Source of the DNA: an uncultured virus (IMG/VR IMGVR_UViG_3300032038_000023)
Lineage: Duplodnaviria; Heunggongvirae; Uroviricota; Caudoviricetes
Reading direction: 5' to 3' (one strand)
DNA length: 56,564 bases
IMG/VR virus record: IMGVR_UViG_3300032038_000023
The translations under genes and the position numbers were made by a program. Positions 1-56,564 of the stretch are shown here, piece after piece (the first letter of the stretch is position 1; each line of letters begins with the position of its first letter). The notes under the pieces were generated by a model. The model saw nothing but the letters and a program-made list of their open reading frames with translations, did no database searches and was not told the DNA's origin.

Positions 1-1
1 A

Positions 2-526
2 GCAGACGAAATGATAAAAACCTAGTTAGACGAGAACGGTAACGAACTGGAAGCTTATGGTTTCTTTAATAATGATGATTATAAAAAGATCCAGCCTAAA
101 GACGCACCGCAAATTCTCTACTCTTTAAAGGCTAATGGCCCCTTAAATTCAAAAATCCATGGTAATGCCTATGCTCGTATTAATAGTGGTATGGTTCGTT
201 TTTTGATTAGTGAGCAAGAAGCTCGCACTGATCTTCTGGCAACGAAGGTAGGCCAAAAGATGTCAACAGAAGAGCGCATAAAACGTCTAATGCCACATGA
301 ACTTACCACAAAACTATTCGAAGAAATGTCTAATTTGCGTCTCCGTAAAACGGGACTTGATATAGTCTTAGAGCAAATTAATCCGCGCTTTCCAAAAGAT
401 AAATATTCAGCATTTGCTTATGGTTTGTGGCGAATTAAAGAACTCGAAGAAGAAAACTATAAGAAAGTCGTTCGTAGAAATGGCGGCAAGGCGCGTTAGT
501 TAATTTTCTTTACTGGAGGACAATAA
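2..526 (+). CDS. Terminase large subunit, C-terminal part (5' truncated; TAG read-through)
   Basis: Frame 2 open from the window start to TAA 524-526 with TAG at 23 and 497. KDKYSAFAYGLW resembles the last motif of a terminase nuclease domain. Lies directly upstream of the portal. Confidence 0.75.
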
Positions 527-530
527 ATAA

Positions 531-2015
531 ATGGGAGAAGCTGTTGATTTAACTACTTTTAAGAAAGCCTTTGAAGGTATGATAGTTAAAAGCGAAAGCT
601 CTTGGAATGAATCTTTAGGTACTATTACTTTTAAGCGTAAGCTGAAAGATTTTAGTAAAGAAGAAGTAGAAAAAATCATTAATAGTGGTTCTGTAGAAGC
701 ACACCAATAGCTCTCTCGCAATTACTTTTATAAAGATAGTTTTTATAAGCGTATTTTAATTTACTATGCTACACTTTTGAAGTATATAGGTATATTGATC
801 CCCAATCCAAGTGCGGGCAATAAACTCTCCACCCCCTATGTATAGAAAAAGTATGAATAGGCGCTGGACTATCTTGATAAAATGAATATTCCAGAGTTAT
901 TGACTAGGTTTTCTTTACGTGCTCTCATTGATGGTTGTCATTATGGTGTACTCCAGAATGTTAATAAGACAGAATTTGCTGTTTTAGATTTGCCTGCTGA
1001 ATATTGTCGTTCCAATTATCGTGATTTTCATGGTAATGATGTGATAGAGTTTAATGTGCTTTATTTTAATACAATTCTTGATGAAGATGTACGAAAGTAG
1101 GTACTGAAAATCTATCCAAAAGTAATTGCAGATCATTATCGTAGATATAAGAAAGGTCAAGTAAAGTCATATTGGGTAAAGATTCCAACTGATATTGGTT
1201 TTTGTTTTTCCTTTACTGACGATGCGCGGCCTTTGTTCTTGGATTTAATTCCAGCTACGATTGATTATGATGAAGCAGTTGAAATTAATAAAGAACGCGA
1301 TTTAGAAGAGATCCGAAAAATTATAGTTCAGAAGATTCCTCATTTGACTGATGGCGCGCTTCTGTTTGAACCAAACGAAGCTGAAGTGATGCATGATGGC
1401 GCTGTCAATATGATGAAAGGGAACAAAAATATAAGTGTTTTAACTACATATGCTGATGTTGACTCTGTAGTGTCAAATACGGCTTCAGAAGCTTCTACAA
1501 ATGCGCTTGAGAAAAGTTTATAGAATGTGTATGCAAAGGGCGGCGTGAGTGGACAACTGTTTGCGCCGACTGGTAGCCAAGCACTTATGACGTCTATTAG
1601 AAATGATATTTCCTTGATGATGATTCTTGGGAATAAGTATTCGAGACTTTTTACTTTTATTATTAATAGTCTTTATGCAAATTCGAATGTGAATTTTAAG
1701 TATTAGTTAATGCCGATTTCGTATTATGATACGAGCGACTATATTACTGATTCCTTTAAGCTTGCATAGAGTGGTTATAGTTTCTTATTACCGAGTCTTG
1801 CGCTTGGTATTACTCAAAAAGATCTTATTAACCTTAAGAGTCTTGAGAATGATACATTAAAGATGTTAGAAGATGTACTTCTTCCATTATCTTCTGCCTA
1901 TACCTAGGGTTCGGGTACTGGTAAGGTTGGACGTCCGGAGTTAAGTCCGGAACAAAAGTCTATAAAGACAATCCAAAATGAACAATCATTAGACAATGGA
2001 GGCTCAAATGGATAA
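531..2015 (+). CDS. Portal protein, 494 aa with 8 in-frame TAG
   Basis: GGAGG RBS then ATG 531. Track ORFs 882 and 1233 share this frame, which has only TAG interruptions until TAA 2013-2015. C-terminal PLSSAYT(Q)GSGTGKVGRP. Position between terminase and protease. Confidence 0.8.
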
Positions 2016-3369
2016 ACACTTAACTGAATTTGACGTACAAGTGTACGGCGAATTAGAAAAGTATAATGAAGTTTTGAGCAAGGCTAGATGTCGAATTTTT
2101 TACAAGTATGAGAATCGAAATGGAACCTTTATTACTGATGAATTTGCGGAGAAGCTTTTAAGTTCTCTTCCGTACGCTCCAGTAAAAGGTATTTATGAAA
2201 CAGATGATTATACCGATCATGGCGCGCGACGTGACATGGGACGTATTTATGGCATAGTCCCAGAATCTCCCAATGTCACTTGGGAGCCATTTGTTGATGA
2301 TGATGGTGTAACTAGAACTTATGCTTGTACCGATGTTTTGATTTTTACTGCGCTTTATGAAGAAGCAAAGGAAATAGTTGGTAAGAGTCAATCAATGGAG
2401 TTATATGCTCCATCTCTGAAATACCATGAAGCTATTGTTCATGGTAGACGCTATGTTGTATTTGATGAAGGATGCTTTTTAGGGCTTCAAGTGTTAGGTG
2501 ACAATGTAGAGCCTTGTTTTGAAGGGGCTTCATTCTATACTTTATAGAGCACTATAGAATATGCTATTAATTAGATAAAAAACTACGGAGGTACTAAAAT
2601 GCCTAAGATTAATTTCAAGCTTTCTGACGATCAGAAATTCCAAGCTATTTGGGCGCTGCTCAATCCGGAATTTACTGAAGAAGGAAATTGGACTGTTACT
2701 TATGGTATTTCCGCCGTTTATGATGATTACGCACTCGTTATGAATTATGAGACTGGCGAGTTCAATCGTGCCTATTATAATAAGAATGACGAGAATGATA
2801 TGATCGAACTTGGTGACGTTGTGAAGTGCTTTGTTGTTGACGTTACTGAGAATGAGATGAATACGATCAATACTTTGCGCGCTCTCAACGGCGACACTTA
2901 TGAATTAGTGAGTGAAGAGCTGACTAATGCAAAGGAGAATTTTGAAAAAGTTTCCGAATTTTCCGCCAAAATTGAAGAGTTAACTAACTCGGTTTCTACT
3001 TTAGAAACAGAGAGAGATAATAGCGTTGAGCAGATCAATGAGTATACCGCTCAGATCGAGTCTGCTAACAATACAATCAATTCTTTAAATGAAGAGATCA
3101 ATTCTTTACGTGAGTTTAAACTCTCGGTTGAGACTCAGCAGAAGGAAGCTGTGATTAATGAGTATTCTGAACAGTTAAGCGAAGAGATTCTCAATGGTTA
3201 TCGTGAGAATTTTGATAACTATACTGCCGAGGAGCTTGATATGCGGTTGGCTTATGAGTTAAAGAAGAATAATCCTTCGATCTTCACCAAGACTGGTGAT
3301 GAGGGCATTGCCCCGAAAGACACCCAAGTTAATGGGTTAACTGCTATTTTATCGAAATATAAAAAGTAA
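2008..3369 (+). CDS. Prohead protease-scaffold fusion, 453 aa via TAG 2545 and 2572
   Basis: GGAGG at 1998 precedes ATG 2008. Track ORFs 1996 and 2599 are in one frame, separated only by two TAGs. Motifs NRNGTFIT, SQSMEL and VEPCFEGA are followed by an acidic coiled coil. Confidence 0.75.
2599..3369 (+). CDS. Scaffold protein from an internal in-frame start, 256 aa, TAG-free
   Basis: Own GGAGGT RBS at 2587-2592 before ATG 2599. Acidic coiled-coil sequence upstream of the capsid genes. Confidence 0.65.
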   Translation: MPKINFKLSDDQKFQAIWALLNPEFTEEGNWTVTYGISAVYDDYALVMNYETGEFNRAYYNKNDENDMIELGDVVKCFVVDVTENEMNTINTLRALNGDTYELVSEELTNAKENFEKVSEFSAKIEELTNSVSTLETERDNSVEQINEYTAQIESANNTINSLNEEINSLREFKLSVETQQKEAVINEYSEQLSEEILNGYRENFDNYTAEELDMRLAYELKKNNPSIFTKTGDEGIAPKDTQVNGLTAILSKYKK

Positions 3370-3386
3370 TTTAGGAGGCTATTTAA

Positions 3387-3944
3387 ATGGCTAGAATGGT
3401 TATTGATGGTTTCGGCCAAGTCGAGCTGAACAACGTAGCATTCCGTCGTGATGGCCGCATTGAGGCCCAGTGCGCTCTTGATACTGCTGCTTTTACTAGT
3501 GCTGTTCCTTGTGAGAACGGTATGATTCTTCGCGTTAAGAAAGCAGAGCACAAGATCACTTTCGCGGATGCTTCTGCTGCGAATCAGCTTTACGCGCTGA
3601 ACTATAGTACTGAACATATGTATGATGAGCGCAAGCCTGGTCTGAAGAACTTCAGCCTGTCTGGGCCGAAGGGTGCCGCCCGTCAGGATTTCCTTCCTCG
3701 CGTTGGTTATCTTGCTGCTGGCGACCTGTGGACGACCAACTGCGTTGATCTCGGTGACTATGCAAATGTTTCCGCTGTTGTTTCCGCTCTTGCTAGCGGC
3801 GACGTGTATGCGGCTGTTGGCACCGCTGGTGCTGTTGTTCTGGGTTCTGCGGCTCCTACTGTTGGTCCCGTGATCCAGGTTATTAAGAAGACGACTATGC
3901 CTGATGGGCAGGATGCTTTCCAGCTTCAGGTTCTGTCGGTGTAA
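3387..3944 (+). CDS. Probable capsid decoration/cement protein, 185 aa, TAG-free
   Basis: AGGAGG RBS, high-expression codon bias, lies between scaffold and major capsid. Confidence 0.6.
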   Translation: MARMVIDGFGQVELNNVAFRRDGRIEAQCALDTAAFTSAVPCENGMILRVKKAEHKITFADASAANQLYALNYSTEHMYDERKPGLKNFSLSGPKGAARQDFLPRVGYLAAGDLWTTNCVDLGDYANVSAVVSALASGDVYAAVGTAGAVVLGSAAPTVGPVIQVIKKTTMPDGQDAFQLQVLSV

Positions 3945-3960
3945 TTAGGAGGGTAACGAA

Positions 3961-4998
3961 ATGACTATTAATGAATTACGTGAACTTGCCCTTCATGCCG
4001 TTAAGGGTACTGCTCCTGCTGAGTTCACCGTCGAGAACGTTAATGACGCTTTCGCCGATGGTCTGAAGGAGTTTGCTGGTTCTTACAACCAGTTCATGAA
4101 GAATCGTTACGATCTCTATGATATTATCATTGAGTCTATCGACGAGATTCTTCCTCGTGATGTTGAAGCTGCGATCGGTCAGTTTGCTGAAGTTCGTACT
4201 GTGGGTCAGGGCCAGAAGGCTATGTTCCGTAAGAAACTCGGCCGCGCTCGCGCTAAGAAGTTCCTTACTCAGGTTGGTCTGAGTGGTGTTTATGAGACGT
4301 TCCGTCTGGATTCCGAGACCTTTGAACTCGGTGGGCATGCGGTCGGCGGCGGTGCTACGATCGATTTCGAGCGTATGCTTGACGGTGCCGAGTCTCTGGC
4401 TGAAGTTGTTGGTATTGTGACCGAAGGTCTTACCAATGCTGTGTATGTTGAAGTTGAGCGTGCTCTGGTTGCGGCCTATGACAATATGCCTGCTACCAAC
4501 AAGTACAAAGGCGCTTGGAATGCTGACGAAATGGTTAAGCTGATGACCATCGTGCGTGCCTATGGCAGCCCCGTGATTTTCGCTTGCCCTGAGTTCATCG
4601 CCAAGATGGGCGCTGACGCCATCATCCCCGTTGCCACTGGTACTGGTCAAGGCGTTTACAGCCCGAAGGACATTGAAGCTATCCATGATACTGGATTCAT
4701 CAAGGTCTTCCGTGGCGCTCCCGTTGTTGAGATTCCTCAGTCCTTTGTTGACGAGACCAATACCGAGACTTATGTTGATCCCAGCCGTGCCTACGTGTTC
4801 CCTGCTGGTGCTGAGAAGGTTGTCAAGGTTGTCCTTGAAGGTGCCACTCAGATCCGCGACCATGAGAATAAGGATAATTCCATGGAAGTCTATGCTTGGA
4901 AGAAGATGGGCTGCGCGATTCTGCATCACAACAACTGGTGCATTTATTGGAACTCTTCCATTGCAGATACTTCTGCGAAGGACATCTACGGGTTCTAA
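3961..4998 (+). CDS. Major capsid protein, 345 aa, TAG-free
   Basis: Size, position, AGGAGG RBS, strongly biased codons, followed by a hairpin. Confidence 0.8.
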   Translation: MTINELRELALHAVKGTAPAEFTVENVNDAFADGLKEFAGSYNQFMKNRYDLYDIIIESIDEILPRDVEAAIGQFAEVRTVGQGQKAMFRKKLGRARAKKFLTQVGLSGVYETFRLDSETFELGGHAVGGGATIDFERMLDGAESLAEVVGIVTEGLTNAVYVEVERALVAAYDNMPATNKYKGAWNADEMVKLMTIVRAYGSPVIFACPEFIAKMGADAIIPVATGTGQGVYSPKDIEAIHDTGFIKVFRGAPVVEIPQSFVDETNTETYVDPSRAYVFPAGAEKVVKVVLEGATQIRDHENKDNSMEVYAWKKMGCAILHHNNWCIYWNSSIADTSAKDIYGF

Positions 4999-5013
4999 TT
5001 TAAATAAGACTAA

Positions 5014-5037
5014 AGGGAAGGGAGTATTCCCTTCCCT
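5014..5037 (+). terminator. Hairpin after the major capsid gene
   Basis: AGGGAAGGGA-GTAT-TCCCTTCCCT perfect 10-bp stem followed by an AT-rich tract. Confidence 0.7.
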
Positions 5038-5089
5038 AATTTAATATATAAATATAGCGCACGAGCGCAAGGAGTTAAAGGAGAAAATT

Positions 5090-5566
5090 ATGTCAGACAA
5101 AGTTAAAGTTATTAGTGCATTTGATGGCCGTTGCGGAATTGATAATAGTGATTTACATATTTCTCGTAGATGGCCGGCACGCGGTTCGTATGTGACCTTA
5201 GATAAGGATATTATTGAAGAACTCATGTTCGATGATGCGTTTAAAAATATGGTCGAAGATGGGACGCTTTTCATTGAAGATTTTGAGTTGAAGAAGGAAT
5301 TAGGAATTGAGCCAGAAGATGCAAAAACGCCGACCGTGATTTATCTTGGGGATAAAGAGTTAGAGCGTTTCTGGAAAGTTATGCCGCTGGCGCAGTTCAA
5401 AGTTGAAGTAAAGAAATTAAAGAAGGCCCAAATTGAGTCATTAGCAGACTATGCTATGAATCATGGCGAAGATGGTAGTATTCCCAAGGCTAACTTCTTA
5501 ACGGAAGTGAGCGGCCGCAATATTCTTAAGGGGATTGAGTTAAAGAAAGCTGCCCAGGAGGGTTAA
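5090..5566 (+). CDS. Hypothetical head-module protein, 158 aa
   Basis: AAGGAG RBS, intact ORF after the capsid gene. Confidence 0.7.
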   Translation: MSDKVKVISAFDGRCGIDNSDLHISRRWPARGSYVTLDKDIIEELMFDDAFKNMVEDGTLFIEDFELKKELGIEPEDAKTPTVIYLGDKELERFWKVMPLAQFKVEVKKLKKAQIESLADYAMNHGEDGSIPKANFLTEVSGRNILKGIELKKAAQEG

Positions 5567-5569
5567 TGG

Positions 5570-6025
5570 ATGACTAATTTTCAGGTAGTGTATGACGCCT
5601 TTTTAGCCAAGTAGCTCGATGATGAATGGAATACTTGGGATGAAGAGGACATGCAAGAAGACTGGAAGTCCTTGCTAATGGGTGCGCTCCCTTGGTTTAA
5701 ATTTCCAAGAGTACCATTGGATATTGAGATTGATGAGACAGATGGAACTGAAAAGTTCGCCAGTGATTTAACTAACGAAGAAATTTAGATTTTAGCTACG
5801 TATATGAAATGCGAATGGCTTAATAGGACTATTCTTACTTGGGAGAATGTCAAACCGCTTTATGAAGAGCGCGATTTCTCGCAAGCAAATCTTTTGGATA
5901 AGTTTCATTAGATGCTTGAATAGGAGAAGAAAAATGCGGCTAGATTAGAAGCTGTATATTATCGCTCTATTAAGCGACGGCCATTTGATTATACGAAATT
6001 AGCTACACAAGTAAAAAATGTCTAA
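5570..6025 (+). CDS. Probable head-tail adaptor, 151 aa with 4 TAG (absent from the ORF track)
   Basis: GGAGG RBS. Reads MTNFQVVYDAFLAK(Q)LDDEW...FASDLTNEEI(Q)ILATYMKCEWL...DFSQANLL to TAA 6023-6025. Confidence 0.65.
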
Positions 6026-6272
6026 TGTACTTGAAGGTTATAATAATAACCTAAAGAATAGACTTTTTGCGCTCTTATGTGAATATGAACGAGGACGGGA
6101 ATGGGAGTCTTTCCTAGATTCTATTCTCGTTGAACTCATGTCATATCCGGAAGAACATAAGACTATTAATTATTATCGCCTTTTTACTAAGGTGTCTTCT
6201 CTTCGTTATTTAAGTTTTAAGTATTTTAGATCTACAGTTTTTGACTGTATGAGTTTACTGTCAAAGTTATGA
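6018..6272 (+). CDS. Hypothetical protein, 84 aa
   Basis: Intact ORF overlapping both neighbours; ATGA overlap at 6269-6272. Confidence 0.6.
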   Translation: MSNVLEGYNNNLKNRLFALLCEYERGREWESFLDSILVELMSYPEEHKTINYYRLFTKVSSLRYLSFKYFRSTVFDCMSLLSKL

Positions 6273-6991
6273 GTTACTATGATATTTATCGGTAGAGATT
6301 AAACCGATTTGGTAATGATTATCAATCTCGCGTCCAAGGTGAGAGAGAGCATTTATTTGATCTTTATTTATTAAAGTCGATTTATAGAGTTGACTTTATG
6401 TTTGAAGGCTGCCATCATGCGGGCAGTTTAGAAAAGTATAAATAGGATAATACGAAAACGCAATAGTATTTACTTACTAAGATAGATGTAGAGATCCCAA
6501 ATGGCACAATTCTTATGCTTATGGATAAGGATGGAAATGAAAAGCCATGGATGATCTTCTGGAAAGAAGAAATTAAAGCAAGTGGATATAATCGTTATAT
6601 TGTATTACGTATGACGCATGAATTAACATGGGTTGCACGCGATGGAACTACATAGACTGCTTGGGCGTATATGTATGGTCAAGAAGATAATATGTTGAAG
6701 AATGAAATTCGTTCGCGTTCGCGCATGGATACTATTTATGAAGAAAATATGAAATTAAGTTTCTTTGTAACACCAGCTAATCCAAAAATTAAGATTGATG
6801 ACTATTTTGTTGTTGGTGAAAAGCCGCTTTAGGAGTAGTATAGAGTTACTGGTTATGATATTCAATCTACACCTGGCGTGGAGTTTGTGAGTGTTGACCC
6901 TATTTATGAATTTGATCAAAGCGCGCCGCCAGATAAAGAAACTGGAGAGAATCCCGAAGACTTCTTCTGGTTTAATGGAGGGATTGAATAA
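6269..6991 (+). CDS. Probable head-closure/neck protein, 240 aa with TAG read-through
   Basis: ATG 6269 coupled to the upstream TGA. Reads MSYYDIYR(Q)RLNRFGNDYQSRVQGERE and stays open except for TAG to TAA 6989-6991. Confidence 0.6.
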
Positions 6992-7482
6992 TGGCCGCAA
7001 GAAACTTATCAGATTTAGGGTTAAATTTATAGAAGATTATGACGCGTTTAATGAGTGATCAGATACTTATTAAATTACTTTACTATACTGGAAAAGATCC
7101 ATATAGTGAAGAAGATTTAACCCCGGAACAAATTAAAAATGAGATTTATGAAAAGCACATAAAAGTTGTTCCAAGAATTGGTTCAATTGAGACGGCATAG
7201 AGTTTAGTTACTATACGTGTAGTACGTGGTAATTCAAATGATGGAAATGATGAGTTTAGAAATTTTTAGTTTGCGATTGAAGTTTTCGTGCCATTAACGC
7301 AATGGTATATTAAAGACTCTAATTTGCGGCCGTTCGCTATTATGGGTGAAATTCATAAATGCCTTAATAATAAAACTATTAGTGGACTTGGAAAAATGCG
7401 TGGTGGAGACTTTCAGATTAACTTCATGACTGATGAAATTGTTAGTTATGAAATGTTTTATTCTTTAACGACCTATGATTGA
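6991..7482 (+). CDS. Probable neck/tail-terminator protein, 163 aa with TAG read-through
   Basis: GGAGG RBS and TAATG overlap. Same frame as track ORF 7288-7482. Confidence 0.55.
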
Positions 7483-8221
7483 TCCTTATGCGTTTATTGC
7501 GCGGCCATTTGATTTTAAAGGGCTGTGTAAGATTTATCCACCAAAAATAAATGATATACTTGATGAACGAGATTATCCAGTATATAAAAAATTGTTTCTG
7601 AGTTCACAAGAAGATATAGAGGATGAATATGCTGAGTAGAAGCTTGGGATGGATGAAGTTCCTACTCCTCTTGGCTATTTATTTCTTATGGCCGCGGCAG
7701 ATTCGCGCATTAAACAAATCATAATGAATGGATTTGAGTTCTTTATTAAGGAACCAGTTCTTTTATTGATGGATTAGCAAATAATCGTTATAGGAGATAT
7801 AACTGAGACTTTAAAGAATATAAAATCTGTTGAAGAATTAAGATTAATTCGTGAAGATGATTATTTTGAATTTCAAAATGCTTTACGGCGCGCGATTGGT
7901 GAAAAAGAAGCCGAACCATATAATCCAAACGAAAACCCTAAAATCAAATATTTTAAAGCCAAAGCGAGGTTGCGTGATCGTGTAAAAGCAAAATCAAAGA
8001 ATGCATTGACTTTAGGTTCAACACTTTCTTCAATTTGCTGTATGGGTTTAGGTATAACCCCACTTAATATCGGAGAGTTAAGCTAGGCCGCAATATCGGT
8101 TCTAATGCGTACATATCAAGAGAAGCATAAATATGAAATTGATATTGAGTCGTTAATGAATGGAGCGGATAGCAAAAAAGTAAAACCGCAACCTTGGATT
8201 AGAAATATAGAAGATTTATAA
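7475..8221 (+). CDS. Tail-module protein, possibly tail assembly chaperone-like, 248 aa with 3 TAG
   Basis: Reads MIDPYAFIARPFDFKGLCKIYPPKI...GADSKKVKPQPWIRNIEDL to TAA 8219-8221. Function is inferred from context only. Confidence 0.55.
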
Positions 8222-8238
8222 CTAGGAGGTCATTTTAA

Positions 8239-9153
8239 ATGGCTAGTATTCTTGATCGCTATGGTATTAAAGAAGTCGCTGACGTGACTTTTTATAAGAT
8301 CAATCCCGATGGTACTCCTGGTGCTCCCGTTCTGTTTCTGGATACTTTAAAGGTTTCTACTATCGAGCAGACCGCTGAGACGGTTGACGCCCGTGGTGGT
8401 AAGGGTAACCCGAAGCTGATCACTTGGGACTACGGCAAGGAGATCACCATCAATATCGAAGATGCCCTCTTCAGCCCGAAGTCTATGGCTATCATGCTTG
8501 GCGACGGTACTGTTGCTCAGGGTACTGGTGGATACATCCGCAAGACTGCTGTTGCTCGTCTCGGCGCTGCTGCTGAAGGGGTTATCAAACTGGTTAATGA
8601 CTATGTTACTGCCGACGTGTATGATGCCACTGAAGGATCTAAGCGCGTGAAGCTGTATCTTGGTGCGAATGCGACCGCCCCTGCTGGTGAAGTGAAGCTT
8701 AATGGTCAGCTCGCTTTCTCTATCACTGGTGAGACTGCTAAGCTGTATGACGAAGATGGCACCGTTCTGGACGATGCGTTCTCTGAGTCCGACCTTAAGG
8801 CTCTTTATACGACTGGTCTGACTGTTCCTACTGGTAGGAATCTTGATGGTCATAAAGTTATGTTCACCTACTGGGTGAAGGCGACCACGAAGACGATCAC
8901 TGTTTCTGGTGATACCTTCCCTGGCACCTACTACATGCAGGGCGATACCTATTCTCGTTCTGACGTTGATGGCCGCGACCAGTTCTTCCAGTTCATAGTT
9001 CCTAAGGCTAAGCTCACTGCTGAGCAGACCATCACGCTCGAAGCGGAAGGCGATCCTTCTACCTTCAGCATGAATCTGACTGTTCTGCGTCCTGAGTCTG
9101 GCGAAATGATGAAGCTCGTGCAGTACGATCTTGAGGATCCTTCTGCGGGCTAA
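8239..9153 (+). CDS. Major tail tube protein, 304 aa, TAG-free
   Basis: AGGAGG RBS and high-expression codons. Motifs LDTLKVSTIEQTAETVDARGGKGNPKLITWD and IVPKAKL..EGDPSTFSM. Confidence 0.8.
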   Translation: MASILDRYGIKEVADVTFYKINPDGTPGAPVLFLDTLKVSTIEQTAETVDARGGKGNPKLITWDYGKEITINIEDALFSPKSMAIMLGDGTVAQGTGGYIRKTAVARLGAAAEGVIKLVNDYVTADVYDATEGSKRVKLYLGANATAPAGEVKLNGQLAFSITGETAKLYDEDGTVLDDAFSESDLKALYTTGLTVPTGRNLDGHKVMFTYWVKATTKTITVSGDTFPGTYYMQGDTYSRSDVDGRDQFFQFIVPKAKLTAEQTITLEAEGDPSTFSMNLTVLRPESGEMMKLVQYDLEDPSAG

Positions 9154-9170
9154 TCGGAATAATATAAAAG

Positions 9171-9203
9171 AAATGGCGGAGGATGGATTTCCTTCGCCAT
9201 TTT
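9171..9203 (+). terminator. Intrinsic terminator after the tail tube gene
   Basis: AAATGGCGGAGGA / TCCTTCGCCATTT stem with one G-U pair, then T-rich sequence. Confidence 0.7.
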
Positions 9204-9221
9204 GCTTTATAGGAGGAAGTT

Positions 9222-10016
9222 ATGGACGACAATCTTGGTTCTTTTAAAACATTAGAGTAGGTTCACTTAAAAGCTACTTAGAATATAGAAGTAGGTGGAC
9301 GAACTTTTGAACCTGGAGAGACTATTGCGTATTTTGATAAGATTTAGATTAGTAATTTAAATGAATTGAAAGAGTACGTGGCTGCGCGCGGAGGTTATGG
9401 AAATAGGGGTTTGGTCTATTGGGAAACTACGCGCGAACTAAGGTTTACCTTTACGCAAGGTGTATTTTCCAAGACACAGTTTGGAATTTTGAATAATGCG
9501 AAAGTTATAAATGTAGAAGAAGAAGAGCCACTTTTGATTACGAAAGTTGAAGAGTTAGAAGTGGATGAGTATGGTTAGTTTCATACTGCGGAAGAACCTT
9601 ATGATAGGTTATTTGTGTATTTAAAGGATAACGGATAGAAAATTTAGGTGCTTACAAAAGTTGGTACACTTTTAGAAGTGAGCGCGGAATACGCTTATTA
9701 GAGTGTTGTTGTGATGTATAGATATAATTATACGGGTGGCGGCACTGTTGCGAAGATAGGCTAGAGATGCCTACGTGGATTTTTGGAGTTAGAAGGTAAG
9801 ACGAGAGTAAAGGACGATACGTCTGGACTTATTACAACTGGGATCATTACGATTCCACAACTAAAATTAATGTCTGGCTTATCTATGAAATTAGGCGCGC
9901 AGGCGAATCCCGTGGTTGGAACTTTTGAAGGGGTAGGCGTGCCAGTAGGTTCGAGAAGTGAAAGTTATGTGGCAACTTTTAGTTTTCTGAATGATGATAT
10001 AGATAGTGATATGTAA
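9222..10016 (+). CDS. Tail-tube-like paralog, 264 aa with TAG read-through
   Basis: AGGAGG RBS. Track ORFs 9366 and 9783 are in this frame. ARGGYGNRGLVYWE and IITIPQLKL align by eye with ARGGKGNPKLITWD and FIVPKAKL of 8239-9153. Confidence 0.65.
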
Positions 10017-10021
10017 ATTAG

Positions 10022-10055
10022 TCAGCATTAGTTTTAGCTAATGCTGATTTTATTT
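10022..10055 (+). terminator. Intrinsic terminator before the tape measure gene
   Basis: TCAGCATTAG-TTTTAG-CTAATGCTGA followed by TTTTATTT. Confidence 0.7.
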
Positions 10056-10069
10056 ATGTGAGGTGTAAA

Positions 10070-13000
10070 ATGGCGGGACAAAAGTTTACATTAACATTTG
10101 ACGCTTAGTTAAATGTTAGTTAGATGAATGGCGCATTAAAGTAGATATAGTCTACTCTTAATGGGTTACACTTGCCTTAGAATATCACTCGTGGGTTATA
10201 GGGTGGTATTGATAAATTACAAAAAGAAATAACCAGTTTTGAGAGTCTTGCATCTAAAGATATAACTAGTAAAGCTGATATGTCCAAGCTTGAAACTTAG
10301 GCATAGAAAGTTAGTAATGCTTTTAATTAGTTAAGACGTTCTTTTGCAAATTTAACTGGTTTAAATGGTAGAGATTTAGAAAAGCTTTTTCCTTCTAATA
10401 TTAGTAAAAATATTACCGATGGTTAGAAAGCTTTATCTACTTATACAAAAGATCTAACAAATGCAACGGCTGCGGTAAAAGATTAGAAAGCTGAAGTTGA
10501 TAAATTAAAGCAATCTATAACCGACCTTTAGAATAGAAAAACATATAATAATACTGAATGGAAACAGCTATAGAACGATATTAAGGCTACCGAAGCAGAA
10601 TTAGAGAAATATAAATAGTTAAAAGAATAGGCTGAAATAAAACGTGATGCAAAGTAGGCCGAGCTTCCTAATACATATAAAAATAGTTCCATTTGGCGCG
10701 ATGCTCAAAAAGAAATATAGAAATATCAGCAAGAAATTGACAATACTTAGAAGAAATTAGATGCTTTAAATCAAGCAAAAGTAACTGGTATTAAACAAGA
10801 AGATTAGATTAAAGCTCTTTAGAAATTAAATGCTGAATTAACTGTAGAATAGCAAAAATTTTAGCAATTAACTCAAATTTTATAGTAGTTAAGTAGTAAA
10901 GGTCAAGGTGGCGGTCTTCAACAATTAATTGAGCAAGTTGGTTAGCTTACTGGCTTAGATATGAGTTAGTTTAAGCAAACTACTCAAGGTGCTGGAGAAG
11001 CAATTCGTGTATATTTAAATTAGCAATTACAATAGTTAGGAACTAATTTAAATAATGCTGCTAATAGTGTCAATGGAACAAGTAATGCTTTTGCGAATAA
11101 TCGTTAGCAAGTGCATGAATGTGCTGAAGCATATTAGCAATTTAATACACAAGTGCGCGAAGTTGAACAATTAAAATCGCGTATTCAATATTTCTTTAGT
11201 TTAAATAACGCCATTATGCTGGTTAAGCGCACTTTACGTGAAGCTTATCAGACAATTAAAGATCTTGATAAAGCAATGACTGAGACGGCAGTTGTTACTG
11301 ATTTCTCTGTTGGAGATATGTGGTCACAACTTCCGGATTACACGGCTCGTGCAAATGAGTTAGGCGTTACAACTAAAGCTGCTTATGAGGCGGCAACGTT
11401 ATTCTATCAGCAAGGTTTAAAGACAAATGAAGTCATGGCAATGTCCAATGAGACATTGAAAATGGCACGTATCGCTGGTCTTGATGCGGCAGTTGCAACT
11501 GACCGTATGACCAACGCCATTCGTGGCTTTAATATGGAGATTAACGAGACTAATGCACAACGTATTGACGATGTGTATTCTCGTTTGGCGGCTATTTCTG
11601 CGTCTAACGTTGATGAAATTTCGACTGCTATGACGAAGGTTGCATCTCTGGCTCATAATGCAAATATGGAGTTTGAGACAACTGCGGCATTCTTGGCGTA
11701 GATTATTGAGACTACTCGTGAATCTGCTGAAACTGCTGGTACTGCGTTAAAAACAGTTGTTGCTCGTTTCTCTGAAGTTAAAAAGTTAGTCGATGAAGGC
11801 GAATTAAGTGGTAAAGATGAAGAAGGCGAATTAATTGATGTTAATAAAGTTTCTGAAGCTTTACGTACTGCTGGAATTGATTTAAATAAATATTTCCTTG
11901 GAGAAGTTGGACTTGATGATATATTCATGGAGTTAGCTTCTAAGTGGGATTCTCTTACTACTATTTAGCAAAGATATATTGCTACATAGGCTGCCGGTTC
12001 TCGTCAACAATCGCGTTTTATCGCTTTAATGAGTGATTATGCTCGTACATAGGAACTTGTTGGTGAAGCATACAATGCAAATGGCGCATCAGCAAAACAA
12101 TTTGCAAAGACGCAAGAGTCGTTAGAATCAAAACTTGCTCGTTTAAAGAATGCTTGGAACGAGTTTGCTATGGGCATTCTCAATAATGATCTTGTTAAAG
12201 CTGGTGTTGATTTACTTACTAATATATTAAATGGCGTTAATGCTTTAACCAGTGGTTTTGGTCAACTTAATGAAGGTATAGGCGGAGTTATCAATAGTGT
12301 TTCTAAACTTTTGATGCTATTCGGTGGACTTGGCCTTGGTAAAACTTTACTTGGCGGATTGACTGCTAGTATTTCTAATATTGGTTTAGTTGCTGCTGGA
12401 AAAGCACCATTGAATGTGGCAAAAGCTATGGCGACGTCTGCCGTCGGTGCTGGTGCAACTGGTGCTATGGGTAATCTTGCTGCTCGTGGCGCGGGCGGAG
12501 CAATGCTTGCTGGTTTCCTTAACCCATTTGCTGGAGTTGGCACAGCGGCCAAAGGTATTGGTACTAGTTTATGGGGTGGACTTCAAAAGTTTGGTTTAAG
12601 CACTGCTTTAAAAGGTGGTCTTACTGGTGGAATATCAAACGGAATTGCCGGTGGTGTTTTAGGACTTGGTGGTTCTGCTGAATTAGCTGCTGGTATTGCT
12701 GGCATTGGTACTGCTTTAACTGGTGTTGCAGTAGCAGCTGGAGCAGTTGTCGCTGCATATAAGCTTTGGGAGAAATATACTCCAGAGGGGCAATTAAAAA
12801 CCGCTAAGAAAATTGCTGAAGCCAATCAAAAAATAGCAGATGATACTTAGGCAGAAGCAGATTCTTTAAAGAATTTACAATCTAGTTATGATGAATATAC
12901 TAAAGCAGTAAATGAAGCGACTTCTGTTGAAGAACGGCGTTCGGCTATAGCAGAAAGAAATGATGCTATACTTAAAGCCATTGATAATAATCCAGACTTC

Positions 13001-16000
13001 TCTCAGTACTTATAGACGAGTTTTGATGAAGTAAGTGGAGAATTAGTTTTAACACTTGATAGTGATGCTGTTACAGATGCGGCAACAAAAGCTGCTGAAG
13101 CAGCCACAGAAGCGGCAATAGGTGCTTATTTCTCTCATGCTGATGTTTCTTTAAAGGAAGCTGAAGTAACTCTCAAAGAACTGAATGCAGCTAAAGCTTC
13201 TGCGGAAGTTCTTGCAAATATGAATAATCCTGATTATAGTATGAACTCTGAATTTTATGGTGGTTCTGCTGCGATTAATTAGGATTATGTAAAAGAACAT
13301 GGATCAGAAGCTAATATAGCAAAATTAAATGCTGAATGGATTGCGGCAACCTAGGCCGCGTAGAAACAAGCTCAACTTGCATATGCAAGAATGATTGAAC
13401 TTGCGGATTCCGATAGCATACTTAAATTAGATGAAAAGGTTGGGTAGGGTACTTCTTAGGCTTTAGCAGAAGTATTAGGTAAAGTCTTTGTTGAAACTGG
13501 TGAATCTTTATCTCAAGCTGTTGTAGAGTAGCTTAAAAACGGTCTTTCTGAAGGGACTTTAGATTCTCATGTATTAACTGCTACTGTAGCAGATGCTTTA
13601 GAGTTTTCTTTAAGCGGTATAGATTTAGATACTGAAGAAGGATTCGAAGAATATCTGAATCAGATGGATGTTAGCGCTGAAGAGTTAGAAGAATTTGCTA
13701 GTATCCTTAATGTTGGGGAAGATGTTTTACGTAAATATATTAAATCCCAAGCAAAGGCTATCAAAGAAGTTCAAACTGGTCAACGAGCAAAAATATATGA
13801 GTAGGCTTTTTAGAATGGTATTGATATTACTAAAAAGCTTCAAGACTCTGTATAGGCGCTTAATTCTGAGCAATTAGATGCAGTAAATAATTTACTTACT
13901 AGCTCAGAAGGGTTATTTGGTGAAGATAATAAAGGATTTAGTAGATTATTTAATGATCTGCCAAATCTTATTCAGAATCAAGAAGTTGATGGTCTTTTCC
14001 ATTTATTTAATTCCATTAATTTAGATAATCCTATTTAGGCTTTTCATAAGTTAAATGAGATTTCTAAAACTGCAACTGGTTCTCTTAAAGAATATGCAGA
14101 TTTAATTTTAGAATTAAATACTGAAAGCTTTTCAAGAAGTAATATGATCAAGTCATTTATGATGACTGAAGAATATACTGAAGACCTTAATAAAGAAATT
14201 GAAAAGTTTATTGATGAGAATGGAAAAATTACTCCGAAGAATGTTGAAGAATTAGCTGATAGTTCCGATACATTACGCACTATACTTGATGATAATATTG
14301 CTAGTGCAGAAGGCTTAGCCGATGCCATTAATGCCATTAATGATGGTGCGCCACTTGAAGGTTTAACTGACGAGTTATTATTCGCGTTTGATGCAGTTGC
14401 TGATGTTGATGATATGATTTTGCAATTGCATGACACAATTGCTAATTTTGACGCTGGATTAGATTATAGTGAAGGTACCGAGTTTATTGTTGATTTAGGT
14501 GATTAGTTATCTGAGTTATTAGAAAACTTTGAAATTGGTAATCAATAGACTCAACGAATGTATGATTAGCTCTTTGGCGAAGGAGCATATGAAACATAGT
14601 GGAATTAGTTTAAGGCCGCGATAGAGAGTGGCTAGGCAACAGTTGAAGACTTTGTTAATGACACAATGGCCCGTGTTACACGTGTTCAAGAATGGGCGCG
14701 TGAAGAATCCTATAATTTTATGTAGGAAATGGCTCAGCGTGGCGAATTAGGAATTACATTTGATGGTACTTCAGAAAATGGTGACTAGTTCAAGTGGGAC
14801 GTTGGGGATTTAACAACTGAGCAATTAGTAGCAGAAGTCCGTAAAGCAGCTAAGCGTGCTGGAGAAGAAATTTCTGATACAACTGCTATGGCACTTATTG
14901 AAGGTGCTATGGCGCATATGCCAGACTTACGTGCTGAATTAAAAGAAAATGACTTCTCAGCGAGTGTTGAAGAGTTAATTAAATAGCACGTTAAAAATGC
15001 AAAAGATATTTCCTAGTCTGAGATGGAAGCACTTGCTAAATCTGCTGGGAAAGATGTTGAAGAAGTTAGATAGGCTATTGTTGAGGCTGCGAAGAAAAAT
15101 CCAGAAGTTAATTTTGATATAAAACCTGTAGTTGATTGGACATATGGAGACGGCTCTCCAATGACTCCAGAAGATGTCATTAACAAATTTGTTGAGACAT
15201 TTGGTGAATTGGATGTTGCTTTAGATATGCACGTCCATGGTGGAGAAATTGATTACGAAGGTCTTTATAATGATTTAGTTGAGCGTGGTTTAACTCCAGA
15301 CCAAGCAAATGCAGTAGCAGATAAATTAGTTACCCAAATTGATAATGGACTTTTAACGAAGAAAATTACCATTCCAAATATTGAAATTGATGATAATGGT
15401 AATATTATAAATAAGCCACAAGAAATACCAGTTTATGCAAATAGTGTTGAAGGACTTGAAGCAACTGCAAAAGCTGCATTAGAAGCAGCAGAAGAAAAAG
15501 CCAATTATACAATTATGTCTCAGCAATTAGCTGAGCAAGATTATAGTGGCTTACAAGATAGCATATTTACATATATGAAATATGCAGCTGATGAGTTTGG
15601 TGAATACTTACAAGGCGTTATTGATGGCAAATTAAAACCTGGCTCTGAACAAGGTGGAGAGAAAGATAGCGGTAATGTAAAAGTTGGTTATAATTATAAC
15701 TCTTCAGCTTATGCAGATGGCATACCTTTAGGCAAGCAAACTGTTGCAGTAGAAACTAAATTAGATGAAGTTTCTTCCTCTAAATTACAAGAATGGGTAA
15801 ATCAAGTTGGTAAAATAACTCTTACTTTTACTAATGAAGAAGAAGCAAAAGCAAAAGCAGAATAGATTAAGAATGATATTGAAAGTGATAACCTTAATCT
15901 AAAGATTAGTACTGACTTAATTGAAAACCCAGACGAAACTTATTCTATTGAAGTTTAGCCAGCAGGATTTATTGAAGGTATAACTCATCAAGCCCAAGAA

Positions 16001-18373
16001 TATGCAACAGATCCGTTAGAAATTCCAGCTGTTGCAGAGATAGTCGATGTTAAATAGCCAGAAGAAACCGGTGAAGTTGAAGTTGAAGGTGGAATAACTG
16101 AGTTTAATACGGATCAAGCAGATCAAAAGATTGCAGAGTCCGCAAATGCTGCTGAATAGACTATTGCTGAACAAACTGAAGCCGGTTACACAACTGGCGC
16201 GCAACAAGGTGCAGATGCTTCAGAAGTTTATCGTCAACAAGTAGCAGATGATCTATATGAAAAGATCTTAAATGGTGAAATCACTTCTGGTGAGTAGGGT
16301 GCCGCTTATATTTCTCGTTAGGTTGATGATTAGGCAAGTGCTCTTGCGATTGGTGACATAATTTATGCAAAATTATCCTCCGCAGGTAATAGTGCTGCCA
16401 TTGATATGGCTGGCTAGATTCAAACTGCACTTAGTAATATCGTCTTTAAGATTAATGTTGTTGCTGAAGTTTAGGGTCAAGGCAATGTTGCTGGCAATCA
16501 GGTTGCTTTCCATGGTGGCGTAATTGGTAGCGGTAGTTCTGCTGCAAAAGGTGGTATTGTTTCTCGCGCTAGTGGAAGTGCTTCACGTCAATTAAAACCT
16601 GGTATTGCACTTACTGGTGAAGAAGCACCAGAAATTGTTTGGAATAAAGAGCGTGGTTATGCTTATATAACTGGTCAAAATGGGCCAGAATTTTAGCAGT
16701 TAAACCCTGGAGATAGGGTATTTAATGCTCAAGAAACAGATCGCATACTTAGAAATAGTTCTGATATAGTTGAATTCTTCGGTTCATATGCCACTGGTGC
16801 TTGGAACCGTACTAAGATTCAAGAGCGCGCCGCTTAGCGAAACAAAAGCTCTCGTTCTGGTAGTAGTGGGAGTAAAGATTCTAGCGATAAAGAGAAAACT
16901 CCAACCGTATGGGAAAATGAACTTGATTGGCTTTATAATCTCATTCAAGATATTGGGATGCTTGAGCGTCTCCAAACCAAACTTGCCGAACGTCATGATC
17001 GTTATTTAAGCGACATTTCCAAAACTGGACGTGACTTATATAACACATCTAAAGAACAACTCGATAATCTCAAGACCCAACGTGATAATGCGCGCGAGCG
17101 TCTGAACCGACGCACGCAAGAGATGAACGAGTAGATCGGTATTAGTGGATATGGAAACTACGTCTGGTGGAATGCAAAAGATCAAACCTTAGAGATTGAC
17201 TGGGATGCGATCGAAGCGCTTCAAGATAAAGAGACCTATGATGAAATTGTTGAACTCATAGGCCGCACGGAAAAGATTCAAGATGAGATTCAAGCCGCGC
17301 AAGATACTCTTTGGTCTACTGAAAAAGAGATCAAAGATATTGAAGATCGATACTTAACTGATTTTACTAATTACCAATCTCGTGTCTATGATGCAGTTGT
17401 ATACGGCTATCAACAACAAATTGATAAGCTTTCTTCTTTAAATGACGAATTAAATGATGCTAATAATGCAATACTTAATTCTCTTTAGAAAGAAATTGAT
17501 TATTCTCGTCAAATCCGTGATAATACCGATACTCAAAACCAACTTGCTGACATGGAAGCGCGGCTGGCTTATATGCGCCGCGATACGACTGGAGCAAACG
17601 CTTCTGAAATCCGTCAGTTAGAAAAACAATTAGCTGATTCTCGTCAAAGCTATGAAGATACTTTAATTGATTAGTCTCTTAATTCTTTAAAGGAAGCTAA
17701 TGACTAGGCCGCTGAATAGAGAGAACGTCAAATCAATTTAATGACAGCGTAGTTAGACTACTGGAAAGAATCTGGTGCTTTATGGAATGAAGTTAATTAG
17801 TTGATTGCAAGTGGCATTGGAAACAATGGAAGCTTAATAAGTGGTTCTGATCTTGAAAAAACACTTTAGAACGCTGAAAGTTGGAAGGGCATGAGCCAAG
17901 AACAGCGTGAAGTCTGGGCAAACGATTTGATTCTTGAAACGAATAAAGCTGGTGCTTATTTGATAAAGATAAGCGAAGGTTTGGATGGAATTTCAAAGGG
18001 AGTCTGGGCTAATCTACCGCGGTCGTCTGTAACGAGCCAAAAGCTCGATTATGGTGATGAAGGTTATTCGACTGGTGGGTTAAATGCTCATCCCGGACTT
18101 GCAATGCTTCATGGTACGCCGAATGAACCAGAATACGTATTAAATGCACGCTAGACCGACGCATTCTTGCGGCTGTCTGATGTACTGCCCGCGATGTTGA
18201 GTAATGATACTGGAACGATGAATAATTTTGGTGGGAATACATTTAATCTTGTGATGAATGTCGATCAAATTGCTAATGATTATGATGTCGATCGTCTGGT
18301 TGAGCGCGTCAAACAAGATATTTACGATGTAAGCTCATATAGAAATGTAAATAGTATAGGTTTCATTAGATAA
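10070..18373 (+). CDS. Tail tape measure protein, about 2767 aa with many TAG
   Basis: GAGGTG RBS. Track ORFs 11153, 12170, 14144, 15161, 17891 and 18167 all share one frame ending at TAA 18371-18373. TMP core DLDKAMTETAVVT...ETAGTALKTVVARF, Gly/Ala hydrophobic segment, GEEAPE and HGTPNEPEYVL motifs. Not every codon was checked by hand. Confidence 0.85.
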
Positions 18374-18394
18374 CTTTACTTTAGTATAGGAATT

Positions 18395-18420
18395 AGAAGG
18401 GGACTCTAAGTCCCCTTCTT
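18395..18420 (+). terminator. Hairpin after the tape measure gene
   Basis: AGAAGGGGACT-CTA-AGTCCCCTTCT perfect 11-bp stem. Confidence 0.65.
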
Positions 18421-18436
18421 AAAAGGAGGAATAAAC

Positions 18437-19234
18437 GTGAGTGTTTATGAAGGAGAATTTCTGGGCTTCACATTAGGTGAAATCCATTCTTCTAATTTAA
18501 ATATAACTCGTGTTACAAGTGGAGATCGGTATAGTGAAAATATGACGCCGAACTTTACTGATGTAACAGCATCTATTCCTGGGAATGATGGGATGTATTA
18601 CTGGACAACCTATCATAACTAGAGGAATTTTACGATAGACTTCGCGTTTGATGATTTACGAGAGGAAGACTTAAGACGTTTAAAGTAGTATTTAAGTTTT
18701 AAAGGACTTTAGTAGTTAATTTTTGATGAAGCACCATATAAGAAGTATTATGTGAAGTGCTAGAATCCGCCTGTACTAAAGTATATTCCTTTTGGTGGAT
18801 TAGAAGGCATGATGGTCTATAAAGGCGAAGGTAGTGTCACTTTTGTGGCATATAATCCATATGCAGTTAGTACTGAGTCGGTTGAGTTTGTTGCGACGAA
18901 TAAGGTTTAGCTGGATAATTCGGGTGACTTGGATACGTATTTTAAGGTTTATTTCCCGGTTGTAAGTAAGATCGGATTAAATCTTACGTCCGGCGGAAAA
19001 ACTATTGGGTAGTTGACTATTAGTGGATTGACTCGTTAGGGTACTGATTCGTATATTTGCATTGATATGAAAACTCATTTAATTGAAGGAATGAATGCAT
19101 CGTTTGAGAAGACTGGGAACTTATATAATAGATTTATTTTGTCTGGTGATTTCTTTTCAGTTCCAATAGGATAGAATGTGTTAACTGCTAATACGAATTG
19201 GACGAAATTGACTATGAGTTAGATGTATTATTAA
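18437..19234 (+). CDS. Distal tail protein (Dit-like), 265 aa with TAG read-through
   Basis: AGGAGG RBS and GTG start. Motifs IPGNDGMYY and LIFDEAPYKKYYVK. Canonical position after the tape measure; TAA 19232-19234. Confidence 0.7.
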
Positions 19235-19245
19235 GAGGTACTGCG

Positions 19246-22200
19246 ATGGTAGATAAGTATGAAATAAGCTTATGGGAAGACTATCCAGATACTACCTCTA
19301 GTGGTGTTCCTTTTTTAAACGAGCGTAAATTATGCGTAATTGGCTCTGATACGATGAATACATAGATTCGTGCGGTCGAGCCAAAAATGATAGAGAATAT
19401 AAATGGTACACATACTTTTACGTTTAAGATGTATTATGTGTATCGTAATGAAGAAACTGGCGAGATGATACCAAATCCTTTTGGTAGTTTATTGATTAAT
19501 GAACGAAAGGTAAAGGTTCTTTGGAAAGGAAATTGGTATGATCTTCTTATAAAGTAGTTAGATGAAGATACGGCGAGTAAGAGTATTACTTATACGTGTA
19601 AAGATACATTTATTACTGAATTAAGTAAGAATGGGTATAACTTAGAGTTTAGTTCTGAATTATAGAATAATATTGGTACTTCAAAAGAACTGGCGGCCGC
19701 CGTATTAAAAGATAGCGGTTGGTAGTTTGATAGCGCTGGATCATATACTTCGATTTAGAAAACTGAAGAAGCAGTTTATGAGACGAGCGCGCAGAATGCA
19801 TTTACAGCAACAAAGTAGTCTCCGAGTGGAGATACAACTGCAACGATTCCTAAAGGCGCAAATGTGCTAGTATTTTATTCGTCTATAATTGATATTAATT
19901 CAGCTACAAGAATTACGAAGTAGGTCTAGTTTCTTTATGCGGCCGGTGGGTATCAGACAGAAGATAATGGAATGTTGGTACTTAACGGCGATTGCTATGC
20001 TGTATCGCTTACTGGATATAAAACCGGTGATAATGTAATATTATCAAGTGGAAATACAACTGTTTTAACTATTAATGTTGCTAATGCAGTATCTGGTAGG
20101 TATCGCGCGGAAAGGCTTGTAAAGAGTTAGATTACTAAGTATGACGCGTTGTTTGATAGATTTGTAAATGTATATTCTGATACATAGAGTAGCGGCGCTG
20201 AGACTTGGGGGTATGAGACAACTGAGTATAGTGACCCATTGACGGTTGTTAATTTAGCCGCCAACTCCTCTAACTTTAGTAACTTAGATGGATGGATCGG
20301 CACGAATTTAAGTTGGGGTATTTATCCTAAGTTTACTTCGAGTACAGATATTAGTAGCTATACTGCGAAGAGTTATTTACGTATTGGCGCGGCCGGGTCA
20401 TACTACAATAATGGTATCTCGGCAAATCAGCAATATTTAAAGCCCAGTCAGAATGATATAAAGAAAGGTATAACTGGTGGTTTCCATATTGGAGATCGTT
20501 ATATCTTTAGAGTAAAGATTAAAAATGGTAATGATCCTTCAAGTGGAAGTTATTTATATAATACGACTGTTACACCATAGGTTAGAGAATATAGCGCTGC
20601 CCATGGCCCAACTGGGAACTAGTTCTTCTCGGTAGGCAGCCGCACCACGAATGGATAGTGGAATGAGTATGTACTTACTTGTAATAGGTCGCTTGCTGCG
20701 GATTAGATAGAGAAAGCTGGGTTATTCTTAGTTGCTACTGCGGCTTGCTGGGTTGAAGATGTTGAGTTCTTTAAGGAAGAGTTTGGTGTAACAACTTATG
20801 GGTCTACTACGACTTAGAGAATGAACCCTGGTGAGATCTCTCTTTAGGGAATCGCGTAGACAGTATATCGGTATTATCGACCAGATCATAGTGGTGCAAC
20901 GACTCCAGAAGGAGTTACTTTCCTTTATGAAGGCACGAGTCCTTCGAGTAGGTTCACCGCGCGCACGAATAATTATGAGAAGCTGGCAACAATTGAAGCA
21001 AAGTAGTCAAATAGATTTAATATTCTTTAGTCGATTGCAGAAGCTTTTGAGTGCTGGGTTAGATTTATAATTAACCATGATGAAAATGGTAGGGTTCTTT
21101 ATGATACTCAAGGTAATCCACAGAAGTATGTGCGGCTTGTAGAGTATGTTGGTGAAGACCTTGGTTGGAGTTTTGAGTATGGAATTGATCTTAAGACTCT
21201 AAAGAGAAAGATTGTTTCTGATTAGATTACAACTAAGGTTATTGTATTACCAAATGATAATGAGTTTGCGCCAAATGGATTCTGTACGATTGCAAGAAGT
21301 AGTTTAAACTATACAAGAGAAAATTTTGTATTGAATTTGGATTACTTTATTAATCAAGGATTACTGGATTAGAGAACTGTTGATAAAGATTTATATAGTA
21401 CATCTAATAACTATATTGGATATTATTATAATCTTCATATGCTTAATAAAGAGTATGATGAGATTACTGATTTATTAGTATAGAAGAGAAATGAACTGAG
21501 TGCGCAGTAGAGTGAGCTAACGGTTCAGTAGAATAAGTTAAAGGCACTGAATAATTAGTTGACTAGTACAAGATCTGATGTTATTACTTTGGCATGTACA
21601 TAGTCTGAAACTAACCCGTGGTCAGCGGCCTAGGCATATGCACGCGCACACACAGATAATGTAAAGGTTCAATCTTTATTAAATACAGCTGGAAGCCTTC
21701 AGAATTAGATTAGTAAGACGACTTCTGAAGTTAACCAATTAGTATCGTCTGTTACGATGATTACTAATTATATTAATGATAGAGTTAGTAGACAGAATAC
21801 AATTCGTACTCAAGTTGAAGCACTTCATGCTAAGTTCTTTAAGAAATATTCAAGATATTTACAAGAAGGGACTTGGCAAGATGAAAGCTATATTGATGAT
21901 AATAAGTATTATCTTGATGCAGTTGATGTTGCTTATACTTCGAGCAGGCCACAATTATAGTATGAAATAAATGTAATGCGGCTGACCGCGATAGAAGATT
22001 TTAGTTCAAAAAAGTTCTAGGTTGGCGATCTTTGTTATATTGCTGATAGAGAGTATTTCGGATATGGTGTTGATGGTATCACGCCTTATAAGTTACGAAT
22101 TGTAATTAGTGAGATTACTTCTTTCTTTGATGAACCGCAAAAGGATGTTATAAAGGTTTAGAACTATAAGACTTAGTTTGATGATCTTTTTTAGAGAATT

Positions 22201-24114
22201 ACAGCCACAACTTAGAGTCTTTAGTATCAATAGGGCGGCTTTTAGAAGGCGGCTGAGGCAATTTAGCCGGATAAGACCTTAACATTTGATCTACTTTAGG
22301 AGACGTTTGATAAGAATAAGGATATTATTCTTAATACGGCAAATCAGTAGGTCACATGGGATGGCACTGGAATTACAGTTGGTGATAGTGCTAACTCGGC
22401 AAATAAATTACGCATCATGTCCGGCGGTCTGTTCATATCGAATGATGGTGGCCTTACTTGGAAGAATGCGATTCGTGGTGATGGAATTAGCGCGGATGTG
22501 CTGACAGCAGGCCGCATAAATACGAGTTAGATATTTGTATATGATGGTAATCATCCTACCTTTAGATGGGATAGTCAAGGAATCAACGCATATTATGTAA
22601 CTGGAACTACGCCAAACTTTGGTAAGTTTGTTAGATTTGATTAGTTTGGTGTCTATGGTTATAATGGCACGAATGACTTTAAACCATCTACTGAAGATGC
22701 GATTTGGGCGACCAATTCTGGTGTTAAGTTTGGACTTACTTGGAGGGGATTCTTTTTAAGAGGTTCAAGTGGTAATTCAAGTTTAGAGATCTCAGATAAT
22801 GGTAGTGGAATTGTATTCTTGATGAAGAATGCGATTGGGAATAACTCGCTTGAGATTTCTACTTCGAATGATATTGTGCTGAAGACTGGAACGGTTAATC
22901 GAGTTTAGATTGGTAGATTGACTCCTTCGAATCCGAATACAGAATATGGTATTTGGGTTAGAGATGCAAGTGGAAATAATATATTTAATGTTAGTTCTAG
23001 TGGAACGAACTCAATCGGTGGTTGGACGTTAACGAGAAATTCGTTTTATCACACAGTTTCTGGTACTGGCACGATTGGTTTCTATTCAGAAGGTACTTCG
23101 GCTACTATACAAGGTGTTACTAAGAGTTTCTACATTTTAGCTGGTAGTAGTTTTGGTGTTACTGCCAATGGAGAAGTATATGCTAGCGCTGGTAAGATTG
23201 GTGGGTGGACGATTAATTCTGACACACTTACTGGTGGAAATGTTACTATTAATTCAAATGGTAATATTAGCTGTACAACTAATGGCTCTTTAAAATGGGC
23301 ATTATATAATAATGGTGATGCTACATTTCACAATATAACTGCTGATGGCGGAACAATTGCTGGTTGGCATATTACTCAAGATGAAATTTCTAACCAAAAT
23401 GGTACGGCACTTTAGAGTTCAAGCTATAGCGTAAATAGATACACAATTACTACTAATAGTATTAATGCTTCTGGTGGTTCGATTGGTGGTTGTACACTAA
23501 GTTCTGGTGGACTTAGTGGTACTGGTTGGTCACTTGGTGGTAGCGGTGGCTCTGTCGGTGGATGGAGTATTAGTAGTGGTTCATTGTCAAGTGGTGGTAT
23601 TACATTAAATTCTAGCGGTTCAATTACTATTGGCGGCTCATCCTTAGTGGCAGGTAGTAAAAGTGATATTACTATTAATAGCAACTTAACAGTTTCTAAC
23701 TGGTGTGCTATTGGTGGTACTTTAGATGTAGCAGACTAGATACGTACACTTGAAGATGTTAAAATCAATGGAAGCGTACTTGACTCAGATGATGTCGATT
23801 ATCTTCATTGGTTAAGCAATAACTGGGGCTACACAAGCCCTGAATCGGTGCGGAGGGCGGGAATTGCAAGCGTGTACGTTGAAAGCTGTAGTGGATTTGA
23901 TGATGGCTCATACAATAAACGGACTGGTAGAACTTAGTTATCATTTACAATTAATCTCGAAGGTGAATTAGCAGATGGTACTGAAGTTGCTGGTCGTTCA
24001 TAGGATGTTACATATTATGTTCCTACAAGCGATGCTTATGATACTGGTGTATCAGATGGTGAATCACATTTTACATATGTCGGTGACAAAAAAGGTGATT
24101 ATACACGCAATTAA
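19246..24114 (+). CDS. Tail tip/central fibre (Tal-like) protein, about 1622 aa with many TAG
   Basis: GAGG RBS. Track ORFs 20239, 21757 and 22918 share the frame ending at TAA 24112-24114. N-terminal ENINGTHTFTF, a coiled coil, and C-terminal Gly/Ser-rich IGGWxI repeats. Confidence 0.75.
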
Positions 24115-24118
24115 AAAT

Positions 24119-24155
24119 AAAAAAGACGTAAGAAATAAATCTTACGTCTTTTTTT
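24119..24155. terminator. Bidirectional intrinsic terminator between convergent modules
   Basis: AAAAAAGACGTAAGA-AATAAA-TCTTACGTCTTTTTT with A and T tracts on either side. Confidence 0.85.
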
Positions 24156-24513
24156 ATTCATCAATTATAATTGGCATCAAATCAGTAATAATGGAGAAGT
24201 CAATTACATCAGTATCAAAATCTGCTAACTTAATTTTTGTAATAAGTGCTTTATTTTCAATTTCTCCCAATTGAGTTAAATCTTGATTTAAAGCTTCAAT
24301 GTTTTCTTTTGGTACTTCAACATTACCATCTTCTTTTCTATTGCCGTGTTTTAAAAACAGTTTATATTGTTCTTTTTCAATTACTTCTGCAAGTGGCTGC
24401 AATACTTTTAAATCCTTAGCTAGTACGTAGCTTAATTTTACTCCAAGTTTCATATTGGAATCATATATTTTGTTGATTCCTTTATAAACTTGCATTATTT
24501 CATTATTCGTCAT
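24154..24513 (-). CDS. Hypothetical helical protein, possibly DUF1617-like, 119 aa
   Basis: Intact ORF. Family resemblance is by eye only. Confidence 0.55.
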   Translation of the reverse strand: MTNNEIMQVYKGINKIYDSNMKLGVKLSYVLAKDLKVLQPLAEVIEKEQYKLFLKHGNRKEDGNVEVPKENIEALNQDLTQLGEIENKALITKIKLADFDTDVIDFSIITDLMPIIIDE

Positions 24514-24703
24514 GCTCGATATTAGTTACAGTAATACTATCTAAAAAGGCCAAGCATTGCTGTTTCACGCTTTTTTGACAGTCTAAGCAAACTTCTCTAT
24601 GCTCGCTTAATTGACCACCCATATCAATTCTAAGTGTCTGCCAGTTTTCAACCACTCGGCCGCACGTATCACACGTACAAACAATCATATTCTTCTCCTC
24701 CAT
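24503..24703 (-). CDS. Small Cys-containing putative Zn-binding protein, 66 aa
   Basis: CDTCG and CLDC pairs. Confidence 0.55.
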   Translation of the reverse strand: MEEKNMIVCTCDTCGRVVENWQTLRIDMGGQLSEHREVCLDCQKSVKQQCLAFLDSITVTNIEHDE

Positions 24704-24704
24704 T

Positions 24705-24983
24705 TTACTTTAACCAAAAATCCATATAAAACGGAACGCTCATAGGATCTAACTGCCCTATAAACTTGATTCCGCCTCTATAAGTCTCCCAACTCCAATC
24801 CGACATCTGCGCGGACTGTGGGTCGATTTTTGGCGCCTTTTCGGCATCCATTAATCCATCATTCAACTAATGAAGTTCCGTTATCATCGGATCTTCAATT
24901 ACTACAGGCATCTGTCTTATATCTTCCGCAAACACATGAAGTTCAGTTGATAACAGACTATCATATTCTACTTTATGTGTCAT
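24705..24983 (-). CDS. Hypothetical protein, 92 aa with one TAG (absent from the track)
   Basis: ATGA overlap with the resolvase stop. Reads MTHKVEYDSLL...TELH(Q)LNDG...FYMDFWLK and fills the gap exactly. Confidence 0.55.
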
Positions 24984-25708
24984 TCTTCATTCTCCCAATC
25001 GACTATCTCAACTTTTGGAGTCTATATATCGCTAAAGTATTTTCCGATGCCTATTGCATCTGCTTCGTCTTCTTCTACTTTAAGCTAAAACCATTCATCA
25101 ATCAAACGCTACATACTACGTTTGCGGTCTGGTCTACTCTTACCCTAGACTCCGCAATGATTTCTCCACGTATTCGTGGATACAATCTTATATTTAATTT
25201 TTTCTTCAACACAAGTCGCCGCCAAAACTCCCTAAAGCCGCGCGAGTGTTTCAAAAGTTGTTACTCCCATTTCTTTTTGGTACTAAATTCCTTCAATACC
25301 TACAAAGTCGATTTCGTACTAATCAATTAATGAGATCATCCACTACTTTACCTATACACATCTTTCGATTTGGTCTTCGCTAGTAGCTTCAAAAACTCCA
25401 TAGTCTATTAAATTTTTATTACTAAAAACAGCATAACCGCTTATATGCGTTGCTTGGTCTAATGCGAGTATTCTATACTCGTTCTTTTTCTTTTTTGTAT
25501 TACGAAACTCTTTTGTTTTTAGACGCTCACGCATACAGGTCGGGCATATTCTGTTCTCTCTTATTTTCTTATACGGCGCCATTACCGTATGACCGGCCGC
25601 GCATCTAAACTCCAAGTTAGTGTCGAGATTCTTATAGGTATCGCTGATAAGCGTCCACCCATCGGCTGAAACTACCTATCGAATCTCGTCAATACTTATG
25701 CGCGCCAT
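24980..25708 (-). CDS. RuvC-like Holliday junction resolvase with N-terminal Zn-ribbon, 242 aa with 10 TAG
   Basis: RILALDQATHISGYAVF, VGIEGI(Q)YQ, LARL(Q)GVL, TWRNHCGV and EDEADAIGIG carry the RuvC acidic catalytic residues. N-terminal C..GH and CPTC. Confidence 0.85.
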
Positions 25709-26611
25709 TTAACTCACTCCAGTACTTCCAAAACCAGCACCGTGGCCTTCACTCAGATCGAGTTTACCGAGTGAACTTACTTGCTTCCACTGAACACGTG
25801 GGACTTGTACAAGCCGCATCTGTGCGAATCGTTCGCCTTTACCAATTGTAATATCGCCGCCATGAAGTTTTACTAAATCAATATGATCACTTACTGGATC
25901 AATATCTACATCTTTTATTCGCTGATCAGTATTCTCTATAATGACTCCAATCTCTTCATGATAATCTTCATCAATAAGACCAGGAGCATTTGGAATACGG
26001 ATCTTCATGCGTGCGCTCATACCAGAACGTGGCTGGATAAGGAGCGCGTACCCATGGGGTATTGCAACTTTAATACCAATAGGAATTATAACTGTCTGGC
26101 CGCATTTAATTGTATATTCCTCTGGTGAATAAATGTCCATTGCACCAGATCCATTCGTAGCATAAGTAGGAAGCTTTGCACCTTCTCTACAAATCTCAAC
26201 TGGAATGCTTACGACATGAGCAGGATTAATCTGTGAAAGTTCAAGTGCATTACGAAGAGCAGTAAAGATAAACTTGAAGAAGTCTTTCTTTGGTTCACTA
26301 AGATTAATACCTTCGCCAATAATAGCCTCAAACATTTCATCTGTATGATTAAGTACATCGTCTAATGAAATCCCCGACTGCGCGAGTGCTTGAATCATTT
26401 GAAGCTGGACTTGTGGGTCATTATAGGCTTCTACGAAAGAGTCTTGAACGAGTGGCCGAATTATCTCAAAATCTGCATCTGGAAGACTTAGTAACATACT
26501 GATAAATGCCATACCAGTTGGTGTATCAGTATCGTCATATAACTTACTAAGTTCGTCTACTGCTTGTGGGCTTAATCCATTAACTACTTCTTTTATATTA
26601 TTCTCATCCAT
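25709..26611 (-). CDS. dut: Trimeric dUTPase with a ~130-aa N-terminal extension
   Basis: SGAMDI, QPRSG, GLIDEDY, ERFAQ and GFGSTG motifs. Confidence 0.9.
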   Translation of the reverse strand: MDENNIKEVVNGLSPQAVDELSKLYDDTDTPTGMAFISMLLSLPDADFEIIRPLVQDSFVEAYNDPQVQLQMIQALAQSGISLDDVLNHTDEMFEAIIGEGINLSEPKKDFFKFIFTALRNALELSQINPAHVVSIPVEICREGAKLPTYATNGSGAMDIYSPEEYTIKCGQTVIIPIGIKVAIPHGYALLIQPRSGMSARMKIRIPNAPGLIDEDYHEEIGVIIENTDQRIKDVDIDPVSDHIDLVKLHGGDITIGKGERFAQMRLVQVPRVQWKQVSSLGKLDLSEGHGAGFGSTGVS

Positions 26612-26828
26612 CTAAATCGTCCCAGACCTCCCCATAAATCTTTGTGGCACTTACAACCCAAGCTTCTGCGATAATTTCGCCTTTGGCTTTCTTGGTTTTG
26701 TACTTATATCCATTTGCTCCAAGAGTATATCCTTCTTTTTGCTGATTCGCACGAAGTTCTTCAAGGGCTTGAATTGCCTCTTCTTCACTATAGGCTTTAA
26801 ATTCTTCTGTAATCTTTAACTTTCTCAT
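26604..26828 (-). CDS. Hypothetical protein, 74 aa
   Basis: Intact ORF tightly packed in the operon. Confidence 0.6.
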   Translation of the reverse strand: MRKLKITEEFKAYSEEEAIQALEELRANQQKEGYTLGANGYKYKTKKAKGEIIAEAWVVSATKIYGEVWDDLDG

Positions 26829-26829
26829 T

Positions 26830-27093
26830 TTAATCTCCTACTGCATTCATAACATCGCCGCAACAAGTAACTTTATATGGATCAATTGGGGTTTTATTTG
26901 TATCCCAAGTTATTGTAGGATTTGGTGTAGTAGTAATTGGAATATTCCACCAATCATATCGTTTACAACTTGCAACTCCTTCATTATAACCTTCTTTGCG
27001 GCCTGCTTCATAAGCGTCATTTATATAGTCTTCAAATTCTTCTCTGGTAAGTTTTATTTCTTTATTTGTTACATAAAATACAATCGGTTTCAT
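26830..27093 (-). CDS. Hypothetical protein, 87 aa
   Basis: Intact ORF with an AYEAGRKEGYNEG segment. Confidence 0.6.
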   Translation of the reverse strand: MKPIVFYVTNKEIKLTREEFEDYINDAYEAGRKEGYNEGVASCKRYDWWNIPITTTPNPTITWDTNKTPIDPYKVTCCGDVMNAVGD

Positions 27094-27096
27094 AAA

Positions 27097-27828
27097 TCAC
27101 CCCATAAAGATCTGAGCGCCATACGTAACGCCATCACTAATATAAATTCCAATTGCTGTTTCAGTAAAGTCAGCATTAAGAATATTTGCGCGATGGCCTT
27201 CGGAATTCATCCAGCTATTTACTAATGCCTTTGCAGTTGCAATTGGATTATCTGCCTTAATCAGATTCTCACCAACTACACTATAATCAATTTCTTCAAC
27301 TACAGTAAAACAAGAAGTACCATCTGGCCGCGTATGTGAGAACTGTTCAGCACATTCTCTAGCACGTATATCTGCGGCATTTTGAAGTTCCATATTATAA
27401 TTTAATTCATTCAATCCCGCATTTTTACGTTCTTCATTTACCAATTTAAAAATTTCTTCAATAAGTTCTTTCTTATCAGAAGACGCGGCTGGTGTTTTAT
27501 CAACATCTTCTTTATTAGTTGGTTCATCTACATCTTTATTAGTTTCTACAGTTGAAGTATTTGTATCTTTAGTTTCTTCTTTCTTCGTTTCTTCTTTATC
27601 AGTATTAGTATTTGTGGTAACTGGCGCACTATAATATGGATTATGATAGTACGGAATTACTACAGTTGTTCCATCTGGAGTCGTATACATATACACATAT
27701 CCAGTATCAATCATCCCAGGCGTCGCTCCATCCGGCTGAATCTTACTTACATCCGTTTCCGCATGAGCCGCCGCGCAAATACCAATCAGCAAACAAATAT
27801 AAAACAGAAAGCTCAAAATCTTCTTCAT
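27097..27828 (-). CDS. Secreted CAP/SCP-domain protein
   Basis: Signal peptide ending AAAHA, low-complexity T/E/K linker, then LVNEERKNAGL, FSHTRPDG, GENL and WMNSEGHRANIL. Confidence 0.9.
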   Translation of the reverse strand: MKKILSFLFYICLLIGICAAAHAETDVSKIQPDGATPGMIDTGYVYMYTTPDGTTVVIPYYHNPYYSAPVTTNTNTDKEETKKEETKDTNTSTVETNKDVDEPTNKEDVDKTPAASSDKKELIEEIFKLVNEERKNAGLNELNYNMELQNAADIRARECAEQFSHTRPDGTSCFTVVEEIDYSVVGENLIKADNPIATAKALVNSWMNSEGHRANILNADFTETAIGIYISDGVTYGAQIFMG

Positions 27829-29051
27829 TCTGCTTTCTCCTTTAAAATCAAATTCAAAACAATACCAGCAATCAGTGCCAGTGCAGTACCACTCAGACTA
27901 AATGTATCATTTCCAAGTACGATCCCGCTAATACCAAGCGACAATACAACCGAGCAAATAATCAAATTCTTCTGATTGTCCAGATCAACTTCCTTTAAAA
28001 GTTTAATACCACTTGAACTAATAAATCCATACAGCACACAAGCAGTGCCACCACCGATTACACAACTCGGAATACTCGCAATAAAAGCTTGAACCGGTTC
28101 CAAAAATCCCAGCAGCGTCATCATTGTCGCGGCAGTCGCAGTTACAACAGTCGCAGCGCATTTACTAAATCCAACAGCGCCAATTCCTTCGCCATAGCTA
28201 CAAGCACCCAGTCCGCCGAACAACGAAGTCACAATATTTGCAATGCCTTCACCAATAAAGATATGTCCAAGACCTGGGTCTTTATATAAATCTTTTCCTA
28301 TAATATTTCCAAGTGCTTTTGTATCACTCAAGCACTCACAAATCGCACTCACAGTAAAAGCTGCATACAGCACAATGATTGGCAGCATTGCTTTAAACTC
28401 AACTGCTTTCATTGACATAAATGCCAGTGTAGGAAATCTAAAGAAGTGAATACCTTTAAATACTGAAAAATCGACAAGCCCAAATGGGATCGACACAATA
28501 TATCCAACCAGAATACCAATCAGAAATGGGAACATTTTCAGCGCGCCTTTAAAATAATGGCTTGACAGCGCAACTGTTAATACAGTAATAAATGCAATTA
28601 CAATCCCTAAATTTCCAGTATCACCGATATATCCTGGAATAAATCCCATCAGATTAATACCAATTACAATCGTAACTGATCCAATCAATACTTTCGGCAT
28701 CACCTTATATAAATTCTCAACTGGAATTCTACTAAAGATAATACCAAAGATCACATACACTAAACAACTAATAGCGCCACCAATAGCAACAGCCGTATAT
28801 CCACCTGCGGCCAGTGCAGCAAGCACAGGAGCCACAAATGCGCCGCTGTTACTAATAAACATTGGTGACTTAAAGCCAGTAATCAATAAATAAATCCAAG
28901 TTGCCATACCAGCGCCAAAGAACGCACCAGAAAGCGGCACGCCGCACACTTGTCCAATCAACGCTGTCGCAGTAAAGCAACTTAGCATTAGCTGTAATGC
29001 AAATAGAAGTGTTTTACCAAGAGGAGGCCTATCATTTACATTATAAACCAT
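27825..29051 (-). CDS. NCS2/NAT-family nucleobase permease (UraA/PyrP-like)
   Basis: Highly hydrophobic 408 aa with SNSGAF, SYGEGIG and SIPSCVIGG..LYGFISSSGIK motifs. Confidence 0.85.
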   Translation of the reverse strand: MVYNVNDRPPLGKTLLFALQLMLSCFTATALIGQVCGVPLSGAFFGAGMATWIYLLITGFKSPMFISNSGAFVAPVLAALAAGGYTAVAIGGAISCLVYVIFGIIFSRIPVENLYKVMPKVLIGSVTIVIGINLMGFIPGYIGDTGNLGIVIAFITVLTVALSSHYFKGALKMFPFLIGILVGYIVSIPFGLVDFSVFKGIHFFRFPTLAFMSMKAVEFKAMLPIIVLYAAFTVSAICECLSDTKALGNIIGKDLYKDPGLGHIFIGEGIANIVTSLFGGLGACSYGEGIGAVGFSKCAATVVTATAATMMTLLGFLEPVQAFIASIPSCVIGGGTACVLYGFISSSGIKLLKEVDLDNQKNLIICSVVLSLGISGIVLGNDTFSLSGTALALIAGIVLNLILKEKAE

Positions 29052-29250
29052 TTGATTCTCTTTCCTCCAATTCTTTCTCTAAGATTTTAATCATTATTTC
29101 AATTTGTTCATCTGTAAAGTTTCTTATAAAATTTACATCATTCGGAATTATAAGTACAAGTTCATCTTGGACGGCCGCACGAACTTGGTCAGCGACCAAT
29201 TGTAACTATTCTGGACCATACTTATGGAAGTCACATTGAAGAACAATCAT
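29041..29250 (-). CDS. Hypothetical protein, 69 aa with one TAG (absent from the track)
   Basis: ATGA overlap with the NDT stop. Reads MIVLQCDFHKYGPE(Q)LQLVADQVRAAVQDEL...ESNGL and overlaps the permease start. Confidence 0.55.
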
Positions 29251-29756
29251 TTATTACACCATTCTTTAATAGCTTTAATTGCATCATCTATATTCGATAC
29301 AAGCACCCCATACTCTTTAATAAGTCCAGTCACATAAAGATTCTGGTAACTATACTGCTGTTCTCCAAGACTGGCCGCGCCTCCAAGATCTTTCGCTTCA
29401 CTATGGGTCAGCGCGCATTGGCGTGTATCGGTGCAAATACCAACAATAAACTTCCTATCACCACGCGCGATCTTCTCATGGAACTTACCGATCTCTGCGC
29501 ACGTCCCCGCGGGTAATACGTCCCCATCTATACAAGCAATTAATACATCTGTCTTATCCAGACGCTCATTATCTGCCATTGCGATCTCTTTACTTCCCGC
29601 AAATTTCTTTTTTCCTTCAACGCCATTAATATCTGTATTCTCTACTGGAGAGTACAAATCAATTCCCGGAAAAGCTTCTCTTATTTTCGCAGCCCACTCA
29701 GTATTCCTAAGATAGTCGCCATAACAGAAGATTCCGCCAGCTAAATAAGCTTTCAT
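29247..29756 (-). CDS. Nucleoside 2-deoxyribosyltransferase/N-glycosidase family protein
   Basis: YLAGGIF, YSP, DVLIACIDG and GTCAEIG with the family's catalytic Glu. Confidence 0.8.
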   Translation of the reverse strand: MKAYLAGGIFCYGDYLRNTEWAAKIREAFPGIDLYSPVENTDINGVEGKKKFAGSKEIAMADNERLDKTDVLIACIDGDVLPAGTCAEIGKFHEKIARGDRKFIVGICTDTRQCALTHSEAKDLGGAASLGEQQYSYQNLYVTGLIKEYGVLVSNIDDAIKAIKEWCNK

Positions 29757-29798
29757 ATCCTTTACTCCTTATAATAAATCTCTTCCATTTACATATTT

Positions 29799-29827
29799 AT
29801 TATATCATAAATGGAAGAGAAAGTCAA
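29799..29827 (-). promoter_or_regulatory. Sigma-A-type promoter with extended -10
   Basis: TTGACT-17-TATAAT preceded by TG. An inverted repeat at 29779-29790/29809-29820 brackets the -10. Confidence 0.8.
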
Positions 29828-29829
29828 AT

Positions 29830-30312
29830 TTAAGATTCTAAATATTCAATTTTCTTTCCGAGTTGAGTTGCCCAATTTATTTCACTTCGAGTTGAATTTC
29901 CAATATATCCATCTACATTTATAATATAGATAAGATCTGCTTCTGCTATTTTTGCTTTATGGACTTCATCGAGATACTTCTTTTGAATCTCACTTACTTC
30001 ATCGCCACTATGTACAAAAACCATCGGCATTGTGACAATACATCCTTTAAGTGTTAAATCGCGCGCGACTTCGAAAAATTTATCCTTAAATTTGGTACTA
30101 CCGCATAAACATACTTTTGGGCTTTTTAGAATCTTATAGTACCGCTTCCCTAAACAATAGCCAGCTTCGGCTTGGTTTTTGAATTTGTCACATATGCAAG
30201 TTGAGTTAGGTGCATATGGACAAATTCCATTATTATCTTCGATAACTTTTTCGACTTCTTTCCTATGAATAAAATCAGGGTTTTGAATTATTTCATATTC
30301 AGTCGCCATCAT
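29830..30312 (-). CDS. Fusion of a Cys-rich ferredoxin-thioredoxin-reductase-like domain and an NDT-fold domain
   Basis: NNGICPY..CICDKF..GYC..RYYK followed by LCGSTKF...HKAKIAEADLIYIINVDGYIGNSTRSEI. Start moved to the ATG after a GAGGA RBS. Confidence 0.55.
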   Translation of the reverse strand: MMATEYEIIQNPDFIHRKEVEKVIEDNNGICPYAPNSTCICDKFKNQAEAGYCLGKRYYKILKSPKVCLCGSTKFKDKFFEVARDLTLKGCIVTMPMVFVHSGDEVSEIQKKYLDEVHKAKIAEADLIYIINVDGYIGNSTRSEINWATQLGKKIEYLES

Positions 30313-31072
30313 TGAGTTCCTCAGACGAATCTTCTCCACTATCTATTGCTAGATATACACGTTTATACATCTCCTCATAATATTGCCATACGGGGTAGAG
30401 ATAGTTATTCTTACTACTATCCCATGGCTTATTAGGAGTACCATGAAAGATCATAGGTTTGGTAGCCATACCGGTATACATATTTGAATTATATGTCTGC
30501 GGCAGTAGCATTATATGGCCTTTACAAATATAATTTAACGCATCTTGATCTGGCCAAGATAGCGACACTACATTCATAAAGTCACTAAGTTGTTCAGCTA
30601 TATGGTGTTTACGCATTAAATCCAGATCCATAATGCAAACACCAGTATTTACATAAGGTTCATTAAAATGTAAAATATTATTATTGGGATAAGTCTTCTG
30701 AAATTCTGGAGTTGCAAGAATATAATTATCTCGCATATCCCAACTCCACACATCATCTAAGTTTCCATTAAAGATTAAATCTACGTCACAAGAAATAACC
30801 TTTGGCTCATCAGTAAGAATAACTGGCAAATATGCGCGAACAAGTGACATATATGTACAAAACCGTCTAAGGTTTGGATTAGTATCGCGCACATCTAATT
30901 CGAGATCAGCTACATTTATTACTTTAAGCTGAGAACTTTTAAAGTAAGGAAACTCGCTGTCTTCGAGTATTAAATACACAAATGCATCTGGATTATGATG
31001 CCAAAGTGATGTAAGAGTAATTGCCAGTTTATCATATAAATTTCTTGTTGCACAAAAACAAACTTTAATCAT
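30299..31072 (-). CDS. Glycosyltransferase family 8
   Basis: DxD motif (CDVDL), YVNTGV, DQDALN and H...KPW. Confidence 0.85.
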   Translation of the reverse strand: MIKVCFCATRNLYDKLAITLTSLWHHNPDAFVYLILEDSEFPYFKSSQLKVINVADLELDVRDTNPNLRRFCTYMSLVRAYLPVILTDEPKVISCDVDLIFNGNLDDVWSWDMRDNYILATPEFQKTYPNNNILHFNEPYVNTGVCIMDLDLMRKHHIAEQLSDFMNVVSLSWPDQDALNYICKGHIMLLPQTYNSNMYTGMATKPMIFHGTPNKPWDSSKNNYLYPVWQYYEEMYKRVYLAIDSGEDSSEELNDGD

Positions 31073-31542
31073 GGTAGCTCCTTTGCATATTGGTTATTGG
31101 ACGCAAGTTCAATTCCCAATAGCGGATCAAATATATGTGGGGAATTAGGGATGAATCGTCCAAATTTTACTATTATATTATCTAATTTAGATAAAATTTT
31201 TATATATTCAGAAATTTCTTCTTCTTTATAACCAGTATAAATTACGATTGGGTCTTTAGTGAATCCGCGAAGTACAGATATAAACCCATAGAGATCCGTC
31301 CAAGTGTCAAATGGTTCAAGACCACCACAGACTATTGCATGGGTTAGTGGGTTGTTAATATATCTATGCACTACATCTATTGTACTTACTTCATATACTG
31401 GTTCTTGTGCGAGTGCGGAGTTTTGACATACGGGCTGGCCGCACTCGCGATCACATTTAAAACTACAAGTCGGAAAGATTAGAAACATAGAAGGAATTTT
31501 ATAGTTACATACATCGTAATCAATTATATCCTTTAGTTTCAT
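31069..31542 (-). CDS. nrdG: Anaerobic RNR activating enzyme (radical SAM)
   Basis: CSFKCDRECG Cys cluster, GGLEPF, IYTGY and LASNNQ. ATGA-coupled to nrdD. Confidence 0.85.
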   Translation of the reverse strand: MKLKDIIDYDVCNYKIPSMFLIFPTCSFKCDRECGQPVCQNSALAQEPVYEVSTIDVVHRYINNPLTHAIVCGGLEPFDTWTDLYGFISVLRGFTKDPIVIYTGYKEEEISEYIKILSKLDNIIVKFGRFIPNSPHIFDPLLGIELASNNQYAKELP

Positions 31543-33464
31543 GCATTTGCTCCTTTCTCGCTTAATGGCATCCATTCACGAAGTTTATACTCCGCTTTAC
31601 GAGTTTCAGAATAGGTCTTAGTTGGGGTATAGAAGCCAACAATTCGGGTGTACTCAGTTTCTACTGGCTCGCCGCAAATTGGGCAAGTAGAACCATAGAA
31701 AGAGTGATAATTCTTACATTGGGAAACTTTACCGTTAAACGCAAAGTAGGTTACGCCTTGCGCGGCCACCCAGTTGAGCATTTCCCAAGCGCTTTCAAAA
31801 TCCGAGAAGGGCTTATCTACGTTGATGTGCTCAATAGAGCCGCCATTACAATAGGAATCGAAAGCCGCGCAGATCTTGGTACGTTCAAGCACAGTTGCTT
31901 TAATTCCAAGTGGAATCCACTGATTTCCATAGAGCGGAAGATCTTCAACAACTTTTTCTGGATAAAGGAACTTATCAGCAGCTTGCATCTTTGCGGCAGC
32001 TTGCTCTGCGGGAACTTGTTCGATGTTGAACTTGTAGTCCTTATCGAGCGAGAAGTTGTCAATGCAGTTACGAATTACTTGGAAGATACGACGGCCGAGT
32101 GAATATGCTTCTTCGGTATAATAAGTATTTCCAAATTCATCTTTCTTTAAGTATCCAAAGGTTTTAATAGCTTCATAAATACCATTCACACCAATCGTGG
32201 AATAAAGATGTTCGAAGTCAACTAAACCAGACGAAAAACTAGGCAGAAGTCCTTTCTGTACATTTCTCTTTATAATCTCACGCTGAGTGTCAAGAATCAT
32301 AAGATCAAGTTCAGTAAGATTTTTAAGACGAATTAAGAAGTCTTGCTCAGAAGTAGCTTGATATGCAAGGCGCGCGATATTAAGTGTTGCAACCTTTACA
32401 GAGCCAACTTTCAGAGCAGTTCCACCAATAGAGTTAAAGTAAAGATCAGTAACATCAGATTTAAGTCTGCAACAATTCGAAAGACTATTAACTGTGCTGT
32501 CTGTAAAGAAGTTAAAGAGATTCCATTTGCGGCTGGCTTCACATGCCCAGCGCGCGAAGTCTTCATCGACAAATTTGTGCTCTTGATAAAGTAAAGAAGC
32601 AGTAAGAACTGGAAATGTGAACACATTCTCTTCTCTAATCTCATTCACAACATTAATAAAGTCTTTTTGGAACTGAATAATTTCTTCTTCTTCGTCAATC
32701 ATAAATTCGCCATCAGGGAAAACACTTCCACCGAAGATCGCTTCAAAGTATGGATGATCGAATACGCTGACATTTGTAAACGCGGCTTGGTCAGTACGAA
32801 CCCAAGGCTGATTCAAACGATAAATAAGGGCTTGGAGTTGCTGATGCTTATAGGTTTCTGGATCTTTAGTGTAATATCCATTCTTTACATCACGGCTCCA
32901 GAAGTAATAGAGATAAGGGATTAAATTCGGAAGGCCAACCGCGCCAGACTGCCGGCGGCTTAGCCATGCAATTCCTTCCATGAGTATTTGAATAAAGGAA
33001 TCTAAGTGTTTGGCGGGCCGCGCATTATAGTTCTCTATAAAGAACAAACCTTTCTCTACTATATCCTTTATATCATACGCGAAACAATAATGATAGAAAG
33101 TAGTGGTATTAAAATCGTGCATATAGATTGCATAGTTCCACATTGCTTCCATTGCGGTGTTTGCGATTTTAAACCCATACTTCTTATTCATTTCAAAATA
33201 AAGCTTATTAAATGCTAAGAGTTTCTGATGCGGCTTGGACATCTCACTCATCAGCGTAACAATATCTTTCTGCGCGATATTTGCATTTGCATCAACAGAT
33301 GCATTAGCTACATTATCACTATCAATAAAGTTATCAATAAAGTCAGTAAGGCTTAGCTTATCTTCATCAAGGCCTTGGAGCTTAAGGAACTCTTCTCCAT
33401 AATTCTCGGCCATTTTATTAAATTGAGTTTGAAAGTTCTTCTTAGTACGAATATTTATATTCAC
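31539..33464 (-). CDS. nrdD: Class III anaerobic ribonucleotide reductase, no evident ATP-cone
   Basis: QSGAVG, FTFPV, SNCCRL, CPICG and the glycyl radical motif TRIVGF. Probable GTG start overlapping the upstream TGA. Confidence 0.9.
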   Translation of the reverse strand: MNINIRTKKNFQTQFNKMAENYGEEFLKLQGLDEDKLSLTDFIDNFIDSDNVANASVDANANIAQKDIVTLMSEMSKPHQKLLAFNKLYFEMNKKYGFKIANTAMEAMWNYAIYMHDFNTTTFYHYCFAYDIKDIVEKGLFFIENYNARPAKHLDSFIQILMEGIAWLSRRQSGAVGLPNLIPYLYYFWSRDVKNGYYTKDPETYKHQQLQALIYRLNQPWVRTDQAAFTNVSVFDHPYFEAIFGGSVFPDGEFMIDEEEEIIQFQKDFINVVNEIREENVFTFPVLTASLLYQEHKFVDEDFARWACEASRKWNLFNFFTDSTVNSLSNCCRLKSDVTDLYFNSIGGTALKVGSVKVATLNIARLAYQATSEQDFLIRLKNLTELDLMILDTQREIIKRNVQKGLLPSFSSGLVDFEHLYSTIGVNGIYEAIKTFGYLKKDEFGNTYYTEEAYSLGRRIFQVIRNCIDNFSLDKDYKFNIEQVPAEQAAAKMQAADKFLYPEKVVEDLPLYGNQWIPLGIKATVLERTKICAAFDSYCNGGSIEHINVDKPFSDFESAWEMLNWVAAQGVTYFAFNGKVSQCKNYHSFYGSTCPICGEPVETEYTRIVGFYTPTKTYSETRKAEYKLREWMPLSEKGANA

Positions 33465-33658
33465 TGTGCATTCACCCACTTGACAGCGTCAGTGAAGTTA
33501 TAAATAGTACCGTCTATATCCATAGACGGCGCCGCTTTAATACCTTTCGCGGCCATCTCATCCATATCATCGCAAGATTCAAACTCAATATTCTTTTTTT
33601 GTAATTTCATCTCCAAAACTTGGCATTTTGGACAGTGAGTTGTATATACTTTAATCAT
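33461..33658 (-). CDS. NrdH/glutaredoxin-like protein
   Basis: MIKVYTTHCPKC CxxC motif, adjacent to nrdD. Confidence 0.8.
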   Translation of the reverse strand: MIKVYTTHCPKCQVLEMKLQKKNIEFESCDDMDEMAAKGIKAAPSMDIDGTIYNFTDAVKWVNAQ

Positions 33659-33848
33659 AGATCTGTCCCTCGAAACTATCACAATATTCGCACACACCAT
33701 CAACATAATTGTGATGGCACTGGGCGCGCAGAGCATCATTTTCTTTCATAAGCTTATTGATTTCATCTGTCAATGTAAACTTTTCGAGTGCTTGTCTAAT
33801 CCTTTCATTATTTAAATTAATTCTCGAACGAATTTCGTTCCCATTCAT
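33651..33848 (-). CDS. Small hypothetical protein, 65 aa
   Basis: Coiled segment followed by CHH..GVCEYC. Confidence 0.6.
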   Translation of the reverse strand: MNGNEIRSRINLNNERIRQALEKFTLTDEINKLMKENDALRAQCHHNYVDGVCEYCDSFEGQIYD

Positions 33849-34956
33849 TTACTAATTTACCTCCTAGGGCTATTACATTTGGTGTACTATAAAACATATC
33901 GAATACGTCATAATTCTCACGACGCATATACTGGAAGGCTTCGCGCATTTCTTCTACACTGAGTGAATATTTACGCCAAGGATACATTTCTATATATGGC
34001 TTTGTATGCGCGCAGTATGCGTAAAGCGTTTGCTTATGCGGTCTTATCCACTCTAAATTATTTTTGCCATAAAAACAAACAATGAGCTTCATAAGATTGT
34101 ACAGTTCACGCGTCTTGAAGAATTCATCCGTAATATTAAGTAGAATCTTTTGCTTATGGCTCCGCAAAAATAACGTTTGTTTATAGATTTCTGGTAGAAC
34201 TCGTTTCACAAAATCATTCTCGTCGGAGCATCCATAGGTGAAGTTATAAAATAATTGACGAAGACCCATAATTGGTTTTTCGCATAATTCGATTATCTGT
34301 TCATCGGTAAGCACATTATTATATTGAAGAAAGAAGCAAGTGCTCATTGGCGGCAAACTAAACCATTTCATTAAGTCTTCAAATGTATATACATTTATAG
34401 GATACTTATTACCAATCCTATACGGAAGACCGCTCGGACGCCGTCCACTTATATCATATAACAACTCAAATGCATTTGGAATATTTGCTATATCATAGTC
34501 ATGCAGTAACACATTTGGGTGCCTCGGTTGAAGCCTATCATAAGGAAAAGGTTCCAATGTCTTACCGTCAAGCGAAAGCCGCGTATTTAACGAATAAAGA
34601 ATTGTCCTAATTTCTTCTTGTAGGTGTTTTGTTTTTCCATAGAGTGGCTTATACTTCCAATACGCTGAAAAATCTGGTTCAATATGCTCCATTTCTTCAT
34701 CAAATGGTTTATATACATCCGAAAAGGCGCGGCCGCCGTATTCGACATTACCGCTAAATATCTTCGGATCATATATCCCATCATCATATTCTTTTCTAAA
34801 AAACACTTTACTAAATTTTTCTGGTTCAAATTCTGGACTAAAAGTTATTATGTCTTTATGGCGTTTGCGCCAAGCACTATACTTGGCGCACTCCAAGTTC
34901 GGTATAACACGCTGATAATTCAAATAATCAGCATCATAAACTAAAATTACTGCGAT
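33817..34956 (-). CDS. Hypothetical protein, about 370-380 aa, start uncertain
   Basis: The frame stays open 11 codons upstream of the track's TTG (34923), back to an ATC at 34956, adding AVILVYDADY before NYQRVIPNLE. Confidence 0.6.
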   Translation of the reverse strand: MAVILVYDADYLNYQRVIPNLECAKYSAWRKRHKDIITFSPEFEPEKFSKVFFRKEYDDGIYDPKIFSGNVEYGGRAFSDVYKPFDEEMEHIEPDFSAYWKYKPLYGKTKHLQEEIRTILYSLNTRLSLDGKTLEPFPYDRLQPRHPNVLLHDYDIANIPNAFELLYDISGRRPSGLPYRIGNKYPINVYTFEDLMKWFSLPPMSTCFFLQYNNVLTDEQIIELCEKPIMGLRQLFYNFTYGCSDENDFVKRVLPEIYKQTLFLRSHKQKILLNITDEFFKTRELYNLMKLIVCFYGKNNLEWIRPHKQTLYAYCAHTKPYIEMYPWRKYSLSVEEMREAFQYMRRENYDVFDMFYSTPNVIALGGKLVNEWERNSFEN

Positions 34957-37900
34957 TCAGAATCACCAGCCCTTTCTGTCTTTATTACAAGACGTTCACC
35001 ATTTATATCAACAATCTGCTCTACTCTGTGCCACGGAGTTGACTTATATACTTTCGCTATAAAGTCGCCTTCTTGACGGATACCAGTCACAATAATCTTA
35101 TTGCCGCGTGTGAACATCGACTTCTCAATTACGTGCTTCTTCCCATCTGGCCCTTTTTCAGAGATCTGACGATCATATGCTTCAAAAGCTCCATATACCT
35201 TTACAGCGACCACACCACTTGTCGTTAAAATCTGAACTGTCTTTTTAATCTTGTTTCTTTCTAATACAGTTCCCGCAATTCTATGAAGCTTAAAGATCGG
35301 TACTTGTTTTCCTTTAATCGGAATGACTCTTTCAACTTCTGCTTGTTCACTCAAATTAAAAAAGTCATCAATCAAATACAGATCAAAATCAACTCTACTA
35401 AGTTCGTGTTCATGAGAATAGAATGATACAGAATCCATTTCCCACTTACTCAAACTTCCAAGACAATATTTATTCCATACATCTTGCGTGAGTCGATCAT
35501 TTACAGCCTTTAATAACTCATTCTGATGCTCTTTAATATATGGACGAATAATATCCATTTGCTTTTGATAAATCTTATCCCATTTATCTTGTGAGATGCG
35601 GAAGCCGCTCTCGGTGAATTGATCTGGAATTAAATCATCTACATCAAAATAAGTTTCTAAAAACTTATATGCTGGCCCATCAATTCCATAATACGGCTGA
35701 CTCAATTTCATTTTCTTTATATACTTATTAAAATTATATACTCGCCGCTGAAGATCATATTCTTCTGGAATCAGACCAAAATCAATTAACATCTTCATAT
35801 TCTGGAGAGTTATGCGTTTCTTTGCACCACTAATCATATCCACATACTGATGCATAATCTCAATACGATCTCCAAAACCATCAAATGCGCCAGACTTAAT
35901 CAAATTAATCATCTGGACTTTATTAACTTTTACTTTATTTAAAAAGTCTTCAATCGACTTATAAGGACGGTTTGCAATTATATTTTGAACTACTTCTGCG
36001 CCGACCCGTGTGATACCACTAATTCCATAACGGATCACATTCTTTTCTTCATCTGGAGAGAATGTATAAGTTGACTTGTTAATATCTGGCGGCTCAACAA
36101 TAATGCCGCTCATTCTCATTTTGCCAATCGCAGTTGCAATTTTCCCATAGTTTACTGTGACTGTTTTCTTTTTCTTTTTATCTTCTCCAGTTGACTCTTC
36201 TTCATCGTCATCGTCTTCTTCTTCATCAGCTCCAAAGTCTTCAAAATCATTTGAAAACTCTTCGACCGGCAATACTACTTCTTCATCTTCTGACTCTTTT
36301 TCATCGCCGCCTGCGTCTGTAATCAAACACGCACAGTTCCAATAAATAATTGGGAACTTATACGCAAGATTCATTTCTTGAAGTGCAATCAAACTATACG
36401 CAAGCGTATGACTCTGGTTAAAACCATATCCACGGCTCATTGCAATCAGAACATTCCATACATAGTTTGTTAGGTTCTGATCTATTCCTTTTTCTTTAGT
36501 CGTTTCAAAAAAGTCTTTCGTCAATGCATCATAATCTTTCGGGTTTTTCTTTGCAATTGACTTACGAAGTTTATCTGCCCATGTCAGACTAAAACCGCCG
36601 AGTTCTGGAAGCTGAACCAATTCCATAAATTGTTCTTGTGCAATACAAAGTCCATATGACATACCAAGAACTGGTTCAAGAATACGGCGTGCATCTTGAC
36701 TAAGCCCATATCTCTCAATTTCTTTATCCCATGCAGTTGGGTCTGCTTTAAAACGTGCCAACTTATCTGTTGGCATCTCTCCACCTTTTTCTTGCGCCAT
36801 CAGACGAATCGTAGAGTTAAGAATTGCCAAATCATCAACTGAAGTCGGCTTTAAAGTTGCAATTCCATTAATACCAGACTGCTTTTCCATTTGGAACAGC
36901 GATGTGATCTCATGATTCCAAACCATTTGCCACATTTTCGGATCATCACGTTCCAGTTTATAAATTCCAATTGTCTTTTCGTATGTTTCTTTTAATGTGC
37001 GCTCTCGTTCAATCAGTCCAGCGTCACACAGCAAATCAAGACAATTATGGATCTTATCCATTGCTTCAACAGACAATGCATCATATTTAATAAGACTTAC
37101 ATCTTCACAATCATGAAGTTCGAACTGTGTACAAATCGTTCCATCGGGCGCCCGCATAAGTCCAGTTGATTCTGTGAATGGTTCATCAACGAAAATTACA
37201 CCGCCCGCATGAATACCAGACCCGCAAATCAGACCTTCAATTTTCTGAGCAACATTCCAGAGTTCTGGATAGTTGTTCATTTCAATTACAAACTGCTTTA
37301 CTGGTGGAAGATCATCTTCTTTACTTCCATTATAACACTGATCGAGTGTTCTCAACATACCACGATCAGCTGGGATCAAACTTGCTATATACTGTGCGAT
37401 GTCTACATCAATTCCAAGACCACGGGCCGCGGTCAGAATTGCAGACTTAGACTTTTCAGTTCTAAAAGTTGCTACGTTTGCAACACGATCTTCTCCATAA
37501 TATTTCCGAAATGCATTAAGAACTTGTGCTCTGCGGCCGCCTTCAATATCAAAGTCAACATCAAGAACACTAACACGCTCGGGGTTCAAAAATCTCCATC
37601 TAAAGCACTTTGTTGTTTCTCTAAGCGGATTGATCTGAGTTATATCCAAACAATAAAGTAAGATAAAACCAACACCAGATCCGCGGCCTGGGCCTACAAG
37701 ACTTCCAGCATCCCAACAAATATCAATTATATTTTGAAGATTCAAATAATATGCGCTCCATCGTGCATTGTTTACGTTTGATGATACCCACGTATCTTCG
37801 AGACATGCGTTGATTTCATCATATGCTTCTTTATTTTGAAGATCTGGATGTGTGTCAATACCATGTACCACTGCTTTTACCAAATATCTATCAGATTCAT

Positions 37901-38927
37901 ACGGAGACTCCGCAAAAGTCCAAAGCATTGGGATTTTCATACACATTTCTTCATATCCCCAAGCATCTGGTTCTTTTTCAATTGGTTTCCACTTTAAGTT
38001 CGGAATTTTGAGCGGCCGCAGTAAACTATAATCTTCAATACTATTTCTAATCTTTAGAATGTTTTTATATGCTTCTTGAAGAATATCGGAACTGAAATAT
38101 GAAAAATAACTTTCTAGTTCTTCTGTTCCCATCATATAAGTTGTCGCATAAAAATCATCAACTTCGCGATCACCATTTTGTGCGTTAAGATATGCTTTAT
38201 GAACAACTCTATCTTCTTTACGAAGATAATGGCTATCAGTTGTTATAATATACGGGATCTCATTAAACGTTGCATATTCCAGCAACATTTTATTTACATA
38301 AATCTGATCTTTATTCTTTGAAGGCTGCATTTCCAGATAGAAATTCCCATAACCAAACAATTTATTCATTTGATGAATCCAAATATCAATTTTCGGAATT
38401 AAATCTGGATTAGACTGCGCGCGAAGGATCTGAGTTGGAAGCGCGCCGCCAAGACACGCCGTACTACCAATCACATGGCCAGGATCTTTACCAATAATTT
38501 CAACCAGATCGTTATAATATGTCGGAACACGCCGCATACCACGTGCCATATAACTTCTCATCCATGCACGAGTTGAGATCTCTCTAATCTGCCGTGCGCC
38601 AATTGCATCTTTCGCAAGTAAAATAAAGTGATAATATCTATCAATTTCTTTATTATAGTTGGACGCATTAAGACCATTTCTTACAAGATAAATCTCATTA
38701 CCAAGAACCACTTTAAGATCTGGATACTTCTCCTTAAGTTTCTTCGCGGCCTTCTCTGCTTTAATCCAACCACTGATACTCTCATGATCAGTTAGCGCAA
38801 CGACTTTATGACCAAGTTGACCAGCATAATCAAAAAGTTCATCTTCTTTATTGATGCAGTCTCTCAGTCGAATGTTACTATATTGGCTGTGATTATGTAA
38901 GCTCCCTGGGTATATCAGTTTCTCCAT
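34947..38927 (-). CDS. dnaE: DNA polymerase III alpha subunit (family C), 1326 aa, TAG-free
   Basis: PHP motifs HNHS, LTDHE, HFILLAK and TTDSHY; GPGRGSG; FLNPER..LDVDFD; HAGGV; YGFNQSH. Confidence 0.95.
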   Translation of the reverse strand: MEKLIYPGSLHNHSQYSNIRLRDCINKEDELFDYAGQLGHKVVALTDHESISGWIKAEKAAKKLKEKYPDLKVVLGNEIYLVRNGLNASNYNKEIDRYYHFILLAKDAIGARQIREISTRAWMRSYMARGMRRVPTYYNDLVEIIGKDPGHVIGSTACLGGALPTQILRAQSNPDLIPKIDIWIHQMNKLFGYGNFYLEMQPSKNKDQIYVNKMLLEYATFNEIPYIITTDSHYLRKEDRVVHKAYLNAQNGDREVDDFYATTYMMGTEELESYFSYFSSDILQEAYKNILKIRNSIEDYSLLRPLKIPNLKWKPIEKEPDAWGYEEMCMKIPMLWTFAESPYESDRYLVKAVVHGIDTHPDLQNKEAYDEINACLEDTWVSSNVNNARWSAYYLNLQNIIDICWDAGSLVGPGRGSGVGFILLYCLDITQINPLRETTKCFRWRFLNPERVSVLDVDFDIEGGRRAQVLNAFRKYYGEDRVANVATFRTEKSKSAILTAARGLGIDVDIAQYIASLIPADRGMLRTLDQCYNGSKEDDLPPVKQFVIEMNNYPELWNVAQKIEGLICGSGIHAGGVIFVDEPFTESTGLMRAPDGTICTQFELHDCEDVSLIKYDALSVEAMDKIHNCLDLLCDAGLIERERTLKETYEKTIGIYKLERDDPKMWQMVWNHEITSLFQMEKQSGINGIATLKPTSVDDLAILNSTIRLMAQEKGGEMPTDKLARFKADPTAWDKEIERYGLSQDARRILEPVLGMSYGLCIAQEQFMELVQLPELGGFSLTWADKLRKSIAKKNPKDYDALTKDFFETTKEKGIDQNLTNYVWNVLIAMSRGYGFNQSHTLAYSLIALQEMNLAYKFPIIYWNCACLITDAGGDEKESEDEEVVLPVEEFSNDFEDFGADEEEDDDDEEESTGEDKKKKKTVTVNYGKIATAIGKMRMSGIIVEPPDINKSTYTFSPDEEKNVIRYGISGITRVGAEVVQNIIANRPYKSIEDFLNKVKVNKVQMINLIKSGAFDGFGDRIEIMHQYVDMISGAKKRITLQNMKMLIDFGLIPEEYDLQRRVYNFNKYIKKMKLSQPYYGIDGPAYKFLETYFDVDDLIPDQFTESGFRISQDKWDKIYQKQMDIIRPYIKEHQNELLKAVNDRLTQDVWNKYCLGSLSKWEMDSVSFYSHEHELSRVDFDLYLIDDFFNLSEQAEVERVIPIKGKQVPIFKLHRIAGTVLERNKIKKTVQILTTSGVVAVKVYGAFEAYDRQISEKGPDGKKHVIEKSMFTRGNKIIVTGIRQEGDFIAKVYKSTPWHRVEQIVDINGERLVIKTERAGDSESQ

Positions 38928-38959
38928 TCAACCACTCTCCATTTCTATTTTCTATATAT

Positions 38960-38988
38960 AGTATACCATAAAATAAAAGGAAAGTCAA
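38960..38988 (-). promoter_or_regulatory. Sigma-A-type promoter of dnaE
   Basis: TTGACT-17-TATACT with TG extension. The -35 overlaps the inverted repeat AAAGGAAAGT/ACTTTCCTTT. Confidence 0.8.
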
Positions 38989-38989
38989 A

Positions 38990-39664
38990 TTAACTTTCCT
39001 TTATATAATGTTTGTTAAGATATTCTATACTTTTGTCATATATTTCTTTATCTAATTCGCAACAAATATATTGTCTATTGTTTTCTATTGCAACTTGTGC
39101 AGTAACACCACTTCCGGCGCATGGGTCAAAAACTATATCTCCTTCGTTGGTGTTATCTAACATTAATTCCTTCCATAATCCCCAATGTTTCTATGTTTTA
39201 TGAAGTCGCCGTGCCCCACTTGGGATTGGATATTGAAAGACTGTGTTCTTACAAAAAGCATTGAAAATTGGATAACCAGATTTTTTAAACCATACTGCAA
39301 ATTCAACTCCGCTTAAATAAACATATTTACCATTTGAAGGAACAGGATTAGTTTTTTCCCACACAATTGCACGTGTTGTGCCTTTCTGTTTTGCAAAGAA
39401 GTTAAATATAGTAGAAAATTGTTCTTTACTACAAAAAATACATATCGTTCCTTTTGTGACACGTAATACTTCTTTACAAAAATCTATTTCATTAAAAGTC
39501 ACTACATCTGCTGAACCAAGTGTATCTAAGATAGCTAATCTATCCAGACCATTTGTTTGACGCGTAACAACGCCATATGGAATATCAGTTAGTGTCATAT
39601 TAACACTATTGTTCTTCATCGACTTCATATATTCCATACAATCTATATTATAAAAAGTATTAAT
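38990..39664 (-). CDS. Beta-class N6A/N4C DNA methyltransferase, complete only with TAG read-through at 39191-39193
   Basis: TDIPYG catalytic motif, IVWEKTNP, HKT(Q)K, then GDIVFDPCAGSG SAM-binding motif and ICCELD to TAA 38990-38992. Start is ATG 39637 or an upstream ATT 39664. Confidence 0.85.
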
Positions 39665-39717
39665 GAATATTCACCAACCAATATATATTAATTAAAAACC
39701 AAATTACAAAAATCATT

Positions 39718-41451
39718 TTAAAATGCCAATAAGTCATCAACCACGTCGTAATCTTCAATCATGATCTGCGCGGTCTGGCTTCCCATCCATTCATTTATAT
39801 TTGGTCTTCCAACAATACTTACTTTAATTTCATTACAACTATCCAGTTGTCTAATTAAATCACTTGCATGAAACTTAATAAAAATAATTCCATTCTTTTC
39901 AAATCTCACAGTATCTTTATTAGTTCCAATAACTTTATAATCATAACTTCCCAAATAAATATCTGGTACAAAAATCAGCGGCTCAGGGTTATTCTGTCCC
40001 CAAACATCTGTCTGCCGCGCGAGTTCAAACACCATCTTCTCCAGATCTGGGCTATTTACATCTCTAATAAAGTTTACATCATAAACTCCTTCACTAAAGT
40101 TAATATCTTTTAATGCTTCATTTGCATATTCATGAAACGCACGTAAATTTCGATCTGGAATACTACAACCTGCCGCATTAGCGTGTCCTTGAACCCATTC
40201 AAAGTAACCGCTATCATTCAAAAACTGTTTTAAATCTGTGAGTTCACAATCAGATACGTTTCTAATTGAACCTCTATTAAAGCCTTCTTCATTAAGTCGC
40301 GCAAGAATCGTCGGTCGCTTATACTTCGCGGCCAGCTTCATTGCACACAAACCAGTAACTTCAGATGGATAATCATCATAATCATCCATACGAATAAATA
40401 AGATTTTATTCTCTAAAAGATCGTATTTATAGATTTTTTGCTCTAATTCGCTTACCATTTGGTCTGTAATGCGGTTTTGTTTAGATTTTGCGTTTGTACA
40501 TTCACGTAAAGACTCAATAGCTACTTCTTCTAATGTGCCTTTTGCACCACGTTTATTACATGGCACTTTAAGATGGCCGTCAATTAATCCTAAGAAAAGT
40601 CGTTCCTTCTCTAGCATTGTACCCATACGAATCATTGCATTCATTAAAGGAACAATATAGAAAGCAACACTTATAGGTGTTACTTCATTATTCATTGAAT
40701 AAGATTGCTTTTCAATGGCACATTTAAAGAAGTAATTAGTAACGTGCTTAAATCCTTCCAGCATTATATAGCGGTTTTCTAGGTCTAAAATTGAACCCAT
40801 ATCTCCACATATACCAAGCGCGGCAAGGTCAATTAAACTATCACTATAGTGATAGTTCTTAACTTGGTCAAAATAGCGGCAGAACTGCCATGCAACGCCC
40901 GCGCCAGTCATATCTTTGTTGGGATAGTTCTTTGAGAGTTGGTTATTAATTATAGTGGCATATTTGCTAATTGGAGTTCCAGGCTCAATATCGTGGTGAT
41001 CGAGTATTAAACATTGCGTGCCAAGCTTCCCTAATTCATCATGATATAAATAATCATTGCTAGAACTATCTGGTAGAATAACTAGATCGTAATGAGTATC
41101 TGACTCTAACAATATTTGTATGTGATCTTCAAGGCCATGTTGCTTATGCTCATGAAGCATATAGTCTATATGCTGCTCTGGTGCGATTGATTTAATATAG
41201 ATATACATTATAGCAGATGATGTGAATCCATCAACATCGCAATCTATAACTAAAAGAATCTTTGAACCTTCTTTATTGAGAATACTTTCAAGTAGTTTCG
41301 CGCCCTTTGGCATATTATCTAATAAAGAAGGAGAATTAAGACATGAAGGATCTGGATTTAAATATCGTTCTATGTCCGTAATGCCGCGCGCGGCTAATAG
41401 ATTTTCAAGATAATTATTTTTAAAATCTTCATTTACAAGATTTACTTTCAT
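39718..41451 (-). CDS. recJ: RecJ-like ssDNA exonuclease (DHH family)
   Basis: DCDVDGFTS, LDHHD, GAGVAW, GSIR and QGHANAAG. Confidence 0.9.
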   Translation of the reverse strand: MKVNLVNEDFKNNYLENLLAARGITDIERYLNPDPSCLNSPSLLDNMPKGAKLLESILNKEGSKILLVIDCDVDGFTSSAIMYIYIKSIAPEQHIDYMLHEHKQHGLEDHIQILLESDTHYDLVILPDSSSNDYLYHDELGKLGTQCLILDHHDIEPGTPISKYATIINNQLSKNYPNKDMTGAGVAWQFCRYFDQVKNYHYSDSLIDLAALGICGDMGSILDLENRYIMLEGFKHVTNYFFKCAIEKQSYSMNNEVTPISVAFYIVPLMNAMIRMGTMLEKERLFLGLIDGHLKVPCNKRGAKGTLEEVAIESLRECTNAKSKQNRITDQMVSELEQKIYKYDLLENKILFIRMDDYDDYPSEVTGLCAMKLAAKYKRPTILARLNEEGFNRGSIRNVSDCELTDLKQFLNDSGYFEWVQGHANAAGCSIPDRNLRAFHEYANEALKDINFSEGVYDVNFIRDVNSPDLEKMVFELARQTDVWGQNNPEPLIFVPDIYLGSYDYKVIGTNKDTVRFEKNGIIFIKFHASDLIRQLDSCNEIKVSIVGRPNINEWMGSQTAQIMIEDYDVVDDLLAF

Positions 41452-42494
41452 ACTCTTACTCGTCCTTTCAATAGTTTAAGAAATACTTCTTCACCTTTAT
41501 CAGTTGGTGAATCTTTAGGATCGAGTAATTTTTCTTTATCATAAATAAAGCTGAAGTTACTATAGGCTTGATACTTCTTACATAGATCATAAAGATATTT
41601 GAAGTATTTTTCTTCATGCGGCAGTTCTTCGTTGTCGAAACAAATAACAATCTCACGTGGATGACACGACCGCACTAATATATCAAGTGCATACTTATTT
41701 AGCTTATTACCGCACACGGCGGCCGCGCAATTGGGTATAGAAAATGAGTCCATTTGAAGGACTGACTTTTCAGCTTCAAATAGGTATGCAATTCCAAGTT
41801 GTTTTATGTTTTCTTTGGTTTGATTAAGCCCATAAAGATTAAGGCTTAATGGGTGACTATACCACTTACCTTCGATTTGAACTGGCATATATTTACCCCA
41901 ATTTTCAATATCTTCTTTATTAAGCGCGCGGCCTCGTATTCCGATAAGCCGGCCGCCAATATCGTAGTGTGGTATAATTATTTTATTTTGAGATGGAGAA
42001 AAACGGATTCCGAATTTATCCATTGCGGCTGGAGTAATTCTATCTTTAATCCACTCTATTGGGTAATACTTTATGAATGCTTCCATTATTTGATCTGGAT
42101 ATGATGGAAGTTCTTTTCTTTCTTTATGGTTTACATAGTTATCTTTAACTGAACGATATGAGTCTACGCTTTGTCTTTCTTCGCTGAAGTATGAACAGCC
42201 GCGGATTAATTCATATATATCTGTAAACCAATCGTAGGTAATATCCCTACATTCATAATAATGCTTTAAGAAAGTGAATATGCTCTGACTGCCACACTCT
42301 GTGTAGCAATGGAAGATATGAGTATTCTTATAATAATATAACTTCCACGATGCTTCTTCAACTGTCGCATTATGGCAAACAGTCGGCAAAAGCAAAAAAT
42401 CTCCTTTATCTTGATAAGGTATATCTAACTTATCAAGAAGATTCATTACTTTATTATCATCAAGTTGTTCAACTATATCTTGATACTCAATCAT
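41448..42494 (-). CDS. DNA primase (Zn-binding plus Toprim)
   Basis: CHN..CYTEC, IIIPH, GIRGR, LYGL, FEAEKS and FDNEE. Confidence 0.85.
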   Translation of the reverse strand: MIEYQDIVEQLDDNKVMNLLDKLDIPYQDKGDFLLLPTVCHNATVEEASWKLYYYKNTHIFHCYTECGSQSIFTFLKHYYECRDITYDWFTDIYELIRGCSYFSEERQSVDSYRSVKDNYVNHKERKELPSYPDQIMEAFIKYYPIEWIKDRITPAAMDKFGIRFSPSQNKIIIPHYDIGGRLIGIRGRALNKEDIENWGKYMPVQIEGKWYSHPLSLNLYGLNQTKENIKQLGIAYLFEAEKSVLQMDSFSIPNCAAAVCGNKLNKYALDILVRSCHPREIVICFDNEELPHEEKYFKYLYDLCKKYQAYSNFSFIYDKEKLLDPKDSPTDKGEEVFLKLLKGRVRV

Positions 42495-44032
42495 TTCATT
42501 TCATTCACTTTCTTTATTACTTCATCAAAATCGGTGCCTTCCCAATCAATCTCATATACAAAATGCTTCTCATAATCCTTTATAAGTTCAAGGCGCGCAT
42601 CTGTCATAAACAAATCTCTCTTTCTTAAATTTCCAAGATCAACTTGACTCCAAATACGAACTTGCGTCCATTCACCACTTCTTACTTTATATATATCAGT
42701 CACAATTGTTGGCATTTCAAGCCCAGCACTTGCAAAGAAATCGAGTTCTTCACGAGTCGGCCGCGCCATTACCATACCAATATCTGCTTTATTAATAACA
42801 GCACGAGACCCAGCGATTGAACTTTCATTTCGGATCGTCTGGTTTGAATCTGCATTCGCGTTAACTTGTGTTGAAGTAAAGACACAGATATTTAACTCAA
42901 CTGCAATTTCTTTCAGTGCAGTAGAGAACATTAATAAGATTTCATCGTTTCTCAGAGTTACACCTTTAAATTCAGTCAATAAGCTTGGGCAAATAAAGAT
43001 GTAATCAAAGAATACATATTCAATTCCATGAAGCGCAACTTGTTCGCGTACTAAGTTCTTTACCAAGTCGATGCGCGGCGCTGGCATCTGAACAATATAA
43101 AAGTTCTCCTTATACTGTTCCATTATATATACGGCCTGCCGCAGTATACGGTTTTCTTTTTCTGTAAAGTTACCATAACGGAACTTAGATTCATTAAACC
43201 CAGTCAGATACGCAAGTATCATCTTCTGAATTTCTGGAATTGTTTGCTCTGTCGCTATAAACATTACTTTGCGGCCTGACCCAATTTGTATCCATTGTTC
43301 CTTATAAGGATCATATCTTGTTGGATACGCAACTATGCATGCATCTCCAACGGCTTGACGAGTTTTACCAGTACCACTTCCCGCACTTCTAATAATTAAA
43401 GTACCAAGTCTTGCACCAGATATAACTTCATTTAAAATCTCACCTTGAACTGGAATACCAATATCACTTTTTTCAGCAGCCGCGTCAATAATATCTAAAA
43501 TGTTCGTAAACGCACTCTCAGTCTGAGTCATTTCATTTTGAGTAAATTTATTCTCAAGTTCCAGAATCTTTTTCTTTACAGAAGTAAGAATATCATCTAT
43601 CTCTAAACGCTCAAACTCTTTATTTACTTCAAGTGCTTTGGGATTTGTTATATCTTCAATATAGAAGTCACTAATATCAATTCCACTATCTTTGAGTCGT
43701 GTCAATAAATTAAACTTCTTTAATCGTTTATAATAATACTCAAAGTTCTGTGGTTCTGATAAATACTCTGCGTCTTGAAGATACTCAATCCCATTTTGCT
43801 GTTTGAAGATTACTGCGGCCGTTCCATTTGACTGAAGATAATTCTCCACATCAATCGGCTGAATACGCATTGCACCATTACGATACAAGTTCTCAATCGC
43901 CGCGAAGATATACTTATCTAACTTATAATAAAAATCATCAAGCCCTAAAGTATATCTATCTACTTCACTTAAAAACTTCGGGTTCTGCATCAAGGAGCCA
44001 AAGATCTGCATGACGCTTGATTTATCAACCAT
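42491..44032 (-). CDS. DnaB-like replicative helicase
   Basis: Walker A AGSGTGKT, IATE, FFDYI, STQVN and KVRSG. Confidence 0.85.
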   Translation of the reverse strand: MVDKSSVMQIFGSLMQNPKFLSEVDRYTLGLDDFYYKLDKYIFAAIENLYRNGAMRIQPIDVENYLQSNGTAAVIFKQQNGIEYLQDAEYLSEPQNFEYYYKRLKKFNLLTRLKDSGIDISDFYIEDITNPKALEVNKEFERLEIDDILTSVKKKILELENKFTQNEMTQTESAFTNILDIIDAAAEKSDIGIPVQGEILNEVISGARLGTLIIRSAGSGTGKTRQAVGDACIVAYPTRYDPYKEQWIQIGSGRKVMFIATEQTIPEIQKMILAYLTGFNESKFRYGNFTEKENRILRQAVYIMEQYKENFYIVQMPAPRIDLVKNLVREQVALHGIEYVFFDYIFICPSLLTEFKGVTLRNDEILLMFSTALKEIAVELNICVFTSTQVNANADSNQTIRNESSIAGSRAVINKADIGMVMARPTREELDFFASAGLEMPTIVTDIYKVRSGEWTQVRIWSQVDLGNLRKRDLFMTDARLELIKDYEKHFVYEIDWEGTDFDEVIKKVNEMK

Positions 44033-44035
44033 TAT

Positions 44036-44548
44036 TTAGCCCCCTATATCATCCAAATTATACTTATCTCTTGTTTTCTCTTTACGAGTAATCTTAATAA
44101 CCGAACGCTCTTTTGATTGCGCTTCGAGTTCCTTTAAGAAGCCACGCTTCTTTCGTTCTTGTTCAATCCAATATTGTTTTGCATCATCAAAAACCCATGG
44201 CACTATGCCAAGGCCGCCGTGTCCCTTTTCCCATGAGTTATGCTTTACTTCATAAAAATATTTTAATGTAAAGTAAATTCCTTTAGGGTTAATCTTATTA
44301 TCTTTCCAAAACTTTTCAATCTGTGCTTTACACAAATGATAGTTATACTTAACCTTCATATCTCTCGCAAGAAAATCAAAGATCATTGAAACCCATTCTT
44401 CATCGGTCGCTGGCGCGGCTTTCCATGTGTCATAACAAGTTTTGTGGAAGTACCATCCCCTTGATGGTTGTATCCAATCAATACCTTCTGTTTCTGGTTT
44501 CTTATCAATCGGATAATGGCAAATTCTACATTCTGGCATAATTTCCAC
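44036..44548 (-). CDS. Hypothetical Zn-finger protein upstream of the helicase
   Basis: CRIC and HKTC. First gene after a promoter; a loader role is only inferred. Confidence 0.6.
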   Translation of the reverse strand: MEIMPECRICHYPIDKKPETEGIDWIQPSRGWYFHKTCYDTWKAAPATDEEWVSMIFDFLARDMKVKYNYHLCKAQIEKFWKDNKINPKGIYFTLKYFYEVKHNSWEKGHGGLGIVPWVFDDAKQYWIEQERKKRGFLKELEAQSKERSVIKITRKEKTRDKYNLDDIGG

Positions 44549-44571
44549 CTTTCGATACTTTTTCTATAATA

Positions 44572-44600
44572 ATTATACCATAAATTCTGCTTTTTGTCAA
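44572..44600 (-). promoter_or_regulatory. Sigma-A-type promoter, perfect consensus
   Basis: TTGACA-17-TATAAT with TG extension. Confidence 0.85.
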
Positions 44601-44605
44601 ATTCA

Positions 44606-44636
44606 AAAGGCATAGGTAAACTATACCTATGCCTTT
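44606..44636 (-). terminator. Intrinsic terminator after the ATPase gene
   Basis: AAAGGCATAGGT / ACCTATGCCTTT 12-bp stem. Confidence 0.7.
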
Positions 44637-44652
44637 AACAATATTATAGAGT

Positions 44653-45624
44653 TTACAGCATCGCTTTCATATCAAGAACAACGAGTGCAAGCAAATCTTT
44701 CTGATCTTCTGTAAACTCACTGAGTTTCATGCGATGTCCCATTGTCATCTCAATCTTCTTCAAAATCTCACTTGCTACATCGGGATTCGCATTCTCTCCG
44801 CTTCCCACCAGCTTTGTCCAAAGTTCTTGTGCTTCAGCGCGAATTTCAGCAAAAGTCTTTTCAGTCTGGTGCTCAGCCTTCATGGTGTCTACAACAGTAG
44901 CGCCATCCTTCTTTTCTTCCATATCAATAGCATCGGCAATTGCATTTACCAGTTCTTCGTATCCGAAAGGGATACGGTCTGGCATATATTTGAATCGACT
45001 TCCCGCAAACAAAGTCGGAGTTTCACGTGTATAAAGCCAACGCTTTCTCTCTCCATTAACCCATTCATTTCCAATATAGCCGATAATATCAACGATCCCA
45101 TTACACACTTCGCTAGCCCGCTTCGGCAGATCAGGTGAGATAATTTCGATGTCACTACCTTCCGCGGTTTTCTCTACACGAGACGCGCTATGAGCGATTA
45201 ATACGACACCATATCCAAGCTGGGTGATTTTGCGGATAGAAGTCTCGAACTCCTTTTTACACGCTGTATATCCAGCGCCCCAAGGAATATCAGAGATCTT
45301 CTGAACACCATTCTGTTGGCAAATAAACTTTTCGCACATTTCCCAACAGATAGATACAGTATCAATTATTACTGTCTTGAAACGCTCTTTAGAACGCTGG
45401 TCTTCGAGATCACGGAGTGCCATTTTAAAGTCACTCCATTTATTAATATCGAATGGATATGCATTACCAATTGCATTGTAACCTTTCTCAAATGCGAGAA
45501 GAACCGCATCTGGGAAACTACAAGCCGCAGTTGTCTTTCCAGACTTGGGCTTTCCGTACAGAAGTACGTACTTGCCCTTCAGATCTCTGGAAATCACATT
45601 CTTTTCTACTTCCCAAAGGTGCAT
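44653..45624 (-). CDS. Sak4-like (AAA_24) recombination ATPase
   Basis: LYGKPKSGKTT, VIIDT, LIAH and VDIIGY; adjacent to the SSB-like gene. Confidence 0.8.
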   Translation of the reverse strand: MHLWEVEKNVISRDLKGKYVLLYGKPKSGKTTAACSFPDAVLLAFEKGYNAIGNAYPFDINKWSDFKMALRDLEDQRSKERFKTVIIDTVSICWEMCEKFICQQNGVQKISDIPWGAGYTACKKEFETSIRKITQLGYGVVLIAHSASRVEKTAEGSDIEIISPDLPKRASEVCNGIVDIIGYIGNEWVNGERKRWLYTRETPTLFAGSRFKYMPDRIPFGYEELVNAIADAIDMEEKKDGATVVDTMKAEHQTEKTFAEIRAEAQELWTKLVGSGENANPDVASEILKKIEMTMGHRMKLSEFTEDQKDLLALVVLDMKAML

Positions 45625-45635
45625 ACGCTACCTCC

Positions 45636-46547
45636 TTAGAAGCCGAGATCAAATTCCTGCTTGGAACTAGTCGGCGCGGGAGTGGCGTGCGGCTTCTCCT
45701 TAGTCTTATCTTTAAGAGTCTCCAGATATGCCTTGTGCTCCTTAAGAGCTTCCGCCAGATCCGCAGGCGCGAAAGCCATATCATCTTCCATCGGAGACTG
45801 AGTACCCTTAGTGACAATCAGCTCACTGACACTAACGGTCTGAACACGAACTTCGGGTTCACCAAAGTCCATCTCTTCAATAATTTCACGAGTCGTACTA
45901 GTGAAGTTCAGACGACCTTTTGCACTATAAGTCTTCTGGTTCTCCCAATAAGACGTAATTGCATCAATAACTTTCGGGTTGGTTGCGAAGAACTCCATCG
46001 TATCAACCTTGCCGCCATACTGCGGAACGATCGCCTTAATACGAAGCTTCTTCGGTTCCACTTCAACACCATCAGCATCAGTCACGAAGTCCATCGAAGA
46101 CACCGCAAACTCCAGACTCCACGAAGCTTCGGGACGGAACTCACCAGTCGCCTTCTGGACAAACGACGCATTAACACGCGGGAACGATACAAGCTGACCC
46201 TGCTGATTCCAATACTCATTCATACGAATGGTCGCACCAGTAATACGCACCTTATCTGCACCAGCTTCACCAGCACCAGACGCGATAGACGTATACTCCG
46301 TCATGACCTTTTCGATCGACTCAAATGCGGGATTCAGTTTACCAGCATTGGTAAGCTTCGGAGAGAACATATAAACGGGGATCTCCAGAGTCTGCTCTTC
46401 TCCATTAACGGTCTGATGAACCAGAACCTTAATATCGCCGCCGATTGCTTCAACGGTTGCGCCATTCTTCATATAGGACTTGTACGCGAGATTAATCTCG
46501 GAAAGGATTCCTTCGATACGAACACGATTTTCTGCTTGTCTCAACAT
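45636..46547 (-). CDS. Probable phage single-stranded DNA-binding protein
   Basis: NRVRIEGILSE OB-like start, C-terminal tip EFDLGF, high-expression codons, next to the Sak4-like gene. Confidence 0.65.
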   Translation of the reverse strand: MLRQAENRVRIEGILSEINLAYKSYMKNGATVEAIGGDIKVLVHQTVNGEEQTLEIPVYMFSPKLTNAGKLNPAFESIEKVMTEYTSIASGAGEAGADKVRITGATIRMNEYWNQQGQLVSFPRVNASFVQKATGEFRPEASWSLEFAVSSMDFVTDADGVEVEPKKLRIKAIVPQYGGKVDTMEFFATNPKVIDAITSYWENQKTYSAKGRLNFTSTTREIIEEMDFGEPEVRVQTVSVSELIVTKGTQSPMEDDMAFAPADLAEALKEHKAYLETLKDKTKEKPHATPAPTSSKQEFDLGF

Positions 46548-46596
46548 TTCTTTTTCTCCAGTTTCTTTTAATAGTTTTTTAATAAGTTTCTTTCGG

Positions 46597-46622
46597 AAAA
46601 AGTGGGAGCAAAATTGCTCCCA
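46597..46622 (-). terminator. Intrinsic terminator
   Basis: TGGGAGCAA-AA-TTGCTCCCA stem with a U-tract on the - strand. Confidence 0.65.
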
Positions 46623-46629
46623 TTAATTC

Positions 46630-46887
46630 TTACTCTTCGTCTTCGGACTGAACAAAGTTCATGCCGGCGTCAGTCAGCTGAACATAGGTCAGGGGCTTAT
46701 CTTCGCCTTCAACAGCGACCTTCTCACGATAAGCCAGCTCGTTCTTCACGAGGGAGTTCACACGACCAGTAATGGAAGCGATCTTCTCGCAACCGAGAGC
46801 AACACGCATCTCTTCCGTGGTGGCGCGACCGCCGTGGTTCTGCAGGTAATCAAGTGCTTCAAAAGTCTTCTCAGTAAGTTTTGCCAT
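46630..46887 (-). CDS. Small winged-helix DNA-binding protein, 85 aa
   Basis: SITGRVNSLVKNELAYR..YVQLTDAG wHTH pattern, own promoter, high-expression codons. Confidence 0.65.
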   Translation of the reverse strand: MAKLTEKTFEALDYLQNHGGRATTEEMRVALGCEKIASITGRVNSLVKNELAYREKVAVEGEDKPLTYVQLTDAGMNFVQSEDEE

Positions 46888-46960
46888 TTTTAATTTCTCC
46901 TATTAATAAAAAATATTGTTTAATTTATCTAAGGTTTTTCTTTCTCAACCTTATGTATAT

Positions 46961-46989
46961 ATTATATCATTAATTTTGCTATTTTTCAA
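46961..46989 (-). promoter_or_regulatory. Sigma-A-type promoter
   Basis: TTGAAA-17-TATAAT with TG extension. Confidence 0.75.
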
Positions 46990-46991
46990 AT

Positions 46992-49331
46992 TTACAGTGA
47001 CGAAATTCCAATTACTTTATTATTTGTGAGTTTTATAAGTTTCGTGCCTTGAGTACCGCGCGAAAGAGTAGGAATTTCATTTGATTTAATGCGGATTTGC
47101 GTTGTGTTGGAGTTAATAAGAATGTCGGATGCAGATATAACTGGAATGAAATCGCTCATAGAATCAGATTTCTGGATCTTTACGCCTTTAGTATTTGTGC
47201 CAGTGATATTAAACTCTGAGATTGCGGTTGACTTACCATAACCATCTGTAGAGATACTAAAGAGATGAGTTGTGTTTTTCGGTATGGCTCGCGCGCTGAC
47301 GACATAGTCACCACTATTTAATTTAATACCGATGATACCACGGGTTACACGACCAATAGGTTTAATTGATGCGGTTGTTACCATTATAAACTGGCCGGAT
47401 TTAGACATAATACCAAGGCGATCATCTTCCATAATAAGGATTGAAACAATTTCATCAGCAGAATCGAGTTTGATTGCTTGCGCGCCAACGTTACGCTTCA
47501 TATTATATTCGCTGAGTCGGCTCTTTTTAATAAGACCATTGCGTGTTACAAAGACAATAAACTTTGCGGCGTTTTTAGGATTCAATGATACAGCCGCCGT
47601 AAGCGTTTCAGTATCTCCAATAGAGAAGTAATTAGATAGATACTGTTTTTCACCCACTGTAAAGTCACCCATCTTTAGATGGTAGTAATTGCCTTTATTA
47701 GTAAAGAAGAGAATCGTTTCTGTATTCTCGCCTACTATATTATCTACCAAAATTTCATCTTTTTCAAGTTTGAATTTTTGGCCTACGCCATTACGCCGCT
47801 GAGAATAAAGTGAAGAAGTTTCTGTGACGAATACTGCACCCTTATTTGTAAAGGAGAGTGAGAGTTGCTTCTTTTCGGTTGGTTCATCAGATTCATGTTC
47901 GATATTACGGATCTGAGTGCGGCGGGCGTCTCCGAATTTCTCTGATGTAGTATGCCATCCTTTAATGAGTTCTTTATTAAAGAGTTCTTCATCATTAAGA
48001 ATCGCGCGAAGGCGTTCTGCTTCGGTGGTGAGTTTTTCTTTTTCATCTTCAAGTTTCTTTACTTCGAGATTTGCAAGCCGTGAAAGCTTCATATCGAGGA
48101 CTGCTTTAGCTTGTTCGGCATCCAAAAGGAAGCGTTTCTGTAGTTCAGATGAAGCGGCCGCCGTATTTGTAGAAGACTTGATGACTTTAATGACTTCTTC
48201 TATATTTGCAATACAGATTAAAAGTCCTTCAAGTATATGGATTCTTTTCTCTATCTTCGCAAGATCAAATTCAAAGCCGCGTCGATAGACAACTTTTTCG
48301 TGGCCAATATGATTTTGAAGCGCGGCCTTCCAGCCAAATACTTTCGGAAAGCGTCCGTTCTCAAGCATCGTCATATTGATGCCGAAGTATGATTGAAGCG
48401 AAGTATTCTTGTAAAGGTATTTGAGAACTCTATCGGGATTTGCACGCTTTGTAAGATAGATTTTGATAAGCGGGCCAGTATTCGTAAGGTCGATGAATCG
48501 CTCGATCCCTGGGTTATTCAATTCATCATTTAAAATTTCTTCAAGCTCGCCGCAGATCGTGTTCGTATAAACCGCATAAGGAATCTCGGTTACTACAAAG
48601 CATCTGTCCTTTTGATCCCATTCAACTACACTTCTAAGCTTACATGCCGCACCTTGGCCAGTTTTAAGAGCAGCTTTTACTTCTTCTTCATTCAGAAGAA
48701 TCGCGCCCGTAGCAAAGTCTGGCAAACAACAAATTTCATCAAAAGTTGCATTTGGATTAAGCAGTAAAGTCTCAAGTGCTTCATTCACTTCTTTAAGGTT
48801 GAACTGAGGTATAGAACTCGCAGCACCTACTCCGATTCCTTGCGTTCCATTTACGATATTATAGAACCCTTTAGATGGAAGTACAGAAGGATATTGTTCT
48901 GTGTCATCGTAATTATCACGCCATTCTTTAATTGTTTCTTTATCTATATCTTCGAAGAGTCGTACTGAGAACTCACTCAAGCGCGAAGCCGTATAACGAG
49001 GCGCCGCCCAGTTACCAGATGAGATCAAATTACCGGCGTTACCTTCAACTTCAATTAAAGGATAACGCATTGCAAAGTTCTGACCAGCACGCATAATAAC
49101 ACCTTCACAAGATGAATCGCCATGAATATACATACGTGCGGCCGAGCCAATCGCCTTCAGAGTCTTCTTAAAGGGTTTAGAAGGAAGAAACTTATCTGTA
49201 TAAAGACAATAAAAGATCTGGCGCGCCGATGGTTTCAGACAATCACGCACGTCTACAAGCGCGCGAGACTGAAGAACAGCACCTGCGTACTGGGTAAAGC
49301 CTTCAGATATAACATCTTTTAAATTACTCAT
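46992..49331 (-). CDS. gyrA: Type IIA topoisomerase subunit A (GyrA/ParC family) with C-terminal pinwheel repeats
   Basis: DCLKPSAR, HGDSS, AAPRYT catalytic Tyr, PDFATG, TEIPY and repeated CTD blades. Gyrase versus topo IV is not resolved. Confidence 0.85.
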   Translation of the reverse strand: MSNLKDVISEGFTQYAGAVLQSRALVDVRDCLKPSARQIFYCLYTDKFLPSKPFKKTLKAIGSAARMYIHGDSSCEGVIMRAGQNFAMRYPLIEVEGNAGNLISSGNWAAPRYTASRLSEFSVRLFEDIDKETIKEWRDNYDDTEQYPSVLPSKGFYNIVNGTQGIGVGAASSIPQFNLKEVNEALETLLLNPNATFDEICCLPDFATGAILLNEEEVKAALKTGQGAACKLRSVVEWDQKDRCFVVTEIPYAVYTNTICGELEEILNDELNNPGIERFIDLTNTGPLIKIYLTKRANPDRVLKYLYKNTSLQSYFGINMTMLENGRFPKVFGWKAALQNHIGHEKVVYRRGFEFDLAKIEKRIHILEGLLICIANIEEVIKVIKSSTNTAAASSELQKRFLLDAEQAKAVLDMKLSRLANLEVKKLEDEKEKLTTEAERLRAILNDEELFNKELIKGWHTTSEKFGDARRTQIRNIEHESDEPTEKKQLSLSFTNKGAVFVTETSSLYSQRRNGVGQKFKLEKDEILVDNIVGENTETILFFTNKGNYYHLKMGDFTVGEKQYLSNYFSIGDTETLTAAVSLNPKNAAKFIVFVTRNGLIKKSRLSEYNMKRNVGAQAIKLDSADEIVSILIMEDDRLGIMSKSGQFIMVTTASIKPIGRVTRGIIGIKLNSGDYVVSARAIPKNTTHLFSISTDGYGKSTAISEFNITGTNTKGVKIQKSDSMSDFIPVISASDILINSNTTQIRIKSNEIPTLSRGTQGTKLIKLTNNKVIGISSL

Positions 49332-49359
49332 AACATACTTCCTTTTATTTTATATTTTA

Positions 49360-49388
49360 ATTATACCAGAAAATTAAAGAGAAGTCAA
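49360..49388 (-). promoter_or_regulatory. Sigma-A-type promoter of gyrA
   Basis: TTGACT-17-TATAAT with TG extension. Confidence 0.8.
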
Positions 49389-49389
49389 A

Positions 49390-49554
49390 TTAAGACTTCT
49401 CTTCATAAGGGCAATTATAATGAAAAGGTTCCCATGGTTCAATTTTTATACTTGCACATTCTGGTGTAATTTCTATATTAATTGCAATTTTCTTTTCTAC
49501 TACTGCTTTAATAGATTTATTAAAAATTTCACATAAATAATTATTTATTTCCAT
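49390..49554 (-). CDS. Small hypothetical protein, 54 aa
   Basis: AAGG RBS before ATG 49554 (MEINNYL); very AT-rich. Confidence 0.5.
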   Translation of the reverse strand: MEINNYLCEIFNKSIKAVVEKKIAINIEITPECASIKIEPWEPFHYNCPYEEKS

Positions 49555-49570
49555 TATTTTACCTTCTTTT

Positions 49571-49768
49571 TTATTTATAAATATGAAGCAATGTTCTAAT
49601 TTTTTCTTGACACTCTTCACAGATTTCAATTGGAATACTTGAAGGTGATTGAAACGTCATTACTGTTGTGCCATGTGCCATTGCTTTAGTTTTAACATAC
49701 CCAGGAACAGTATAATGATAAAGAGTTGATGTTTCTTTTTCACAAAGATCACAGAATAATTTTGTCAT
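49571..49768 (-). CDS. Small putative Zn-binding protein, 65 aa
   Basis: CDLCE and CEEC pairs. Confidence 0.6.
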   Translation of the reverse strand: MTKLFCDLCEKETSTLYHYTVPGYVKTKAMAHGTTVMTFQSPSSIPIEICEECQEKIRTLLHIYK

Positions 49769-50040
49769 TTTGTCTACCTAAAGCGTTCATTATTTGCTTT
49801 CGTCCAAGCTTCAAATACTTCTTTTGATGTATAAAATATTGGGTTAAGTGGATTTTCTTTTGATTTTTCCCAGTTTACGAATTTTGGGAAGCCAGTTATC
49901 ATTACAAACTGTCTAACGGTCGGCCGCTGTGTACGTAGCTTTGCGTACTCCATGCAGTCTTCCATATTTGTAAAACTAAAGTCTTTAGAGCGATATTGGT
50001 AATGGATTATATGTCCGTGTTCATCAATTTCAATTTTCAT
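49765..50040 (-). CDS. Hypothetical protein, 91 aa; TAG 49774 read through to TGA 49765
   Basis: Read-through adds QTK and produces an ATGA overlap with the next start. Paralog of 50037-50309. Confidence 0.6.
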
Positions 50041-50309
50041 ATTGATTGTATCGCCTCATCTATTTCTTCATCAGTATAGTAAGTGATTTCATAGTTATTC
50101 GCTTTAGTTGCTTCCCAATTTATATATTGCGGCGTGCCTATTTGGGCAGACACTGTGACAATGCGCGGCGAGCCAGCAATTTTATTTGTTTCAAAGAGTA
50201 TTTTTGCGTACTCTTCGCATTCATTTCTATGCGGGAAGGCTATTAAGATATTACCAACACAATAATATCTAAGACAGCCGTACTAATCTACTTCAAGTTT
50301 AAGTTTCAT
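50037..50309 (-). CDS. Hypothetical protein, 90 aa with TAG at codon 9 (absent from the track)
   Basis: ATGA overlaps at both ends. Reads MKLKLEVD(Q)YGCLRYY...ECEEYAK...GTPQYINWEATKAN. Confidence 0.65.
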
Positions 50310-52159
50310 TCTCGTACCTCTGAGAAATCAATATTTTCAAAGATGAATTTTTTGCGTGGTTCTACATCGTCTCCCATTAGTTGTTCTAGCAAATAAATAC
50401 TATCGGGATCTGGTTCAAGTACATCCATACGTTGAAATTCTGGAGTGAACATAGAGCGTTTAGCTTGTTCCACCGAGAGAGCGCCGAGTCCTTTAGCTCG
50501 TGTAACTTCACCTTTGATTTTATTTCTTACTTTATTAAATTCTTCATCTGTAAAGTAATAAGATTCAGACTTACCATTCTTTACAATGTAGAGTGGGGAT
50601 CTGAGCCAACAGAGTCGGTTCTCATTTAGGAACTCCGGTGCCAAATATCGAAGTGCGGCCATTATAAGGAGGCCTATATGGTATCCATCGCTATCAGCAT
50701 CTGTACAAATCCCAATTCGTCCATACCTAAGCTTCGACGAGTTATACTTACCCGGTACAATATTCATTGCACTGAGCAAAAGCTTAATCTCTTCATTCTG
50801 AAAGATCTTTTCTTCTGGATGGGCCAGACAATTCAAAATCTTACCACGAATCGCCAGAATCCCATAATGTTCATAGTCGCGCGCTTGTGCGATACCACCG
50901 GCCGCCGAATCACCTTCGACAATCAAAAGGGTAGCGTTCTGACCGAGAAATTCTGCGTCTTTGAGTTTATCAGATGCAAAGACTTTTTTCTTTTGATTCT
51001 TTTCAATGTCTTTAGTCGCATCGAGAACTTGCTTACGAGCACGCTCTGCGGCGGCTTCTGCTTTGGCAATCTTCTTCATGAGTTCGACTATAGAATCAAA
51101 CTCATCTTTATATTTGATGCTCATTTGCTTTAAAGCATTACTAAAGCAGTTAGATGCCATTGTGCGAAGATTCGTATTATTGATTTTAGACTTGGTCTGG
51201 TTTGCGAAAGATGGTTGTGCTACGCTACAATTAATAACGTAGAAAAGTCCATTACGAATCGAATCACCATCGAAGTTTTGCTTTGCGAGAGAATTAAAGG
51301 TTCTGGTGATTGATGTTTTCGCGCCAGTGATAGGGCTGCCGCCTTCTGGACAATGAAGTCCATTTACAAACACGTAGCTTTGCTCTCGTTTATTACCCCA
51401 TTGGAAGGCAATTTCAAGTTTATCACCATTTTCATCTGTAATTGAATCATATATAATATGTTTATGTAAAGGTTTTTCTACATTTTCCTTTACGAAATCT
51501 TTGATGCCGTTTTTCGCGCAGAAAGTTTTTACTTCTTTAGTTTGGACATTTTTAATTTCAAAGGTAATACCGCTATAAAGATAACTAATATTCTTTATAT
51601 CTTCACAAATCTTTTGATATGAATATCCAATTTCTCCAGTTTTAAATACTTCTGGATCAGGACAAAATTCTACAATAGTCCCATTTTGAAAGGTGGTATC
51701 ATACTCTTCATAAGATTCTAATTCACCTTTTTTAAAAGAAGCATGCGCACCTTTACCATCACGTATAGAGAAGACATCAAACCAAAGCGCACTTAAACAT
51801 ACACACTTAGCGCCGATGCCGTTGAGACCCGACGCGTTCTTATATGCGCCTTCTTCAAACTTGCCACCGGTGTGAGATTTAGAGTAGATAGAAACCAAAA
51901 CATTTTCACCATCTTCTCTAATTCCAAAAGGAACGCCGCGGCCATAATCTCTTACTCTAATTGCATTTCGTTTTTCATCTACTTCAATCTCTATTTTATC
52001 ACCAAAACCGGCGATTGCTTCATCTGTAGAGTTATTAATGATTTCTTTAAAAGCTTGATATGTGCCTTCGAGGTCATCAGAACCAAGATACATCTGAATA
52101 CGTGACCTTACTCCATCTTTAAAAGAAAGGGATTGGATTTCGTTAATTCCGTATTCCAT
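50306..52159 (-). CDS. gyrB: Type IIA topoisomerase subunit B (GyrB/ParE family)
   Basis: EIINNSTDE, DYGRGVP, HTGGKF, GLNGIG, VEGDSA, TDADSDG and KGLG. Confidence 0.9.
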   Translation of the reverse strand: MEYGINEIQSLSFKDGVRSRIQMYLGSDDLEGTYQAFKEIINNSTDEAIAGFGDKIEIEVDEKRNAIRVRDYGRGVPFGIREDGENVLVSIYSKSHTGGKFEEGAYKNASGLNGIGAKCVCLSALWFDVFSIRDGKGAHASFKKGELESYEEYDTTFQNGTIVEFCPDPEVFKTGEIGYSYQKICEDIKNISYLYSGITFEIKNVQTKEVKTFCAKNGIKDFVKENVEKPLHKHIIYDSITDENGDKLEIAFQWGNKREQSYVFVNGLHCPEGGSPITGAKTSITRTFNSLAKQNFDGDSIRNGLFYVINCSVAQPSFANQTKSKINNTNLRTMASNCFSNALKQMSIKYKDEFDSIVELMKKIAKAEAAAERARKQVLDATKDIEKNQKKKVFASDKLKDAEFLGQNATLLIVEGDSAAGGIAQARDYEHYGILAIRGKILNCLAHPEEKIFQNEEIKLLLSAMNIVPGKYNSSKLRYGRIGICTDADSDGYHIGLLIMAALRYLAPEFLNENRLCWLRSPLYIVKNGKSESYYFTDEEFNKVRNKIKGEVTRAKGLGALSVEQAKRSMFTPEFQRMDVLEPDPDSIYLLEQLMGDDVEPRKKFIFENIDFSEVRE

Positions 52160-52189
52160 TCATTCACCTACTTTTCATTTTATACTTAT

Positions 52190-52218
52190 ATTATACCACA
52201 AACACTCAAAAAAGTCAA
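52190..52218 (-). promoter_or_regulatory. Sigma-A-type promoter of gyrB
   Basis: TTGACT-17-TATAAT with TG extension. Confidence 0.8.
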
Positions 52219-52219
52219 A

Positions 52220-52585
52220 TTAGATTTCCTTACACTCAATTCCATGTTCATTAAACCACTTTGCAACTAAATGTCTATGACAGAAATCATCTGACTTTTC
52301 AAAGCAAACTAAAGTAGGAATTTTTCCTTTACATCCATCAATTAATAATTTAGCGACTTCATGTGGATTAAACGCACTTAATTGTTTATTATATATAATA
52401 GTATATTTTTCTTTTTCTACTTCCGTTTTCGGAGACTTTTTCCACCAACTAAGAAGCATCGGTGAAGGTGCGAGCATCTTCATTGTATATCCTTTATATC
52501 CTTTTGGCGACCATTGTGCGATTGAAACTGGTTCACAATTATCGGGAAGCCGCCGTATATTTCCGAAGTAAGATGTATAAATCAT
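52220..52585 (-). CDS. DUF488-like protein
   Basis: MIYTSYF, LAPS and LVCFEK..FCHRHLVAKW. Confidence 0.7.
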   Translation of the reverse strand: MIYTSYFGNIRRLPDNCEPVSIAQWSPKGYKGYTMKMLAPSPMLLSWWKKSPKTEVEKEKYTIIYNKQLSAFNPHEVAKLLIDGCKGKIPTLVCFEKSDDFCHRHLVAKWFNEHGIECKEI

Positions 52586-52620
52586 ATCCCGCAACTCCTT
52601 TTAGTTTTTCATTATAATTA

Positions 52621-52681
52621 ATCATATCATAAGATTAGTTAGTTTTCAAATTTTGACTTTTCTTTGGGTTCGTGATAGACT
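52621..52681. promoter_or_regulatory. Back-to-back divergent sigma-A-type promoters
   Basis: Minus strand TTGAAA(52649-44)-17-TATGAT and plus strand TTGACT(52653-58)-17-TAGACT, both with TG extension. Confidence 0.7.
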
Positions 52682-52704
52682 ATATATAGAAATTAGAAAG
52701 GAAG

Positions 52705-53208
52705 ATGAATATGTTTAAAGTAAAGAACATTACAACTGGAAACATTGAGCAAGTTTTGAGTGTATTTTGTGATGAATATGGAAAAGCTTGGTTTTTGTTT
52801 TGGGTTGGTAAAAAATGGGCTTGGCGGCCTGCTGATAATTATTGTCCGCCAAATTATACACCGAAGAAAAATGTAATTGTGGCTGGAAGCCGTAGTTTTA
52901 ATAATTATCAACTTGTTAAGGAGACTTTGGACGCGCGCAAAGATTCGATTGAAAAGATTGTGAGTGGTTGTGCTAAAGGTGCTGATACGCTTGGTGAAAC
53001 TTGGGCAATAAAGAATGAAATTCCTATTAAAAAGTTTCCTGCTTATTGGGAAACCTATGGGGCGGCCGCTGGATACATACGGAACCATGCGATGGGTGAT
53101 TATGCAGATGAACTCATTGCTTTTTGGGATGGCATATCTCCAGGCACAAAGGATATGATTGATTATATGCATAGTCTTGGTAAGCCTGTAGAAGTAATTC
53201 ATTTTTAA
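52705..53208 (+). CDS. YspA/SLOG-family (DUF2493-like) protein with an extra Trp-rich N-terminal domain
   Basis: VIVAGSRSF, VSGCAKGAD, AAGYIRN and IAFWDGISPGTKDMI. Confidence 0.8.
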   Translation: MNMFKVKNITTGNIEQVLSVFCDEYGKAWFLFWVGKKWAWRPADNYCPPNYTPKKNVIVAGSRSFNNYQLVKETLDARKDSIEKIVSGCAKGADTLGETWAIKNEIPIKKFPAYWETYGAAAGYIRNHAMGDYADELIAFWDGISPGTKDMIDYMHSLGKPVEVIHF

Positions 53209-53273
53209 CTTTTTAATAGACGAATCCATAACAATATCTACATATATGTATAGAATAAAATGGAGGTATTCCA

Positions 53274-53873
53274 ATGGATAACATTTTACGTGTAGCTTTT
53301 AAAGGTGAAACAGAGATAACATCTCGTTCTCTTTATTAGTATGACTATGGTCAATATTTAAAGTTTATTGATATTGATTTACCAGCAGCATATGAAGTAC
53401 ATTTTTCTAATAAAATCACTGTCGACTCTACTACTTCCGTTGGGAATGAAAATGGGGTTTTAATTCCAGATGAGTATTTGTTAAGTGGACTTCCAGTATA
53501 TGCTTGGGTCTTTCTTCATACGGGGCAAGCGGATGGAGAAACGAAGTATACCGTTACTATTCCAGTTATAAAACGCTCGCGCCCATCGAATGAGACTCCT
53601 ACTCCTTAGCAGCAGGACGTTATTGAATAGACGCTTGCCGCACTTGAACGTAACGTGCGTGGCAGCCAGCGTGCGATTACGGCAGCAAACAACGCAGAGA
53701 CATATGCAGACAATGCACGTGTTTACGCGGCCGAGGCAAACAATCGTAGAGATCAGTGCTATGAAATTTACAACCAAATAAAAGACAGCGCAGATATAGG
53801 TTACATTACTATAGGAGAAACTAGACTTACGCAATCCGACTTAATAAAATTGCTGGCTCTAATATAGGAGTGA
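53274..53873 (+). CDS. Baseplate/tail-associated protein, 199 aa with TAG read-through
   Basis: GGAGG RBS. Motifs LY(Q)YDYGQ, YEVHFSN, IPDEYL and TIPVIKRSRP; ends at TGA 53871-53873. Confidence 0.65.
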
Positions 53874-53952
53874 TTCTTCAAAATAGTTGAGCGATGTGTC
53901 GAATCACCTACTTTCTATCAAGAGATGAGTTTTATTTTAAGGGGTAATAATA

Positions 53953-55272
53953 ATGGAATATACACAAGAAATGACCCTTGACGTTAACTCCAATACTGCG
54001 TATACAGTTGTTGGCGCAAAGCAAGGCGATTCCAGCAGTCGTATTATTGTGGTTCATATCACAAAAAATGGTGTTCCTTATATTATTGAGCCTAATACTA
54101 CAGCTTATTTCCGCTTTAAGAAGCCAGATGGTAAAGCCATTTTGAATGAAGCGTATATCAATTATACTGATAATACGGTTTCTGTTATACTGACTTCGCA
54201 AACGCTCGCTGCCTATGGTCGTGGCTATGCAGACGTTGTTCTGTATGGTGCTAATTAGGAGATTCTGTCTACCGTATCGTTCGTGTTACTGATAATGGCG
54301 GCACCGAATATTACGGAAGCTGCTGTGTCCAGTGATGAGTTTGGATATTTGTAGGCGATCGTTGATAGTGCAAACGCAACGATTTATGAATCAGAAGCGT
54401 GGGCAGTTGGTACACGAAGTGGTATTCCAGTCGTCGGTGATTATTTCAACTATCAGATTATAGGTAGTAATACGTTTACTTGCACTATTGTCGAAGATAC
54501 TTTTAGAGAAAAAGTTGGTATTGACCCCGGTGGTACAAACCAATATATAGTAAAGTGTGAAGCAGTAACGTATGATGAATAGGGTCATAATATCTATACG
54601 TGGTCAATTGATGGCACGAATGGGTTGCATGATCCTAATATTGATCTTGACGAATATGGAATTACGATCGAAGGCTTTGCAAACGTTAGTAACATAATTT
54701 AGGTTGATGTTACTGATCCAGATCTTTAGTATTAGAATAATGCTAAGTACTGGGCGCATGAGACGGTTAATGCAAAGGATTCGATTGATAATCTGGATAT
54801 TTCTACTACTATATTACCTTCTGATGCGGAACCATCTGTTGATAAGACTCAGATTGAGGATGTTAATGTAACAAGGAGTTCAACAGTCCTTGGAACGGTT
54901 ACGGTTGATAAAGATACGTTTATCGCGGCCGTTGGTGAATATGGGACATATGACTTTAAGTACAATGGTACGAGTTGGGTTATTGATGCAACGATTGTTA
55001 CGTTAGACACTTATGGTATTACATATACTGGAACCGCAATAGACGGAAATAGTATAGAAGTAGTTTATAGTTATCACAAACACTTTAACTTTAATATTCC
55101 TCGTGGTCTTACTGGTGATGTTAACTTTATGACGTTTGAGATTAAACCGGAAGATGGGTATTTATATATGTATCGTCCGGATCATGGAACGGAAGGAGTT
55201 AGCTTTGCTATTATTGCTTATGGGCCAAATGAAGGATGTTTAAGTGTTGAGATAGAAATGGGTGAGGATTGA
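53953..55272 (+). CDS. BppU-like baseplate upper protein, 439 aa with TAG read-through
   Basis: AKQGDSSSR, KKPDG, LTSQTLA and ESEAWAVG; open except for TAG to TGA 55270-55272. Confidence 0.7.
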
Positions 55273-55274
55273 AT

Positions 55275-56174
55275 ATGAGTAGTACTGCTATAACTGTTTT
55301 AGGTAGAGTTCAGCCTAACTATAGAGGCACTTACAGTGCATTAAATACATATGACAAGCTTGACTGGGTTGTTTATAATGGCAGTTCTTACGTATGTAAG
55401 ATAAATGGTACTAGCGCACATTCTCCAACCGAAACTGGATATTGGTAGTTACTTGCTGCAAAAGGTGATAAAGGTAATACTGGTGATACGGGTAGTTTTG
55501 GTACACCAACGGCTTCCGCACATAGTTTAGTTACCGGTTCTGAACCGACTGTAGTTATAACTGCGAGTGGTCCTGATACTGCGAAAGTTTTTGATTTTCA
55601 ATTTGGTATTCCGGCTGGGCCGGTTGGGTTTGATGCAGTTCAAGCCTCGGCAACATCTCTACCAGCATCTGCGAGTGCTACAGTTGAAGCATCAATTAGT
55701 AAAGTAGGAGATGTAACTACTTTAGAGTTTGAGTTTGGTATTCCAGCGGCTGATGGATCTGGCGCCAAGAGCGTTGATGGTATTTAGGCCGATGCTGCGG
55801 GTAATATCACAGTTGGTGCAATTAGTTATACAAGAACTTAGAGTCTTTCTGAAGCATAGGCTGGCCGCGCAAGAACGAACATCGCGGCTTTACGTGAGCC
55901 AGATCAGAAAAGCTACGGACAGTATTTATAGTATGGTGGAGACGTAAGTAATCCTTCGTGGATTGCGGCCGCTATTAATGAAGTACCGGTCGGCGGCATG
56001 GCTGGGTACGTTCTGAGAAAGCAGAATAATGCTTATGGATGGACGCCCGCGTATGAAATTCCTTCGGGTGGTTTAGCTGGCTATGCACTTGTAAAAGCTT
56101 CAAATACGAATTATGATGTTACTTGGGAAGGCATCACAACTATCGCTGAAATTGATGAAATGATTGATGGCTAA
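55275..56174 (+). CDS. Tail fibre-like protein with a CBM5/12-like N-terminus and short collagen-like stretch, 299 aa with TAG
   Basis: YDKLDWVVYNGSSYVC..YW(Q)LLAAKGDKGNTGDTG, two F.FGIP repeats and two P.GG.AGY.L.K repeats; TAA 56172-56174. Confidence 0.65.
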
Positions 56175-56188
56175 TAGGGGGTGTAGTT

Positions 56189-56527
56189 ATGATAAGAGGA
56201 ACTACGCCAACGCATACGTTTTAGTTTGATAAAATTGAGCCTGAAGATTTAAGTGTAATAAAAATTTATTACGCTCAATAGGGTAAAGAGTTATTTGTGA
56301 AAACTAAAGATGATTGTGTCTTTAGTACTAAAGAAACGGAAGATGGGATTGTTTATCTCGCGGCTGTTACATTAACTCAAGAAGAAACTTTAATGTTCAA
56401 GCCAAAATATGAGGTCAGTATTTAGTTGAGAGTACTTACCGCTGATAATCGTTCATTAGCTTCTAAAGAATATAAAGTCCCCGTTTTTGATGTAATAAAT
56501 GACGAGGTACTTGAAGATGAAGCTTAA
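56189..56527 (+). CDS. Phage tail-associated protein, 112 aa with 3 TAG
   Basis: MIRGTTPTHTF..LTQEETL..I(Q)LRV pattern; TAA 56525-56527. Confidence 0.6.
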
Positions 56528-56564
56528 AGTTGATTTTGAAGAAGTTGATGAAGAATTAAAAGTT
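56517..56564 (+). CDS. Start of the next gene (3' truncated)
   Basis: GAGG RBS then MKLKVDFEEVDEELKV, running off the window. Confidence 0.4.
   Translation, partial: MKLKVDFEEVDEELKV

Follow-up and report, generated by a model that had tools for sequence, protein, structure and literature searches.

In crAss-like phages, mass spectra show glutamine (Gln) at TAG positions (PMC9523058), and one crAss-like genome is reported to combine a TAG-free capsid gene with no detectable suppressor (PMC6784885, PMC8346664, PMC7886860, PMC9523058, bioRxiv 10.64898/2026.08.21.746148). The Agate clade consists of large gut phages in which closely related genomes can use different codes (bioRxiv 10.1101/2021.08.26.457843); overall, Borges et al. 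detected a suppressor in just 40% of TAG-recoded genomes (same preprint). The Lak tRNA-Thr(TGT) contains tRNA-shaped introns, and a further tRNA may be encoded in the insert (Devoto et al. 2019, Fig. 4). This literature leaves open why many recoded genomes lack suppressor tRNAs, how phages that encode no release factor overcome host RF1, and whether recoded codons act as timers; the distribution of TAG bears on the last of these. The recoding reported here is of an already known kind (phAss-1, Borges et al.).

We analyzed a stretch of 56,564 nucleotides from an uncultured virus (the window; Table 1). An earlier note on this DNA had proposed that TAG is read as Gln and that the broken plus-strand genes thereby become single, tightly packed open reading frames (ORFs) led by ribosome binding sites, which can be checked by comparing coding density under codes 11 and 15. 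ORFs of at least 100 amino acids (aa) were called on positions 1-24114 with varied stop codons. Their cover rose from 0.328 under code 11 to 0.982 with TAG as sense, compared to 0.378 with TGA and 0.825 with TAA as sense. Under code 15, positions 11-24114 are tiled by 16 genes spaced -8 to 91 nt apart, and every one has a purine-rich Shine-Dalgarno (SD) sequence or a start/stop overlap, in agreement with the proposal. TAG occurs in 11 of the 16 (170 codons in total; tape measure gene, TMP, 77; tail-tip gene, Tal, 47), and 5 genes in the interval 1-24114 are TAG-free. PHROG and Pfam matches in the window continue across TAG codons, and annotation under code 11 loses most virion genes. The claim that no gene needs TAG as its stop also held: the first TAG lies within the last 12 codons in only 1 of 21 TAG-bearing genes (at least 80 aa), and this gene (49765-50040) reads through its late TAG to a TGA end overlapping the next ATG.

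Prophage decay or sequencing errors would also account for genes that look broken under code 11, an explanation to which we attach practically no probability. The interruptions in the window are TAG only, never TGA, TAA or frameshifts. The same TAG-only pattern recurs in 33 of 80 related capsid loci (the other 47 use the standard code), and all 80 together contain one in-frame TAA and no in-frame TGA. The coding-gain test and the 80-locus comparison thus already refute this explanation. The recoded loci form at least three lineages interleaved with standard-code sisters, which amounts to a natural experiment.

Table 1. Features of the window, with TAG read as sense (TAG/Gln, TAG codons among Gln codons).
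Feature	Position	Strand	TAG codons	Match or basis
Putative terminase large subunit, C-terminal part	11..526	+	2	phrog_24618
Portal protein	531..2015	+	8 TAG/18 Gln	phrog_2739 portal, E=9e-50
Putative protease-scaffold	2008..3369	+	2, both before internal SD+ATG at 2599	phrog_3313 (nameless)
Probable capsid cement/decoration protein	3387..3944	+	0 TAG/8 Gln	PF22758 lead
Major capsid protein, HK97 fold	3961..4998	+	0 TAG/8 Gln	Model and Foldseek
Protein without assigned role, after capsid terminator	5090..5566	+	0 TAG/3 Gln	
Five genes in head-completion/tail-chaperone position	5570..8221	+	16, in four genes	Putative roles, from gene order
Probable major tail protein	8239..9153	+	0 TAG/8 Gln	phrog_2729 virion structural protein, E=2e-55
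Major tail protein paralog	9222..10016	+	8 TAG/12 Gln	phrog_2729, E=3e-11
Tape measure protein, 2767 aa	10070..18373	+	77 TAG/190 Gln	PF10145, PHROG tape-measure families
Distal tail protein (Dit)	18437..19234	+	TAG at 10/10 Gln	phrog_33, PF05709
Tail-tip (Tal-like) protein, 1622 aa	19246..24114	+	47 TAG/72 Gln	phrog_6211; PF06605 below cut-off
RuvC-like Holliday junction resolvase	24980..25708	-	10 TAG/13 Gln	PF02075, phrog_827
Replication and nucleotide-metabolism arm	25709..52585	-	Nearly TAG-free	
N6/N4 DNA methylase	38990..39628	-	1, at Gln of HPTQK, before SAM-binding motif	PF01555
Second recoded late block, baseplate BppU-like and fibre genes	53274..56527	+	18, in four genes	PF10651, PHROG tail fibre families

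The cement, scaffold and major-tail labels in Table 1 are leads. The product of 11..526 matches the C-terminal end encoded by a relative's 601-aa gene, which lies upstream of the portal gene; position and Walker motifs suggest the terminase label, and PF03237 did not match the terminases of these phages. Position and a coiled coil point to a protease/scaffold role for 2008..3369, PF22758 Phage_cement (a lead from an atlas, where 12-18% of members have it) to the cement protein, and position and codon bias to a major tail protein at 8239..9153. In a Foldseek search, the capsid model (pLDDT 74.7) matched phage capsids and encapsulins at E values of about 1e-9 to 1e-7. PDB sequence searches with the capsid, tail and cement proteins gave no significant match, and a promoter scan gave a result at chance level. 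The replication arm encodes dUTPase, NrdD/G, Pol III alpha, RecJ, primase, DnaB, Sak4 and gyrase A/B.

The residue at TAG was read from alignments with 47 standard-code units, in which a column was usable if at least three units aligned (140 of 203 TAG columns). Gln was the commonest residue in 38 of the 140, followed by Lys (21), Asn (18) and Glu (13), and in 19 of 31 conserved TAG columns. The TAG-column profile correlated with that of CAA/CAG columns at r=0.95, and with that of any other residue at no more than 0.36. Thus, coding gain and aligned residues together show that TAG is Gln in the window, and the alignment check of the earlier proposal came out in its favor. The 12 conserved TAG columns that are not Gln (some are Lys, Tyr, Asp or Asn) and the label 'Pyl' that ARAGORN gives to the CUA tRNAs of relatives could speak for Glu, Lys, pyrrolysine or ambiguous decoding. 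However, this is highly improbable: the correlations for Lys (0.36) and Glu (0.30) fall far below that for Gln, true Gln columns are equally spread (Gln in 35 of 50 conserved columns listed), the 'Pyl' label derives from the anticodon alone, and the acceptor stem of two suppressors is common to a relative's tRNA-Gln(UUG). The motifs quoted in the earlier note as fitting Gln, four of five of which fall outside 1-24114, fared unevenly. RuvC LARL*GV (asterisk, TAG) aligned with Gln in 7 of 7 homologs and methylase HKT*K with HPTQK of DpnA; the portal column AYT*GS (Glu 20, Gln 14, Ser 2) is a weak example, and for LY*YDYGQ and YW*LLA the alignments contained no standard-code homolog.

We next consider where TAG occurs. 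Recoding had been placed at 1..24114, across the whole morphogenesis module, and late-gene enrichment of recoded codons had been cited from other gut phages. Recoding in that interval stands, but it is not confined there, as RuvC, the methylase and 53274-56527 are also recoded. Nor does it span the whole module: the genes for major capsid, cement and major tail proteins and the internally started scaffold are TAG-free. In the window, TAG accounts for 0 of 27 Gln codons in the four high-copy-type genes, whereas the remaining 16 late genes use it for 188 of 399 (Fisher p=1.4e-7); minus-strand genes have 15 TAG among 309 Gln codons, 10 of them in RuvC. We also counted TAG among Gln codons in the window and 10 recoded relatives, these genomes being related. 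Shares were low for capsid (4/142, all 4 in one genome), cement (1/91), Pol III (2/368) and GyrA (0/223), compared to portal (76/222), TMP (438/1106) and Tal (288/591); RuvC had the highest share (58/94). In loci found via the portal, not the capsid, TAG was present in the capsid gene in 1 of 15, the major tail gene in 3 of 9 and the portal gene in 20 of 20. The internal GGAGG-ATG of the protease-scaffold gene lies at the same alignment position in 11 of 11 homologs; TAG is confined upstream of it in 8, and in three the scaffold part has TAG. Because both TAGs of the window gene precede the internal ATG at 2599, the C-terminal scaffold-like product would be TAG-free. In phAss-1, TAG occupies 0 of 67 Gln codons over protease-scaffold, cement, capsid, next gene and tail protein.

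The neutral TAG share, roughly estimated from each gene's T:C and A:G ratios, was 0.44-0.71 (0.32-0.69 in a four-fold-site version of this crude model), and structural late genes show 0.21-0.51. Since late shares lie at or below this rough expectation, we argue that the signal is exclusion of TAG from early and high-copy genes and not late enrichment, with the cost there accounting for most of the pattern.

A standard-code Bacillota host had been proposed. The standard code is supported indirectly, by the TAG-poor minus-strand genes and by the 20 of 56 called window genes that end in TGA. Bacillota is plausible, judging from the hosts of cultured relatives among the matches listed (Enterococcus, Lactococcus, Bacillus, Brevibacillus, Alicyclobacillus, Clostridioides or Staphylococcus; 22-34% identity); three genome-bin matches were to Faecalibacillus, Erysipelothrix and a Bacteroidaceae bin. 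A tRNA scan of the window found none. Of the 10 recoded relatives, 8 carry a CUA tRNA; among these 8 are all 4 complete genomes and the nearest relative that covers the tRNA region. The other two (82% and 46% complete) showed none, and no credible one was seen in the 7 standard-code genomes that were tiled or in 11 further tRNA regions. Searches of 30 relative records found no release factor (PF00472), tRNA-synt_1c (PF00749), GatB (PF02934) or RtcB (PF01139). Thus, of the genes that the earlier note had suggested looking for, the CUA tRNA was found in relatives, and charging enzyme and release factor were absent from these records. The lack of release factor, GlnRS/GluRS and GatB genes would fit a host that itself reads TAG as Gln, so that the phage needs no switch. 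We regard such a host as very unlikely, however, as early genes are almost wholly without TAG, recoded relatives bring their own CUA tRNA, and close relatives are standard-code at 47 of 80 loci.

In two complete recoded genomes, a tRNA-shaped insert ending in CCA interrupts the CUA tRNA within its anticodon, so that hidden split suppressors account for the missing suppressor in these genomes. Relatives contain many such inserts (49-122 nt, CCA-ended), and at five loci, all in relatives, the insert lies between the second and third anticodon base of an amber suppressor. Default ARAGORN sees none of the five; after removal of the insert, 4 were called. The fifth (in G002) was uncalled when spliced; its assignment is based on its fold and on L365, which has an intact tRNA with this odd type of T-loop at the same site. 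Note that searching for nested tRNAs by structure only, without ARAGORN, lacked specificity (50 hits with CCA, 21-54 with control tails). An Rfam search of the inserts gave no match, and the sequencing runs over one relative's tRNA region, available as contigs only, listed no joint at the insert. Of 10 recoded records, 7 had a strong match to a DRB0094-like RNA ligase, as did 1 of 20 standard ones. As a required splicing enzyme it was rejected: nested tRNAs also occur in standard-code genomes, nine of which lack a strong ligase match, so it is not needed by all. In the literature searched, mostly without subscription papers, we found only the precedents cited here for suppressors that are split, tRNAs within tRNAs, avoidance of TAG in capsid genes or inhibition of RF1.

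Our preferred explanation, which we consider very probable, is that a ~118-kb phage of a standard-code Bacillota host uses its own CUA tRNA and that TAG has been selected out of its early and high-copy genes. The window would be about half of a long-tailed gut/rumen-type phage genome (complete relatives are 112-128 kb). After infection, the phage would make a CUA-anticodon tRNA, probably encoded in the half outside the window, which host enzymes would charge with Gln and which would compete with host RF1 at UAG. Selection would keep replication genes, needed before the tRNA exists, TAG-free, and likewise capsid, cement, scaffold and major tail, made in hundreds of copies; in low-copy late genes, CAG would have drifted to TAG. 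By simple arithmetic, 1% full-length tape measure protein requires at least 94% readthrough per codon, and 10% requires 97%.

In the model of Borges et al., TAGs are positively selected timers that delay late and lytic proteins until the code switch. We hold this to be possible but doubtful here. The share for RuvC, an early-arm nuclease, is 58/94 against neutral estimates of 0.53 or 0.33, the methylase's sole TAG precedes the SAM-binding motif, and Dit in the window uses TAG at every Gln. In contrast, structural late genes do not exceed the neutral estimate, no TAG gates the most abundant virion proteins, and the CHAP endolysin family of recoded relatives (14/87) and two small neighboring genes (2/30 and 2/22) are TAG-poor. 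The two accounts are not exclusive, as drifted TAGs may gate expression as a side effect. RuvC is the best candidate for true gating.

A candidate helper is an unnamed 111-aa protein, encoded next to the CUA tRNA in many recoded relatives. It was found in 6 of 10 recoded and 0 of 20 standard close relatives. A CUA tRNA lies within 6 kb in 42 of 80 loci of its homologs, and in 13/16 versus 5/27 in a matched control. Among 37 carriers, the terminase has TAG in 28, and 9 are standard-code; one complete recoded genome lacks the protein. No protein family was common to all complete recoded genomes and absent from standard ones (4 versus 7; E<1e-8, 40% cover), and a PDB sequence search with the 111-aa protein gave no significant match. 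Separately, a 75-aa gene just upstream of several suppressors was rejected as a helper, as it also occurs in standard-code relatives. It is conceivable, though we think it rather unlikely, that the code switch is run by a small cassette of an amber suppressor, in some members first freed from its insert, and the 111-aa protein, parts that lie in relatives and not in the window. RNase P and 3'-end processing would cut the insert from the anticodon, RNA ligase would rejoin the tRNA halves, and the Rv2632c-like protein would boost UAG readthrough, for example by hindering RF1. If true, the cassette would explain both why suppressors are missing from recoded genomes and how the 77-TAG gene attains the 94-99% readthrough that it needs. 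The 111-aa protein is a testable candidate for overcoming RF1.

This phage shares TAG as Gln with the Lak and crAss-like phages that the earlier note had named, but not their virion type: it is long-tailed and related to phAss-1 and Enterococcus phage EF1. It resembles phAss-1, as described by Babkin et al. 2023 (PMC10607447, OQ749652), in TAG as Gln in structural genes, a long tape measure, Pol III alpha, CUA tRNAs without a synthetase, mixed-code relatives and kinship to EF1, and also in a TAG-free capsid gene. The phAss-1 portal is likewise TAG-poor (1/34). The accessible account contains neither split suppressors nor high-copy TAG exclusion. With capsid and portal 35% and 27.5% identical in amino acids, the window phage forms a separate branch and lies outside the proposed genus Phassvirus, which is defined by >80% nucleotide identity and synteny with phAss-1. 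As in the Agate clade (bioRxiv 10.1101/2021.08.26.457843), several structural blocks are recoded and the replication arm is standard-code; large genome, mixed-code relatives (33/80 recoded) and two late blocks would fit Agate membership. In contrast to that clade, which includes TGA-recoded members, there was no TGA-recoded relative among 80 capsid loci and 37 terminase matches, all near the window, no RF2 in 30 relative records, and the endolysin is not TAG-enriched. Lak and crAss-like phages share TAG as Gln and late-gene bias (PMC6784885, PMC8346664, PMC7886860, PMC9523058, bioRxiv 10.64898/2026.08.21.746148), and differ in virion type, Bacteroidota hosts and, for Lak, an encoded RF2. Membership in these groups would call for their own capsid/portal families and no siphophage-type tape measure; the window phage, with tape measure, Dit and Tal and with Bacillota phages as listed relatives, belongs to neither group. 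It shows the code-15 trait of TAG in late genes and scarcity in replication genes, with RuvC and the high-copy virion genes as exceptions. Compared to the Lak tRNA-Thr(TGT), its relatives have many CCA-ended inserts, five of which interrupt an amber suppressor.

The window has a GC content of 37.9% (56,564 bases). ORFs of at least 100 aa cover 32.8% of positions 1-24114 under the standard code (code 11), and the clear gain in coding density predicted by the earlier note is seen when TAG is sense (code 15; 98.2%); coverage is 37.8% with TGA and 82.5% with TAA as sense. Beyond 24114, it is 80.1% under code 11 versus 89.9% with TAG as sense. A simple caller using code 15 predicted 56 genes ending in TAA (36) or TGA (20), two of them probably on the wrong strand. 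Sixteen genes lie end to end across 11-24114 with only small gaps or overlaps, and the portal, tape measure, distal tail (Dit) and tail-tip (Tal) proteins were named by PHROG and Pfam matches spanning TAGs. Accessory genes at 27097-31072 encode a CAP-domain protein, a nucleoside deoxyribosyltransferase, a family 8 glycosyltransferase and a xanthine/uracil permease, the last common to many phage-sized contigs. Two small tandem paralogs lie at 49765-50309, with one TAG apiece.

To assign the TAG codon, we used the capsid protein as query and obtained 80 IMG/VR loci. Matched genes contained in-frame TAG in 33 loci and none in 47; in-frame TGA occurred in none of the 80. We compared 203 TAG columns with 47 standard-code units; in the 140 columns with at least three units aligned, the commonest residue was Gln (38), followed by Lys (21) and Asn (18). 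Conserved TAG columns had Gln in 19 of 31 cases. The residue profile at TAG columns correlated at r = 0.95 with the one at CAA/CAG columns of the window, and at no more than 0.36 with that of any other residue. Coding gain and aligned residues thus bear out the reading of TAG as glutamine. Among the motifs cited for it, the one in the methylase falls opposite the Gln in the HPTQK motif of DpnA; the portal motif is a weak example, since relatives have Glu (20) as well as Gln (14). The observation is confirmed, and the earlier interpretation, a change of code during infection of a standard-code Bacillota host, holds with an inferred host.

The earlier note had placed TAG throughout the morphogenesis module. 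This stands for portal, tape measure and Tal, and fails for the cement-like, capsid, 5090 and major-tail genes, which together have no TAG among 27 Gln codons, compared with 188 of 399 in the window's other 16 late genes (Fisher p = 1.4e-7). The 33 minus-strand genes use TAG for 15 of 309 Gln codons, 10 of these in RuvC. When the window and ten recoded relatives were pooled, TAG shares were low in capsid (4/142), cement (1/91), Pol III (2/368) and GyrA (0/223), and high in portal (76/222), tape measure (438/1106), Tal (288/591) and RuvC (58/94). In the protease-scaffold gene an internal Shine-Dalgarno sequence and ATG are kept, with TAG solely upstream in 8 of 11. Because the capsid-query search is a biased sample, we repeated the count on 32 loci found with portal as query; in the 20 recoded ones TAG occurred in portal (20/20), capsid (1/15) and major tail (3/9). 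In the distant phAss-1, five corresponding genes have no TAG among 67 Gln codons, and its portal is TAG-poor too. The neutral TAG share, roughly estimated gene by gene from the T:C and A:G ratios, was 0.44-0.71 (four-fold-site version, 0.32-0.69). Structural late genes lie at or below this rough share, which does not support the proposed late-gene enrichment, and RuvC lies at or above it. The relatives' endolysin family is also TAG-poor (14/87). On the family shares, the neutral estimate and the TAG-poor endolysin, selection keeping TAG out of early and high-copy genes is the main signal, and a strong one. One crAss-like genome has a TAG-free capsid gene, according to a preprint (bioRxiv 10.64898/2026.08.21.746148). 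Within the tape measure gene, a run of ~190 codons (15280-15860) is rich in CAA/CAG and lacks TAG; it may be a patch recently acquired from a standard-code phage. A gene of unassigned function adjoining Pol III (33817-34923) is TAG-free here but has 30% TAG over its family; recoding status therefore varies among relatives.

A quick LG+G4 tree built from portal, capsid and two neighbouring genes (34 rows) put the recoded phages at three distinct positions interspersed with standard-code sisters, with phAss-1 in addition. A single clade of the 15 recoded rows was rejected (p-AU 0.026; 32 rows, two distant rows left out). A capsid-only tree needed three changes, yet more than one was not forced. 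On these sequence comparisons, recoding is likely to have arisen repeatedly.

The window, apparently part of a 118.6-kb contig, contains no tRNA, and 30 related records contained no release factor, class Ic synthetase, GatB or RtcB. Of 10 recoded genomes, six had CUA-anticodon (amber suppressor) tRNAs detected by ARAGORN, with one of these calls marked as a possible pseudogene. The program made one implausible CUA call in seven standard-code genomes, and found none in 11 further standard-code tRNA regions. In the two complete recoded genomes lacking an ARAGORN call, the syntenic position carries a suppressor whose anticodon is interrupted after its second base; the insert (75 or 49 nt) itself has an acceptor stem, a T-arm and a CCA terminus. 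For the remaining two recoded records, completeness is 82% and 46%. Some suppressors share the acceptor stem of the phages' tRNA-Gln(UUG), and their weak 1:72 pairs and G73 presumably fit Gln identity. By arithmetic, a gene with 77 TAGs would give 1% full-length product at 94% readthrough per codon and 10% at 97%; such readthrough exceeds the usual yield of simple amber suppression. In related loci (L-numbers, own coordinates), CUA tRNAs of 88 nt (L100:19240-19327; phAss-1, L354:44446-44533) have a second hairpin as variable arm, bearing a CUG (Gln) anticodon-like loop. Others (L130:11381-11455; L365 near 2245; L419 near 10597) have a non-canonical G-rich T-loop and score low or are missed in ARAGORN.

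All five split suppressors carry a tRNA-shaped, CCA-ended insert of 49-77 nt inside the anticodon. ARAGORN called none of them by default and four once the insert was removed. Two adjoin an intact CUA tRNA, so the split copy is not the sole suppressor there. Non-amber nested tRNAs (Ile, Leu, Asn, Gln, Lys) have inserts at various loop positions, in recoded and standard-code relatives. Scanning 39 tRNA-bearing tiles (721 kb) yielded 19 distinct CCA-ended inserts from 12 genomes of both codes; with control tails the scan found none for ACC and five for CAC, the five being one element in shifted registers. A stricter scan (97 tiles plus the window) gave eight for CCA versus 0, 0 and 0 for control tails. 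One element in six copies (five distinct rows) had three pairs with both sides changed, all within the insert, a weak test as the sequences are related. Such inserts have a precedent in Fig. 4 of Devoto et al. 2019. The insert would be excised by RNase P and 3' processing, and the halves then ligated. A DRB0094-like RNA ligase (L110:9863-11077) matches strongly in 7/10 recoded and 1/20 standard relatives.

A 111-aa protein, whose Rv2632c-like match is weak and below the cut-off (E = 1.4e-4), lies 0.4-3.6 kb from a CUA tRNA in 6 of 10 recoded records, covering all three lineages. It occurs in 0 of 20 standard-code records (one marginal match with a stop). PHROG gave no name, and the 120 homologs listed are only 'hypothetical'. 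Of 80 homolog loci, 40 have a CUA tRNA no more than 6 kb away (42 under relaxed search settings); grouped at 70% identity, the loci form 30 clusters, 21 of them with such a tRNA. As a control, we took 62 loci centred on a neighbouring DUF2828 gene, leaving out 19 with fewer tRNAs; a CUA tRNA was present in 13/16 with the protein versus 5/27 without it but with three or more tRNAs. Among 50 carrier records, 37 had a terminase match, with TAG in 28 and none in 9; thus the protein is enriched, not exclusive, and these counts are inflated by kinship. These associations make it a candidate helper of recoding; it may instead simply belong to the tRNA array, or counter host defences. A 75-aa gene (L111 near 5160-5387, and homologs) lies upstream of several suppressors and is without the Cys-rich motif of its homologs in standard-code relatives.

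Features in the window and in related loci (L-numbers), with their basis
Feature	Location	Basis
HK97 capsid	window, gene at 3961, 345 aa	predicted fold
Nested scaffold product, TAG-free	window 2599-3369	conserved internal SD and start in protease-scaffold gene
Replication arm	window, minus strand	PHROG/Pfam
Second tail block	window 53274-56527	PHROG/Pfam
Split amber suppressors	L094:2825-2974; L210:7346-7469; L418 near 945; L421 near 6761; L453 near 3254	
Like inserts in other tRNAs	L093:7854-8001; L110:17296-17431; L145:10877-11034, 15943-16082; L164:1535-4399; L211-L217	
111-aa Rv2632c-like protein	L111:6735-7070; homologs L356-L438	enriched beside CUA tRNAs and in TAG-recoded phages

In conclusion, the recoding of TAG to Gln is of a known kind, to which the window adds another phage. 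The added value lies in the conserved exclusion of TAG from certain genes, and in two leads from relatives' genomes, the hidden split suppressors and the candidate helper protein. The closest known system is the phAss-1 group; the window also resembles the Agate clade as published, and may belong to it.

Follow-up and report, generated by a model that had tools for sequence, protein, structure and literature searches.

The window, that is the whole stretch of 56,564 nucleotides analysed here, represents half of the ~120-kb genome of a TAG-recoded siphophage from the ruminant gut, and its GC content of 37.9% agrees with the 35-40% that the first-pass annotation had judged by eye. Reading TAG as glutamine (table 15) raises the open reading frame cover of bases 1-24500 from 0.28 to 0.96, and this code is a prerequisite for any codon-preserving control on the window. 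The same TAG read-through in structural genes, with most replication genes in the standard code, is seen in the phAss-1 group and in Agate-type recoded gut phages; the capsid is 35% identical to that of phAss-1, and the likeness to Agate-type phages is one of coding traits. Sak4, RecJ and RuvC are all encoded by the phage itself. A 368-aa gene at 33817-34923 has no match in Pfam, PHROG or Atlas, and its predicted fold (pLDDT 33) is unusable. The features that bear on the present analysis are collected in Table 1.

Table 1. Dispersed G/C words and genes discussed in the text (positions in the window).
Feature	Position	Strand	Basis
Dispersed GCGGCC/GGCCGC sites (69 matches, 60 loci)	1226..55972	.	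synonymous shuffle
GCGGCCGC	5511..5518	.	
GCGGCCGC	19693..19700	.	
GCGGCCGC	34729..34736	.	
GCGGCCGC	37533..37540	.	
GCGGCCGC	38012..38019	.	
GCGGCCGC	41719..41726	.	
GCGGCCGC	48154..48161	.	
GCGGCCGC	53062..53069	.	
GCGGCCGC	55965..55972	.	
Structural module needing TAG=Q (table 15)	11..24114	+	ORF cover gain
N4/N6 DNA methyltransferase, accessory gene	38990..39637	-	PF01555
DnaG-type primase, rival reader	41448..42494	-	phrog_47 E 1e-39
Sak4-like ssDNA annealing protein, rival reader	44653..45624	-	PF13479; phrog_124 E 2e-53
Probable SSB-type protein, PHROG 2367 (unknown function)	45636..46547	-	position before Sak4, as in SPbeta
85-aa winged-helix protein, MarR-like fold; candidate reader	46630..46887	-	model pLDDT 90
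Gyrase/topo IV subunit A, C-terminal propeller repeats	46992..49331	-	PF00521, PF03989
Gyrase/topo IV subunit B	50306..52159	-	PF00204, PF01751

The first-pass annotation had drawn attention to nine copies of the palindrome GCGGCCGC. All nine lie where it placed them, the window holds no further copies, and the zero-order expectation is indeed about 0.1, as claimed; the 8-mer encodes AAA five times, GGR or SGR three times and LRPL once. The by-eye tally of ~50 GCGGCC/GGCCGC words was slightly low, since there are 34 copies of GCGGCC and 35 of GGCCGC (69 matches at 60 distinct sites, with the cited examples at 1226 and 7501 both real), and the sites lie inside genes, as described, on either strand and in each of the three reading frames. 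That annotation had also proposed that its reading would fall if the enrichment disappeared on codon-preserving shuffling. The excess survives 500 within-gene synonymous-codon shuffles under table 15, in every frame and on both strands: GCGGCCGC is observed 9 times against a mean of 0.61 and a maximum of 4, GCGGCC 34 times against 6.4 and GGCCGC 34 times against 6.2 (68 against 12.6 together, leaving out the GGCCGC at 6993, which lies in a trimmed gene overlap). As synonymous-codon shuffling leaves the counts far above expectation, the excess is not protein-driven; it is independent of proteins and codon usage.

The claim of a selected, dispersed DNA-level signal is thus supported by the shuffles, and by the conservation described below, whereas the palindrome proved too narrow a unit. 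Judged against its overlapping 7-mers, GCGGCCGC has a maximal-order Markov z of -0.8, and because it is no commoner than these 7-mers predict it is no special palindrome; enrichment of one palindrome beyond its sub-words, as in HIP1-type systems, was not found. What is enriched is a patch made only of G and C, 6 bp or longer, that is rich in GC/CG steps and has GCG at its core; GCGGCCGC is a by-product, two overlapping GCGGCC words at the tip of a graded preference. The excess is 2.9x for GCGCG, 2.6x for GCSGC and 4x for runs of 9 or more, and for exact G/C runs it climbs from 1.27x at 6 bp through 2.26x at 8 bp to 4.0x at 9 or more. The odds of a G/C choice likewise depend on the run that it completes (0.86 for 4 bp, 1.56 for 6, 2.5 for 8 and 4.3 for 10), whereas the same odds are flat at 0.8-1.0 in Bacillota controls, and the flanks act jointly, with a value of 2.8 for three G/C bases on each side (L3R3) against 0.78 for L3R0 and 1.07 for L0R3. 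A word model selects GCGCG, GCGGC and CGGCC, each with a fitted log-odds of about 1-1.5, and disfavours AGCGGC; extended upstream, the GCGGCC consensus becomes GCGCGGCC.

Merging GCGCG, CGCGC, GCGGC and GCCGC gives about 239 patches with a mean gap of 235 bp, spaced at random and not evenly (CV 1.05-1.19); the 60 GCGGCC/GGCCGC sites have a mean gap of 928 bp (CV 0.89). There is no periodicity and no polarity, the observed/expected ratios pooled over the window and two relatives (G001 and G002) being 3.43 for GCGCG and 3.76 for CGCGC, and 4.28 for GCGGCC and 3.72 for GGCCGC. The patches also occur outside called ORFs. They are spread uniformly, as well as unpolarised, along two complete relatives, which disfavours the earlier suggestion of a packaging or end cue. 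In being orientation-free, genome-wide and maintained by selection, the patches agree with what is expected of dispersed sites of a nucleoid-type DNA-binding protein. A signal in mRNA stems is unsupported, as a word and its reverse complement are not close together beyond chance (opposite pairs 8-40 bp apart, three genomes).

The signal is clade-bound and clade-wide. GCGCG is in excess in 48/51 related loci and GCGGCC, a subclade variant, in 19/51, whereas each word reaches a twofold or greater enrichment in only 1/102 bacterial stretches, so that the signature marks the clade and could aid binning. Four-fold degenerate G/C is kept at 27/58 and 34/59 positions inside GCGGCC as against 267/1062 and 252/1019 outside, a conservation of motif bases of ~2x, and GCGGCC losses to A/T number 12 against 24.6 expected. 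GCGCG is gained at all five positions, by transitions (18 against 7.5 expected) and transversions (7 against 1.9), while its losses on terminal branches are not lowered (55 against 45 expected); the turnover of GCGCG is high. Shared genes hold 7.0-7.5 patches per kb, accessory or divergent ones 4.2-4.9. Positional memory is high for GCGGCC (odds ratios 7.8-9.3), although control words show it too (0.8-8.2). The conserved bases and the gains by all mutation types fit weak selection, and restriction-site avoidance (CCGG, GGWCC, GCNGC) probably trims which words dominate in each lineage.

The reading that we prefer, at a probability of about 0.4, is that the patches are orientation-free landing sites of a clade-specific phage DNA-binding protein. 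The lineage would weakly but consistently favour, at synonymous and non-coding positions, a G or C that completes an unbroken patch of about 6-10 bp with GC/CG steps, the core being GCGCG, with GCGGC and GCGGCC additionally favoured in the window's subclade. Such patches may act as low-specificity dsDNA landing sites for a phage-encoded protein that would organise the replicating chromosome, or load the recombination/replication machinery, at intervals of a few hundred bp. Foremost among the candidates is the 85-aa winged-helix (wHTH) protein predicted directly upstream of the SSB and Sak4 genes, for which the best Foldseek matches are MarR-type wHTH proteins (best E 1.1e-3, TM about 0.68). 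It is found in 5/5 clade genomes, weakly in phAss-1, where the signal is also weak (odds ratio 1.48), and is absent from seven outgroup phages that also lack the GCG signal. However, this co-occurrence is confounded with ancestry, because any clade-specific gene would show it. Inspection of 47 loci revealed no co-variation of the recognition helix with the word variant: almost identical helices accompany GCGGCC at 25/2 in one locus (L167) and 2/3 in another (L204), and the GCGCG excess is common to loci whose helices differ strongly. The wHTH protein is a live but unproven candidate for the reader.

Selection on local duplex stability itself would dispense with a sequence reader, either because short, maximally stacked G/C nuclei speed Sak4/SSB single-strand annealing in recombination-dependent replication or because G/C clamps keep the AT-rich DNA from melting when the phage gyrase supercoils it. 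The observed/expected ratios of the 16 all-G/C 5-mers rank with nearest-neighbour stability (rho 0.92, with energies after SantaLucia 1998), but so they do in a control bacterium without the excess (G292: rho 0.87, total 0.94). One stability term takes the same coefficient in two clades (0.92 vs 0.89 and 0.63 vs 0.60), and excess nearest-neighbour stability over 5-6 bp yields a dLL of 451-472 in the near clade and 176-205 in the far clade, against 530 and 247 for four fitted words; as a single physical parameter goes this far, a sequence reader may be unnecessary. Stability also requires no orientation and suits an effect that increases from 1.27x to 4.0x with run length, yet the spacing is random, not even, specific words retain weight beside the stability term (GCGGC 0.97, GCGCG 0.55), and the signal is lacking from SPbeta, with its annotated Sak4-like gene, and from the gyrase-bearing phages GR1 and E3. 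We consider stability without a reader a close rival of the preferred reading, if rather less probable. It is conceivable, on balance without being favoured, that in a whole family of AT-rich gut phages the synonymous sites carry a physical code, in which maximal-stability nuclei of 6-10 bp, of the same strength in distant lineages, serve wHTH-SSB-Sak4 landing or annealing. If so, the thermodynamics or shape of DNA, and not a fixed word, would define a dispersed genome signal, and the phages VPE25 and EF1 would carry analogous undescribed signals. If the patches were host Chi-like sites, attenuating the host's AddAB nuclease at the ends of DNA, they would have to occur in both orientations, since an end can form at any point, and an AT-rich phage would have to select a word that its GC-rich host has for free, as proposed for phage P1, in which a selected Chi on both strands is reported (10.1101/2021.07.08.451572). 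The window's words are over-represented beyond codon usage, as expected of Chi; known Firmicutes Chi words have GCG in common (AGCGG, GAAGCGG, GCGCGTG), and GGCGG/GCGGC is coding-strand-skewed in several GC-rich Bacillota samples (G023, G031, G077). Nevertheless, the patches show neither the end clustering nor the polarity found in P1 and LLS and form a length-graded family rather than one word, and Sak4, RecJ and RuvC are supplied by the phage itself. Furthermore, AGCGG is neutral in G001 (104/109), and among distant relatives whose hosts are known it is either depleted (1/12, 0/8, 0/7) or neutral (SPbeta, 20/22); the word model disfavours AGCGGC, and GCGCGT stands at 0.8x. A Chi-like role is the other close rival, though unlikely. 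With 1/102 bacterial stretches enriched, a host genomic signature as the source is unsupported. Searches for the host led to no assignment. Capsid and permease scans of genome contigs returned bins of mixed identity (Bacteroidaceae, Faecalibacillus, Erysipelothrix, Clostridia); when 19 kb of the phage were compared with 301 Bacillota genomes, only weak short matches appeared, the one exact 26-base match lying outside a CRISPR array, and a tRNA cluster query gave matches of 74-77% only. High raw counts of GCGCGGCC in some Bacillota vanished after codon shuffling, and host candidates drawn from the order to which G010 belongs gave no match.

Priming by the phage DnaG-type primase on GC-rich templates, for instance those ending in GCC or GCG, would call for a site roughly once per kilobase on either strand, since every locus is crossed by forks from both directions. 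The per-strand spacing of about 0.7-1.6 kb fits Okazaki fragments, the GCGGCC consensus reaches upstream to the extended form given above, and some primases start on C/G-only trinucleotides (CCC in C. difficile; PMC5204125). However, leading/lagging polarity is absent although GC skew switches with gene direction (taking the coding strand as the leading strand), CCC/GGG runs are depleted, and by eye the zinc-domain residues of the primase do not track the word variant. Priming is improbable. We think it just as improbable that the patches reflect a neutral bias, be it a T:G-mismatch repair pump, methylation-linked repair or failed proofreading beside stable duplex. It would accord with GCGCG gains being raised more clearly than losses are lowered, and with the lower patch density of accessory genes, as amelioration would give. 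Against it, gains include transversions and fall at all five positions, both flanks are needed together, as a one-sided polymerase effect would not demand, neighbours one change away (GTGCG and GCACG, for example) are as common as expected or commoner, and a C5 methyltransferase (PF00145) is found in 0/5 relatives, two of them complete. The transition partner is drained no more than the other W base (0.63 vs 0.58 in the near clade, 0.53 vs 0.51 in the far), and a Vsr/T:G-repair footprint is unsupported on the same ground. The first-pass annotation had further named the phage methyltransferase and the topoisomerase. The window does encode an N4/N6 methyltransferase, but PF01555 occurs in 0/5 relatives searched (four at least 90% complete), all of which carry the signal in their loci; G001 and G002 lack the gene at the syntenic position, and close-strain contigs (runs X1 and X3) skip it, with joints from 39001 to 39669 and 39678. 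Being absent from relatives with the signal, it is not the cause, and the words are scarcely credible as its target. The gyrase binding motif has a helical periodicity of about 10.5 bp; no phasing is seen here (Rayleigh z 0.3-1.7 at period 10.5, and no peak at offsets 10-11). Four other gyrase-bearing phages have weaker odds ratios (1.48, 1.31, 1.07 and 0.37, against 2.3-2.7 here), so that the topoisomerase proposal is not borne out and gyrase is rejected as a predictor of the signal. MT835476, matched only through gyrA and gyrB, looks like a bacterial fragment.

HIP1 and related highly iterated palindromes belong to cyanobacterial cellular genomes and are tied to a cognate methyltransferase. 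Like the patches, HIP1 words are GC-rich, palindromic, dispersed within genes irrespective of frame and conserved at synonymous sites; here, by contrast, a phage carries the words, the palindrome arises as a by-product, and no cognate methyltransferase co-occurs with the motif among five relatives. The Chi words of P1/P7/D6 and LLS/MD8 are also short, GC-rich and phage-selected beyond codon usage, with a near-random orientation in P1, whereas each is one fixed word, near genome ends (P1) or polar (LLS, MD8), and a host RecBCD site, unlike the graded, uniform and unpolarised family here, for which no host match was found. In Enterocloster phage CB473P2, restriction-site avoidance with compensatory excess leaves GCAGC at 0/21 and GCGGC at 30/11; the window phage likewise avoids CCGG, GGWCC and GCWGC, along with many 6-bp palindromes, and this contributes to its GCSGC excess. 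Avoidance cannot, however, yield GCGCG at 2.9x or a rise with run length, and in CB473P2 GCGCG is not in excess and runs of 7 bp or longer bring no rise. Related DnaE-encoding siphophages carry dispersed in-gene motifs (CCATGG in VPE25, CCAAGAG in EF1) that are similarly lineage-specific, on both strands, shuffle-proof and associated with a homologous replication module, but these are fixed words, and that of VPE25 is concentrated in the first 35 kb.

No publication describing the signal was found in a literature search that was thin on subscription journals, and the phAss-1 and Agate passages retrieved by searches for other terms do not mention it. For now, the patches amount to a puzzle with a thorough description and not to a new system. 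Short GC-rich palindromic words are mostly lost by phages; this family gains GC-rich words against strong AT pressure, in every frame and with a measurable per-site strength, which is direct evidence that restriction avoidance is not all that phage synonymous sites serve and that they have a DNA-level function across the genome as well. The analysis also yields, in the putative wHTH reader, a small and foldable candidate protein.

The excess of GCGGCC and GGCCGC that the first-pass annotation took for a dispersed, selected signal is real and is part of a wider, selected and clade-wide feature. The window contains 34 and 35 copies of these words, respectively, and the nine reported copies of the palindromic octamer GCGGCCGC are all in place. 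Across 500 codon-preserving, within-gene synonymous shuffles the expected numbers are 0.61 for GCGGCCGC (9 observed), 6.4 for GCGGCC (34) and 6.2 for GGCCGC (34), and all six strand-frame classes are enriched, by 5- to 28-fold. Palindromes are otherwise avoided by the phage (GATATC, 0 observed vs 17 expected; GAATTC, 4 vs 21; CTGCAG, 1 vs 14.5; ATCGAT, 2 vs 17; CCGG, 43 vs 73). A search with the capsid-like protein recovered 80 IMG/VR loci with identities of 59-97%, and contigs of 110-127 kb hold several of them. Holders with a habitat label are mostly cattle or sheep gut runs. Among the 51 loci of at least 9 kb that were scored, which are not independent, GCGCG is enriched at least 2-fold in 48, and GCGGCC at least 3-fold with at least five copies in 19. 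In two complete relatives, GCGGCCGC occurs 17 times (G001, 124 kb) and 13 times (G002, 123 kb), and a wider word set spans the entire length of both. One far clade retains GCGCG (3.7-fold) and avoids GCGGC (0.41-fold), and phAss-1, whose capsid-like protein is 35% identical to that of the window, has a weak signal (odds ratio 1.48 for runs of at least 7). No GCGCG excess beyond small counts was seen in EF1, SPbeta, Lenus, GR1, E3, CB473P2, DH5, a Clostridioides phage or a Staphylococcus SPbeta-like phage, the last with a long-run value of 2.8 resting on 15 vs 7 only. When 102 stretches of bacterial DNA, each 6 kb or longer, were scored, one reached 2-fold for GCGCG and one for GCGGCC. The signal belongs to a known kind, the dispersed selected genome word; a literature search of main texts returned no description of it, though supplementary tables could list such words.

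The palindrome is not the unit, since the GCGGCCGC count is fully predicted by its constituent 7-mers. A greedy model of synonymous choice, fitted on the window and G001, gives positive log-odds to GCGCG (0.97), GCGGC (1.45), CGGCC (0.61) and GCGGGC (1.24). Among exact G/C runs, those of 3-5 bp are slightly depleted (0.85-0.93 of expectation), whereas those of 6 bp, 8 bp and at least 9 bp are enriched 1.27-, 2.26- and 4.0-fold. The odds of a synonymous G/C climb with the length of run completed, reach about 6 bp to each side and depend on joint action of the left and right flanks; the run-length effect is flat in pooled Bacillota and other phages. Stability ranking is based on nearest-neighbour duplex energies, and enrichment of all-G/C 5-mers follows it closely (rho 0.92). 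A control bacterium has the same rank order without an excess, and so the special feature is amplitude, not rank.

Synonymous sites in the relatives are near saturation (four-fold identity 0.45-0.48), yet G/C within GCGGCC is retained about twice as often as G/C outside. Where amino acids are conserved the whole word is retained at 15/32 and 16/34 sites, against 8/92 and 8/86 at which it arises where the window lacks it; control words also have positional memory. Motif-destroying transitions are rare in triplet counts (2/58 vs a background of 132/864, p = 0.01), and tree-based counts, from a reconstruction that ignores context, give 12 GCGGCC losses to A/T where 24.6 are expected. For GCGCG, losses overall are near expectation and gains exceed it (11 vs 4.8 in the near clade, 9 vs 2.7 in the far clade); its losses number 4 vs 8.5 expected on internal branches and 55 vs 45 on terminal branches, the latter counting against a simple picture. 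Weak selection, or a drive mimicking it, is the best reading of patch upkeep, and a neutral mutation or repair bias is very unlikely. Two such mechanisms were rejected: a T:G-repair pump, because the transition partner is not drained, and a one-sided polymerase effect, because the two flanks act synergistically.

What the patches are for is less certain. The reading preferred here, at a probability of roughly 0.4, is that they form an orientation-free landing site for a putative phage DNA-binding protein. Words have no coding-strand polarity and no excess of pairing with nearby reverse complements; sites are spaced at random, with a CV of 0.89 for GCGGCC and of 1.05-1.19 for the wider set. In G001 and G002 patches also fall in sequence not called as ORF, which takes in tRNAs and missed genes. 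The winged-helix protein proposed as reader has a predicted MarR-like fold, is encoded upstream of probable SSB and Sak4 genes, and is present in 5/5 clade genomes and phAss-1 and absent from seven outgroup phages. This co-occurrence is confounded with ancestry, and the recognition helix does not track the word variant. Many IMG/VR records with this gene are just 2.1-3.0 kb long (L166, L181-L183, L185, L191, L195, L201, L209, L211 and others); if these derive from RNA data, the wHTH-SSB-Sak4 unit would be highly expressed. The other suggested agents fared less well: the methyltransferase gene is accessory, no C5 methyltransferase was found in five relatives, and gyrase does not predict the signal in the phage comparison. 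The gyrase motif has helical periodicity; the patches have no helical phasing. Selection on stability alone, with no sequence reader, is rather unlikely. In its favour, a single stability term recovers much of the four-word likelihood gain, 85-89% for the near clade and 71-83% for a far one (approximate values, the fits being not fully converged), with equal coefficients in both; the fitted words improve on it when both are in the model. Priming by the phage primase is improbable, as zinc-domain residues do not track the word variant (for initiation specificity, see PMC5204125).

The GC-patch feature fails the tests for Chi, a Vsr footprint, a methyltransferase target and HIP1, the comparison system for iterated palindromes. 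A Chi-like role would accord with use on both strands, as described for phage P1 (10.1101/2021.07.08.451572; for Chi in phages see also PMC12315714), but is unlikely given that the patches are spread uniformly, that the signal is a graded word family and that AGCGG, the B. subtilis Chi word, is depleted in distant relatives. Observed and expected AGCGG counts are 1/12 in Staphylococcus phage DH5, 0/8 and 3/10 in Geobacillus phages GR1 and E3, and 0/7 in a Clostridioides phage (sequences L325-L326, L327, L142 and L335). Separately, GC-rich Bacillota samples (L266, L274 and L298, from G023, G031 and G077) have coding-strand-skewed GGCGG/GCGGC (GCGGC, for instance, stands at 123/98 in sense and 62/80 in antisense orientation), a possible Chi-like word of these taxa.

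The carrier is a recoded phage, as are gut phages of the phAss-1 group and Agate type (PMC10607447; 10.1101/2021.08.26.457843). Over bases 1-24,500, ORF cover rises from 0.28 under table 11 to 0.96 under table 15 (TAG as Gln), and plus-strand ORFs fragmented in the former are open in the latter. Structural genes and ruvC (10 TAG) use TAG as a Gln codon, replication genes hardly do so, and the probable capsid and tail-tube genes lack it. The window has no tRNA genes, and none of the tRNAs that ARAGORN called in G001 (22) and G002 (10) has a CTA anticodon. G001 has a GT2 glycosyltransferase at another location from the auxiliary genes of the window.

Genes and recoded stretches of the window
Feature	Position	Strand	Details
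Structural module			tail tube, tape measure, tail proteins
Replication module			RuvC, dUTPase, NrdD, DnaE, N4/N6 methyltransferase, RecJ, primase, DnaB, Sak4, GyrA, GyrB
TAG-recoded stretch	11-24114	+	
TAG-recoded stretch	24705-25708	-	
TAG-recoded stretch	52672-56527	+	
Auxiliary genes	27097-31072	-	CAP-domain protein, xanthine/uracil permease, nucleoside 2-deoxyribosyltransferase, GT8 glycosyltransferase
Conserved 368-aa gene between dnaE and nrdD	33817-34923	-	66% identity in G001 and G002; no Pfam, PHROG or Atlas match; structure model unusable

Other words also depart from expectation. TAAAG/CTTTA is a second enriched word in the window (405 vs 231, both strands), with a smaller excess in G001 (544/470) and G002 (515/465), and CAGG (80/216), GAGG (69/224), GGWCC (3/21) and the A-tracts AAAAAAA/TTTTTTT (1/43) are strongly depleted on both strands. 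Enterococcus phage VPE25 (LT615366; L329:561-35183) has a dispersed in-gene palindrome, CCATGG, often inside CTCCATGGAG. Of its copies, 48 fall within the first 35.2 kb and 8 in the other 51 kb (42 vs 13 against a codon shuffle); a literature search found no description of it. In Enterococcus phage EF1 (L141), CCAAGAG/CTCTTGG is scattered over both strands (23 vs 5).
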